32,451 nucleotides of DNA from Thermoanaerobaculia bacterium (lineage in GTDB: Bacteria; Acidobacteriota; Thermoanaerobaculia; UBA5066). Location: assembly GCA_022071945.1 (NCBI GenBank), contig JAJVIN010000021.1, positions 1-32,451 of the forward strand. Reading direction: 5' to 3'. The notes beneath the pieces are model-generated. The model had not been told where the DNA came from and did no database searches. It saw nothing but the letters and a program-made list of their open reading frames with translations. Numbering within the stretch: the stretch's first letter is position 1; every line of letters begins with the position of its first letter. The position numbers and the translations under genes were made by a program. This document shows, piece after piece, positions 1-32,451 of this stretch.

Positions 1-139
1 CCTCTCGAGCACTTCGGCCGAGCCCTTGTCAGGTACCGTCTCCGTTTTCGCCATCGGGGTCTCACCTCCCCGCCCTGCTCACTAATTTTCCGGGATCTCG
101 TGTCTCATCCATATTGGCACGGAGGGCCTCTCCAACTTC

Positions 140-724
140 ATGAAGTCGCTCAAACAGCGCTTCTCCACCTTCTACAACCGGAACAACCAGCGATCCGGCA
201 CCCTCTGGGAAGAACGCTTCAAGAACATCATCGTCGAGGGAGACGAATCCGCCCTCCTCACCATGGCCCTCTACATCGACTCGAATCCCATTCGAGCCGG
301 GCTCGTGACCGATCCGGCCGAGTACCGATTCTGCGGCTACGGAGAGGCCGTCGGAGGGGGAGAGACTGCCCGGGAGGGCCTCCGATCGCTCCTCCTGAGG
401 CAATCGAATTCCTGGAAGGCCGTCCAGGCCGAGTACCGGCGCCTGCTCTACTCCAACGGGGAAGAGAGCTCGACCCGCAAAGGGTTCACTCGCGAGCAGA
501 CCTCGGAAGTCGAAGCGCAGGAAGGACATCTGCCGGCCGGAGCCGCCCTCCGGCACCGGATCCGTTACCTCTCGGAGGGCCTCATCCTCGGGAGCCGCGC
601 CTTCATCGACGGCTGGCTCGATCGGAACCGATGGCGATTTGGCGAGAGAACGGTCTCTCGACGCCCGGATCGCCGCCTCCCCGATATGGCGGCTCTGGGA
701 GTGTTTCCTCCGGCACCGGCCTGA
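140..724 (+). CDS. IS200/IS605-like (HuH Y1, COG1943/REP-associated tyrosine transposase family) transposase-related protein. It is N-terminally truncated and probably an inactivated remnant.
   Basis: The translation 'LSNFMKSLKQRFSTFYNRNNQRSGTLWEERFKNIIVEGDESALLTMALYIDSNPIRAGLV' matches the core of IS200/RAYT Y1 transposases ('..LWQ.RY..H.I..E..L......YI..NPV.AGLV'). The HuH-containing N-terminus is missing: the same frame hits a TAA stop at ~83-85. The conserved Tyr position reads 'ERF', i.e. Phe. A non-conserved ~70-aa C-terminal tail follows. Confidence 0.5.
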   Translation: MKSLKQRFSTFYNRNNQRSGTLWEERFKNIIVEGDESALLTMALYIDSNPIRAGLVTDPAEYRFCGYGEAVGGGETAREGLRSLLLRQSNSWKAVQAEYRRLLYSNGEESSTRKGFTREQTSEVEAQEGHLPAGAALRHRIRYLSEGLILGSRAFIDGWLDRNRWRFGERTVSRRPDRRLPDMAALGVFPPAPA

Positions 725-891
725 TTCTCGACCAGCTCGGAGACACGAGATCACCCGGCCGAAGAGGCCCCTCACCCTCCCCTCTCCCCGCTGCGGCGGG
801 CTGCCGCGGGGCGAGGGAAAGGGTCCGAATCGCATCTCCCTCTCAGGGCGCGCGCCTTGGGTAAGGGGACCTCTTCTGGGTTGCTGGAGCC

Positions 892-2361
892 CTATCGCGG
901 GGTCGCGGCCGGCGTCACCGGAGCCTCGGCCGGCGGAGAGACCTTCGCTTCCCGGGTCGGCGTCGGTGCCGGCTCGGCAAGGGCGGCGTCCTTGACCTTC
1001 CTGGCCAGCATCAGGAGCTCCGTCATCTCGGATTTCCCGAGAACCATGGCGTCGCTCCGGCCCGAAACCTCGACGGCGACCGCGGGCTCCGACTGCAGAG
1101 GCGAAGCCGGAATGAAGGTCAGGGTGCGCGGCTGGGTGGACTTCTCATCGCGGATCTCGATGGACCCGAGCGGTGAGACGGTGGCCCCCTTCTTCGGGAC
1201 GGGGATGCCAAACGCCGCGTAGTCCTTCTTCCCGACGAAGACCTTTGCCTCCAGACGGGCGATCCGGTCGAGGAAGTCCTCGACGGTACCCGTCGGAACT
1301 CGCTTTCCGGTGGACCGCCAGAGGCCTTCGATCTTTTCAGCCCCCGTCCGGAAGTCGCCCATCTCGATCATGAACCGGGTGACGGTCCAGGAATCGAGCG
1401 GGAGCACCTTCGTTTCCCGGAAGGCCGAGAACTCCTTCGAGAGGTTCTCCAGGACCCGATCGTCGACGATGACGAGGAGCCCGTCTCGCTGGGCATAGAG
1501 TTTTCCGGTGGCATCTGCCTTGGCGGCGCCCAGAGACGCCGTCCCGATCTTCTTGCCGTCCTTGAACGCGGTGAGGGTGATCGATGCGGGCTGCAAGCCG
1601 ATTCTCGACAGCTCCGAGGCGGGAAGGACAGGGAACTCCGAGACTCGCGTCGAGCCGACGTCCGCCAGGAGCTGCTCGACGAAGGATCGGGCCGCGAGGT
1701 CCTTCACCGGCTCGTCAATGAACCAGGCGCCCGAAGCCGGCGATGCATCCTTCCCTTCAGGTTTCTCCCGCCTCAGGACGATCTTGTTCGGACCCTTCTG
1801 GATGGTGAAGCCAGACCATTCGGAAGTCGGAACCTCGAAGAGGTTCTTCGAGCGAAACTCCTCGACCGGCTTCGTGAGGGAAGCGATCGGAGCGAACTTG
1901 ACGGTTCCGAAGCGGTTCTCCTCGGCGGCCGCGGTCCCGCTGGTTCCGGGGACCTCCTTGCCGAAGGCCACCTTCTTGCGGCTTCCGTCCTTGAAGGTGA
2001 GCTCGGCCGTCGCCCTCGGCACGTCGAGACCGAACTCCTTGGGATCGAACTCCTTTCGGACCTCGCCGACGATATCGAGGCGGTTCAGATCCGAAACGAG
2101 CGAGTCGACGACGCTCTGATCGGCCGCGCCGGAAGCCGAACCGGTCAGGCTCCAGCGCCCGTCCGTCTTGACCAGCTCGATCTTCCCCTGCTCTCCTCTA
2201 TCGAGCGTCAGCTTCTCGAGGGTGTCGGCCTTGAAGTCGAGGAGCTTCTTCCTGGCCTTGGCGGACTCCTCGGACGTGGGCTGGTGCCTCTCGAAAAAGA
2301 CGACGAAGGAGAGGAGCGCAAGGAAGATCCCCGTGAGGATGATGAGCTTCTTCGTCGACAT
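892..2361 (-). CDS. DUF4340-like membrane-anchored periplasmic protein (GldG-associated accessory protein)
   Basis: 489-aa ORF with an N-terminal TM anchor 'LIILTGIFLALLSFVVFF'. It lies directly downstream (12-nt gap) of the GldG-like gene in an ABC/GldG cluster, which is the conserved gene order. GC3-rich codon usage. Confidence 0.6.
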   Translation of the reverse strand: MSTKKLIILTGIFLALLSFVVFFERHQPTSEESAKARKKLLDFKADTLEKLTLDRGEQGKIELVKTDGRWSLTGSASGAADQSVVDSLVSDLNRLDIVGEVRKEFDPKEFGLDVPRATAELTFKDGSRKKVAFGKEVPGTSGTAAAEENRFGTVKFAPIASLTKPVEEFRSKNLFEVPTSEWSGFTIQKGPNKIVLRREKPEGKDASPASGAWFIDEPVKDLAARSFVEQLLADVGSTRVSEFPVLPASELSRIGLQPASITLTAFKDGKKIGTASLGAAKADATGKLYAQRDGLLVIVDDRVLENLSKEFSAFRETKVLPLDSWTVTRFMIEMGDFRTGAEKIEGLWRSTGKRVPTGTVEDFLDRIARLEAKVFVGKKDYAAFGIPVPKKGATVSPLGSIEIRDEKSTQPRTLTFIPASPLQSEPAVAVEVSGRSDAMVLGKSEMTELLMLARKVKDAALAEPAPTPTREAKVSPPAEAPVTPAATPR

Positions 2362-2373
2362 GGCCGGGTGGTG

Positions 2374-3825
2374 TCAGCGCCTGCGGCGCAGGTAGATCGA
2401 GATGCCCAGGGCCAACGCGGCGGCGGGCAGGAACAGGATGGCGAACATCGACATGCGCGCGATGTCGGAACCCGACAGCGTCACGGCCACCTGGTCCGTG
2501 GACTTCGGAGGGATCGCCACGAGCGCCTCTCGCGAGAGAACCCAGTTCAGCGCTCCGGTCACGAGGTACAGGTTGCCGGAGTTCGGAAGGAGCCCATTGG
2601 AGGCGAAGTCAGCGTCACCGAGGATGAGGAGCCGGGACTTCTTCCCCTCGGCGCCGAACTCGACCGCCGCTCCGAGAGGCACGGGGCCCTTGACATCGGT
2701 GTCGTCCGGCTTGGCGTTCTCCAGCGCCTTCAGATTGGTCTCGCCCCAGCCATCACTCGTCGTCTCCAGAAGGACACTCGCCTGCTTCCCTTCCGGCATG
2801 GGGTCGACGAGTCCCACGGAGCGGGTGAGAGACAGGACAACGGCGGAGCCCTCGAGAAGCCGTGTCGCGGGGTGGGAACGGAAGGCCGCCGAGAAGAAGG
2901 TCTCGGCTCCCATCATGGGAACGCGGTTCTTGGGCTCGACGACGAGGTCCGTTCCCACCTTGATGCCGTAGCCGGCGACGAGCTTCTCGAGGCCCGACTC
3001 CATCACGTCGCCGTTGCCGGCCGGCGAGAACTCGAGGTCGAGAAAGAGGAGGGCGTGCCCCCCGCCATCGAGGTACGCCTTGATGGCGTTCTGCTCGGGC
3101 TCGGTGAAGGTGGACTTCGGAGCGGCCACGATCAGGAGATCGGTTCCCTCGGGCACCCTCTCGGCACCGAGGCTTCCCCACTCTTCCACGGTGCAGTTGT
3201 CCCGGCGCAGGGTCTCGGCCACGGCAAAAAAGCCGTCCCGGTCCCGCGATTCGATCTGCTTTTCCCCATGGCCCTTCGTGAAGAGGACCTTGGGAGACTT
3301 CTGTTCGGTCACGGCCAGGATCGCCGACGTGAACTCCTGTTCGCCCTTGAAGCTCTTGATCGCCGGCTCGCCGCCCATCCGGGCCCTCGCGAAATCGAAC
3401 TCCGCGAGCTGGTCGATGGCGACATGCTTCTTCTTCTCCCCTGACTTGAAGACAACCGAGGCACCGCTGACGCCGAACTCCTTCAGGAGCGCCTCGGCGC
3501 GGGCCTTGTTCCGGGTGGGGTCGAGAGTCTCGACCGAGACGAGAGCCGAAGCCGCCTTGTACCGCTTCAGAAGCTCCTGCACCTCGGGGTAGAGCTGGGT
3601 CCCCTCGACCATGAAGACCGTCACGGTGACCGGGTTCTTCAGTCCAGAGAGGACGGACTTCGTCTTGTCCGAGAGCGAGTAGAGGCCCGCGCGGGTCCAG
3701 TCGAAGCGCTTGTAGTGCCGTGAGCCCAGCCAGTTCACGAGAGCCAGGATCCCCACGGCCAGCAGGATGGCGACCGCCATCGTCACGCGGAAGACGTTCC
3801 GGTTCGGTCCGTTCATCGAGGTCAT
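2374..3825 (-). CDS. GldG-like auxiliary component of an ABC-type (gliding-motility family) transport system
   Basis: 483 aa with an N-terminal TM ('VAILLAVGILALVNWLG'), a large periplasmic domain and a C-terminal TM ('MFAILFLPAAALALGISIYL'). Its start overlaps the permease stop by 4 nt (ATGA). The ABC ATPase and ABC-2 permease lie immediately upstream. Confidence 0.7.
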   Translation of the reverse strand: MTSMNGPNRNVFRVTMAVAILLAVGILALVNWLGSRHYKRFDWTRAGLYSLSDKTKSVLSGLKNPVTVTVFMVEGTQLYPEVQELLKRYKAASALVSVETLDPTRNKARAEALLKEFGVSGASVVFKSGEKKKHVAIDQLAEFDFARARMGGEPAIKSFKGEQEFTSAILAVTEQKSPKVLFTKGHGEKQIESRDRDGFFAVAETLRRDNCTVEEWGSLGAERVPEGTDLLIVAAPKSTFTEPEQNAIKAYLDGGGHALLFLDLEFSPAGNGDVMESGLEKLVAGYGIKVGTDLVVEPKNRVPMMGAETFFSAAFRSHPATRLLEGSAVVLSLTRSVGLVDPMPEGKQASVLLETTSDGWGETNLKALENAKPDDTDVKGPVPLGAAVEFGAEGKKSRLLILGDADFASNGLLPNSGNLYLVTGALNWVLSREALVAIPPKSTDQVAVTLSGSDIARMSMFAILFLPAAALALGISIYLRRRR

Positions 3826-4559
3826 TTCCCCTTGTTGGCCTCGAGGGCCCGGGTGGAAAGGAAGAGGAAGAACACGACCATCGAGAGCGTGTAGACCAGG
3901 CGCCGTGTGTCGACGATGCCCCTCGAGAAATCATCCATGTGCTCGAGGAGGTTCAGGTAGGACAGCCGGTCTCTCATTTCAGGATCGTTCACGAACGACT
4001 GGAAGACGCCCACGAAGAACGTGCAGATGATGAAGACGAAGCCGACGATCGCCGCGACGATCTGGTTCTTCGTGATCGCGGAGGCAAATGTCCCCGCCGA
4101 GACGAACAGGGCTCCGACGAGGGCCATCCCGAGGTATCCGCTCGCGACCGGTCCCACGTCCACGGCTCCGAACCGCGAGAGGAGGACCGGATAGAGGATC
4201 GTCGGCAGCCAGAGAAACAGCAGGAAGAACCAGCCGCCGGTGAACTTCCCGGCCACGACCACCGCCTCGCTCACCGGGGCCGTGAGCAGGGCCTCGATCG
4301 AACCCGACTTCCGCTCCTCGGCGAGGAGGCGCATCGCGATGATCATCGATTGCGCCATGATGAAGATCCAGAAGAACACGTTCGTGAAGTAGAGCGACCA
4401 GAACATCGAACGCGGCGTTTCTGGAGAGTTCAACGCCTGCAAAAGACCCGAGAACAGGATTCCGTTCATCACGAGCGACGCCGTGAGGACGACGTAGGCG
4501 AGCGGCGAGAAGAAGTAGGAAAGGAACTCCCGGCGAACAATGGCGAAAAAGGGCTTCAC
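3822..4559 (-). CDS. ABC-2 family transporter permease (GldF-like)
   Basis: 245 aa, polytopic hydrophobic protein ('FFAIVRREFLSYFFSPLAYVVL...'). Sits 4 nt downstream of the ABC ATPase gene. Confidence 0.75.
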   Translation of the reverse strand: MKPFFAIVRREFLSYFFSPLAYVVLTASLVMNGILFSGLLQALNSPETPRSMFWSLYFTNVFFWIFIMAQSMIIAMRLLAEERKSGSIEALLTAPVSEAVVVAGKFTGGWFFLLFLWLPTILYPVLLSRFGAVDVGPVASGYLGMALVGALFVSAGTFASAITKNQIVAAIVGFVFIICTFFVGVFQSFVNDPEMRDRLSYLNLLEHMDDFSRGIVDTRRLVYTLSMVVFFLFLSTRALEANKGK

Positions 4560-4563
4560 GGTT

Positions 4564-5568
4564 TCAGGACTCCTTCGCCCCGTCAGCTTCCTCGGGAACC
4601 TCTTCGGCGTCGGGAAGGGTCTTCTGCCGGTCCTCGTCGTTGACCTGCGTGACGAGTCTGACGAAGACGTCCTCGAGGGAGGCCTGCCTGGGCGTCAGCT
4701 CGAGCAGGGTCCAATTGCGGGTCACGGCCTCGCGGAAAACGGCCTCGCGAATGTCGTGTCCTTTTTCGCAATCGAGCAGGATCCGTGTTTCTCCACCCGC
4801 TCCGATGCGCGCCGCTCTGAGGACTCCGGGGATCTCCCGAAGGACGGTGTCCGCCTCGGTGACTTCACCCTTCACGACCGCCGTCAGGCCGGGCGCCTGC
4901 GACATCTGCTGTCTCAGGTTCTCCGGCGAACCCGAGGCGACGAGCCGGCCCCGGTCGATGATGACGACGCGGTCGCAGACGAGCTCGACCTCGGGCAGGA
5001 TGTGCGTCGAGAGCAGGATCGTGTGGTCCTTCTTCAGGTTGCGGATCAACTCGCGGACCTTGACGATCTGTCTGGGATCCAAGCCCACGGTCGGCTCGTC
5101 GAGGATCAACACCTTGGGCCTGTGGACGAGGGCTCCCGCGAGCCCCACGCGCTGGCGGTACCCCTTCGACAGGGTTCCGATCGGCTTTTTCGCCACGTCG
5201 TCGACGAAGCACTTCTCGATCGCTTCGTGACAGCGATCGGGGATCTCCCTCGAGGGAACCCCGCAGAGCTGCGCCCGGAACTTGACGTACTCCTGGACCC
5301 GCATTTCGGGGTACAGGGCGAGCGTCTCGGGCAGATAGCCGAGGTGCTTTTTTGCCGCGATTGGCTTTTCGTGGATGTCGACACCATCCAGAAAGACACG
5401 TCCAGCCGACGGCGGCAGAAAGCCGGTGATCATCCGCATGGTGGTGGTCTTCCCGGCTCCGTTCGGACCCAGGAACCCGAGAATCTCGCCACTCTCCACC
5501 CGGAAAGTGACGTTATCCACCGCCACCGCGCCGAAAAATGACTTGCTGAGTCCCTGAACGTCGAGCAT
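4564..5568 (-). CDS. ABC transporter ATP-binding protein (GldA-like)
   Basis: Walker A 'GPNGAGKTT', ABC signature 'LSKGYRQR', Walker B 'VLILDEPT'. GGAGG ribosome-binding site ~8 nt upstream of the ATG. Confidence 0.9.
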   Translation of the reverse strand: MLDVQGLSKSFFGAVAVDNVTFRVESGEILGFLGPNGAGKTTTMRMITGFLPPSAGRVFLDGVDIHEKPIAAKKHLGYLPETLALYPEMRVQEYVKFRAQLCGVPSREIPDRCHEAIEKCFVDDVAKKPIGTLSKGYRQRVGLAGALVHRPKVLILDEPTVGLDPRQIVKVRELIRNLKKDHTILLSTHILPEVELVCDRVVIIDRGRLVASGSPENLRQQMSQAPGLTAVVKGEVTEADTVLREIPGVLRAARIGAGGETRILLDCEKGHDIREAVFREAVTRNWTLLELTPRQASLEDVFVRLVTQVNDEDRQKTLPDAEEVPEEADGAKES

Positions 5569-5642
5569 CGGTTCCTAAAGCCTCCGCGGGAGAGCTTCGG
5601 GCACGCCGGTAGCGAGCCCTTGGAGAGGACGAAGGCGGGCCG

Positions 5643-5653
5643 GAATATAACAC
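5643..5653 (-). promoter_or_regulatory. Candidate extended -10 element (TGtTATATT on the minus strand) for the ABC/GldG operon
   Basis: The minus strand reads 'gTGtTATATTc' in the 169-bp gap upstream of the ABC ATPase gene. No convincing -35 was found. Confidence 0.25.
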
Positions 5654-5737
5654 GCGGAACCCGGCCGGAATCGCGCGAGAACGGTGCCCCGGAGCGCTGC
5701 CGGGACGAGCTCATCCCTGGCCTCTTGCCCGCCTTCC

Positions 5738-7783
5738 TCAGCGTGTTCTCGTCGCCTCGGGTTTCGGGCTCTTCGTTGGCGAGGACTTCTCCACAGGGAC
5801 CGCCGGAAGGAACGGGATTTCCCGGATCACGACCGTCGTGGGCTCGGCCGCCGCCGGAACCCTCGCGGCGCCTGCCGGCGTCACGGCCGAGGGCTTCGAG
5901 GGACCATAGAGGGGCGGCCAGGGGCCCTGCACGACCACGGGTGTCCCCGTGGGCACGAGGGCCGGTGCCGGGGTGTGCGTGGCGGGAGCGATGGGAGCCG
6001 GCTTGGGCCGGAGAAAAGCGGGATCGGCAGCCGGGAGATCCGGGCGCGAGGCCACGGTGACGACCGTGCTCTCGGCCGGGCGTGTCTGGAAATAGTCGAT
6101 GACGCCTCGCCCGACTGCCTCGGCCATCGATTGGCGGAAAGACCTCGTCACCGTCAGGGCACGGTCCTTTTCGTTGCTGAGGTTGGCGATCTCCAGGAGC
6201 ACCCGGCCGGGAACCCGGTTGTACCTCAGGACCGCAGGCACCCATTCCCGGCCCCCCCGGATGACGTGGGTACGGACCGGAGAGAAGGGGTGCACCGGGA
6301 GATTCGCGTCTCGAATCGCGGAGAGGATCCGGCCCGCCAGAACCATCGAGACGCCCTCGGCCGCGACGCGTTCCTTGCGATTGAACAAGACCGACGGTTC
6401 CTCTTTCCACTCCCTGTAGTTCGCGTAGACGGTGCCGCGCTTGCCGTACTTCTCTCTGAGGAAGCGCTCGCCGGGAACGTAGGCCATGGCCCCCCGGACC
6501 GAGGGGTGAAGAGAGTCGGCGTGGATCGAGATGAACACGGTCTTCTCGGGCGGGATCGGCTTCTTGTCTCTCCCGGGCCGGCGCAGCCAGCTGTTGGCGA
6601 GGTACCACCTCAGATTCACCCCGACGACGGGATCGTCGAGACGGTAGGGCGGCTCGGTGAGCAGGAGGCGGCTCTTCCCATCCCGGAGCCGGTCCCTGTC
6701 AGGGCTCTCGAAGCCGAGCCCGGGATCCTTCGTGATCATCACCACGTCTGCCCGGGTCTTCGTCAGCAGGAACTTCCTCAGCCGGCAGGCGACGTCGTAG
6801 ACGTATGTCGACTCCCAGACCCCCCCGTGGATGGTTCCCGTGTCCCGGCCGCCGTGTCCGGCATCGAGGATGATCCTCACGCCCCGAAGCGACTCCGCGA
6901 CGGCCGGCGGCGCGAACTGCGACGTCTCGGCCCTCTCCTTCAGCCGGGCGACGGCCCGCGGGTCGTCCCTGGGGAGGTACTCCTCGGTCAGGAACTCCAC
7001 GGGGATCTTCACGGGGAAGCCGACCGGAATCCCATGGACGTCGTCGATGCCGGACCGTTCCGCGATCCGGAGCGCGAGGAGGATCACGTCCTCGGCATGA
7101 AGCCTTCCCGTGAACCGCACGACGACCGACGAGTAGAGCGCCTCTCGGGGCCGCAGCTTGTAGACGGCGTACTTGCCCTTGGCGTCTTCTCCGAACTCGA
7201 GCGTGACCGGCTCGGCATCCTCGATCGCCGGGGCATCCCGGAAGGCGGGCGACAGCAGCCGCGCGGGAATCTGCAGGCGCGTTCCCCGGATCGCGATGTC
7301 GCCCGCCAGTCCGTTGAGCTTGGCGATTTCGCCCGCGTTGGCGGCGTTACCCGTGAACCACACCGCGATCGTCTCCATGGGCTCGTCGGAGGTCGCGATG
7401 TGGACCCAGAACTCGTTCGATCTCAGGTCGGCGGGAAAGAGGGCCCGGACCGCGGCGAGCTGGGCGGCGCTCGAGAGGTCCCGAAACGAGATCTCTGGCA
7501 CGGGCGCCGCCGGATCGGCCGGCCACAGCTTCTTCAGCTCGGCCGCGGCCGCCTCGTCCCGCGAGATCCGCGCGGCGAACTCCGCAGGGGCCTCGCCTTC
7601 CAGGGGCCGGGCGGACACACGAATCGTCCCGCCAGCGAGGAGGGCAGAAAAGTCCTCCGAGATCTTCACGGTTCTTTCGGCCTGGGGAGCCGGCAGAGCG
7701 GGCAGAGCCCATGCGAGGAGCGCCCCGAGAACCAGAACGGTTCGCCTGGGCCCGAATCTGAGGGTCGGAGAAGCCGCTCTCAA
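5738..7783 (-). CDS. N-acetylmuramoyl-L-alanine amidase (Amidase_3/AmiC family) with a LysM-like N-terminal module and a Pro-rich C-terminal tail
   Basis: Amidase_3 motifs 'ILDAGHGGRDTG' and 'VFISIHADS'. LysM-like segment 'NAGEIAKLNGLAGDIAIRGTRLQIP'. Signal-peptide-like 'RRTVLVLGALLAWALPALPAPQA'. The ORF extends to 8050, but the probable start is the TTG at 7783-7781, which overlaps the gatA stop as TTGA. The tail is P/A/T-rich. Confidence 0.7.
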   Translation of the reverse strand: MRAASPTLRFGPRRTVLVLGALLAWALPALPAPQAERTVKISEDFSALLAGGTIRVSARPLEGEAPAEFAARISRDEAAAAELKKLWPADPAAPVPEISFRDLSSAAQLAAVRALFPADLRSNEFWVHIATSDEPMETIAVWFTGNAANAGEIAKLNGLAGDIAIRGTRLQIPARLLSPAFRDAPAIEDAEPVTLEFGEDAKGKYAVYKLRPREALYSSVVVRFTGRLHAEDVILLALRIAERSGIDDVHGIPVGFPVKIPVEFLTEEYLPRDDPRAVARLKERAETSQFAPPAVAESLRGVRIILDAGHGGRDTGTIHGGVWESTYVYDVACRLRKFLLTKTRADVVMITKDPGLGFESPDRDRLRDGKSRLLLTEPPYRLDDPVVGVNLRWYLANSWLRRPGRDKKPIPPEKTVFISIHADSLHPSVRGAMAYVPGERFLREKYGKRGTVYANYREWKEEPSVLFNRKERVAAEGVSMVLAGRILSAIRDANLPVHPFSPVRTHVIRGGREWVPAVLRYNRVPGRVLLEIANLSNEKDRALTVTRSFRQSMAEAVGRGVIDYFQTRPAESTVVTVASRPDLPAADPAFLRPKPAPIAPATHTPAPALVPTGTPVVVQGPWPPLYGPSKPSAVTPAGAARVPAAAEPTTVVIREIPFLPAVPVEKSSPTKSPKPEATRTR

Positions 7784-9259
7784 CGGATCGCGCCGGCGGC
7801 TTTGAAAGCGGGAAACCCCGACCACTCCTCGACGGCTCTGGCCAGGCGGAAGAGAACCGGCTCGGAATCGGCCGGACCGATGAACTGCATCCCGATCGGG
7901 AGGCCGCGGCTCGAAAGACCGGACGGGACGGAGATCGCCGGGATGCCGGCAAGGCTCGGCGAGACCGTGAAGACGTCGGCCAGATACATGGCGAGCGGGT
8001 CCTCGGTCTTGGAACCGAACTCGAAAGCGGGTTCGGGAGAGGTCGGGCACAGAATCGCGTCGACCTCCCCGAATGCCCGGTCGAAATCTCGCTTCAGAAG
8101 CGCGCGGACCTTCTGGGCGCGTCCGTAGTAGGCGTCGTGGTATCCGGCCGACAGAGCGAACGTCCCGAGCAGGATCCGGCGCTTGACCTCCGGCCCGAAG
8201 CCGGAAGACCTCGACCGGCGGTACAGGTCTCCCAGGTCTTCTCCCTCGACCCGCCTGCCGTAGCGAACCCCGTCAAACCGGGCCAGGTTCGAGGACGCCT
8301 CCGCCGTGGCCGTCAGGTAGTAGACGTCGATGGCCAGGTTCACCCGCGGGAGCGAGACCGTCCGGACGGAGGCACCGGCTTGCCGGAGCGCCTCGGCCGT
8401 CCTCTCCAAAGAGACCTTCACATCCGGATCGAGGCCTCCCTCGGCCGACTCCGCTTCCGCCAACAGTCCGACCCGGAGACCCGCGATCCCGTCCCCAAGG
8501 CTGCCGAGAACGTCGGGAGCGGGCGTCGGGAGCGACGTCGAATCCCTTGGGTCGGCTCCCGCCATCACTGAGAACGCGACCGCCGCCTCCGTGACGGAAC
8601 GGGCGAGAGCCCCCGCCTGGTCGAGAGACGAAGCGAAGGCGATCAGGCCATAGCGCGAGACTCGCCCGTAGGTCGGTTTCCATCCGACGAGGCCGCACAG
8701 CGCCGCGGGTTGGCGCACCGAGCCGCCCGTGTCGGTCCCGATAGCCAGCGGAACCGAGAACGCGGCCACCGCGGCCGCCGACCCTCCGGAAGATCCGCCG
8801 GGCACGCGGGATTCATCCCAGGGGTTCTTGACAGGTCCCCACGCCGAATTCTCGTTCGAGGAACCCATTCCGAACTCGTCGCAGTTCGCCTTCCCCACCA
8901 CGACCGCACCGGCCGAAACGAGCCGCGCGACGCACGTTGCGTCCTCGACGGAGGTGAAGCCCTCGAGAATCCTGGAGCCCGCCGTGGAGGGCAGCCCCGC
9001 CACGTTGATGTTGTCCTTGACGGCGAGAGGCACTCCCGCGAGCGGGAGTTTCTCCCCGGCCGAGAGCCGCTGGTCGACGGTCGAGGCCTGCCGGAGCGTC
9101 ACGTCAGGGTCAAGGAACAGGAAAGAGCCGTGCCGGCGCCGGGCCTCTTCCGCGCGGGCGAGAGCGGCCTTCGCCACTTCGACGGCCGAGATCTCACCCT
9201 GTGAAACCCGGCGAGCGAGCTCGAGTCCACTGCCATCCAGGAGGAGAGTTGCCTCCGGC
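7780..9259 (-). CDS. gatA: Glutamyl-tRNA(Gln)/Asp-tRNA(Asn) amidotransferase subunit A
   Basis: Amidase signature 'GGSSGGSAAAVAA'. N-terminus '...ELARRVSQGEISAVEV' is typical of GatA. Probable GTG start at 9259, 1-2 nt after the gatC stop; the ORF itself runs to 9408. Confidence 0.88.
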
Positions 9260-9262
9260 ACG

Positions 9263-9577
9263 TCACTCTCCCCTGGAGACGATCCGGGGAACGACAAAGT
9301 GCCCGTGAGAGAACTCCGGGGCGTTCTTCTGGACCTCGCCGCCCATCTGGCGGCCGACCGGCACGTCTTCGCGATAGGGGGATGGCGGAGCGAGCTCGTC
9401 CGAACCAAGCTCCTCCGCTTCGACCTGCCGAAGGGCTTCGAAATGCTCGACGATCCGCGTCAGCTGCCTGGACATCTGATCCCGCTCATTCTCAGACAGC
9501 TCGAGCGAGGCGAGCCGCGCCACCTTCGAAACGAGCCCGGCATCGATAATCACGCGCGGAGTATAGCCGCCGCCCAT
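9263..9577 (-). CDS. gatC: Glu/Asp-tRNA amidotransferase subunit C
   Basis: 104 aa. 'VSKVARLASLELSENERDQMSRQLTRIVEHFEALRQVE' matches the GatC consensus. Sits immediately upstream of gatA. Confidence 0.85.
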   Translation of the reverse strand: MGGGYTPRVIIDAGLVSKVARLASLELSENERDQMSRQLTRIVEHFEALRQVEAEELGSDELAPPSPYREDVPVGRQMGGEVQKNAPEFSHGHFVVPRIVSRGE

Positions 9578-9649
9578 GACGCCGCCCGCATCGAATTCGC
9601 CCGTGATTTCGAATGACCCGAGAAGACCGAGCTAGAAAAGGCCCACCGG

Positions 9650-9708
9650 CAATCCGGCCGCCAGTAGTCCGGCCGCCGGTGGTCCGGCCGCCGGTGGTCC
9701 GGCCGCTG
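9650..9708. repeat. Tandem direct repeat of ~15 bp in about 4 copies (cagtagtccggccgc / cggtggtccggccgc / cggtggtccggccgc ...)
   Basis: Direct read: '...caatccggccgc cagtagtccggccgc cggtggtccggccgc cggtggtccggccgc tgg'. It lies in the divergent region between gatC and the nucleotidyltransferase gene. If translated it would give 'RPPVV' x3. Confidence 0.7.
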
Positions 9709-9729
9709 GCCTCCGTCATTCGGTCGCTT

Positions 9730-10920
9730 GTGGCCCGGTCAGCGGTCCGCGCGCTCGAGAGGGCGGCTCTCGATGTGACAGAACCGGTGTGGCTCGTCGG
9801 GGGAGTGATCCGGGACGCCTTTCTGGGCCTTGCGTCAAAGGATCTCGACGCGGCCTGCGGTCTCGGGGCCGGCGAGAGGATCGGCAAAGCAGTCGCACGC
9901 CGTCTGGGCGGTCGGGTCATCGTGGTCGGGAAGGCCCCGCGCCGCATCGTCAGGGTCGTGTGCCCGGCGGTCGAGATCGACCTGTGGGAGACCAGCGAAG
10001 AAGACTCGGAGAGCGACCTTCTGAGACGGGATTTCACGATCAATACCTTCCGCCTTTCCCTGCCTCGTCACGCGTTGACGAGCGCCCCCAGAGCGCTGGA
10101 AGACCTGGAGAACGGACACCTCAGGCTCCCCCGGCCACACGTCCTCATCGAGGATCCAGTCAGGGTTCTCAGGGCCGCCCGCTTCATCGCCCACTTTCCC
10201 TGGATGACGGTTCACCCCACGGCCCTCCCGGAATTGCGGGAGGCCGCGAGGCTGCTGCCCCTCACCGCGCCGGAGAGGCGCCTTTCGGAGCTCGACAGAC
10301 TCCTTTCGGTCCGCGCGCAGGAAGCCTCGTTGGCCCTGCGGCTCCTGGCCCGCTGGCGCGCCCTCGAGACCCTGATGCCGGGTTTCTCGCCTCTCCAGAT
10401 CCGGCTCGGGTGCTCTCTCGTCTCGAGATCCGCTCTTCTCGACGCGGGTTTCCTGAGAATCCTCCTGCTCTGGTCCGCCGGGGAGGACCGCGCCCTCACA
10501 ACGTTGGAAGGCTGGCGTGTCCCGGGCCGGGAAACGGAGATGGCCCGGCATCTCTTCGGGCTGAGGGCCGCAACACTCGACCCACCCTCTCAAAAAGACG
10601 CGCTCGTGCGATTCGTCCGCCTCATCTCGCCTTTCCCGAGGGAGTCCATCGAGCTCCTGCGTCTGACCGGGCCCCAGAATCTGGAGCCCCTCCTCGCGTC
10701 CGCGCGGCGCGTCGTGGCAGACCGAAGGAGACTCGGGAGGATTCTCGCCCCTCCCAGGCCGCTTCCCACAGGCGAGATCTTCCGGCTGGCCCGAGTCGGT
10801 CCCTCTCCCGAAAGAGCCCGGCTCCTGGAAGAGGTCGACTGCCTCCTGGCCGCCGGCACGATTCGATCAGCCGCATCCCTCGCGCGATTCCTGACGCGGC
10901 GAGAGGCCATGGAGGCCTGA
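9730..10920 (+). CDS. tRNA nucleotidyltransferase (CCA-adding enzyme) / poly(A) polymerase family protein
   Basis: Head-domain motifs 'VWLVGGVIRDAFLG...KDLD' and 'RRDFTINT'. The ORF is open from 9613, but that N-terminus is translated tandem repeat. The GTG at 9730 ('VARSAVRALERAALDVT..') gives a typical length. The start is uncertain. Confidence 0.7.
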   Translation: MARSAVRALERAALDVTEPVWLVGGVIRDAFLGLASKDLDAACGLGAGERIGKAVARRLGGRVIVVGKAPRRIVRVVCPAVEIDLWETSEEDSESDLLRRDFTINTFRLSLPRHALTSAPRALEDLENGHLRLPRPHVLIEDPVRVLRAARFIAHFPWMTVHPTALPELREAARLLPLTAPERRLSELDRLLSVRAQEASLALRLLARWRALETLMPGFSPLQIRLGCSLVSRSALLDAGFLRILLLWSAGEDRALTTLEGWRVPGRETEMARHLFGLRAATLDPPSQKDALVRFVRLISPFPRESIELLRLTGPQNLEPLLASARRVVADRRRLGRILAPPRPLPTGEIFRLARVGPSPERARLLEEVDCLLAAGTIRSAASLARFLTRREAMEA

Positions 10921-10969
10921 CACCTGACCTCTTGGCCCTGGATCCGGACTCGGGAGTCTCGAGCCGCCA

Positions 10970-10998
10970 TTGACCCGCCCGGGTGAGGGTGTTACTTT
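10970..10998 (+). promoter_or_regulatory. Candidate sigma70-type promoter upstream of the pilT-like gene (TTGACC-N17-TACTTT)
   Basis: TTGACC at 10970-10975, a 17-nt spacer, then TACTTT at 10993-10998. It sits ~36 nt upstream of the pilT ATG, and a GGGAGAAGAG ribosome-binding site follows. Confidence 0.3.
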
Positions 10999-11033
10999 GC
11001 CGATTAAGCGCGCAGACAGGGAGAAGAGTGGCG

Positions 11034-12503
11034 ATGCCAATGGACCTGACGGAACTCCTGAAGTTCGTCACGAAGAAGGAAGCCTCGGACCTTCATCTGA
11101 AGCCCGGGCGGCCGCCCCTCCTGCGCGTGAACGGCCGCCTCGTCCCGCTCAAGACCGACCCCCTGGCCCCGAAAGATCTCGAAGACATGGTCTTGCCGAT
11201 CCTGTCGCCCATGCAGCGCGAGAAGCTGATGGTGAACTACTCGGTGGACATCGGATACGGCGTGCAGGGTGTGGCGCGGTTTCGAGGCAACATCTTCCTC
11301 CAGCGCGGCAGCTGGACTGCCGTCTTCCGCCGGATTCCCTTCCAGATCCCGTCCGTCGCGGACCTGAACCTGCCCGACGTCCTGGGAACGTTCATGGATC
11401 TTCCGAACGGCCTCGTCTTGGTCACGGGACCGACCGGATCGGGCAAGTCGACGACCCTGGCCTCGGTCATGAAGGGCATCACGGAGCGGCACCCCGTCCA
11501 CATCGTCACGATCGAGGATCCGATCGAGTACCTCTTCCAGGACAACCTCGCATCCGTTTCACAAAGAGAAGTCGGCACGGACACGGTCTCGTTCGAGGAG
11601 GCCCTCAAGAACGCCCTGCGCCAGGACCCCGACGTCATCATGGTGGGCGAGATGCGGGACTGGGAGACGATGTCGACCGCCATCACGGCGGCCGAGACGG
11701 GCCACCTCGTCTTCTCGACGCTCCACACGAACAACGCGGCGCAGACGATCGACCGCATCATGGACTCGTGTCCGCCCACGATGTCGAATCAGGTCCGCCG
11801 CCAGGTCGCGCTCGTCCTTCGGGGAATCGTCTCGATGTCCCTCATCGAGCGCGTCGACGGGAAGGGTCAGATTCCCGTCGTCGAGGTCCTGATCAACTCG
11901 CCGAAGATCGCCAAGCAGATCGAGAACGGCGAGACGAAGGAAATCCTGGAGGAGATGGAGACGTCGGTCGGCTACTACAAGATGCAGTCGATGAACCAGT
12001 CGCTGATCGCTCTCTTGGTCAACGGCATCATCGGCATCGACAAGGCGATGGCCGCCTCGAGCGATCCGGAAGACCTCTCCCTGAAGCTCCGAAAGCTGTT
12101 CCCCGAAATCGAAGAGAAACTCCGCGGAGGGATCACCATGCCGTCGCCCAATGACTTTTCCGCCATCACCGAGCTGATGGACGTCAAGAAGCTCTACGAG
12201 GAGCAGGAAGAGAAGTGGCGCCTGCGGCTCCAGGAAAAGGAAGACCTCATCGCTCAGCTCGAGCAGGAGATCCGCGATCGCGAAAGAATGGTCGAGGCAC
12301 GCATGCAGCAGCAGGCGGACGTCGAGGGCGAGGTCGGCCGGATGCGTCAGGAAAACGAGCGCGTCAAACAGGAAGCCGCCGCCAGGATCGCGCAGCTCAA
12401 CGACCGCATCCGCGAGCTGAACCAGCGCCTCATGAGCGCCGGGGGGGCAGCCGCGGCTCCGGCTCCAGCTCCTCAGCCTCCCTCGGGGTTCTTCAAGCGC
12501 TGA
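11034..12503 (+). CDS. pilT: PilT-family type IV pilus retraction ATPase with an unusual ~140-aa C-terminal coiled-coil extension
   Basis: N-terminus 'MDLTELLKFVTKKEASDLHLKPGRPPLLRVNG'. Walker A 'GPTGSGKSTT', 'IEDPIEY', 'VGEMRD', 'AAETGHLVFSTLHTN' are all PilT hallmarks. The C-terminal 'KKLYEEQEEKWRLRLQEKEDLIAQLEQEIRDRERMVEARMQQQ...' reads as heptad-like coiled coil, ending in a Pro/Ala tail. The ORF begins at 10983, but the ATG with a ribosome-binding site is at 11034. Confidence 0.85.
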   Translation: MPMDLTELLKFVTKKEASDLHLKPGRPPLLRVNGRLVPLKTDPLAPKDLEDMVLPILSPMQREKLMVNYSVDIGYGVQGVARFRGNIFLQRGSWTAVFRRIPFQIPSVADLNLPDVLGTFMDLPNGLVLVTGPTGSGKSTTLASVMKGITERHPVHIVTIEDPIEYLFQDNLASVSQREVGTDTVSFEEALKNALRQDPDVIMVGEMRDWETMSTAITAAETGHLVFSTLHTNNAAQTIDRIMDSCPPTMSNQVRRQVALVLRGIVSMSLIERVDGKGQIPVVEVLINSPKIAKQIENGETKEILEEMETSVGYYKMQSMNQSLIALLVNGIIGIDKAMAASSDPEDLSLKLRKLFPEIEEKLRGGITMPSPNDFSAITELMDVKKLYEEQEEKWRLRLQEKEDLIAQLEQEIRDRERMVEARMQQQADVEGEVGRMRQENERVKQEAAARIAQLNDRIRELNQRLMSAGGAAAAPAPAPQPPSGFFKR

Positions 12504-12532
12504 CCGCCTTCCGCCGCGCCAGCTGACAGTTC

Positions 12533-14383
12533 GTGGGTAGACGACGCTCCCTCTGGCTGGCGCTGGCCGTGGCCGGCGTTCTCCTCGTCACTCTCGCTTT
12601 CGCCAGCTGGCGATGGCTCGATCGCAAGGTCACCCGCCTGGCGTCCCCCGAGTCTCACCGGGAAAAGTCCACCAGGGAGCTCCTGTTCCGCCCGCTCGCC
12701 CGTTCAGAGAAGGGCGCCAGCCTTCTCGGCGATGGCTCCGTCCGAACCCTGGCCAGACTCGGTGACGCGCTCTGGACCGGAGGAGGCAGCGGCCTCGATT
12801 CGGGACTTTCCCCGCTCACGCCGGCCGATGGTCTCGCCTCGCTCCGGGTCGCCTCGATCGCGGTCTTCAAGGAGTCCCTCGTCTACGCCCTGGAAGCGGG
12901 CGGCTGGGGCAGGGTCACCGTAGACGGACCCGAGGAGGCCTCGTCGGGCTTCGGGACCCTTCATGTCCGCCACATGGCGGCCTCTCCCGCCAGCGAGCTC
13001 TACCTGGCCGCGGCGGAGGGTCTTTTCCGCGTCTCGCCCGGCGGTCAGGAAATCGAACGGCTCGATGCGAGCTCCTTTCGCGCCGTCCTCCTGTTGCCCT
13101 CGGGGGGGCTCCTGGCCGGCGGAGAGACGGGCCTCGCGCTCTTTCCCGCCGCCTCCTCCGTCCGGGAGGAAGTACCGGCGCCGGACCCCTGGATCGAGGG
13201 CCTCGCGTTCGACGGAGCGAACGTCTGGGTCTCGACCGCTTCAGGCATCGCGCTCGGGGCCCTGGACGGCAGAAGCATCGTACTGAATCCGCACCCCAAG
13301 GGCTTCGGCCTCAGCTCCGGAGTCCTCTGGAGAGGGCGCTGGATCGCTCCGTCGGGCCCGGGCGAGAGACACCTGACGGCGCTTGCGGCCGGCGGAGACA
13401 GCGCGGAGATCGCGATCCCCGAGCCCTTCCCTCGCGTTCTGGCCTGGGCGGGACAGCTCTTTGGAGATGGCGATTCCGGCCTTCACGTCTACCTGGAAGA
13501 CGGGACCTGGCAGCTCGTGAAAAAGCGGCCGTCGCGTTCCCTCCCCTGGCCGCACGTCAACGCTCTGGCCGTCCGGGAAACGGATGCCTGGCTCGGGTTC
13601 TTCGACGGACCCATCGTCCGTTTTCGCAACCTCGACTCGATCGAAGCTCCCGGGTCCAGGGAACCGTGGGGAGTCAATGCCCTTCTCTCGGCGGGCGGCG
13701 CGGTCTATGCCGCGACCCTCCGTGGCGCGTACCGCATCGCGGGCGGAGCCTTCGAAAAACTGCCAGGAGGCGGCGCCGCGTTCTCCGTGGCAGAGAGCCC
13801 CGAGGGAGTGATCTTCGGCTTCGGCGAGGGAGTCCTGTTCCCGGGGCCCCGTCTCCTTTCGGCTTTCCACGGACTGCCGGGCAACCAGGCCTACGCGCTC
13901 GCGGCCGGCAGCCGTCCCGGAACCCTCTGGGTCGGAACTCCGAGCGGGCTCGGCCGCATCGAGGGGCGCCGGATCACGTTGAGGGTGGCGCGGGGAGAGG
14001 GCCGGCTTCCTCACCCCTGGATCACGGCGCTCGTCGAGGCCGATGAGGGGCTCTGGATCGCGACCTATGGAGGCGGGATTTGCCGGGTCGCGGAATCAGG
14101 CGGCGGACTCGCCTGGACTTCGTTCCCCGAGACGGCGGGCCTCAAGGTCAACCCGGGCGCCCTCGTGCGCACACCCTCTGGAGATGTGATCTTCGGCACG
14201 CAAGGCCAGGGCCTCTGGGGCCTACAGTCCGGGACACAGCAGTTCCAGCGGCTTAGAATTCCCTTGCCGTCCACAAATGTCTTCAGCTTGGCGCTCTACC
14301 CGGCGACCTCTCCGGCCACACTCCTGGCCGGAGCGGACGAGGGCTTGGCGTTTCTCCCGCTCGCTGCGCTCTTCAAACCCTGA
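12533..14383 (+). CDS. Membrane-anchored beta-propeller-like repeat protein (hypothetical)
   Basis: 616 aa with an N-terminal signal anchor 'LWLALAVAGVLLVTLAFASW'. Gly/Trp-rich repeats such as 'GLWIATYGGGICRV', 'GTLWVGTPSGLGRI', 'ANVWVSTASGIALG' resemble Reg_prop/PQQ-type propeller blades. Starts 30 nt after pilT and ends 10 nt before the next gene. Confidence 0.55.
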   Translation: MGRRRSLWLALAVAGVLLVTLAFASWRWLDRKVTRLASPESHREKSTRELLFRPLARSEKGASLLGDGSVRTLARLGDALWTGGGSGLDSGLSPLTPADGLASLRVASIAVFKESLVYALEAGGWGRVTVDGPEEASSGFGTLHVRHMAASPASELYLAAAEGLFRVSPGGQEIERLDASSFRAVLLLPSGGLLAGGETGLALFPAASSVREEVPAPDPWIEGLAFDGANVWVSTASGIALGALDGRSIVLNPHPKGFGLSSGVLWRGRWIAPSGPGERHLTALAAGGDSAEIAIPEPFPRVLAWAGQLFGDGDSGLHVYLEDGTWQLVKKRPSRSLPWPHVNALAVRETDAWLGFFDGPIVRFRNLDSIEAPGSREPWGVNALLSAGGAVYAATLRGAYRIAGGAFEKLPGGGAAFSVAESPEGVIFGFGEGVLFPGPRLLSAFHGLPGNQAYALAAGSRPGTLWVGTPSGLGRIEGRRITLRVARGEGRLPHPWITALVEADEGLWIATYGGGICRVAESGGGLAWTSFPETAGLKVNPGALVRTPSGDVIFGTQGQGLWGLQSGTQQFQRLRIPLPSTNVFSLALYPATSPATLLAGADEGLAFLPLAALFKP

Positions 14384-14393
14384 TGGAGATTCT

Positions 14394-16757
14394 ATGAACC
14401 GGCGTCTCGTGGCGCTCCTCGGCGCAAGCCTGATCGTCCTGGCCTCCCCCCTCCTTGCCCAGTCCGGCCTTCTGGTCCCGGCATCCAGCGGGGTGCCTGA
14501 CCCGAAAGTCCTCTCTCTGAGAGAGATGTCGATCGATGCGGGCATCGCGCGAGGGTTCGTGAGGGTCAACGTGAAGCAGGTCTACGAAAACCACACGGCG
14601 CTGATCCAGGAGGGAATCTGGCGGTTCCAGCTCCCCCCTTCCGGGCTCGTCGGCGACTTCGCGGTCTGGGATGGCCTCGTGAGAATTCCCGGCGTGATCC
14701 TCGAGAAGCGGCGCGCCCGGGCCATCTACAAGGAGTTGACGACGCAGCGGATCGATCCAGGCCTCTTGCAGCAGGGCGAGGAAGAAGACACCGAGCCATC
14801 GGGTTCGGGGCGGCCGGCCGACAGGCCGTCGGGCGGAGCGGGATTTTCCGTCCGCGTCGCCCCGATCCCGGCCTGGGGCACGAAACGTCTGGAGATGCAG
14901 TATCAGTACGAGGTGCCATGGGTCGACGGCTCGGGCGAGTTCCGGCTGGCCATCCGTCCCCGCGAAGGTGACGGGATGGTCGCCGGGACACTCGACGTCA
15001 GGGTGGTTCTCCTCGACGGCGAGTTCCTCCCCTTTTCGAAAAACAGCCTGGAGCTTTCAGTCAAGGGAAACGAGGCCTCTTTCTCGGGCCGGAACGTGAA
15101 GCTCGCGCGGGACGTGATCGTGAGGTTCAAGCCGAAGGTTCCCTCCGGGATGACGTTCTCGGCCTTCCGGAATCCGGCGGGGTCGCTCCCCGACGGTCTC
15201 TCCCTGGCCCCGTGGGAACGCCCCGCCGACGTCCCTCCGGAAAAGGACGGCTTCTTCCTCGTCGAGTACTTCCCATCGAAAGGCGGCTCCACGGTCGCGC
15301 GCGCCCAGGGCAAGGCTCCCGAAGAAAAACGCGACCCGATCTCGGTTGCCATCCTCTTCGACACGTCCCTCTCCCATCGCTGGGCAGGACTGGAATCCGG
15401 ATACAACTTCCTCAGCCGCGTCCTGGATTCCCTCAAGGGCGATGACCGTTTTGCCCTGGTGCCCTTCGATCTCGACCCCGCATCCGGCGTCGCGCTTGCT
15501 CGCCTCTCGCCCGAGAGCCGGAATCAGGCCTTGACCGCGCTTCGCGCCCGCGAGCTCGGGCCGGGCACAGACTTCGCCAAGGCCCTGAAGGCCGCCGCTG
15601 CCCTTCTGGGAAGCTCTCCCAATGCCCGCATCCTGGTGATCACGGACGGGTACGGGCTCGCGAAGAACCTCAAGGATGCGGCCGGAAGGCTGCCGGTGTA
15701 TTCCATTCTGACCGGTGAGGAACGCCGCGAGGCCTTCACGGTGGCGTCCGAGCAGAGCCTTCATCTGGCCTCCGCCAGCGAAGCCGACGAGACCCTCTTC
15801 CTGCGTGAGCTCGTGGCGCCCGCCCGAACAACTCAGAAGGCAACGCCGAAGGCTGTCAGCGCGGAGGTTCCCGTCGTCACATCGGGGGCCGCGAACCCCA
15901 GGGTGAGAGACGTCTACCCCGTCATGAAGCAGCCTCCGGTGCCCGGTTCCCTCTCGGGATGGGTCGGCCGCTACGAGGCGCCGGCGGCCAGCGTCACGGT
16001 TTCCCTCCGGGAGATCCCCGATCAGAAGACCGTCACGAGCTTTCCCGAATCCGCGCTCGAGGCCCGGGATCTCCCGAGGCGCTGGGCCAAGGCACGGGTC
16101 GACCACCTGCTCGCCTTGATCGAGCTCGAGGGGGAAAAGCGGGAGTGGATCGAGGAGATCATCGAGCTCTCCCGCCGGTACAAATTCGTCACCCCCTACA
16201 CGGCATTCCTGGCAGCCCCCCGATCGCTTCTGAGGCCGCGCCGGATCCAGCCCGGAGACCCCGTCATCCGGGTCGAGGCCGAAGAGGGCACGCGAGCCGT
16301 GACAGCCCTGCTTCCGTTCGGAAAAGCCCTCACCCTGACGAGGCGTCCGGGAACGCAGCTGTGGGAAGGCCGGTTCCTTGTCCCCGAGGGGACCAAAGAC
16401 GGTCCCATGTCCGTACGGCTCCTTCTGAGGGACGTATCGGGAAAGACGATCACAGAAACGAAGCGAGTCGTCATCGACGGGACCCCCCCCAGCATCCGTC
16501 CCGACCCTCCCCGCTCGATCTTGCCGGGGCGCCCCGCCGTCGTGGCCGCGCGGGCCGACTCGGATGTCATCTTCCTGTCCGTGAGGCTCGGCTCCGGCCC
16601 CCCGGTTCCCCTCAGGTGGAATCCCGAGACCAAGCGCTCGGAAGCGGAGATTCTCGTCCCGCCCTCGGCCGCCTCCGTGGAAGAGCTCTTCTTCGAGGCT
16701 TCTGACGGGGCCGGGAACCATGGCTTTGCCCGGACGCGGGTGGAGGTGCTGCAGTGA
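14394..16757 (+). CDS. Secreted VIT (vault/inter-alpha-trypsin) + von Willebrand factor A domain protein
   Basis: Signal peptide 'MNRRLVALLGASLIVLASPLLAQS', with a GGAG ribosome-binding site 6 nt upstream of the ATG at 14394. VIT-like N-domain ('VKQVYENHTALIQEGIWRFQLPPSGLVGDFAVWDGLVRIPGVILEKRRARAIYKEL'). vWA domain with MIDAS motif 'ILFDTSLSH'. The ITIH-like C-terminal motif 'KFVTPYTAFLA' is present. The ORF is open from 14277. Confidence 0.8.
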   Translation: MNRRLVALLGASLIVLASPLLAQSGLLVPASSGVPDPKVLSLREMSIDAGIARGFVRVNVKQVYENHTALIQEGIWRFQLPPSGLVGDFAVWDGLVRIPGVILEKRRARAIYKELTTQRIDPGLLQQGEEEDTEPSGSGRPADRPSGGAGFSVRVAPIPAWGTKRLEMQYQYEVPWVDGSGEFRLAIRPREGDGMVAGTLDVRVVLLDGEFLPFSKNSLELSVKGNEASFSGRNVKLARDVIVRFKPKVPSGMTFSAFRNPAGSLPDGLSLAPWERPADVPPEKDGFFLVEYFPSKGGSTVARAQGKAPEEKRDPISVAILFDTSLSHRWAGLESGYNFLSRVLDSLKGDDRFALVPFDLDPASGVALARLSPESRNQALTALRARELGPGTDFAKALKAAAALLGSSPNARILVITDGYGLAKNLKDAAGRLPVYSILTGEERREAFTVASEQSLHLASASEADETLFLRELVAPARTTQKATPKAVSAEVPVVTSGAANPRVRDVYPVMKQPPVPGSLSGWVGRYEAPAASVTVSLREIPDQKTVTSFPESALEARDLPRRWAKARVDHLLALIELEGEKREWIEEIIELSRRYKFVTPYTAFLAAPRSLLRPRRIQPGDPVIRVEAEEGTRAVTALLPFGKALTLTRRPGTQLWEGRFLVPEGTKDGPMSVRLLLRDVSGKTITETKRVVIDGTPPSIRPDPPRSILPGRPAVVAARADSDVIFLSVRLGSGPPVPLRWNPETKRSEAEILVPPSAASVEELFFEASDGAGNHGFARTRVEVLQ

Positions 16758-19700
16758 AAGCGACTCGAGGACGGCGGCGATTCCCGCGGCGTCGAATCCT
16801 GGCCCTTTTGCCCGCGAGTCTCTCGCTGCTGGCGCTGGGCGCCCTCGCGAGCGCCGGGTCCTACATCCCTTTCGAGGACCTCACGGACAAGGACGGCCTG
16901 GCGGCGGTCCTGAGGCGGACCGCCAGAATCGAGGGGCGGATCGTCTACTACCCTGCACCTCCGGCCGAGGCTGAGCCCGAGCTCTCGCGGCGGTCGGCCG
17001 CAGCGGACGCGGAGGCCCAGGCGGCCACCCGGCACCTCGCCGCGACACGGCGGGAGCTGGGCAACCTCAAGGGAGCCCAAGAAGCCATGACCCGGTGGGC
17101 CACGGCAAGCGCCAGCGAAGCTGCTGAAAGGTGGGCGGAGACGGCCCGATGGGCGCGTTCTTACCGGCTCTTCCCGTTCGCCTTCGAAGCGGCCGAGAAG
17201 GCCTTGCAGGCTCCGGCGGGGGCCGGAAGCGAGGCTGGCAGAAAGAAGCTCGCGAGTGACAGGATCGACTGGGCGCAAGCCTTCCCCGAGCACGCGAGCG
17301 CGGAGAAGCTCGTCGAGGCCCGCGCGAAGCTCTTCCCGGAAGATCAGGCCTTTTTCAACGCGTGGATCCAGTCCCTCGAGAAGTCGAACCGGATCAAGGA
17401 CGCCGAGGAGGCGCTCAGGAAGAACACCAGCCTCTCGGAAGAGAACCGGGCCGTCCTGGTGGCGCGTCTGAAGAAGAAGTCAGGCGACGGCACGGGAGCC
17501 CTGTCTGTCCTGGAGACCTTCATCAGCCGGTCGGGCCGGGCCCCACAGCAGGCCACATCCACCCTGTTTTCCGAGGTCGTTCTGGCCACCGCGCCGTCCA
17601 GAGTGGACGAGTGGCGGGCCACCCTGGACAAGAAGTTCGACGCGACCGCCCTCCTGTTGCTCGAGGTCTTTTTCAAGGGCAAGGGGCGTGGAGACCTGGC
17701 GCTTCAGCTCCTTCAGCAGTCCGATGCCCGGCACCTGGGCAGCGTCGACCGCAAGGGAGCGATGCTCCTCGCCCAGCTCTACGAGGGTCTCAACGCCGTT
17801 CCCGAGGCGTTCCGGACGCGTCTGGCGTCATCGAGAAACGCGAACGAGAAAGAGAAGCTCGACGATCTTGCGGCCCTCGCTTCCCTTGCGCTGAAGGCCG
17901 GTTCGCGTCCCCTCGCCTGGGGTCAGTTCAACGAGGAACCCTACCGGTGGGCGGCCCGGATCGACGTGACCCCCGGCTTCTTCACGGGGGGCCTCTCGCT
18001 CCTCTTGACGGGATTCGACGGAAAGGCCTCTCTTTCCGAGCTCGAGAATCAGCGGCTGCCCGACAGGACCTTCCGGACGGCCCAGGCCCTCATCGCGGAG
18101 CTCGAGAAGAGGTCTCCCACACACCCGAGCCTGCCGGCGCTCGCCCTTGGCACGATGGAAAAGCTCGTCCAGCGCAGCGAGGGTTCCAAGGCGCTCGAAC
18201 TTCTGCCCAAGGCGGACAAAGGTACGGCGGAAATCAGGGCTGCCGCGCGCAAGGTCGCTCTCCTGGCGATCCGCCAGACGAAAGCGCCCCTGGATCGCGA
18301 AGCCGCTCTGTGGAAGGAGCGGCTCGCGCTTCTTGCACCTGACGGATCGAAGGTCACCTTCCAGGCCTACCGGAGCGCCCGCTCCGAGGAGGACGAGAAC
18401 GACGAGGCGGACCCGCCAGGAGCACCCGCGGAGTCCAGGGGAATGGCTTCTCCCGAGTACCAGTGGGTCTTGCAGGAGGCGCTCTCGCGGCTCTCGAGCC
18501 GGGACAAGTCGAACGCGGCCTCTCTCGCTCTCCTCCTCAACGAGATGGACCGGCTGCCGAAAGCCGAGCCCCTCTGGACGTACGCCTGCAACGAGATCGA
18601 GCGCTGGACCCTCGACTCCACGCTCGAGAGCCGTTACAAGCACGCCCTGAAGACGTTCGAGGGAACCGAGTGGTGGAAGCGCGTCTTCCGCTGGTACGTC
18701 CGTCAGAAGCGGGGGGCCGAGCAGCGCGCGCTCGCCGACGAGGTCGTGGCGACGTTTCGGACGAGCGAGATCTTCCGGCGGGATCCAGGATTCCAGGGAG
18801 CCATTTCACTCGAAGGCCAGCCGAATCCCTTCATCACGATCAGCGACTACATCCGGCTGAAGGCACTCGAGCGATTCCCGGCCTCGCCACAGGTCCTCAG
18901 GGAGGCCGAGTCGCGCCTGATCTCCCGCTCCATCTACCAGGGGCTCTCGACGAGTGACCGGGCGGCGCGTCAGGGCTACGGGGTCGTGGAAGACGCGCTC
19001 CTCGAACTGCGCCGGGATGCCGTGCTCTTCATCGAGCCCGCGAGGCGCGCCGCGTTTCTCGACCGCCTGATGAAGGAGAACCGGCTCGAAGCCTTCCTGA
19101 AGGCTCTGGAGGCGAGCCCCGAGAAGACTCCCGTGGAGCTTCGGTTCCTGTCGGATGGCTGGAGCCGGCTCTCGAAGTTCGAACTGGCGGCGGGCTACGC
19201 CCTGAAGCTCTCGGAGCTCTACCCGGCCGCCCCGGACGCGGCCTCGGATGCCATCACGCTCCACCGCTCGATCTCGGGACTCTCCCCCGCCATGGCGGAG
19301 AAAGTCCTGCCGATGGTGAGACGGCTGGCCGCGACAGGCGCCGACACCACCGCCCTGTGGACGAACGCGGGCGAGATGTGGCAGGACCTCGACCAGCCCG
19401 GACGCGCCTCGGAGGCTTTCGAAAGGATCCTCGAACCAGGACCCAGGGAGCCGTCCCGGATCCTCGACCTCGCCACGGTCTACTGGGACTACGGCCGGAT
19501 GGACGAGGCCGAAAGGGTGCTCCGGGACGGGAGAAAGCGCATCTCGGAGCCCAGCCTGCACGCCTTCGAGGCCGGAGTGCTGCGCGAAGAGAAAAAGGAC
19601 ATCGACGGCGCCTTGACCGAGTACCTCGCCGCCCTGGACGGCGAGGGAGAGGCATCGGAAGAGAGCAGCTGGGACCCTCACGACTACCGCGCCCTCCGCC

Positions 19701-22700
19701 GCCTCACCCAGCTTCTGGGCCGGCAGCGGGTTCTGGTCGAGCTCGAGAAGCGAGTTCGAAATCTGAAGCCCGGTGTGGCCGAGGACGAGAAGCGCTTGCT
19801 GCCGCTGCTCTATCTGCTCAACTCCGAGCCGGAGACCGTGGAGGACTCCTGGGACGACTGGATCGACATGCCGAATGACCCTGTCGGGCGGGAACAGAGG
19901 GCGCAGAAGCGCGAGAAGGCGACGCCCGCGCAGGAACGCGGCATGACCCAGATCGGTGCGCTTCTTTCCCAGAAGACCCTCGAGATGATTCCCTTGGCCA
20001 CGAACCGCGCTTTCCTGGCGTCCTTGCGTGGATTCCAGACCCAGCTCCTCGACCCGAGGTGGACGAAGGACCCGTTGGCGTCCTCGCGCCTGCAGAGCCT
20101 CCTTCTGGAAAGGGAAGCCGCCCTCATGCCGACGGAGGAAGAGCGGATCCAGAAAGAGCTCGCCCGGATCGCGTTCTTCATCGATCACAACCAGCAGCAG
20201 GAGGCACGCCAGGCGCTCACTCGCCTCGACGCCCGCGTGAACTCGCTCTCGGAGGGCGGCCTGAAGATCAGGAGCCAGGCAAGCCTGGCCCAGATGACCG
20301 AGCGGCTCGGTGGCGATGCCGCCACCGCCTTCCGCTCGTTGACGGACCGGTACCCCTGGTCCCTCGGCGTCATTGAAGACCGGATCGCCTTCTGCTACCG
20401 GAACAAACGGACCTCCGAGGCCCTCGACGTGCTCGAGAAGGCCGCCGTCTCGGCCGCCTCCGGACACAAGGAGAAGCTCTCGGAAAGGCTCGTGCGGGAA
20501 TCGCTCGAGAATGGCGACCTGCCGCGAGCCAAGAAGGCCCTCACGGCGCTTCTCGGCATGAACCTGGACCCGGCCTTGAGGGTGTCGGCGGTCGGCCTGA
20601 TGGGACGCCTGTCGCTTCGCGAGAACCCCTCGTTTGACGCCATTACCTTCGCCAAGACCGAAGCCGCGAAGCTGCCGGAAGAGGTCCGGCCCGATCTGTG
20701 GGCCGCCGTCGCCCGGGGCGCGCGCCAGGAAGGCCGGGGCAAGGCCAGCGTCGACCTCTGGATCGAGGCCATCAACCGTCGGACGCTTCGTGAGTGGCTG
20801 GTGGAAGCGAGCCAGACGGCTACCCAGTTCCAGCTCGAGGCAATCCTCTCGAAGTTCTTCGAGAGCCAGAGAGTGAGGAGCCCGCGCGACGTGAGGTGGG
20901 CCGTCGCCGTCCGCGAGCTGCGAACCCAGGCCGGCGATCTCGCCGGGGCCATCCAGGCCGCGAAGGAGGTTTGCGGGATCGCTCCCGAGAAGGAGATCTA
21001 CTGGAGGGACGCGGTCGACCTCTTCTCGCGCGCCGGCCAGTTCGTCGAGGCGGCGACCTTCCTCGAGGGCTGGGCGTCGAGCCGCAAGGGCGACGAGCGC
21101 ACCGCCTCGTGGCGGGCCGATCTGCTGCTTCGAGGCGGACAAACCCAGAAAGCCATGGAGGTCGAGCGTGCCGCGCTCGAGGCGTGGAAGAAGGAGAGCA
21201 GCCAGAGCCAGAACACCGGGGACGTCGAGTCCGAGCTCGCGGAGCGGACGGCCCGGGTCGCGCGCCGGTTCCTCGAAAGGAACCGCCCCTCGGCAGCCTG
21301 GGCCTTCGCGGTCCCGGGAGGAAAGCTCTCGCGCTCGGCGGAGATTCCGCTGGACCACACATTCAGGACCGACGTGGCCGTCCGCACCGGCAACCTTCTC
21401 GCCCTATTGAAGGCCAACGAGAACGACAGCGATTTCCTCGAGCAGAGCGCCGAGACCATCTCTCAATCGGCCCGAGGCGAGGATCTCGCGGCTCTGCAGG
21501 AATACCTCCTGTCAAAGGTGTTCCCACAGACCGGACCTCCGAGCGACGCGGCCCTGAAGAAGTTCGACCAGTTCGCGCGGAGTTGCGGCCTCTACCGGTG
21601 GGACGAGGCGCTGGCCCGCAATCTGGCGGCCCGGACGCCCGGTCCATGGGGCACGAACCCGCCCGTGGGATTCCTCAGGCGGATCTCTCCGACAGTCAGC
21701 AATCCCACCCGCCTGGCCAAGCCAAACCTCGAGTACCTGTGGGTTCAGCACCTGATCGCCTCAGACGATGTCCCGGCGCTCCGGCAGGCGATCGCACCGC
21801 GCCTGTCCGCGCTCGATTCCTTCGTTTCGACGGGTACGTCCGCCGCTCCGGCGGCTACGTCGCTCTTCCCCGTCGAGGCGCTCGTCAGGATCGCTCAGGC
21901 GCCCGACGGCGCACCAGCTGGGGCTGGAGCGCCAGCTGGGGCTGGCGCGCCCGCTTCGGCAGGCGCGGAGACCCGGGCGATGCTCTCGCGCTGGTTCAAG
22001 ACAAAGGAAACCTATCAGCGTCTTGCCCAGGCCGTCGGTTCGAGGTGGGATCTGACTTCCCTTCTCAAGCTGACGGACGAGGAGACGGTGACGGCGTGGC
22101 TTCTGCACGCCGCTCCCGGCCGCAAAAGCCTCGACCCCGTCGACGAGAAGCGCTGGAGGGTCGAGGTCGACACGGCCCGCGCCCTTGCCTCCCTCATCGA
22201 GGGCAAGGCGGGCGCGCTCCAGAGTCCAGAGATCGCGAGGCTGAGAGGCCCGAGAACGGTCGGAGACGTCATGACGACCGACCCGAAATGGGTCTGGCCG
22301 GACTTTCAGCCTCGCCCCACCGACCACGCGGATGAAGCCATCTACGGCGCCGGTGTGGACCGCGGCCGCACACCCGGCCGCCTCTGGGGAGGCCGGCCCG
22401 GCGATGCCTGGTACGTCCTCGAGTCGCTCGCGCGATACCGGGAGAAGGACCCGAAGGCCCCTTATGTCCCCCTCGAGGCCGCGGCCCGGGGGAACGAAGC
22501 CGATCGAACGCTCCTCGGAGTCCGGACCTCGGAAGGGCTCCAGAACCTTTCCCTCGCCTTGGCTCTCGACGAGGCGTACTTCGCCGACCTCTCCCGCGCC
22601 GACCGGCTCGAGCGCCGGATGCGGCTCCTCATCGCCAACGGCGGGGAGGGCAAGGCAAAGGCGGAAGAACTGCTCAAGAAGGAAGTCGTCAGGCTGCAAG

Positions 22701-24457
22701 GAACGGCAAGTGAGACCCTCTTCCGTCAGTGGGAAGGAGCCTCCGCTCGCCTTTCGCTCTCGGCTCCGGGAGACTTCCTCGATCCGGCAAAGCCGGTTTC
22801 CGCCCCGCTCCTCGCCTACCTTCTGGACGTCTCCGACCTCAAAAAGTACTCCAACCTCAAACCGGCGAATCACGCGGATCTCAAGACCGCTTTGGCGAAT
22901 CGCTGGTACGGCGCCCAGAGCCTGATGTCTCGTGAGGAGCTCGACTACTACCTCAGGGAGCTGTGGGCAACGGGCAGCGGGACGTTCCCGGCCCGGGCGG
23001 TGAAAAACATCCAGAAGATGTGGCCGGAGGCCATCGAGTACCTCTCGGGCGTGCCGGCCCTGCACAGGCAGGCGGCTCTCTCGGCCGTGAAATCTCTTCC
23101 CGATCCGAAACCCGTCGCTTCCGTCGTCGATCAGTCGGGAGACCGGCGCGAGACGGCCCAGCTCCTCCTTTTCCGCGCCGAGCTCGCGTCCTCGCAGGTG
23201 GAGGCGGCAATGGCTCGCGCGCGGCTCATGACGGGCGATACCGAGGCCGCCGCCCTGACTCTTGCGCCCGCTGTTCTCTCCTCGGAAGCATCGGAGGAGC
23301 ACGCCGAGGCCGGGGAAGAAGGCGGCGGCGAACCGGCGGACTCCGAGACGGAATCGGCTTCTTCTCGCCTCAGGCGGCTCCTGACAATCGCCAGAGCGGT
23401 GAAGAACCCGGCCGGAATCCAGGAAACCGAGGCCTACCTTCGCGACCTCGTGAAGAAGCGCCTCGAGAATCGGGTCCTGGCCTCTGGAGATGCATGGATC
23501 CTGGCAGTCGACCTGGCAACGCCCGCGACGATTCGGTCCACCTCGGAGGCCCTGGAGAGAGCCTGGATTCGGGGCGAGTACTTCTCGTTCGCCGACAAGG
23601 CCGGGCTCGTCGGGGCCCTATTCCCCAAGGATCCCGCCGCCGCGCGGACGTGGTTCACGCGAATGGAACGGGCCTCCGACCTAGCGACCATGCGAAAACG
23701 CTCGGAGCTCCTCGTGACGCTCGGGCGCCCGGAGGATGCCGCACGCGAGTGGATCGAGACGCGGACGACGCTTCGGCAGAGTCCACAGATCGACCTGCAG
23801 TCGTTCGACGCCTGGCGACGCCTTCCGGCCGCAAAGGCAGGCACCTCCGCTCCGGCCGCCCCCGATGCCTGGCAAAAGGCCGCGGCATTCTGGAAGAAAC
23901 CGGCTGCGGAGCTGGACCCCGCATGGGGCGAGTCCTTTGCGGCACACCTGGCCAAGTCGCCCTACGACAGGCTCGCCGCGCGAAACGTCCTGCGGAGCCT
24001 GGCCCCGGCACGGGCCGATTACGTGGAACCGGCCGTTGCGGCCCTGAACTCGTCCGAAGACGTGGCGGCCTGGCGAATCGCCCGGTCCGTCCGCCCTCGC
24101 TCCGCCGTCGCGGCCCGCAACGCCCTGCCGTCTCAAACTGTCGACGTGAACTCGTTGAGGACGCGCCGGTTCCTCAAGACCGAGATCGAGGGGCTGCTTT
24201 CCGACCTCGCACGGATCGGGGCAGCCAATGAGCTCGACGGTCTCGTCTCGAAGGCCACCGCGGGTCTCGACGTCATCAAGCCCGGAGCGTCCAGGGCCTT
24301 GCAGCCCGAGCTCACGGCCCTCAAACAGTCCCTGACGGTGTCGCGCGGGGCGGCCTCGCAGGCGTTCCTCAGGGGCGGCCAGTATCTCCCGATCCGTCCA
24401 CGCGACCTCGACTGGGCCCTCTACGCACGGGTCCTCAACCAGGAGAAGGTGCCGTGA
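16754..24457 (+). CDS. Giant (2567 aa) secreted alpha-helical repeat protein of unknown function
   Basis: Single uninterrupted 7.7-kb ORF with GC3-rich codon usage. GTG start overlaps the upstream stop (GTGA). Signal peptide 'RILALLPASLSLLALGALASAGS'. Composition is Ala/Leu/Arg/Glu-rich throughout, which suggests TPR/HEAT-like helical repeats. No catalytic motif was recognised. Contains an internal APAGAG mini-repeat. Confidence 0.8.
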   Translation: MKATRGRRRFPRRRILALLPASLSLLALGALASAGSYIPFEDLTDKDGLAAVLRRTARIEGRIVYYPAPPAEAEPELSRRSAAADAEAQAATRHLAATRRELGNLKGAQEAMTRWATASASEAAERWAETARWARSYRLFPFAFEAAEKALQAPAGAGSEAGRKKLASDRIDWAQAFPEHASAEKLVEARAKLFPEDQAFFNAWIQSLEKSNRIKDAEEALRKNTSLSEENRAVLVARLKKKSGDGTGALSVLETFISRSGRAPQQATSTLFSEVVLATAPSRVDEWRATLDKKFDATALLLLEVFFKGKGRGDLALQLLQQSDARHLGSVDRKGAMLLAQLYEGLNAVPEAFRTRLASSRNANEKEKLDDLAALASLALKAGSRPLAWGQFNEEPYRWAARIDVTPGFFTGGLSLLLTGFDGKASLSELENQRLPDRTFRTAQALIAELEKRSPTHPSLPALALGTMEKLVQRSEGSKALELLPKADKGTAEIRAAARKVALLAIRQTKAPLDREAALWKERLALLAPDGSKVTFQAYRSARSEEDENDEADPPGAPAESRGMASPEYQWVLQEALSRLSSRDKSNAASLALLLNEMDRLPKAEPLWTYACNEIERWTLDSTLESRYKHALKTFEGTEWWKRVFRWYVRQKRGAEQRALADEVVATFRTSEIFRRDPGFQGAISLEGQPNPFITISDYIRLKALERFPASPQVLREAESRLISRSIYQGLSTSDRAARQGYGVVEDALLELRRDAVLFIEPARRAAFLDRLMKENRLEAFLKALEASPEKTPVELRFLSDGWSRLSKFELAAGYALKLSELYPAAPDAASDAITLHRSISGLSPAMAEKVLPMVRRLAATGADTTALWTNAGEMWQDLDQPGRASEAFERILEPGPREPSRILDLATVYWDYGRMDEAERVLRDGRKRISEPSLHAFEAGVLREEKKDIDGALTEYLAALDGEGEASEESSWDPHDYRALRRLTQLLGRQRVLVELEKRVRNLKPGVAEDEKRLLPLLYLLNSEPETVEDSWDDWIDMPNDPVGREQRAQKREKATPAQERGMTQIGALLSQKTLEMIPLATNRAFLASLRGFQTQLLDPRWTKDPLASSRLQSLLLEREAALMPTEEERIQKELARIAFFIDHNQQQEARQALTRLDARVNSLSEGGLKIRSQASLAQMTERLGGDAATAFRSLTDRYPWSLGVIEDRIAFCYRNKRTSEALDVLEKAAVSAASGHKEKLSERLVRESLENGDLPRAKKALTALLGMNLDPALRVSAVGLMGRLSLRENPSFDAITFAKTEAAKLPEEVRPDLWAAVARGARQEGRGKASVDLWIEAINRRTLREWLVEASQTATQFQLEAILSKFFESQRVRSPRDVRWAVAVRELRTQAGDLAGAIQAAKEVCGIAPEKEIYWRDAVDLFSRAGQFVEAATFLEGWASSRKGDERTASWRADLLLRGGQTQKAMEVERAALEAWKKESSQSQNTGDVESELAERTARVARRFLERNRPSAAWAFAVPGGKLSRSAEIPLDHTFRTDVAVRTGNLLALLKANENDSDFLEQSAETISQSARGEDLAALQEYLLSKVFPQTGPPSDAALKKFDQFARSCGLYRWDEALARNLAARTPGPWGTNPPVGFLRRISPTVSNPTRLAKPNLEYLWVQHLIASDDVPALRQAIAPRLSALDSFVSTGTSAAPAATSLFPVEALVRIAQAPDGAPAGAGAPAGAGAPASAGAETRAMLSRWFKTKETYQRLAQAVGSRWDLTSLLKLTDEETVTAWLLHAAPGRKSLDPVDEKRWRVEVDTARALASLIEGKAGALQSPEIARLRGPRTVGDVMTTDPKWVWPDFQPRPTDHADEAIYGAGVDRGRTPGRLWGGRPGDAWYVLESLARYREKDPKAPYVPLEAAARGNEADRTLLGVRTSEGLQNLSLALALDEAYFADLSRADRLERRMRLLIANGGEGKAKAEELLKKEVVRLQGTASETLFRQWEGASARLSLSAPGDFLDPAKPVSAPLLAYLLDVSDLKKYSNLKPANHADLKTALANRWYGAQSLMSREELDYYLRELWATGSGTFPARAVKNIQKMWPEAIEYLSGVPALHRQAALSAVKSLPDPKPVASVVDQSGDRRETAQLLLFRAELASSQVEAAMARARLMTGDTEAAALTLAPAVLSSEASEEHAEAGEEGGGEPADSETESASSRLRRLLTIARAVKNPAGIQETEAYLRDLVKKRLENRVLASGDAWILAVDLATPATIRSTSEALERAWIRGEYFSFADKAGLVGALFPKDPAAARTWFTRMERASDLATMRKRSELLVTLGRPEDAAREWIETRTTLRQSPQIDLQSFDAWRRLPAAKAGTSAPAAPDAWQKAAAFWKKPAAELDPAWGESFAAHLAKSPYDRLAARNVLRSLAPARADYVEPAVAALNSSEDVAAWRIARSVRPRSAVAARNALPSQTVDVNSLRTRRFLKTEIEGLLSDLARIGAANELDGLVSKATAGLDVIKPGASRALQPELTALKQSLTVSRGAASQAFLRGGQYLPIRPRDLDWALYARVLNQEKVP
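21911..21958 (+). repeat. Short in-frame tandem repeat (about 2.5 copies of an 18-bp unit 'gcgccagctggggctgga'), which encodes APAGAGAPAGAGAP inside the giant ORF
   Basis: Direct read of 21901-21960. Confidence 0.5.
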
Positions 24458-26082
24458 TGAAGAACATCGTTCTGGCCTTCTCGGCCGTCGTCATCTTCGC
24501 CGCTCCCTCGTCCGCTCGGGCCGTCGAGCCGGCCGCGGCGCCGGCGGCCGCCCTCGGCAAGCTCCCTCTGCCAGACGGTCCGGTGGTCTTCCTCGTCGAG
24601 GACGTGCCGGCCTTCGAGAAGGCCCTCTCTGGAGGCATCAGAAAGGCCGTCACGGGGAAACTCCCCGAAAGCGATCCCGTCGGAGCCGCCTGGCGACGCA
24701 CACGGGTCGGGAGCAAGCTCGACTCTCAGTGGCAGCTCTTCGCCAGTGACATTCCGCTGACCTGGTCGCAGATCTCGGCGCTTAAGCCCTCGGCCTTCGG
24801 GATGACCCTGCTGGCCGCGGGGGATCTCGAGGCCGTCCTTGTGGTCCGGACAGCGCTGGCTCAATTGCCGGTGCCGCTCCCGAATGGGACTCAGAAGACC
24901 TACAAGGGGTACGCCTACCAGCTCGTCACTCGAGGAGCCGGCGACGACAGGAACCTCGAACGCCGGATGGGACTCGCCTGGTGCCGCGCGGGCCGCCACC
25001 TCTTCCTGGCGACGAGCGAGAGATCGCTTCTCGCCGCCCTCGATGTTCAAGCCGGACAGGGCGGGTTCTCTTCGATGGTGGGCGGGTTCGCCCAGCTGCG
25101 CCTGAACCTCGATGCCCTCAGGAAGGACCTCTACTTCAAGAGGGAGTTTCTCTTCGACGAGGGAACGCAGGGGCCCGCGACAGGGATTCTCCTGGCCGGC
25201 CTGGAACTCGAGGGAAACCGCCTCGTCGAGGTGCGAAAAGGCACGGGAGAGGGCCGGGCGCCGGGAGCCACGTGGCCCGTCGCTCAGCGAAACGTCCGGG
25301 CGGCCGGGTGGGAGCCAGACGGCAAGAGACTCTGGAGCGCGTTCTGGCGCGCCGTTCTCGATCCGGTGCCCAATCCCTCGGACAGGCCCGTCGCCGCCGT
25401 GAAGGTCTTGCCGTCATTCTCGGAGGCCGCGGAGAGCCGGTACCTCGTCGATCTGAGGCAGCCGGTGTCTGCCGGCACGGACGCTGGCGGCGAGGGCGAG
25501 ATCCCCGCGTGGAAAGACCTCATCAAGACCGCGGCCCCCGATGGCTTTGGCTGGGAGGTGACCCGGGACGGATACCCGAGATTCGCCCTGCGCCAGCCGC
25601 CAGCCTTCGACAAGGGATTCGTGGACCTTTCGATCAAAACGCTCTCGCGCCGCTCGGGCATGACGCCGAAAGATGACGGCGGAACCTTGAGGGTCGGACC
25701 CGGTCTCGCTGGACTCGCCTACAAAAGGAAGGGCGGGTTCCTTTGGGTTGGCCTGCGGGGAGAGGACTTGACGGATTGCCCGGAGCCCTCCGGGACGCCG
25801 GACCTCGTCCGGTGGGGATACCTGAATCTCTCCGACGCCTCCCTCGAGCGAGAGGCCTGGCGCCGGGCGGAAGGGGCTTTCTCACCGGAGTACACGCGTC
25901 CCTTCTCTGACAGGATCCTCGGCCTCCTGGGCTGGGCTCCCTCGCTCGAGACCATTTCTTCTGAACGAAAGCGCTCTGGCGACACGTTCACGGAACGTGT
26001 GACGTTCACGTTCTCGGAGACGGCTGGGGCGAAAAAGCCCTCGTCTCCTCCGGCACCCGCCCCCGCGGCCCCGAAGAAGTAG
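24454..26082 (+). CDS. Secreted hypothetical protein (542 aa), translationally coupled to the giant ORF
   Basis: Start (GTG 24454 or ATG 24457) overlaps the giant ORF's stop (gtgATGA). Signal peptide 'MKNIVLAFSAVVIFAAPSSARA'. Pro/Ala/Lys C-terminal tail. No recognised motif. Confidence 0.65.
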   Translation: MMKNIVLAFSAVVIFAAPSSARAVEPAAAPAAALGKLPLPDGPVVFLVEDVPAFEKALSGGIRKAVTGKLPESDPVGAAWRRTRVGSKLDSQWQLFASDIPLTWSQISALKPSAFGMTLLAAGDLEAVLVVRTALAQLPVPLPNGTQKTYKGYAYQLVTRGAGDDRNLERRMGLAWCRAGRHLFLATSERSLLAALDVQAGQGGFSSMVGGFAQLRLNLDALRKDLYFKREFLFDEGTQGPATGILLAGLELEGNRLVEVRKGTGEGRAPGATWPVAQRNVRAAGWEPDGKRLWSAFWRAVLDPVPNPSDRPVAAVKVLPSFSEAAESRYLVDLRQPVSAGTDAGGEGEIPAWKDLIKTAAPDGFGWEVTRDGYPRFALRQPPAFDKGFVDLSIKTLSRRSGMTPKDDGGTLRVGPGLAGLAYKRKGGFLWVGLRGEDLTDCPEPSGTPDLVRWGYLNLSDASLEREAWRRAEGAFSPEYTRPFSDRILGLLGWAPSLETISSERKRSGDTFTERVTFTFSETAGAKKPSSPPAPAPAAPKK

Positions 26083-26084
26083 GT

Positions 26085-27833
26085 GTGATCCGGGGCGCAC
26101 CCTGGGTTCTGGCGGCGCTGCTCCTTCTGGGCAGCGCCCCGGAGGAGGGTCCGGACCGCTGGCAGGTCTGGACTCTGGTGAACGGGACCCTGTCGCCCGG
26201 ATCGCAGACTCCGTCCGCGCCGCGACCCGTGGGCTCGCTCCAGAAACCGTGGGTGCTCAAGGCCTGGGCGGCGGAACACGCCGGCGAGAAGTCGCCGGAA
26301 TATTTCTGCTCCGGAGCTCCCGCGTGCTGGCGAGCGGGCGGTCACGGCTGGCTGGGACTCAGGAGGGCGATTGCCGAGTCGTGCAATGCGTACTTCATCC
26401 GGCTCGCGCGATCGACCTCCGGGGGAGGCCTCGTCTCGGCCTTCACCGAGGCGGGGTTCCTTTTGGAGGGGATTCCAGGTCCCGAGGCCGCGATCGGCCT
26501 TCAGGCACCGAGTGGCGTGATTCGAATCTCTCCTCCGGAGCTCCTGCGCGCCTTCCGACAGCTGATCCGGGAGCCGTGGACGTCGGGAGAGACCCACCGG
26601 CTCGAGCTTCTACGGGGGCTCGAGGAGGCGGGCCGCTCGGGCACCGCTTCGAGTCCGGGACTCCGCGGACTCCTCGTCAAGACCGGCACGGTGAGCCGGG
26701 GCGGAAACGTCCTGGAGGATCTGACCGGGTGGGTCCTCGCGGCGACCCCCGATGGAGAGGAGCTCGCGCTCGGCAAGCTCGAGAAAGCCACAGGACGTCT
26801 CGCCGCCCTCGAGCTCGGGCAGCGGGCCGTGCTGAAGCCACTCGCGCCGCAGGGCAACGAGACCCCTGCTGACCCGGCCGAGAACGTGGCGGTCTGGGTG
26901 TTTTCCGCACTGGCGCCGGAAGAGGTCCATGCCACGAATCTCTCCACGGCTCCCGTTCTGGCCGAGGGGGCGTCCGGCCCGCGGTGGCTGGGCCAGGGAG
27001 GCACGACCTCGATCGAGCCAGGGGACAATCTTGCCGGGGCGGACTGGGAGCTCACCGTTCAGCCGTACGGACTGAAGCGGCGTTTCAAGGGGAGCCTGGA
27101 AATGCTGAGAGGGCGAGGCGCCGAACCGGGGCGGCTGGTGCTTCGGACTCCCGTCCGGAGCTACGTAGAGGGCGTCATCAGGGCGGAGCTCTCGAGTGGA
27201 AGCATCCAGCGGCAGAGAGACCTTGCCGCGGCGATTCTCCGGTTTCTCAGGCGCGGGGATCGGCACCCCCCGGCGTCGGTCTGCGACCGAAATCACTGCG
27301 CCTGGTTCCTCGGCGAGGGCCCGGAGGTCCTCTGGAAAGACCCGCGCCGGCCCGTCCATCAGGAGAGCCGGGCGGAACCTCTCAGGATCGATGACGAGAC
27401 CTTCCGTTCGATCATCGCCAGGTCGAAAACGGCTGGTCCGAGTCTCTGGACGGATCACTGCGGGGGGCGGGCCCTTTCCGAGTGGGAAGTCTGGGGCCGG
27501 GGCTCCCGGCAGACGTGGCCCTGTCCCAGGCACCGCTCGCCCACGAAATCCTGGTCCCGCCCGTTCCCTTCCGAGGCACTTGCGGAGCTTCTCGGCGGGC
27601 CTGTTCGGGATCTGAGGTGCTCGGTCACGTCGGGCTACCGCCGAACGGTCATCGAGCTCGAATCGGGCCGGCGGCTCGAGCTGTCGTTCGACGAGCTCCA
27701 CCGCAGGCTTGCATCACGATTTGGCTGGGGCTCGCTTCCCTCTCCGCCGGAGCGGGCGTCGAGGAAGGGCGACACGTGGGTGCTGTCCGGACACGGCGCG
27801 GGTCATCGGGTCGGGCTCTGCCTCTCCGATTGA
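26085..27833 (+). CDS. Secreted fusion protein: N-terminal class D beta-lactamase/PBP-like penicillin-binding domain plus C-terminal SpoIID/LytB (lytic transglycosylase / amidase-enhancer) domain
   Basis: Signal peptide 'MIRGAPWVLAALLLLGSAPE'. Active-site triad with class-D-like spacing: S51-L-Q-K54 (SxxK), S99-C-N (SxN), K199-T-G (KTG). The OXA/BlaR-like segment 'IRISPPELLRAFRQLI' is present. SpoIID hallmarks follow: 'SYVEGVIRAEL', 'VCDRNHCAWFLG', 'LWTDHCGGRALSEWEVWG', 'GHGAGHRVGLC'. Starts 3 nt after the previous stop. Confidence 0.8.
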   Translation: MIRGAPWVLAALLLLGSAPEEGPDRWQVWTLVNGTLSPGSQTPSAPRPVGSLQKPWVLKAWAAEHAGEKSPEYFCSGAPACWRAGGHGWLGLRRAIAESCNAYFIRLARSTSGGGLVSAFTEAGFLLEGIPGPEAAIGLQAPSGVIRISPPELLRAFRQLIREPWTSGETHRLELLRGLEEAGRSGTASSPGLRGLLVKTGTVSRGGNVLEDLTGWVLAATPDGEELALGKLEKATGRLAALELGQRAVLKPLAPQGNETPADPAENVAVWVFSALAPEEVHATNLSTAPVLAEGASGPRWLGQGGTTSIEPGDNLAGADWELTVQPYGLKRRFKGSLEMLRGRGAEPGRLVLRTPVRSYVEGVIRAELSSGSIQRQRDLAAAILRFLRRGDRHPPASVCDRNHCAWFLGEGPEVLWKDPRRPVHQESRAEPLRIDDETFRSIIARSKTAGPSLWTDHCGGRALSEWEVWGRGSRQTWPCPRHRSPTKSWSRPFPSEALAELLGGPVRDLRCSVTSGYRRTVIELESGRRLELSFDELHRRLASRFGWGSLPSPPERASRKGDTWVLSGHGAGHRVGLCLSD

Positions 27834-27855
27834 GCCATCCCGCGGCTGTCTGTCT

Positions 27856-29784
27856 TCAGGGAGACGGCGGAGACGCCTGATCCTTCTTCGGGAAGGGCCG
27901 GCCCAGCCAGGAGGAGAAAAAACCTTCTTGAGAGGGCTCCGGTTTCTCCACGGGGCCGAGGTCGTAGCGCGAGAATCGCCGAGCTCCCAGGACGACCGGG
28001 ATTTCCGTGAGCTGGCTCCGGCGGAAAACGTGGAGCTTGACGGTGTCGCCGGGCTTGAGGTCATTCTCGACGCGCTTCAAGAGGGCCTCATCGGCCTTGA
28101 AGCCATCGATGGCCACGATCTCGTCCTTCGCGTTGATGCCCGCCCGCTGTGCGGCCCCGGCCGTGTAAACCTCGGTGACGGTGAGGCGCCCCTCTTCCGT
28201 CTTGGTCTTCCACCGGAAATCGGGCTTTTCTTTCACCTCGGGATCCCTGGGGTTCTTGGGGTCCTTCGACTCGTCTTCGTCTCCATCCTTCTCGGGTTTC
28301 TCGACGAGGGACAAACCGGCCGGGAGGAAGAGGGTCTCAAACGGCGGAGTCTTCGTCCCCTCGACGTACTCCTCGAAGAAGTGCCGCGCCGGAAAGCCAG
28401 TCGCCTCGACGATCACTTTCTCGAGGGCCCCTTCGGGATAGCCTTCTTCGCTGTTCCCGTAGAGAGCCATGAGGCGGCGCAGGACATCGTCCAGGGAAAA
28501 GCGTCCTCCCGAGCTCTGGCGAATCGAGAGGTCGAGGGCGAGGCCGATCAGGGCTCCTCGCCGGTAGTAGCTCTCGGACACGTTCGGTGAGTTCTCGTCG
28601 GGGCGGTAGAGGCGGATCCAGGTGTCAAAGGACGAGGCCTCTGCGCTCTGAACGGCGGTGCCCGGAGTCTCGCGGTGCGCCTTGATCGATTTCGCCCAGT
28701 CCTCGAAGGCATGCTTCGGCTCCACGAGGCCGGCACGGACGATCAGAAGCCACTCGTAATAGGAGGTGATCCCCTCCATCGCCCACAAGTCTCTGGTGTA
28801 GACCTCTTTCGTGTAATCGATCCGCGCCAGGGGTTCCGGGCGAACTCTCTTCACGTTCCAGGTGTGAAAGAACTCGTGTGCGAAAAGCGCGAGGACGTCG
28901 CGGTATTCCTTTTCGGGCTGGAAGTGCCAGGGAGAGATCCCGACCGACTGCGAGTTTCGGTGCTCGAGGCCTCCACCTGCCCCCGCGGCGATGTGCACGA
29001 GAAACACATAGCGGTCATAGGGCAGGCCTCCGAAGATCGACGAAGTCGTCTCGACGATCTTCGTCAAGTCACGCACGAGACGGTCTTCATCCTCGTTTCC
29101 GCGGCCCCAGATCGCAAGGACGTGAGGCTTGCCCCCGGCCGTGAACTCCAGGACCCTGTGAGTCCCGCATTCGAAGGGCGAATCCACGAGTTCGTCGTAG
29201 TCGACGGCGAAGAAGAAACCCTCCTTCTCCGGCAAGGCGATGGTCGGACGCCAGCCGTCAGGAAGCCTGAAGGCAAGCCTCTGGGGTTCGGCCTTCCGGC
29301 CTTCCACGTAGAGAAAGAGGCTCGTCCCATTGCCGTAGGCGTGGCTCGAGTCGACGTGAGAGGAGCGAACGTTCAACTCGTTGGCGTAGACCCTGTACCG
29401 GACGCGGAACCCGCCACGCCTCCTATTCTTCGGAACCTTCACCCGCCACCGGTTCTTCTCGATCTTCTCCGCCTGGAGGGCTTCGCCTGTCTCCGTTGAG
29501 ACGGCGAGATCCCTCAGGTTGCGGGAGAAGTCGCGCACCGAGTACGAGCCGGGGGCCCAGACCGGCATCACGAGCTCGAACGCCGCGACCCCTTTCGAGA
29601 AGGGGGGGACGAGCATCTCGATTTCGACGAGATGGGTTGAAGGCTCCGGAACGGAAAGAACAAAGGTGAACGGCTGTGCGCTCTCGACAGGCAGAGACAT
29701 GGCTCCTCCGGCGACGATGAAGGCCAGGCATGATAGCGCCGTCCAGGGCGCGCAGAGGAGGAGACGCGAGGCGAGGCGTCTCAC
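27856..29784 (-). CDS. M61 family glycyl aminopeptidase with a C-terminal PDZ domain (secreted)
   Basis: Zinc motif 'HEFFHTWN' is the M61 signature. PDZ-like 'GINAKDEIVAIDGFKA'. Signal peptide 'RLLLCAPWTALSCLAFIVAGGA'. GTG start sits 17 nt after the lexA stop. Confidence 0.85.
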   Translation of the reverse strand: MRRLASRLLLCAPWTALSCLAFIVAGGAMSLPVESAQPFTFVLSVPEPSTHLVEIEMLVPPFSKGVAAFELVMPVWAPGSYSVRDFSRNLRDLAVSTETGEALQAEKIEKNRWRVKVPKNRRRGGFRVRYRVYANELNVRSSHVDSSHAYGNGTSLFLYVEGRKAEPQRLAFRLPDGWRPTIALPEKEGFFFAVDYDELVDSPFECGTHRVLEFTAGGKPHVLAIWGRGNEDEDRLVRDLTKIVETTSSIFGGLPYDRYVFLVHIAAGAGGGLEHRNSQSVGISPWHFQPEKEYRDVLALFAHEFFHTWNVKRVRPEPLARIDYTKEVYTRDLWAMEGITSYYEWLLIVRAGLVEPKHAFEDWAKSIKAHRETPGTAVQSAEASSFDTWIRLYRPDENSPNVSESYYRRGALIGLALDLSIRQSSGGRFSLDDVLRRLMALYGNSEEGYPEGALEKVIVEATGFPARHFFEEYVEGTKTPPFETLFLPAGLSLVEKPEKDGDEDESKDPKNPRDPEVKEKPDFRWKTKTEEGRLTVTEVYTAGAAQRAGINAKDEIVAIDGFKADEALLKRVENDLKPGDTVKLHVFRRSQLTEIPVVLGARRFSRYDLGPVEKPEPSQEGFFSSWLGRPFPKKDQASPPSP

Positions 29785-29801
29785 CGCTGCTCGAGCCGCA
29801 T

Positions 29802-30419
29802 TCAGTATTTCCGCATCAGACCGACGACGATGCCCTGCACTTCCACTTCGTCGGCCCGCGCCAGGATCGGCTGCATCGCCTGGTTCGAAGGCTGGAGACG
29901 GACCCGGTTGTCCGCCTCGCGATGGAACCGCTTCAGGGTCGCTTCCCCCTTGACGAGCGCGGCCACGAGCTCGCCGTTCTCGGCGGTCGCCCGGCGCTGC
30001 AGGACGACGAGATCACCGTCCTGGATTCCCTCGTCGATCATCGACTCTCCCCGGACCTTCAGAACGAAGTTCTCTCCCCGGCGCGTCAGCATCTCGGGGA
30101 CGAGGACCAGCTCCGTTCCGGGAAGGACCTCTATCGGACTGCCGGCAGCGATCCTGCCCAGAAGTGGCAGCTGCAGGAGCCCCTTCTCCGCACCCGCACC
30201 TTCGCCGCTGACGAGAAGGGACCGCCGCTTGTTCTTCTCCCTGACGAGAATCCCTTTATCCATCAGCAGCCGAATGTGCTTCTGCAGCGTCCCGAACGAC
30301 GAGTAGCCGAAGTTCTGGCAGATCTCGCGCTGGGTCGGCGAGACGCCCTTTCGGCGGCGATAGTCGCGGATGAAGTCCAGGATTTCTTTCTGACGCGGAG
30401 TCAGCGCGATCTCAGACAT
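29802..30419 (-). CDS. lexA: LexA SOS repressor
   Basis: 'MSEIALTPRQKEILDFIRDYRRRKGVSPTQREICQNFGYSS..' is the wHTH domain. 'LPLLGRIAAGSPIE' carries the Ala-Gly cleavage site. 'VRGESMIDEGIQDGDLVVL' is the S24 Ser region, and 'GIVVGLMRKY' the C-terminus. The start is taken at the M of MSEIALT; the ORF is open to 30488. Confidence 0.9.
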   Translation of the reverse strand: MSEIALTPRQKEILDFIRDYRRRKGVSPTQREICQNFGYSSFGTLQKHIRLLMDKGILVREKNKRRSLLVSGEGAGAEKGLLQLPLLGRIAAGSPIEVLPGTELVLVPEMLTRRGENFVLKVRGESMIDEGIQDGDLVVLQRRATAENGELVAALVKGEATLKRFHREADNRVRLQPSNQAMQPILARADEVEVQGIVVGLMRKY

Positions 30420-30475
30420 GGCGGGATCCCCCCGCGAGGGGTCGAGGAAAGCGGGCGTGTTCCATGATCGCCCCC

Positions 30476-30504
30476 ATACTAGGCGCAAGGAAGGCGTATA
30501 TCAA
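30476..30504 (-). promoter_or_regulatory. lexA promoter: TTGATA-N17-TAGTAT (minus strand)
   Basis: The minus strand reads '...TTGATAtacgccttccttgcgccTAGTATgggggcgatcatggaacacg...'. The -35 is at 30504-30499 and the -10 at 30481-30476. This leaves a ~50-nt leader before the lexA ATG. Confidence 0.45.
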
Positions 30505-30529
30505 GCGGAATTTCGCCGCGAACTCACCG

Positions 30530-32451
30530 TCACCGAAGGAGAACGGAGAGCTTCTTGTTCGTGTCGAGCTCCAGGCGAAGGGTGCGACCCTCTCCGCCTG
30601 GGATCTCCAATACCGTCGGCAAGTACTGCCGAACGCTGTTGTCCGTGGAGATGACCCAGATCTTGAACTCGCCCCGGCCCGCGGGGATCTGGACGGACCC
30701 CTCGATGACGCCCCCCTGGGACTTCCGGCCGAAGCTGATGGTGCGGCGGAAGATCTCCTTGTCGTTATGCCGGATCATCACGTATCCGTCGGTGATCGGA
30801 CAGTCGAAGTAGATCTTGACGGAGGCGGTTGCCGGAGTAGGAGTCGGCGGAATCGCGGCGACGGGTTCCTTCTTGGTTTCGACGACGCGGATGGGGGTGG
30901 GAGTCGGTTTCGCTTTCTTCTTGGCGAGTTCTTCCTTCTTCTGCTGCTCGGTGGCCGCCTTGGCCGTCGCGGCCTTCCGGTCTTCGCTCGCCTGCTTCAG
31001 GGCCAGAGCGTCCGCGTTTCCTGGATCCACGGCCAGAGCGGCTTCGGCCTCGGCGATCGCGCGTTCGTCATCACCGGTGCTCTGAGCCTGGCGGGCCGCG
31101 GTCAGCCGGGTGAGGATCTCGTTTGTCCTGGCGTCGCGCTTCTGCTGTTCACCAAGGAGGACCTCTGTCTTCTGCACGGCGTCCCGGGCCGCTGCGGAAT
31201 CAGGAGCCCGGTTGGCGAGCTCGCGATACTTCGCCAGAGCTTCGGCGTACTTCCCTTCCATGACCAGCCGGTTGCCGTCTTCCATGAGGGTCCGGTTCTC
31301 GGCCACTCTCTTGGCGAGCGAGTCCTCGACGGGCGCGGTCGGTTTCTCCTCCGAGGAGCGCCTGAGCAGGAAGAACCCCGCGATCGCGAGCGCGATCAGG
31401 ACGCTGCCCCCGAGAATCAGATAGACGTAGCGATTGGTTACCTCGCGCTTGAGGCTGCTCGTCGGGATCGACTTCGTCGTAGTCGTGGCCGGGAGCGCCG
31501 GGATGGGGACGGGCCCGGACGGCACGGACGCCGGTTTCTTCGCGGCCGGCGGCGGAGCGAGCGGCGGAGGAGTCTTGGCGGAGGGTGGAGGCGCGGTTGT
31601 GCGTTGCGGCGGATGTGCGAGGTCCGGCGACAGAGAAGAAGGCGGTGCGGAGGCCGGTTTTGCTGCCGCGGGACCCGGCGGAGGCACGAGCGGCTCCGGA
31701 ATCTTGACGGGCGGTGGCGGGGCCACGGAAGGGAAGGGCTTCCCCGCGCTGGAAGGGGGTGCCGTGACGGGAGGCGCCGAGGGAACGGGTGTCACGGCCG
31801 GAGGCGTGGGACGACTCGACGTCGGAATCGGGCCCGTTACGGGCGACACGGGCTGCTGCTGAGACGCGGCAGCCGCGGCCAGCGTGGCTTTCACCATGCG
31901 GGCCGCATCCGTGATGATCTCGGTCGGTCTGTTTTCCGAGTCGTAGCCCGGGAGCGGTTTCTGAGCGCTCACGGTGGCGGCCGGAGCGGCTGCCGTCCGA
32001 GGCGGGGCCACGGGAGCGGGAGATGCGGGAGGAGCTGCGGGTACGGCCGGCATGGCCGGAACCGAGGGCCGCCGGCCGGGGTCGGTCGCGGGCCGTCCAG
32101 ACGGAGCGACCGGGGCCTGGGCCGAGGAGGTCCGCCCGAAGAGATCCGTTGTCGAGATCCGTTCGGTCAGCCCGTCGGGATTCGGCTCCATGCCCATCAG
32201 TGCCGATGGTTCCGGTATCTTGGGCAGCCCGCCCCGCTCTTCCCCTCTTCCTCGAGAGGATTTGCCGGTTTCCTCGGCTTGCGACGCGGGCTTGGCAGCA
32301 GAGGAAGGAGGCGCGGAAGGCGCCGGGCGGGCAGGCGCGGGCTGCGGAGGCTTGGCCTGAGGACGGGCGGCCTCCTCGTCCAGCTGCCAATCCTGCTGCG
32401 AACCTTGTGCCGGCCGGCTCCTTCCACCGGGAGGAGTCGAGTCGAAGTCCG
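30530..32451 (-). CDS. Bitopic membrane protein with a Pro-rich cytoplasmic N-region, a periplasmic TPR-like helical region and a C-terminal beta domain. It is partial: the 5' end lies beyond the window.
   Basis: Listed as a 555-aa ORF, but the frame stays open with no stop from 32198 to the window end, so the N-terminus continues upstream. Contains PAPV/APP Pro-rich repeats, a TM helix 'YVYLILGGSVLIALAIAGFFLL', TPR-like 'GKYAEALAKYRELANRAPDSAAARDA' and a C-terminal 'IYFDCPITDGYVMIRHN...' beta region. Confidence 0.6.
   Translation of the reverse strand, partial: DFDSTPPGGRSRPAQGSQQDWQLDEEAARPQAKPPQPAPARPAPSAPPSSAAKPASQAEETGKSSRGRGEERGGLPKIPEPSALMGMEPNPDGLTERISTTDLFGRTSSAQAPVAPSGRPATDPGRRPSVPAMPAVPAAPPASPAPVAPPRTAAAPAATVSAQKPLPGYDSENRPTEIITDAARMVKATLAAAAASQQQPVSPVTGPIPTSSRPTPPAVTPVPSAPPVTAPPSSAGKPFPSVAPPPPVKIPEPLVPPPGPAAAKPASAPPSSLSPDLAHPPQRTTAPPPSAKTPPPLAPPPAAKKPASVPSGPVPIPALPATTTTKSIPTSSLKREVTNRYVYLILGGSVLIALAIAGFFLLRRSSEEKPTAPVEDSLAKRVAENRTLMEDGNRLVMEGKYAEALAKYRELANRAPDSAAARDAVQKTEVLLGEQQKRDARTNEILTRLTAARQAQSTGDDERAIAEAEAALAVDPGNADALALKQASEDRKAATAKAATEQQKKEELAKKKAKPTPTPIRVVETKKEPVAAIPPTPTPATASVKIYFDCPITDGYVMIRHNDKEIFRRTISFGRKSQGGVIEGSVQIPAGRGEFKIWVISTDNSVRQYLPTVLEIPGGEGRTLRLELDTNKKLSVLLR

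Follow-up and report, generated by a model that had tools for sequence, protein, structure and literature searches.

The window analysed here, a stretch of 32,451 nucleotides from a Thermoanaerobaculia bacterium, carries a run of six tightly packed plus-strand genes (g1 to g6) between positions 11034 and 27833. All six open reading frames lie on the strand and at the coordinates given by an earlier, sequence-only reading of this DNA, which had also pointed out their close packing.

11034-12503, plus strand: g1, PilT-family ATPase, 489 aa, with a C-terminal coiled-coil/Ala-Pro tail of ~140 aa
12533-14383, plus strand: g2, 616 aa, bitopic in the membrane through an N-terminal transmembrane (TM) helix at residues ~7-25, with a Reg_prop-type beta-propeller region in the periplasm
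14394-16757, plus strand: g3, predicted secreted ITIH-like VIT-vWA protein, 787 aa
14517-14780, plus strand: VIT domain of g3, residues 42-129 (Pfam VIT, 4.6e-13)
15345-15692, plus strand: vWA domain of g3, residues 318-433 (Pfam VWA_2, 5e-8)
16754-24457, plus strand: g4, predicted secreted giant and centrepiece of the module, 2567 aa, with a signal-like N-terminus
24454/24457-26082, plus strand: g5, predicted secreted alpha/beta protein, 542 aa, no family match
26085-27833, plus strand: g6, transpeptidase/SpoIID fusion, 582 aa

Read from the sequence, the junctions are 29 nt (g1/g2), 10 nt with GGAG before the ATG (g2/g3), a GTGA overlap of -4 (g3/g4), GTGATG, that is -4 or -1 (g4/g5), and 2 nt (g5/g6). 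Of the gaps listed previously (30, 10, -4, -1/-4 and 3), the middle three stand and the outer two were off by one each. A segment scan detected N-terminal hydrophobic segments in g2 through g5, consistent with the Sec signals or signal anchor that had been proposed for them. In g6 the N-terminus has only a short hydrophobic stretch of ~10 residues that falls below the scan threshold; the transpeptidase domain begins about 25 residues past this signal-like N-terminus.

Comparison with about 75 related loci was used to draw the boundaries of the conserved unit, which is a five-gene module, g2-g6 (12533-27833), whose products are exported or membrane-anchored. Neighboring genes were co-linear and co-directional in 57 of 59 loci for g2-g3, 56 of 59 for g3-g4, 43 of 44 for g4-g5 and 31 of 37 for g5-g6, and gene overlaps of 1-4 nt recur in Mesoterricola and in one Thermoanaerobaculia MAG. 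The module is present in Thermoanaerobaculia, Holophagae and Bryobacteraceae, and the order propeller, VIT-vWA, giant, ~560-aa protein, Transpeptidase, SpoIID is kept even where the giants are only 27-30% identical. In the Bryobacteraceae MAG the contig opens with a 109-aa gene fragment directly upstream of VIT-vWA, so the presence of a propeller cannot be assessed there. Flanking genes vary from lineage to lineage. We describe g2-g6 as a previously undescribed cell-envelope gene module conserved across the phylum Acidobacteriota. Synteny over dozens of genomes rules out a chance arrangement for these five genes, but not for g1; synteny was also a refuting condition set by the earlier reading, and g2-g6 withstand it strongly. 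Although g1 is a genuine member of the PilT family (407 bits against TIGR01420, cut-off 319), of the 49 loci with enough upstream sequence for the count, only 12 have pilT ahead of the module. All 12 belong to one sub-clade, in which amidase-gatA-CCA synteny is also kept, and in seven of them about 1.4-2 kb separates pilT from g2, with a TPR gene in the one such locus scanned. Nor did the genes called beside those distant modules with an available upstream flank include pilT. Therefore, g1 is a lineage-specific neighbor and bystander rather than a conserved module member, and the six-gene unit including PilT that had been proposed is not upheld.

The g2 propeller matches Pfam Reg_prop (4e-7), and a profile of the g2 family recovers from the PDB the sensor propellers of Bacteroides hybrid two-component systems (HTCS; 4a2l, 3.8e-20; 3v9f, 4.6e-18). 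The periplasmic sensor domains of these systems bind glycans. However, g2 lacks the Y_Y_Y, histidine-kinase, receiver and DNA-binding domains of such systems, and a Pfam scan together with the single N-terminal TM segment gave no cytoplasmic signaling domain.

The pairing of VIT and vWA domains noted earlier in g3 is well founded, as both match Pfam and the protein aligns with human ITIH4 (chain 9c4f, 2.6e-10) in three co-linear segments: VIT, vWA and a conserved ...Y.FVTP.T(S/A)... segment. A Pfam scan of g3 gave neither the ITI_HC_C domain nor the heavy-chain cleavage/ester-transfer site of ITIH1-4, and the protein ends instead in a conserved region of ~190 aa. This region has no Pfam match in the window protein and a faint one to Big_13 (Ig-like) in distant orthologs. 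The MIDAS motif of g3 is intact (DTSLS...GPGTD...TDG) but has degenerated in between one third and one half of its orthologs, and metal-dependent ligand binding therefore cannot be a universal step. Other VIT-vWA or vWA systems were considered and set aside. Against TIGR03788, the sortase-target VIT-vWA family, g3 scores 55 bits where the cut-off is 552; its C-terminus (...RVEVLQ) has no LPXTG sorting signal and the window has no sortase gene. A Bat/MoxR-type vWA-TPR operon was also rejected, since no MoxR or DUF58 gene occurs in the window.

The giant, g4, is rich in Ala, Leu, Arg and Glu, with four cysteines in 2567 residues, and is conserved evenly along its entire length among 43 orthologs. 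Among 1.84 billion representatives we found 477 relatives, nearly all of 2200-2600 aa when complete. Searches with the whole protein and with 500-aa pieces gave no MG, A2M or thioester domain in Pfam, only weak TPR_19/TPR_16 matches near residues 880-960, 1210 and 1390-1450, and there was no sequence match in the PDB. From its composition and these weak matches, g4 is probably a TPR-like helical solenoid. Its most constant partner is g5.

The features of g6 that bear on its function are as follows.

26085-26840, plus strand: N-terminal half, minimal class-B-type penicillin-binding transpeptidase domain
26235-26246, plus strand: SxxK motif, S51-L-Q-K54
26379-26387, plus strand: SxN motif, S99-C-N101
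26679-26687, plus strand: KTG motif, K199-T-G201
26877-27833, plus strand: C-terminal half, beta-rich linker and divergent SpoIID/LytB-like domain
27186-27188, plus strand: E368 of the motif YVEGVIRAE368

The N-terminal half has the transpeptidase fold and the SxxK, SxN and KTG motifs of class B penicillin-binding proteins (PBPs) without their N-terminal membrane anchor and pedestal (dimerization) domain, and, unlike class B PBPs that work with a SEDS partner, g6 has no FtsW or RodA gene in its module. In the C-terminal half, E368 of the ...GV..AE. motif does not vary across the g6 family and is, we assume from the SpoIID literature, the catalytic residue. Further motifs are VCDxxHC, HCGG and GHRVGLC, the first two of which we take to resemble SpoIID motifs. 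Direct searches did not reach significance: the window protein had no match to Pfam SpoIID (PF08486), one of ten family members scored 0.086, four of nine gave 0.005 with TIGR02669 (16.8 bits against a cut-off of 83), and there was no sequence match in the PDB. The fusion is lineage-dependent. In distant modules g6 is split into two genes whose products pass Pfam Transpeptidase (4e-9) and SpoIID (1e-13), and profile-profile comparison matches each product with its half of g6 (E 6e-20 and 1e-12). The C-terminal half aligned in hhalign with the separate SpoIID genes of two distant loci, L082 and L083 (E 1.4e-12 and 5.2e-10), which are positional orthologs of g6 and match Pfam SpoIID at 1.6e-12 and 1e-13. 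The penicillin-binding/SpoIID fusion recognized earlier is thus supported by intact motifs in one half and by homology of the other to Pfam-SpoIID proteins. Of the domains called at the outset, PilT, the propeller, VIT and vWA pass as HMM matches (TIGR01420, Reg_prop, VIT and VWA_2), whereas SpoIID fails directly and is carried by profile-profile comparison. The module also differs from the SpoIID-SpoIIP-SpoIIM engulfment machine of sporulation, since the host is a non-sporulating diderm and neither SpoIIP nor SpoIIM is conserved with the module.

Profile alignment places g6 as a homolog of E. coli YfaQ/MagE. This is the transpeptidase-like/SpoIID-like component encoded in Mag/Yfa operons for type II alpha-2-macroglobulins, such as yfaA-T-S-Q-P of E. 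coli and magABCDEF of P. aeruginosa. In hhalign, residues 27-399 of g6 align with 34-362 of YfaQ over 317 columns (Prob 96.7%, E 3.6e-10). The aligned part runs from the transpeptidase-like domain through the linker into the first portion of the SpoIID-like domain, and SxxK, SCx and KT coincide in position. YfaQ/MagE is recognized by Pfam as SpoIID plus DUF2300; the region of YfaQ aligned to g6 matches SpoIID at 7.2e-6, and DUF2300 has no match in g6. g6 keeps canonical SxN and KTG motifs, unlike YfaQ, which has SCG and KTW. The layouts also run parallel, as the g6 and YfaQ/MagE genes each lie just downstream of the gene for a giant exported protein and both gene sets start with a TM-anchored protein of ~600 aa, here g2. 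Here the likeness ends. True Mag/Yfa operons show MG2, A2M_BRD and A2M in their large protein, but the giant of our module appears TPR-like and helical. In place of DUF2138 (MagB), DUF1175 (MagC) and YfaP_C (MagA/F), none of which has a Pfam match in the module, there are the Reg_prop propeller, VIT-vWA and g5, and hhalign was likewise null (g5 and g2 against DUF2138, E 0.076 and 0.5; g3 against YfaP, 0.043). Alpha-2-macroglobulin YfhM pairs with PBP1c, a bifunctional glycosyltransferase/transpeptidase, and this too places a very large, predicted periplasmic protein beside a penicillin-binding peptidoglycan enzyme; unlike that pair, g6 combines a lone transpeptidase domain with a SpoIID-like domain, and the module has no macroglobulin. 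The earlier statement that no described system matches this locus needs qualifying, because g6 groups with YfaQ/MagE and the module therefore has a partial known relative. YfaQ has a Sec signal peptide and the same transpeptidase-like and SpoIID-like parts, and deleting yfaQ widens the cells and gives a phenotype profile tied to genes of the peptidoglycan and the envelope (10.1101/2025.02.11.637708). In the Mag system, the giant MagD is anchored to the inner membrane by the TM protein MagB, and its processing is altered on loss of MagE (PMC5764988). Cells are shielded by the mag operon from T6SS effectors that attack peptidoglycan (PMC12663445).

With about even confidence, we favor the view that g2-g6 encode a periplasmic scaffold complex, tethered to the inner membrane and equipped with an enzyme of its own for cutting peptidoglycan and crosslinking it again. 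Such a complex would be analogous to the giant alpha-2-macroglobulins paired with YfaQ or PBP1c. An envelope- or peptidoglycan-associated assembly had already been suggested, and the findings are in keeping with that idea. The Sec pathway would take all five products out of the cytoplasm. Since no outer-membrane secretion gene lies beside the module, periplasmic action appears most likely; that absence is the sole basis for preferring the periplasm to the surface. From the inner membrane, g2 may expose its glycan-sensor-type propeller and tether or position the assembly, a role suggested by its fold family and by analogy with MagB. The VIT-vWA protein, the solenoid of 2,300-2,600 residues and g5 could together build a large scaffold, either next to the peptidoglycan layer or inside it. 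The g6 protein would contribute a penicillin-binding-type transpeptidase domain, in which the active-site triad is intact, and a SpoIID-type domain predicted to cleave glycan strands; YfaQ/MagE has this domain pair too. It may open the wall locally and re-crosslink it, either to allow insertion, holding or servicing of an oversized complex, or in wall repair. Against the scaffold it counts that g6 is the only one of the five proteins with a detectable Mag/Yfa relative, that the MIDAS motif of the VIT-vWA protein is degenerate in many orthologs, and that the KTG motif is modified in YfaQ itself, catalysis by either domain of g6 being a prediction.

Another reading would make all six genes a relative of the type IV pilus machinery, with PilT as the motor for an extracellular assembly and for an adhesin like PilY1 that is split into propeller and vWA proteins. 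PilY1 does combine vWA and propeller domains, and here a PilT-family ATPase lies directly upstream of g2 with no terminator-like site between the two. However, this reading is contradicted by the synteny of pilT described above, and no pilin, PilB, PilC or PilMNOPQ gene is found among the scanned ORFs of the window. The analogy with PilY1 drawn in the sequence-only reading also fails on the propeller, which is of the Reg_prop/HTCS-sensor type and belongs to a protein predicted to be anchored in the inner membrane. We consider a pilus machine hardly tenable.

An envelope guard of the Mag type is unlikely but draws on much of the evidence used for the scaffold. The giant, VIT-vWA and g5 would act in the periplasm to trap or shield against incoming hydrolases, whether proteases or the peptidoglycan-targeting toxins of competitors, while g6 repairs the wall, mirroring A2M with YfaQ (Mag/Yfa) or with PBP1c. 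Besides the homology of g6, the succession of TM-anchored protein, giant and transpeptidase/SpoIID protein parallels MagB-MagD-MagE, and the shielding from T6SS effectors described above for mag speaks for a guard as well. VIT-vWA is moreover the heavy-chain architecture of a eukaryotic protease-inhibitor complex. However, a giant with four cysteines and none of the macroglobulin or thioester domains shows no evident bait-region logic, the remaining Mag components are absent, and even conservation leaves no hypervariable region of the kind that might be expected in a protein facing enemy effectors. It is decidedly improbable that the module serves as a scaffold for exopolysaccharide or a surface matrix, with a TPR giant like the BcsC/PelB/AlgK-type periplasmic scaffolds, a propeller that binds glycan, a VIT-vWA protein that binds or stabilizes the polymer and g6 opening the wall for export. 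In the compared loci, whose flanks vary, the module has no conserved neighbor that encodes a glycosyltransferase, synthase, polymerase, flippase or outer-membrane porin, and nothing in the composition of the giant points to a C-terminal beta-barrel. In its favor are the homology of the propeller to glycan-binding HTCS sensors and the biology of ITIH, which binds or stabilizes hyaluronan. Source databases also label some of the giants "cellulose synthase operon protein C" or "TadD", names that they owe to TPR similarity.

The sequence-only reading had described a co-directional train of six genes, pilT included, at 11034-27833. Six plus-strand ORFs were found in the window with exactly the coordinates it had assigned:

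11034-12503, plus strand, g1, PilT-family ATPase
12533-14383, plus strand, g2, Reg_prop propeller protein
14394-16757, plus strand, g3, VIT-vWA protein
16754-24457, plus strand, g4, giant protein
24454 or 24457 to 26082, plus strand, g5, protein with two alternative starts
26085-27833, plus strand, g6, transpeptidase/SpoIID fusion

Direct reading of the junctions gave a 29-nt gap (g1-g2), a 10-nt gap with GGAG preceding the ATG (g2-g3), a GTGA overlap (g3-g4), a GTGATG overlap of -4 or -1 (g4-g5) and a 2-nt gap (g5-g6). The window is approximately 66% G+C. A promoter and terminator scan returned no more sites than shuffled sequence did and is therefore uninformative. The genes flanking the train are as follows:

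5738-8050, minus strand, 770-aa Amidase_3 protein
7780-9408, minus strand, gatA
9613-10920, plus strand, CCA/poly(A)-polymerase-family gene
downstream, minus strand and convergent with g6, M61 peptidase with a PDZ domain

A VIT-vWA profile search of one genome per GTDB species identified 72 loci. Seventy of these are close relatives, and all seventy come from metagenome-assembled genomes (MAGs) that are either assigned to Acidobacteriota or unclassified. The remaining two, which scored lowest (23-27% identity) and include one planctomycete sequence, are not accompanied by the module. When the window proteins were compared with the VIT-vWA loci by tblastn, co-linear adjacency was retained for g2-g3 at 57 of 59 loci, g3-g4 at 56 of 59, g4-g5 at 43 of 44 and g5-g6 at 31 of 37. 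The order propeller, VIT, giant, g5 and g6, with overlaps of 1-4 nt, also occurs in Mesoterricola silvestris and one Thermoanaerobaculia MAG, and gene content downstream of g6 varies among these contexts. Homologs of g5 numbered 322, and every one with an organism name belongs to the Acidobacteriota. The inclusion of pilT did not hold up, as tblastn placed it upstream in only 12 of the 49 loci with enough flank, and a search upstream of g2 outside the pilT-bearing sub-clade found no conserved genes. Since g2-g6 adjacency is kept, pilT is mostly absent and nothing else is conserved 5' of g2, the conserved unit, judged by gene order, is g2-g6, with pilT as a bystander. We conclude that this module is a genuine, deeply conserved, uncharacterised envelope system of Acidobacteriota, comprising approximately 15 kb of coding sequence and ranging from Thermoanaerobaculia and Holophagae to Bryobacteraceae.

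All 12 pilT-bearing loci fall in the sub-clade that retains the amidase-gatA-CCA genes, which points to plain local synteny among close relatives. Across this sub-clade the g1 protein (TIGR01420, 407 bits) is 75-84% identical, and at 7 of the 12 loci approximately 1.4-2 kb separates pilT from g2, occupied by an unrelated TPR gene in the one locus scanned. Residues ~350-489 of g1 form a C-terminal coiled-coil extension of ~140 residues ending in an Ala/Pro-rich tail, and its AIRNLIRE-type motif (IAKQIENG) diverges from the PilT consensus.

A full HMMER search with residues 301-1500 of the giant recovered 477 relatives. Beyond the orthologs these include a large group of 2,200-2,500-aa proteins, one of them from a Bryobacteraceae MAG, that are 27-30% identical to the window giant and co-linear with it. 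Three of the distant contexts contain the module again, here with six genes in the order Reg_prop, VIT-vWA, giant, a ~530-570-aa protein without a family, Transpeptidase (250-260 aa) and SpoIID (270-320 aa); the contig from Bryobacteraceae breaks off before reaching the propeller position. The split Transpeptidase protein (Pfam Transpeptidase, 4.2e-9) and the split SpoIID proteins (Pfam SpoIID, 1e-13 and 1.6e-12) all score above the curated cut-offs. In profile-profile comparisons the N-terminal half of g6 matched the split Transpeptidase (E 5.9e-20) and its C-terminal half matched the split SpoIID proteins (E 1.4e-12 and 5.2e-10). The SpoIID assignment made from the sequence of g6 is therefore correct through its split orthologs, although the window protein itself falls below direct HMM significance; the g6 C-terminal profile had no usable match among PDB sequences. 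By these comparisons, g6 of the window joins into one gene what other lineages encode as two. Its split and fused forms serve as a natural 'Rosetta stone', a sign that both enzyme activities work together. In a fourth distant context (that of P0414, a distant relative of the giant), the giant and a ~580-aa partner stand alone, 3' of MlaE/MlaF/MlaD-like genes and an Amidase_3 gene, with no propeller, VIT-vWA, Transpeptidase or SpoIID genes nearby. The module can thus be dispersed, with the giant and g5 as its minimal core.

Because the architecture of g6 resembled that of YfaQ, we compared the E. coli yfa cluster. YfaQ is MagE in the magABCDEF operon of P. aeruginosa. Pfam identifies SpoIID and DUF2300 in it, and an alignment of its homologs matched the g6 family over 317 columns (Prob 96.7%, E 3.6e-10). 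GSLWK, SCGLYF and VKTWS of YfaQ lie opposite SLQK, SCN and KTGT of g6, and the SpoIID-scoring segment of YfaQ pairs with g6 residues 357-399. Within the YfaQ family (yfaQ at 3149-4798 of L077, the E. coli K-12 cluster; homolog alignment A5), the SxxK-like GSLWK and SCG are kept, KTW replaces KTG, and an invariant HEYLHLAF, reminiscent of the metallopeptidase HExxH, stands at the C-terminal end; KTW and HEYLHLAF are YfaQ features absent from g6. A 2025 preprint independently describes YfaQ as having a transpeptidase-like N-terminus, a SpoIID-like C-terminus and a Sec signal, and reports that deleting yfaQ widens the cells and gives the strain a phenotype profile tied to envelope and peptidoglycan genes (10.1101/2025.02.11.637708). 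In P. aeruginosa, the giant macroglobulin MagD is anchored to the inner membrane by the transmembrane protein MagB, and its processing is altered on loss of MagE (PMC5764988). The other Mag families (A2M, DUF2138, DUF1175 and YfaP_C) were undetectable in the acidobacterial module. The possibility of a disguised Mag operon was rejected, as comparisons of g5 with DUF2138, g2 with DUF2138 and g3 with YfaP were all negative. Judged by its predicted proteins, the module is not a Mag operon; the two resemble each other in layout and have a single component that is homologous. Through that single component the Mag/Yfa macroglobulin operon is its nearest known relative, and the core of the module is unlike anything described.

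The giant g4 is rich in Ala, Leu, Arg and Glu and is conserved over its full length among 43 orthologs. TPR matches were sub-threshold only (Pfam and NCBIfam, whole and in six pieces), self-BLAST detected no internal repeats and a PDB sequence search gave no usable match. An 18-nt tandem repeat at 21908-21967 encodes an (A-P-A-G-A-G)n low-complexity insert (residues ~1719-1738). This lies within residues 1701-1750, where the alignment is at its least conserved and has the most gaps (identity 0.29, gaps 0.39). For g5, direct Pfam and NCBIfam scans found no match, nor did its profile have a usable match among PDB sequences. It is co-linear with its positional equivalents in the distant modules at E 0.04-0.07, a weak score that leaves position and length as the basis for orthology. 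The g2 protein has a single N-terminal hydrophobic helix. The profile of its family hit (3.8e-20) the Reg_prop beta-propellers that form the periplasmic part of hybrid two-component sensors in Bacteroides; the cytoplasmic domains of those sensors are all missing from g2. HMM searches bore out the VIT (4.6e-13) and vWA (5e-8) calls for g3, which aligns co-linearly with human ITIH4. The window protein retains an intact MIDAS motif; between a third and a half of the orthologs carry substitutions at S327, T392 and D418.

The module products are probably periplasmic, given their Sec-type N-termini (by hydrophobicity) and the lack of secretion genes conserved alongside. In the arrangement we propose, g2 would act as the inner-membrane tether, and the VIT-vWA protein, the giant and g5 would together make up a large scaffold located at the peptidoglycan. 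Local cutting of glycan strands and re-crosslinking of peptides by the transpeptidase/SpoIID pair could permit insertion or upkeep of the oversized complex, or could serve wall repair. We consider the chances of this tethered periplasmic scaffold with its own cutting and re-crosslinking pair, taken as a whole, to be about even. A broader version is tentative and rather doubtful: an undescribed, phylum-wide periplasmic mega-complex of a 2,300-2,600-residue TPR solenoid, VIT-vWA, a tethered glycan-sensor-type propeller, a new-fold protein and the transpeptidase/SpoIID pair that services it. Seen alongside A2M-YfaQ and A2M-PBP1c, it would make a giant periplasmic protein with a dedicated peptidoglycan cut/re-seal enzyme a general principle of the diderm envelope, here with an entirely different, non-macroglobulin core.

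Chief among the rivals to the scaffold is a guard system resembling Mag that would counter incoming hydrolases, which is unlikely; the mag operon protects from peptidoglycan-targeting T6SS effectors (PMC12663445). An exopolysaccharide or matrix scaffold seems improbable, as no synthase or porin partner is conserved. A type IV pilus, suggested by the PilT-family ATPase beside the module, is contradicted by synteny and highly improbable. Bat/MoxR, sortase-target and PilY1 readings were rejected by membership tests.

In soil, Acidobacteriota rank with the most abundant bacteria, and hardly any work exists on the biology of their envelope. Nearly all module proteins are named 'hypothetical' or generic 'TPR protein' in databases, and a literature search for this gene combination in Acidobacteria found no paper. 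The tie of g6 to YfaQ/MagE is the first functional handle on the module and suggests that giant periplasmic proteins of unrelated phyla have a transpeptidase/SpoIID unit alongside them, which bears on what MagE/YfaQ and bacterial macroglobulin operons do and on how the peptidoglycan mesh accommodates oversized proteins. A cultured carrier, Mesoterricola silvestris (AP027080), opens the module to experiment.

Several features of the flanks were also noted. The Amidase_3 (MurNAc-L-Ala amidase) domain of the 770-aa protein is interrupted by an insertion and bears long N- and C-terminal extensions; in the pilT-bearing sub-clade its gene shares synteny with gatA, CCA and pilT. Its longest ORF overlaps that of gatA by ~270 nt, so the true start of one of the two probably lies further downstream. 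Within the CCA/poly(A)-polymerase-family gene, a 15-nt tandem repeat at 9653-9706 (3.6 copies, 94% matches) encodes PPVVR-PPVVR-PPVVR at the N-terminus, before the PolyA_pol head domain. In the 555-aa protein at 30530-32197 (minus strand), the N-terminal half is highly enriched in Pro and Ala, a single TM segment is predicted, TPR matches are weak and the C-terminal region is beta-rich. Finally, a four-gene cluster at 892-5568 is arranged like gliding-associated GldA/F/G-type transporters:

4564-5568, minus strand, ABC ATPase
3822-4559, minus strand, ABC-2 permease
2374-3825, minus strand, GldG-like ABC_transp_aux/DUF7088 protein
892-2361, minus strand, DUF4340 protein

Follow-up and report, generated by a model that had tools for sequence, protein, structure and literature searches.

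A giant exported alpha-solenoid protein at the centre of a conserved five-gene envelope cassette of Acidobacteriota

Analysis of a 32,451-nt stretch of DNA from a Thermoanaerobaculia bacterium (contig JAJVIN010000021.1, hereafter the window) revealed a five-gene envelope cassette centred on a giant protein, a result that is new here. Export signals are present on all five products, which comprise, in gene order, a beta-propeller, a VIT-vWA protein, the giant itself, an orphan and a peptidoglycan enzyme, all encoded on the + strand. Within Acidobacteriota, this self-contained cassette occurs in no fewer than four classes. Our main reading, to which we assign a probability of roughly 0.5, is that the giant serves as the periplasmic scaffold of a peptidoglycan-associated complex. 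A scaffold role had been suggested by a first-pass annotation made from the sequence alone, and is supported here, with the function read from the cassette context.

Reading frame, fold and conserved elements of the giant protein

The giant gene, third in the cassette (16754..24457), encodes an exported, all-alpha protein of TPR type with 2567 residues and a mass of 283 kDa. Its frame opens with GTG at 16754, closes with TGA at 24455–24457 and, on translation, contained 0 internal stops, in agreement with the uninterrupted 7.7-kb ORF originally described. A Shine-Dalgarno sequence (GGAGG, 16742–16746) is located 7 nt 5′ of the start codon, which overlaps the TGA of gene 2 (16755–16757) in a GTGA junction. 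Gene 4 starts either at GTG 24454 (GTGA, a 4-nt overlap with the giant) or at ATG 24457 (TGATG), and the 4-nt GTGA overlap between these two genes recurs in homologous loci. The first-pass annotation was therefore right in proposing coupling on both sides, but the downstream junction is GTGA/TGATG and not ATGA as given there.

Codon-position GC content (GC3 of 0.84 versus GC2 of 0.51) gave the ORF a coding signature, while an 850-aa antisense ORF within it (18806–21358; GC3 of 0.68) is a high-GC shadow. The chance of a 2567-codon frame remaining open in DNA of 67% GC was estimated from base composition at ~ 1e-26. The version of the protein encoded by an independent assembly (P0001) differs by 14 substitutions and one 6-aa indel in an Ala/Gly linker; as the frame is the same, the ORF is not split by a frameshift or assembly error, and it is genuine.

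The composition of the protein (A 15.4%, L 12.3%, R 9.7% and E 8.3%) is rich in the four residues named in the first-pass annotation, and the signal peptide claimed there was also found. This Sec-type signal (16754..16855, aa 1–34) has a hydrophobic segment at aa 14–35 and an A-S-A cleavage site (aa 32–34) followed by G; the pattern is common to 32 homologues, in which a conserved mature N-terminus, (V/I)PWEDLTExDW, comes directly after it. No lipobox is present in the giant.

Two AlphaFold models, covering 2,400 of the 2,567 residues with pLDDT values of 86 and 90, displayed ~ 133 helices and almost no strand, the latter being limited to short hairpins or bridges at aa 54–67, 683–695 and 2537–2546, the first and last of which might conceivably pair with each other. 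As modelled, the protein belongs to the structural class of TPR-type alpha-solenoids, with stacked helix-turn-helix repeats of ~ 34 residues and a predicted total of ~ 70 diverged TPR-like helical hairpins, which bears out the all-alpha solenoid proposed earlier. By sequence, the most TPR-recognisable segment was aa ~ 840–960 (19271..19633). On the giant, Pfam TPR_19 scored a weak, sub-threshold 20.4 bits against a cut-off of 25, the NCBIfam PilW TPR model was likewise sub-threshold and no other Pfam or NCBIfam model reached its curated cut-off; some homologues do pass a Pfam TPR model (P0307, TPR_11, 28.3 against 26.8). The family profile produced weak matches to designed or consensus TPR proteins, and no match to the giant was found in PDB by sequence (phmmer and profile) or by PADLOC. 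The remote homology search recommended at first pass thus returned sub-threshold TPR signals in Pfam, NCBIfam and PDB and no known family. When all pairs of 150-aa profile windows were compared using hhalign, the best internal repeat had an E-value of 3e-4 over 63 columns, indicating that the giant has no regular or recently amplified repeat. Long repeat arrays had been anticipated: the helical-repeat fold is there in the models, but at sequence level the repeats are barely detectable.

At the DNA level, the only repeat in the giant was an 18-bp tandem unit detected by TRF in an Ala/Gly/Pro linker of low pLDDT (21908..21967, aa ~ 1719–1738), of which P0001 is short of one unit. Three other elements stand out by conservation. 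A Gly-rich hydrophobic loop (17927..18007, aa 392–418, DVTPGFFTGGLSLLLTG) has eight positions (Y397, D404, P407, G408, G412, L414, S415 and L418) that are at least 90% conserved in both cassette types, and a pLDDT below 50 in the monomer model; it is a candidate partner-binding or membrane-binding element. The family signature motif SPRDVRWAVAVR (20879..20914, aa 1376–1387) is invariant in the homologue alignment, has the counterpart SPRDxRWxIVLARV in the distant branch and, when used as a scanning pattern, recovered the family from 103 species. An irregular, non-repeat insert (22235..22441, aa ~ 1828–1896, GxGxDxGRxPGxLWGxRPGEAWY) contains Gly, Trp, Arg and Pro residues that are almost invariant, with G1875, W1878 and G1883 kept in the distant branch too, and was modelled at high pLDDT as mostly coil with short helices.

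A motif scan of the giant was negative for C[GLS]E[QN] strings and CGEQ-like thioesters as well as for HExxH, GxSxG, Walker A, CxxC and LPxTG, and none of its four Cys residues is invariant. Chance SxxK strings vary and no conserved one exists, nor was an embedded enzyme fold found. The first-pass annotation had likewise seen no recognisable catalytic motif and no CGEQ.

Approximately 98 full-length homologues (2,510–2,600 aa) share 34–52% identity with the giant, and distant relatives in Terriglobia (25% identity, 2,200–2,700 aa) are found in the same cassette. Length is constant to a few per cent across lineages sharing 25–50% identity. All records that name an organism are acidobacterial and fall into four classes, and cluster look-ups contributed no names beyond Acidobacteriaceae. 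Mesoterricola silvestris is a cultivable carrier of the cassette. The giant gene is among the largest genes in carrier genomes. Neither the family nor the cassette was the subject of any paper recovered by our literature search; one recovered paper on ‘giant proteins’ concerns fused PBP-SEDS enzymes and is unrelated. In public databases, members are called ‘hypothetical protein’ or bear misleading names borrowed from unspecific TPR similarity, and the present analysis corrects the misannotations ‘cellulose synthase operon protein C’, ‘Zn-dependent protease’ and ‘PilF/TadD’.

The cassette and its partner genes

In homologous loci, the cassette is strictly syntenic and translationally coupled, so that the placement of the giant between the VIT-vWA gene and the orphan and peptidoglycan enzyme genes, pointed out at first pass, is a conserved arrangement. 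Gene 1 was present in 56 of 57 loci, gene 2 in 59 of 59, gene 4 in 57 of 57 and gene 5 in 49 of 52. In some genomes (L085, L087) gene 5 is not adjacent to the rest, which implies an invariant core of four genes and a wall link that may be accessory. Clustering of flanking ORFs identified no further conserved member, and the genes flanking the cassette are not conserved: a PilT-like ATPase, a CCA-adding enzyme, amidases, an ABC-2/GldG-like transporter, an M61 peptidase and LexA each occurred in no more than 10 of 81 loci and were placed outside the module. An apparent fusion of the VIT protein to the giant (L079) was an artefact of a 100-N run, and a second apparent fusion (L066) probably reflects a frameshift in a MAG built from long reads; neither was taken as a sign of interaction. 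Promoter, terminator and Rfam scans yielded nothing informative.

Gene 1 (12533..14383, 616 aa) encodes a membrane-anchored beta-propeller of the Reg_prop type (Pfam Reg_prop, 29.8 bits against a cut-off of 20.4), whose single hydrophobic segment is N-terminal (anchor or signal, aa 4–29). A profile of 29 orthologues matched 4a2l (1.7e-19) and 3v9f (1.2e-17), both of them propellers from the periplasmic sensors of hybrid two-component systems in Bacteroides. Modules with kinase, receiver or DNA-binding function are missing from gene 1.

Gene 2 (14394..16757, 787 aa) encodes an exported VIT and vWA protein of the ITIH/integrin-beta type. Its ORF is open from 14277, with the likely start at ATG 14394, just 5′ of the signal peptide. 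Pfam VIT was matched at 5.1e-13 (49.6 bits against a cut-off of 26.5), VWA_2 and VWA also passed, and the gene 2 profile aligned to human ITIH4 (9c4f) with an E-value of 4e-15 across VIT and vWA as far as the FVTPxT region (FVTPLTSMV). Together with a MIDAS-type string, DTSLS, at aa 323–327, gene 2 thus contains all three features of ITIH-type VIT-vWA proteins. DTSLS or DNSLS was present in seven of nine orthologues checked; of the other two, one ends before the vWA domain (L082) and one is without the exact string (L001). The structure of HC1 is integrin-beta-like, and its MIDAS mediates protein-protein binding (PMC7170535). Gene 2 is the best conserved member of the cassette, with a mean column identity of 61%. 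Within it, the stretch YKF(V/I)TPYT..PRxLLRPRxI(Q/R)PGDPV(L/I)RV (16179..16277, aa 596–628), which holds Asp622-Pro623, is identical at nearly every position in 26 of 26 orthologues and recurs in all Terriglobia-type cassettes. A homologue search with gene 2 recovered near relatives only, all organism-naming matches being acidobacterial and none from a model organism.

Gene 4 (24454..26082, 542 aa; family length ~ 520 aa) encodes an exported orphan with no match in Pfam, NCBIfam or PDB. It is homologous end to end to gene 4 of the Terriglobia type (hhalign probability of 95%, E-value of 2.5e-8, 460 columns). The real activity of the cassette could lie in this gene.

Gene 5 (26085..27833, 582 aa) encodes an exported two-domain peptidoglycan enzyme, with a PBP2-type transpeptidase-like core (aa ~ 40–260) and a SpoIID-like domain (aa ~ 330–582). 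Its profile matched PBP2/MrdA at 4e-8 and, weakly, SpoIID 4rwr at 0.07. The motifs that define penicillin-binding acyl-serine transferases (SxxK, SxN, KTG) are intact in the N-terminal domain, where S51..K54 and S99-C-N101 are invariant and K199-T-G is at least 90% conserved. Residues E368, C400, H404 and C405 are conserved in the C-terminal domain and presumably correspond to the catalytic Glu and the Cys/His cluster of SpoIID/LytB lytic transglycosylases. In Terriglobia, two separate genes, one Transpeptidase-like and one for SpoIID, take the place of gene 5; the gene 5 profile matches them at 3e-40 and 7e-16, respectively, and the split SpoIID orthologues carry the Pfam SpoIID domain. Class B PBPs have an N-terminal membrane anchor and a pedestal domain and are paired with a SEDS glycosyltransferase. 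Such an identity was rejected for gene 5: the core starts ~ 40 residues after the signal peptide, the match covers the catalytic domain only and the cassette has no SEDS gene.

Proposed role and alternative explanations

If the giant is a scaffold, its long repeat surface would dock the four partners into a stoichiometric periplasmic complex, held at the inner membrane via the propeller of gene 1, which would act on, or be fixed to, the peptidoglycan layer. Gene 5 might open and re-seal the wall locally, so that a very large assembly could be installed, or it might support wall remodelling by the complex. Operon structure is the evidence that points to complex formation, and the conserved operon linkage to gene 5 is the basis for predicting that the giant binds or regulates wall enzymes. 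The peptidoglycan link would be the biological purpose of the complex. A periplasmic location is favoured, although a protein with such a signal peptide could also be carried on to the cell surface.

Such a surface location is assumed by an explanation in terms of adhesion or motility, where propeller and vWA protein would form an integrin-like adhesive head and the giant the connecting part of an adhesion or gliding machine that spans the envelope. The VIT-vWA protein with its MIDAS string and the beta-propeller do resemble an integrin-head pairing, the vWA adhesins CglB and CglD have been linked to gliding in the literature, the Agl-Glt focal-adhesion system of Myxococcus reportedly combines vWA adhesins with large TPR proteins, and the window contains a PilT-like ATPase (10983–12503) and a GldG/ABC-2-like transporter (892–5568). 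However, these motility-like neighbours are the ones seen in no more than 10 of 81 loci, the propeller belongs to the Reg_prop sensor type, and the cassette lacks genes for an outer-membrane barrel, a secretin, a motor or a secretion system. We consider this explanation unlikely.

Two further proposals appear distinctly improbable, and to a similar degree. A scaffold for polysaccharide export or assembly, as in BcsC, PelB, AlgK or PgaA, would use the TPR array to guide an exopolysaccharide across the periplasm and the propeller to bind glycan; there is no synthase or glycosyltransferase in the cassette and none recurs in its flanks. In a periplasmic sensing system, the propeller of gene 1 would detect wall-derived or environmental glycans, with the giant and the vWA protein as co-receptors or adaptors. 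The 1e-19 match of the propeller to the periplasmic sensor domains that Bacteroides uses in hybrid two-component systems fits this, but gene 1 offers an N-terminal anchor without any signalling or DNA-binding module, no regulator gene is conserved beside the cassette, and it is difficult to see why signalling would need an adaptor of 283 kDa.

A more elaborate idea extends the likeness of gene 2 to ITIH, and we regard it as a long shot. The cassette would correspond, in bacteria, to the heavy-chain/glycosaminoglycan system of animals, with gene 2 cut at Asp622-Pro623, the new C-terminal Asp esterified to peptidoglycan, the glycan opened and re-sealed by gene 5, the giant as platform and the propeller as anchor. 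If true, this would represent a new kind of covalent protein-to-cell-wall linkage and possibly one of the structures that define the envelope of Acidobacteriota. Still more doubtful is a protease trap with repair, modelled on the alpha-2-macroglobulin/PBP1c pair, in which gene 2 and the giant would neutralise invading enzymes and gene 5 would repair the wall. A very large exported protein does go with a PBP-like gene here, and gene 2 belongs to the inter-alpha-trypsin-inhibitor heavy-chain family; to our knowledge, however, ITIH heavy chains do not themselves inhibit proteases, the all-alpha giant has neither macroglobulin beta-sandwich domains nor a thioester, and no PADLOC or other defence signal was obtained. 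Finally, the notion that the giant is a chance open frame or an assembly chimera, conceivable as long spurious ORFs are common in high-GC genomes and the window has 70 ORFs of at least 150 aa, is already refuted by its GC3 and Shine-Dalgarno site, its 98 full-length homologues (34–52% identity), the frame kept in P0001 and the confident structure models.

Few soil bacteria are more abundant than Acidobacteriota, whose cell biology has hardly been explored. Placing the giant at the core of a cassette with its own wall-modifying enzyme provides a testable entry into a possibly lineage-specific feature of the acidobacterial envelope.

Comparison with known systems

Among exported proteins of other systems, BcsC, PelB, AlgK and PgaA differ from the giant, which neither carries a beta-barrel at its C-terminus nor lies in a synthase operon; with no beta-rich domain and no bcs operon, a BcsC-like cellulose export protein was rejected. 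In the alpha-2-macroglobulin/PBP1c pair (YfhM-PbpC), the gene for a very large exported protein is likewise associated with one resembling those of penicillin-binding proteins, but beta-sandwich domains and a thioester there contrast with an all-alpha solenoid lacking a thioester here. Identity with alpha-2-macroglobulin, named at first pass as an example of a known family that might show strong homology, was rejected on the absence of CGEQ, the all-alpha models and the lack of a PDB sequence match. With hybrid two-component sensors, gene 1 shares the propeller domain without the signalling domains; what is common is the domain, not the system.

Homology to ITIH1-4 spans VIT, the vWA domain with its MIDAS and the region up to FVTPxT, and concerns gene 2 rather than the giant. 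ITIH1-4 are animal extracellular-matrix proteins on glycosaminoglycans, whereas gene 2 proteins are probably periplasmic and lie in an operon with the giant solenoid. ITIH-type proteins are processed at a conserved Asp-Pro, and the C-terminal Asp so created becomes ester-linked to a glycan; the invariant Asp-Pro of gene 2, in PGDPV(L/I)RV, is a candidate equivalent of that site. An ITIH/integrin-beta-like architecture of the animal extracellular matrix thus has a tightly conserved bacterial context.

The best structural matches to the giant were eukaryotic TPR scaffolds, namely TTC21B/IFT139 (IFT-A), SKI3/TTC37, Ctr9, TFIIIC tau131 and Naa15, which have tens of TPR hairpins and act as platforms for multi-subunit complexes, but reside in the cytoplasm or nucleus and reach no more than about half the length of the giant. 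TM-scores of 0.1–0.2 and ~ 10% identity mean that the resemblance is one of repeat type, not of overall architecture. Proteobacterial TPR adaptors of peptidoglycan enzymes (NlpI, the N-domain of LpoA and CpoB/YbgF) comprise 100–700 residues with few repeats, and several are lipoproteins. The giant, with 2567 residues and no lipobox, shows no sequence relation to these that could be detected, and it alone comes with partners of the propeller, ITIH-like and orphan kinds.

A conserved five-gene cassette around the giant gene

Conserved genomic context was the main new result of the analysis. Each protein of the window was searched by tblastn against 81 related loci, with counts referring to loci with enough flank. 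The gene for the 2567-residue giant protein (gene 3, 16754-24457, the query) was found together with genes for a beta-propeller (gene 1, 12533-14383; 56/57 loci), a VIT-vWA protein (gene 2, 14394-16757; 59/59), an orphan (gene 4, 24454-26082; 57/57) and a PBP/SpoIID wall enzyme (gene 5, 26085-27833; 49/52), in an order and on a strand that were constant wherever they occurred. Cassette junctions in the window were 4-nt overlaps or gaps of at most 10 nt, and those of the giant were 4-nt overlaps in two other loci read. The other genes of the window (PilT-like ATPase, CCA-adding enzyme, amidases, ABC-2/GldG-like transporter, M61 peptidase, LexA) were present in 10 loci or fewer, and clustering of all flanking ORFs revealed no further family shared by over 10 of 43 loci; the cassette is therefore self-contained.

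Among 5.8 billion clustered proteins, 98 essentially full-length homologues of the giant (2510-2600 residues, 34-52% identity) were recovered, together with a few distant relatives of comparable length at 25% identity. Homologues bearing a name were annotated as 'hypothetical' or generic TPR-type, and named sources were Thermoanaerobaculia, Holophagaceae, Geothrix, Vicinamibacteria and the isolate Mesoterricola silvestris. A profile built on the distant relatives added no fewer than 1309 clusters with lengths of 2400-2650 residues; where named, these belonged to Acidisarcina and Acidobacteriaceae (class Terriglobia). Scanning two family motifs over one genome per species in GTDB identified the giant in 103 species; all lineage-named records were acidobacterial and a few were labelled merely 'bacterium'. 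Exhaustive HMMER search of 1.84 billion representatives with residues 36-1235 produced only 294 proteins at E ≤ 1e-10; among the matches listed, the longest had 2200-2700 residues and aligned N-terminus to N-terminus, and shorter ones were read as contig fragments. Residues invariant across classes were concentrated in positions 300-1500, the last ~1000 residues being divergent. Automatic pipelines had labelled some homologues (P0245, P0248, P0260, P0280, P0256 and others) 'cellulose synthase operon protein C', 'predicted Zn-dependent protease', 'PilF' or 'TadD', misleading names that all derive from generic TPR similarity.

The distant giants lie in the same cassette. The order in Acidisarcina (locus L086) and in L082 was propeller, VIT-vWA, giant, gene 4, a transpeptidase-like gene (263-276 aa) and a separate SpoIID gene (348 aa), the last two (L082 9506-11343; L086 19373-21246) being the counterpart of 26085-27833 in the window. 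Partner profiles matched the distant cassettes at 1e-171 (VIT-vWA), 1e-44 (propeller), 3e-40 (transpeptidase-like) and 7e-16 (SpoIID-like), and gene 4 matched its counterpart with an hhalign probability of 95% over 460 columns. Two further loci with distant giants (L085, L087) contained genes 1-4 and no adjacent wall enzyme. The wall enzyme is a single fused gene in the window and in close-family loci (titles Holophagales/Holophagaceae, Thermoanaerobaculia, Vicinamibacteria), and two adjoining genes, transpeptidase-like then SpoIID, in Terriglobia-type cassettes. Apparent VIT-vWA/giant fusion ORFs in L079 (~9870-10000, where 100 N stand in a row) and L066 (7655-10858, probably a frameshift in a long-read MAG) were rejected as artefacts.

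Directly upstream of the cassette, a PilT/T2SSE-type ATPase (10983-12503, +) carries a C-terminal extension of ~130 residues, rich in coiled coil and low complexity and ending in an Ala/Pro-rich tail; it is conserved only in ~10 close relatives, and its P-loop gives rise to weak PADLOC matches (mad8, 5e-9). Four genes at 892-5568 (−) form an ABC-2 transporter set (ABC ATPase, ABC-2 permease, GldG-like ABC_transp_aux, DUF4340) that resembles gliding-associated GldA/F/G transporters; outside this genome the set shows no linkage to the cassette. An overlap of 271 nt between the 770-aa Amidase_3 (N-acetylmuramoyl-L-alanine amidase) ORF (5738-8050, −) and the amidase-signature gene preceding it (7780-9408, −) makes it likely that the former truly starts further downstream, and the ORF at 8729-9616 (+), antisense to the amidase gene, is probably spurious. 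Convergent genes downstream (27856-32197, −) encode an M61 glycyl aminopeptidase with PDZ, a LexA repressor and a TPR protein that has a single membrane segment; their conservation extends to only 2-4 related loci.

Reality, export and fold of the giant protein

The first-pass annotation had described an uninterrupted 7.7-kb ORF, translationally coupled on both sides. Positions 16754-24457 (+) indeed form an open frame of 2567 codons, and an independent assembly (P0001) encodes the same protein in the same frame, which leaves no sign of a frameshift or assembly error; the two differ by 14 substitutions and one 6-residue indel, the only indel between them, corresponding to a unit, missing in P0001, of an 18-bp tandem repeat in an APAGAG (Ala/Gly) linker (21908-21967, +). 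The GTG start overlaps the upstream stop codon (GTGA) and has GGAGG 7 nt 5' of it. Coupling thus stood at both ends, but the downstream junction proposed as ATGA did not stand as such, the stop TGA (24455-57) overlapping either GTG 24454 or ATG 24457. In a window of ~67% G+C, GC3 of the giant was 0.84 against 0.51 for GC2, the pattern of a real gene. That the ORF is an artefact is excluded by this coding pattern, by GGAGG and by the independent assembly. An 850-aa antisense ORF inside it (18806-21358, −) was rejected as a high-GC shadow frame (GC3 0.68, GC1 0.87).

The signal peptide claimed earlier is present: it is of Sec type, with an A-S-A cleavage site at residues 32-34 and no lipobox at the N-terminus, and is followed directly by the mature start (V/I)PWEDLTExDW, a pattern common to 32 homologues. 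Equally in line with the first reading, the giant sequence contained no thioester-like motif (CGEQ included) and no metalloprotease, serine-hydrolase, P-loop, CxxC or sortase motif; its SxxK strings are chance occurrences without conservation.

TPR sequence models matched only borderline, namely Pfam TPR_19 (residues 881-935) and the NCBIfam PilW TPR model, both below threshold. No PADLOC model matched, nor did any solved structure by sequence or any PDB chain by phmmer, and a 32-sequence family profile gave only weak matches to designed TPR proteins near positions 840-960 and 1386-1500. Structure prediction in two pieces from a 57-sequence alignment bore out the apparent all-alpha solenoid: residues 36-1235 (pLDDT 85.8, pTM 0.75) were modelled with 65 helices of mean length 13 residues (helix 71%, strand 1.8%) and residues 1368-2567 (pLDDT 90.4, pTM 0.84) with 68. 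Strands were limited to short beta-hairpins or bridges (54-67, 683-695, 2537-2546), and low-confidence linkers fell at 392-418, 539-566, 651-667, ~1707-1737 and 2163-2198. Foldseek ranked first TTC21B, SKI3/TTC37, Ctr9 and TFIIIC tau131, which are long TPR subunits that act as scaffolds in eukaryotic complexes, with TM-scores of only 0.1-0.2, so the repeat type is TPR-like, in an overall architecture without solved counterpart. Profile-profile self-comparison brought out hardly any internal repetition (best E 3e-4); the hairpins are ancient and each specialised rather than forming a consensus array.

Partner proteins and an invariant string in gene 2

Each of the five cassette proteins bears a signal or anchor at its N-terminus and is otherwise free of hydrophobic segments. 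The gene 1 product is a Reg_prop beta-propeller, nearest among solved structures to the periplasmic sensor domains found in hybrid two-component systems of Bacteroides (1.7e-19), and carries no signalling modules. Gene 4 had no match in Pfam, NCBIfam or PDB. Gene 5 combines a minimal PBP2-type transpeptidase core (SxxK and SxN invariant, KTG near-invariant; profile against MrdA 4e-8), lacking the membrane anchor and pedestal of class B PBPs, with a SpoIID-like domain retaining a conserved Glu and a C..HC cluster.

Gene 2 is a true homologue of inter-alpha-inhibitor heavy chains, its profile aligning with ITIH4 across VIT and vWA on to the FVTPxT motif (4e-15), and it has a DxSxS MIDAS string. 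The best conserved stretch of the cassette lies here and not within the giant: after the ITIH-type FVTPxT motif, a 33-residue string (aa 596-628; 16179-16277), YKF(V/I)TPYT..PRxLLRPRxI(Q/R)PGDPV(L/I)RV, is identical at nearly all positions in 26/26 orthologues and retained in Terriglobia-type cassettes. It sits at the junction to a ~165-residue C-terminal domain, and its Asp-Pro recalls the processing/glycan-ester site of animal heavy chains, which are cut at a conserved Asp-Pro. There is a slim chance, by analogy, that gene 2 is likewise cleaved and glycan-linked in the periplasm, possibly to peptidoglycan. In animals, newly synthesised heavy chains carry C-terminal pro-domains, which they lose upon ester linkage of the heavy-chain C-terminus to glycosaminoglycan, and ITIH HC1 has an integrin-beta-like structure and binds proteins cation-dependently through its MIDAS (PMC7170535).

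Proposed role and comparison with known systems

The giant lacks any enzymatic domain, its translation is coupled to that of four exported partners, and its length has stayed within a few per cent across deep divergence, which is best explained by a structural platform of a stoichiometric periplasmic complex. Fold, export signals, synteny and active-site motifs are established; that the proteins form a complex, that it resides in the periplasm and that it is linked to peptidoglycan is inferred. We give this reading a probability of about 0.5, and it is weakest in that some loci have no gene 5 next to the other four. The propeller would anchor the complex to the membrane, and the vWA MIDAS would act as a cation-dependent clamp on an acidic residue of a partner, with acidic linkers of the giant as candidates. 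The conserved, poorly modelled loop 392-418 and an irregular insert at 1828-1896 are candidate docking elements. Other large envelope machines need local opening and re-sealing of peptidoglycan for their installation. A dedicated wall enzyme suggests either that it does this for the complex or that wall remodelling is the complex's purpose.

An integrin-like adhesion or gliding apparatus is suggested by the pairing of propeller and vWA and by the motility-like genes in the window; these genes are, however, not conserved with the cassette, which contains no outer-membrane or motor component, and we regard it as unlikely. A BcsC-like polysaccharide export scaffold is quite improbable, both beta-barrel and synthase being missing, and the odds are similarly low for a sensing device, as there is no signalling output. 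An alpha-2-macroglobulin-like protease trap is very improbable given the all-alpha fold and absent thioester.

By their defining tests, the giant is neither a BcsC nor an alpha-2-macroglobulin, and no description of the family or cassette was found in the full-text literature. Closest in working principle are NlpI, LpoA and CpoB, small TPR adaptors of wall enzymes, together with the eukaryotic TPR scaffold subunits picked out by Foldseek; the giant is a member of neither group. We rate the proposed TPR-scaffolded envelope complex as unprecedented in its size and its set of partners.

Follow-up and report, generated by a model that had tools for sequence, protein, structure and literature searches.

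A penicillin-binding-fold module and a SpoIID-type module in one chain, encoded by the last gene of a conserved Acidobacteriota envelope operon

Does the gene that closes a string of five genes in a Thermoanaerobaculia genome join a penicillin-binding module to a SpoIID-type, peptidoglycan-remodelling module in a single chain, and if so, what might such a protein do for the cell? The question comes from a sequence-only reading of the window (the whole 32,451-nucleotide stretch of DNA analysed here), which had proposed this fusion, had likened its N-terminal part to class D beta-lactamases and BlaR sensors, and had regarded the architecture as undescribed. Our analysis upholds the fusion, through a profile alignment to relatives that carry both Pfam domains and through invariant motif residues, and it revises the other two points.

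Two conserved modules in one reading frame

The gene starts with a GTG codon two bases past the stop of the upstream gene, the earliest start possible in this frame. The G+C content of the window is 62-70% and many spurious open reading frames on other frames overlap the gene; homologues, spanning 98-31% identity, were found only for its own frame and none for the overlapping ones. All of the motif strings noted in the sequence-only reading, with their 48- and 100-residue spacing, are present in the 582-residue translation: CDRNHCAWFLG falls at residues 400-410, HCGGRALSEWEVWG at 458-471 and GHGAGHRVGLC at 569-579, and GVIRISPPELLRAFRQLIRE lies at residues 144-163. The features of the locus are collected in Table 1.

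Table 1. Features of the fusion gene and of its operon, in window positions
Feature	Positions	Strand	Basis
Complete gene of the PBP-fold/SpoIID fusion protein (582 aa), closing the operon	26085..27833	+	ORF list, homologues, profile match
Probable Sec signal peptide (MIRGAPWVLAALLLLGSA then PEE)	26085..26138	+	read from sequence; helix modelled at residues 5-16
Compact penicillin-binding (transpeptidase-fold) module, residues ~25-250	26157..26834	+	
Motif 1, S51-L-Q-K54, nucleophile Ser and general-base Lys	26235..26246	+	S51, K54 invariant in 23
Invariant Cys pair C75...C81, then W82, G86-H87-G88	26307..26327	+	invariant columns
Motif 2, S99-C-N101 (SxN)	26379..26387	+	invariant
Motif 3, K199-T-G-T202, beta3 strand	26679..26690	+	invariant; strand 197-204 of model
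Variable Pro/Ala-rich interdomain linker, residues 251-264	26835..26876	+	pLDDT <50 at residues 252-264
Beta-sandwich spacer domain, residues 265-356	26877..27152	+	common to longer fusion relatives
SpoIID-type catalytic domain, residues 357-582, ending right past GHxVGLC	27153..27830	+	
E368, SpoIID catalytic Glu (C. difficile E101, B. subtilis E88)	27186..27188	+	alignment to 5txu
H394-x5-C400-D-x2-H404-C405, C. difficile zinc site H134/C140/H145/C146	27264..27299	+	5txu mapping
H458-C459-G-G461 to C480-P-R-H483, conserved, extra Cys/His	27456..27533	+	C459, G460, G461, C480 invariant
G569-H-G-A-G-H574-R-V-G-L-C579, counterpart of SpoIID 'G.GHGVGMSQ'	27789..27821	+	aligned to 4rwr/5txu
Upstream operon partners, four genes	12533..26082	+	Pfam, gene spacing, leaders, order in 36 loci
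Membrane-anchored beta-propeller protein	12533-14383	+	
VIT-VWA protein	14277-16757	+	
2,567-aa helical-repeat giant, weak TPR matches only	16754-24457	+	
p542, no recognised fold	24454-26082	+	

The protein is a penicillin-binding (transpeptidase-fold) module and a SpoIID-type module in one chain, and the catalytic residue sets of both are conserved. Conservation was judged on 23 full-length homologues with 34-56% identity to the target. Invariant columns make up 33 of 226 in the penicillin-binding module and 29 of 226 in the SpoIID module, and there are none in the linker, where the majority-residue frequency is 0.29. Because conservation is equal in the two catalytic modules and the linker between them has no invariant column, we favour two working sites over one working and one decayed domain.

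An exhaustive profile search covering 1.84 billion representatives brought up some 25 full-length relatives, many stand-alone N-terminal modules of ~250 aa, and proteins of 800-850 aa matched over both halves. In the last of these Pfam recognises both PF00905 and PF08486, at scores above its gathering thresholds, and a search seeded with P0103 added dozens more proteins with this pair of domains, mostly from Acidobacteriota MAGs; such relatives are named 'SpoIID/LytB domain-containing protein' or 'stage II sporulation protein D' by NCBI and JGI. Both domains were found in 17 of 17 aligned fusion relatives (best E-values 2.2e-43 and 2.2e-22). In hhalign, the target family matches these 17 fusions with a probability of 100% (E = 8.4e-44, 499 columns, residues 24-582), and since this match runs from end to end, the target belongs, as a divergent member, to a two-domain lineage that already exists. 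NCBI labels the members of its subfamily 'hypothetical protein'; they have gone unannotated because standard profiles barely detect either domain. The idea that the architecture is undescribed therefore survives in one sense, as literature searches for the combination found no paper describing it in the library searched, and fails in another, as dozens of Acidobacteriota proteins have been auto-annotated with both domains. The PBP/SpoIID architecture is already in the databases, and the target subfamily is a divergent, C-terminally shortened form of it.

The leader suggests that the protein is probably exported to the periplasm. In some homologues this leader is much shorter, too short for a convincing signal peptide, and miscalled starts are probably not the cause, since the frame upstream of these short N-termini is off-frame junk.

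Identity of the two modules

Recognition of the N-terminal module depended on the profiles used. A Pfam scan of the target protein gave nothing at E ≤ 1, and the PBP2/MrdA model TIGR03423 matched residues 50-121 at E = 1.7e-6 (26.9 bits, below the cut-off of 455). Among family members, 10 of 11 matched TIGR03423 and 7 of 11 matched PF00905 (best 4.5e-5). Against PDB sequences, the family profile found PBP2/MrdA (3.8e-5) and the stand-alone transpeptidase domain of Legionella FtsI4, the latter over residues 50-216; neither the single-sequence nor the family-profile PDB searches gave more than partial PBP2 matches, with no SpoIID. PF00905 and PF08486 reach the target only by way of the intermediate fusions, which pass both; on profile scans alone, the fusion would have been rejected in error.

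S51, K54, S99, C100, N101, K199, T200, G201 and T202 are invariant in the 23 homologues. S51 and K54 align with the invariant S28 and K31 of the Pfam-positive fusions, SCN aligns with 'SCD.YF' of PBP2 and with S83/N85 of the fusion relatives, K199-T202 aligns with their K215-T218, and the 'CW..GHG' segment is in register with 'W..GHG' of PBP2; we conjecture that C75 and C81 form a disulfide. The first full-length structure model had a pLDDT of 74 and a pTM of 0.45, with PBPs dominating its Foldseek list. The N-terminal module has the three-dimensional fold of a transpeptidase domain, and superpositions suggest that its motif residues would come together in one pocket.

The likeness to class D enzymes and BlaR holds for shape and not for sequence. 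The compact fold of ~250 residues does superpose on OXA and sensor structures, whereas sequence identity is 17-23% to bPBPs and 10-16% to sensors and OXA enzymes. No class D/BlaR NCBIfam model matched the target or its family at E ≤ 10, no OXA, BlaR or MecR chain matched the family profile at E ≤ 10, and the stand-alone N-terminal-module relatives had PBP2 as their best match, with class D/BlaR models absent at E ≤ 0.001. The target also has no transmembrane zinc-protease transducer, as there is no hydrophobic segment past the leader and no protease domain.

Identification of the C-terminal module needed the intermediate fusion family, because the direct PDB searches found no SpoIID; a combined profile matches SpoIID structures at 2.4e-43. 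PF08486 was unmatched in the Pfam scan of the target, and TIGR02669 gave a marginal hit to residues 534-579 (E = 0.022, 14.7 bits, cut-off 83.3). Across the family the SpoIID models are weak, with TIGR02669 matched by 4 of 11 members and PF08486 by 1 of 11. The C-terminal half was re-modelled alone with a deeper alignment, and the C-terminal domain has the three-dimensional SpoIID fold, with the caveat that true SpoIID sequences were part of the alignment used for modelling.

The register with the C. difficile structure (5txu), together with an invariant E368 and four invariant zinc-ligand residues, bears out the SpoIID signatures noted in the sequence-only reading. E368 does not vary across sets of 33 and 23 sequences; in C. 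difficile SpoIID both E101 and C140 are needed for activity and sporulation (PMC6221140), and in B. subtilis the essential equivalent is E88 (cited in PMC6635528). The four predicted zinc ligands (H394, C400, H404 and C405) are invariant in both alignments (33 and 23 sequences), and the C. difficile site binds zinc 1:1, with a demonstrated role for zinc in activity (PMC6221140). The invariant residues of the module in the 23 homologues comprise E368, R386, H394, C400, D401, H404, C405, C459-G461, G571, G573-R575, G577 and C579. H458 and H483 are nearly invariant; they bound a segment that was modelled at low confidence in the first model and where classical SpoIID reads 'STSSG' or 'STSNG'. The G569-C579 segment is also in register with 'GrGrGHgvGLcq'.

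The target stops 3 residues past GHRVGLC and family members stop 3-14 residues past GLC, so that the terminal SpoIID helices ('Q.GA..MA..G..Y..IL..YY.G') are missing from the target. An assembly artefact or frameshift is ruled out, as family members end alike; this shared end point, and a convergent M61 peptidase gene that begins 22 nt downstream, lead us to take the short C-terminus as genuine. Several classical SpoIID motifs are changed as well (HCQ to HCA, ARTY to LRFL, GG.TE to GGRAL, and loss of the Q of SQ). Given the missing helices and these motif changes, the domain could have altered or reduced activity.

A conserved string of five genes

The fusion gene closes an envelope operon of five genes, and this operon is conserved across Acidobacteriota. 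Among the last four genes of the string, neighbours overlap by 4 bp or lie 2 nt apart, and all five products begin with a hydrophobic leader. With the VIT-VWA protein as probe, we recovered 73 loci from MAGs labelled Holophagales/Holophagaceae, Thermoanaerobaculia, Vicinamibacteria and other Acidobacteriota. By local tblastn the complete string, in the same order, is present in 36 of about 40 testable loci; in 4 loci with sufficient sequence the start of the target gene was undetected, and the remaining loci were too short to judge. The order is retained even where identity to the target has dropped to 42-46%, in MAGs of Holophagales.

No amidase was recognised among the operon products, and the operon has no glycosyltransferase or SEDS gene. 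It is unsupported to cast p542 as the missing amidase or SpoIIP-like partner, since searches of Pfam, NCBIfam and the PDB all left it unmatched, also when a profile of 17 sequences was used (best E = 0.54). A PilT/PilU ATPase gene lies just upstream of the string and is probably a bystander, as no more than about 12 of the 73 loci, all among the closer ones, have it next to the string, sometimes with an insertion of ~2 kb. The link to the operon appears limited to the target subfamily, because the one distant Pfam-positive fusion that we checked has an unrelated gene neighbourhood; on that single locus, an operon common to the distant fusions was rejected.

Possible function and known systems

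We give about an even chance to the explanation that we prefer, in which the protein is an exported dual peptidoglycan-remodelling enzyme, a DD-peptidase and a lytic transglycosylase in one, that serves an envelope complex. As part of this explanation, the N-terminal ~230 residues would make up an acyl-serine domain of class B PBP type in minimal form, which has neither membrane anchor nor pedestal. This module would engage D-Ala-D-Ala stems or 4-3 cross-links and act as a DD-peptidase (endo- or carboxypeptidase), and the C-terminal ~225 residues, as a zinc-stabilised SpoIID-type lytic transglycosylase, would cut the glycan strand beside the site that it frees. With a flexible linker and a beta-sandwich spacer joining the modules, one polypeptide could attack both bond types of the same patch of wall. 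The wall would be opened or reshaped locally for the envelope assembly that the operon encodes and not for bulk wall growth, which seems likely because the gene is the translationally coupled last member of a conserved string encoding exported proteins. Class B PBP domains are transpeptidases, so that hydrolase chemistry for this one is a guess from the lost anchor and pedestal.

We infer the export, the chemistry at each site, the cooperation of the sites and the link to the operon partners. That the modules may act in sequence is suggested by two precedents: during sporulation SpoIID acts after the amidase/endopeptidase SpoIIP (PMC6221140), and the SpoIID homologue of Waddlia chondrophila released anhydro-muropeptides from sacculi that had been pre-treated with a DD-endopeptidase (PMC6635528). 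Some observations sit awkwardly with a dual enzyme, among them the homologue leaders that are too short for a convincing signal peptide and the departure of the SpoIID domain from the classical form, in its missing end helices and its changed motifs. Moreover, classical SpoIID requires denuded glycan, yet the operon has no recognised amidase.

The penicillin-binding module might instead form cross-links, as a true DD-transpeptidase, with the SpoIID module as the glycan cutter. Such a 'cut-and-patch' enzyme would combine wall synthesis and lysis in a single chain, much like the synthase-hydrolase complexes that Holtje proposed. Every transpeptidase motif is invariant, and the nearest relatives of the module in sequence and structure are cross-linking bPBPs (PBP2/MrdA, PBP3 and PBPA). 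The same motifs, however, fit a transpeptidase and a DD-peptidase alike, and bPBPs couple to SEDS polymerases through a membrane anchor and a pedestal domain, both of which this module lacks, as the operon lacks a SEDS or glycosyltransferase gene. Complexes of synthases with lytic transglycosylases have been proposed, with interactions seen by affinity chromatography (reviewed in PMC6403190), and we nonetheless regard a cross-linking role as improbable. Rather unlikely, too, is the role suggested by the sequence-only reading, in which the penicillin-binding fold binds, or is acylated by, D-Ala-D-Ala stems, muropeptides or beta-lactams without turnover and so localises or switches the SpoIID module. 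Its models are the sensor domains of BlaR1 and MecR1, which are switched by acylation; the absence of class D/BlaR matches for the family profile and the stand-alone relatives, the lower identity to sensors and OXA enzymes than to bPBPs, and the absence of any effector, in the membrane or the cytoplasm, that could pass a signal on all speak against it.

The SpoIID half may also not cut glycan at all, acting as a LytB-like enhancer or wall-binding scaffold, so that the penicillin-binding module would be the sole catalytic site or neither would be active. B. subtilis LytB, of the same family as SpoIID, is an amidase enhancer. The C-terminal truncation, the loss of the Q after HC, of T-Y from ARTY, of T-E from G.TE and of the Q of SQ, and the lack of a significant Pfam or PDB sequence match for the C-terminal half of the target family are in line with such a role; we give the idea little credence, noting that it can be combined with the other explanations. 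Returning to the dual enzyme, a stricter version, which we would call a long shot, makes it nature's single-chain form of the long-postulated pairing of a PBP with a lytic transglycosylase, with an obligatory sequence of action on one wall patch: acylation or cleavage at the peptide site would license glycan cutting, and the protein would be the wall opener of an unrecognised, periplasm-spanning Acidobacteriota apparatus made up of the membrane-anchored beta-propeller, the VIT-VWA protein, the ~2,550-aa helical giant and p542.

Wall-building and wall-cutting enzymes have long been thought to work as coupled pairs, a coupling that is difficult to prove because its partners are separate and also redundant. 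A natural, conserved fusion offers a simple system in which to ask whether glycan cleavage is controlled by what happens at the peptide site. Domains can now be assigned to a family that NCBI calls 'hypothetical protein' and Pfam misses, and attention is drawn to an unstudied five-gene envelope operon that is widespread in genomes labelled Holophagales, Thermoanaerobaculia and Vicinamibacteria. One prediction is that beta-lactams could target this wall-lytic protein in these bacteria, which abound in soils and sediments. Current knowledge is not overturned, since the two domains are well known, as are many wall hydrolases with several domains.

One close comparison is with the PF00905+PF08486 fusions of Acidobacteriota and other MAGs (for example MCS6884252.1; P0103, P0159-P0235), which share the domain order, the beta-sandwich spacer and the extra cysteines of the target. 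They differ in being longer (640-950 aa), in having a full SpoIID C-terminus and a ~200-aa extension with HExxH, all of which the target lacks, and in being recognised by Pfam, which misses the target. Compared with class B PBPs (PBP2/MrdA, PBP3/FtsI) and the stand-alone Legionella FtsI4 domain (PDB 4ztk), whose domains run to ~300-350 residues, the module of the target has ~230, with 100 residues from SxN to KTG, and it comes without a pedestal/dimerisation domain, transmembrane helix or adjacent SEDS partner. It differs from BlaR1/MecR1 and the class D (OXA) enzymes in having an SxN with PBP2-type flanks and no attached signalling protease. Among known systems, the SpoIID half is close to the lytic transglycosylase SpoIID that works in the DMP engulfment machine of sporulating B. 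subtilis and C. difficile (PDB 5i1t/5txu for the latter). The Waddlia homologue shows SpoIID at work outside sporulation, in a diderm, non-sporulating bacterium, in septal peptidoglycan remodelling (PMC6635528); it is active on sacculi first loosened by a DD-endopeptidase, the type of cooperation proposed here, but is a single-domain protein, whereas the target has a covalent peptidase-fold partner and a dedicated operon. Finally, the non-covalent complexes of E. coli (the Holtje model, with MltA, MltB and Slt70 interacting with PBPs) likewise pair a PBP with a lytic transglycosylase and so handle peptide and glycan bonds together (reviewed in PMC6403190). Those are separate proteins with Slt and Mlt folds and the target unites the pair in one chain, where the cutter has a SpoIID fold; conceptually it amounts to the proposed E. 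coli partnerships made covalent.

Operon partners and neighbouring genes

Coordinates of the genes and residues discussed here are collected in the table. The VIT-VWA reading frame as listed shares 107 nt with the beta-propeller gene, but translation probably begins at an internal methionine, residue 40, and the signal peptide MNRRLVALLGASLIVLASPLLAQS comes after this residue. The giant protein gave only weak TPR matches and contains a low-complexity stretch, GAPAGAGAPAGAGAPASAGA; every complete locus encodes it at a conserved length of about 2,500-2,580 aa. The protein encoded immediately upstream of the fusion protein, here called p542, is kept in more than 40 loci, with many tryptophans, arginines and glutamates among its invariant residues, and searches of Pfam, NCBIfam and the PDB, including one with a 17-sequence profile, gave no match.

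The flanking PilT/PilU-family ATPase carries a C-terminal extension of about 140 aa. Of the 73 Acidobacteriota loci, only about 12 place this gene beside the operon. On the other side, the M61 gene is convergent with the fusion gene across a gap of only 22 nt; M61 and LexA genes likewise lie near the fusion homologue in another locus (L003).

Genes and conserved cysteines in the window
Feature	Position	Strand	Remarks
PilT/PilU-family type IV pilus retraction ATPase	10983-12503	+	score 406.7 bits (cut-off 319.1)
Beta-propeller protein	12533-14383	+	first gene; predicted N-terminal membrane anchor
VIT-VWA protein	14277-16757	+	second gene
Giant protein	16754-24457	+	2,567 aa; Arg-rich leader
p542	24454-26082	+	542 aa; clear predicted signal peptide; translationally coupled to the fusion gene
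C75/C81 pair (PBP half)	26307-26327		invariant
C459, C480, C579 (SpoIID half)	27456-27467, 27522-27533, 27819-27821		invariant in the family
M61 glycyl aminopeptidase with PDZ domain	27856-29784	-	
LexA repressor	29802-30488	-	after the M61 gene

Homologues and other SpoIID fusions

Several homologues of the fusion protein (P0004-P0007; locus L001, 9842-10030) begin with 'MILAALLVFRL', a leader below the length of a typical signal peptide. This short start is probably correct, since the in-frame sequence upstream of it is meaningless, being the p542 gene read out of its frame. In a further homologue, the 670-aa P0010, long stretches rich in arginine, proline and serine break up otherwise conserved blocks, and these stretches look like frameshift errors of metagenome assembly rather than a true variant.

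The longer relatives that also combine PF00905 with PF08486 (P0103 and P0159-P0235, alignment A2) have an additional C-terminal region of about 200 aa, which is absent from the 26085-27833 protein. Its consensus, 'TxxHExLH...PxWxREGL', is an HExxH-plus-Glu pattern resembling that of a zinc metallopeptidase, and the region was matched by no Pfam model in a Pfam scan. If this metallopeptidase-like region is real, the longer relatives would hold three wall-acting modules. Among P0236, P0240, P0243, P0246, P0247, P0252 and P0253, SpoIID is combined with SPOR (PF05036) in some cases and with LGFP repeats (PF08310) in others, and one JGI protein of the group joins it to an MreB-like actin domain. 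SpoIID has thus been coupled repeatedly to wall-targeting or cytoskeletal modules.

Conserved cysteines and comparison with known SpoIID structures

The invariant cysteines of the two halves, C75/C81 and C459, C480 and C579, may provide a second metal-binding site or be linked as disulfides. The three positions in the SpoIID half are cysteine in the longer fusion family too, whereas none of the three cysteines is present in the SpoIID structures from B. anthracis and C. difficile.
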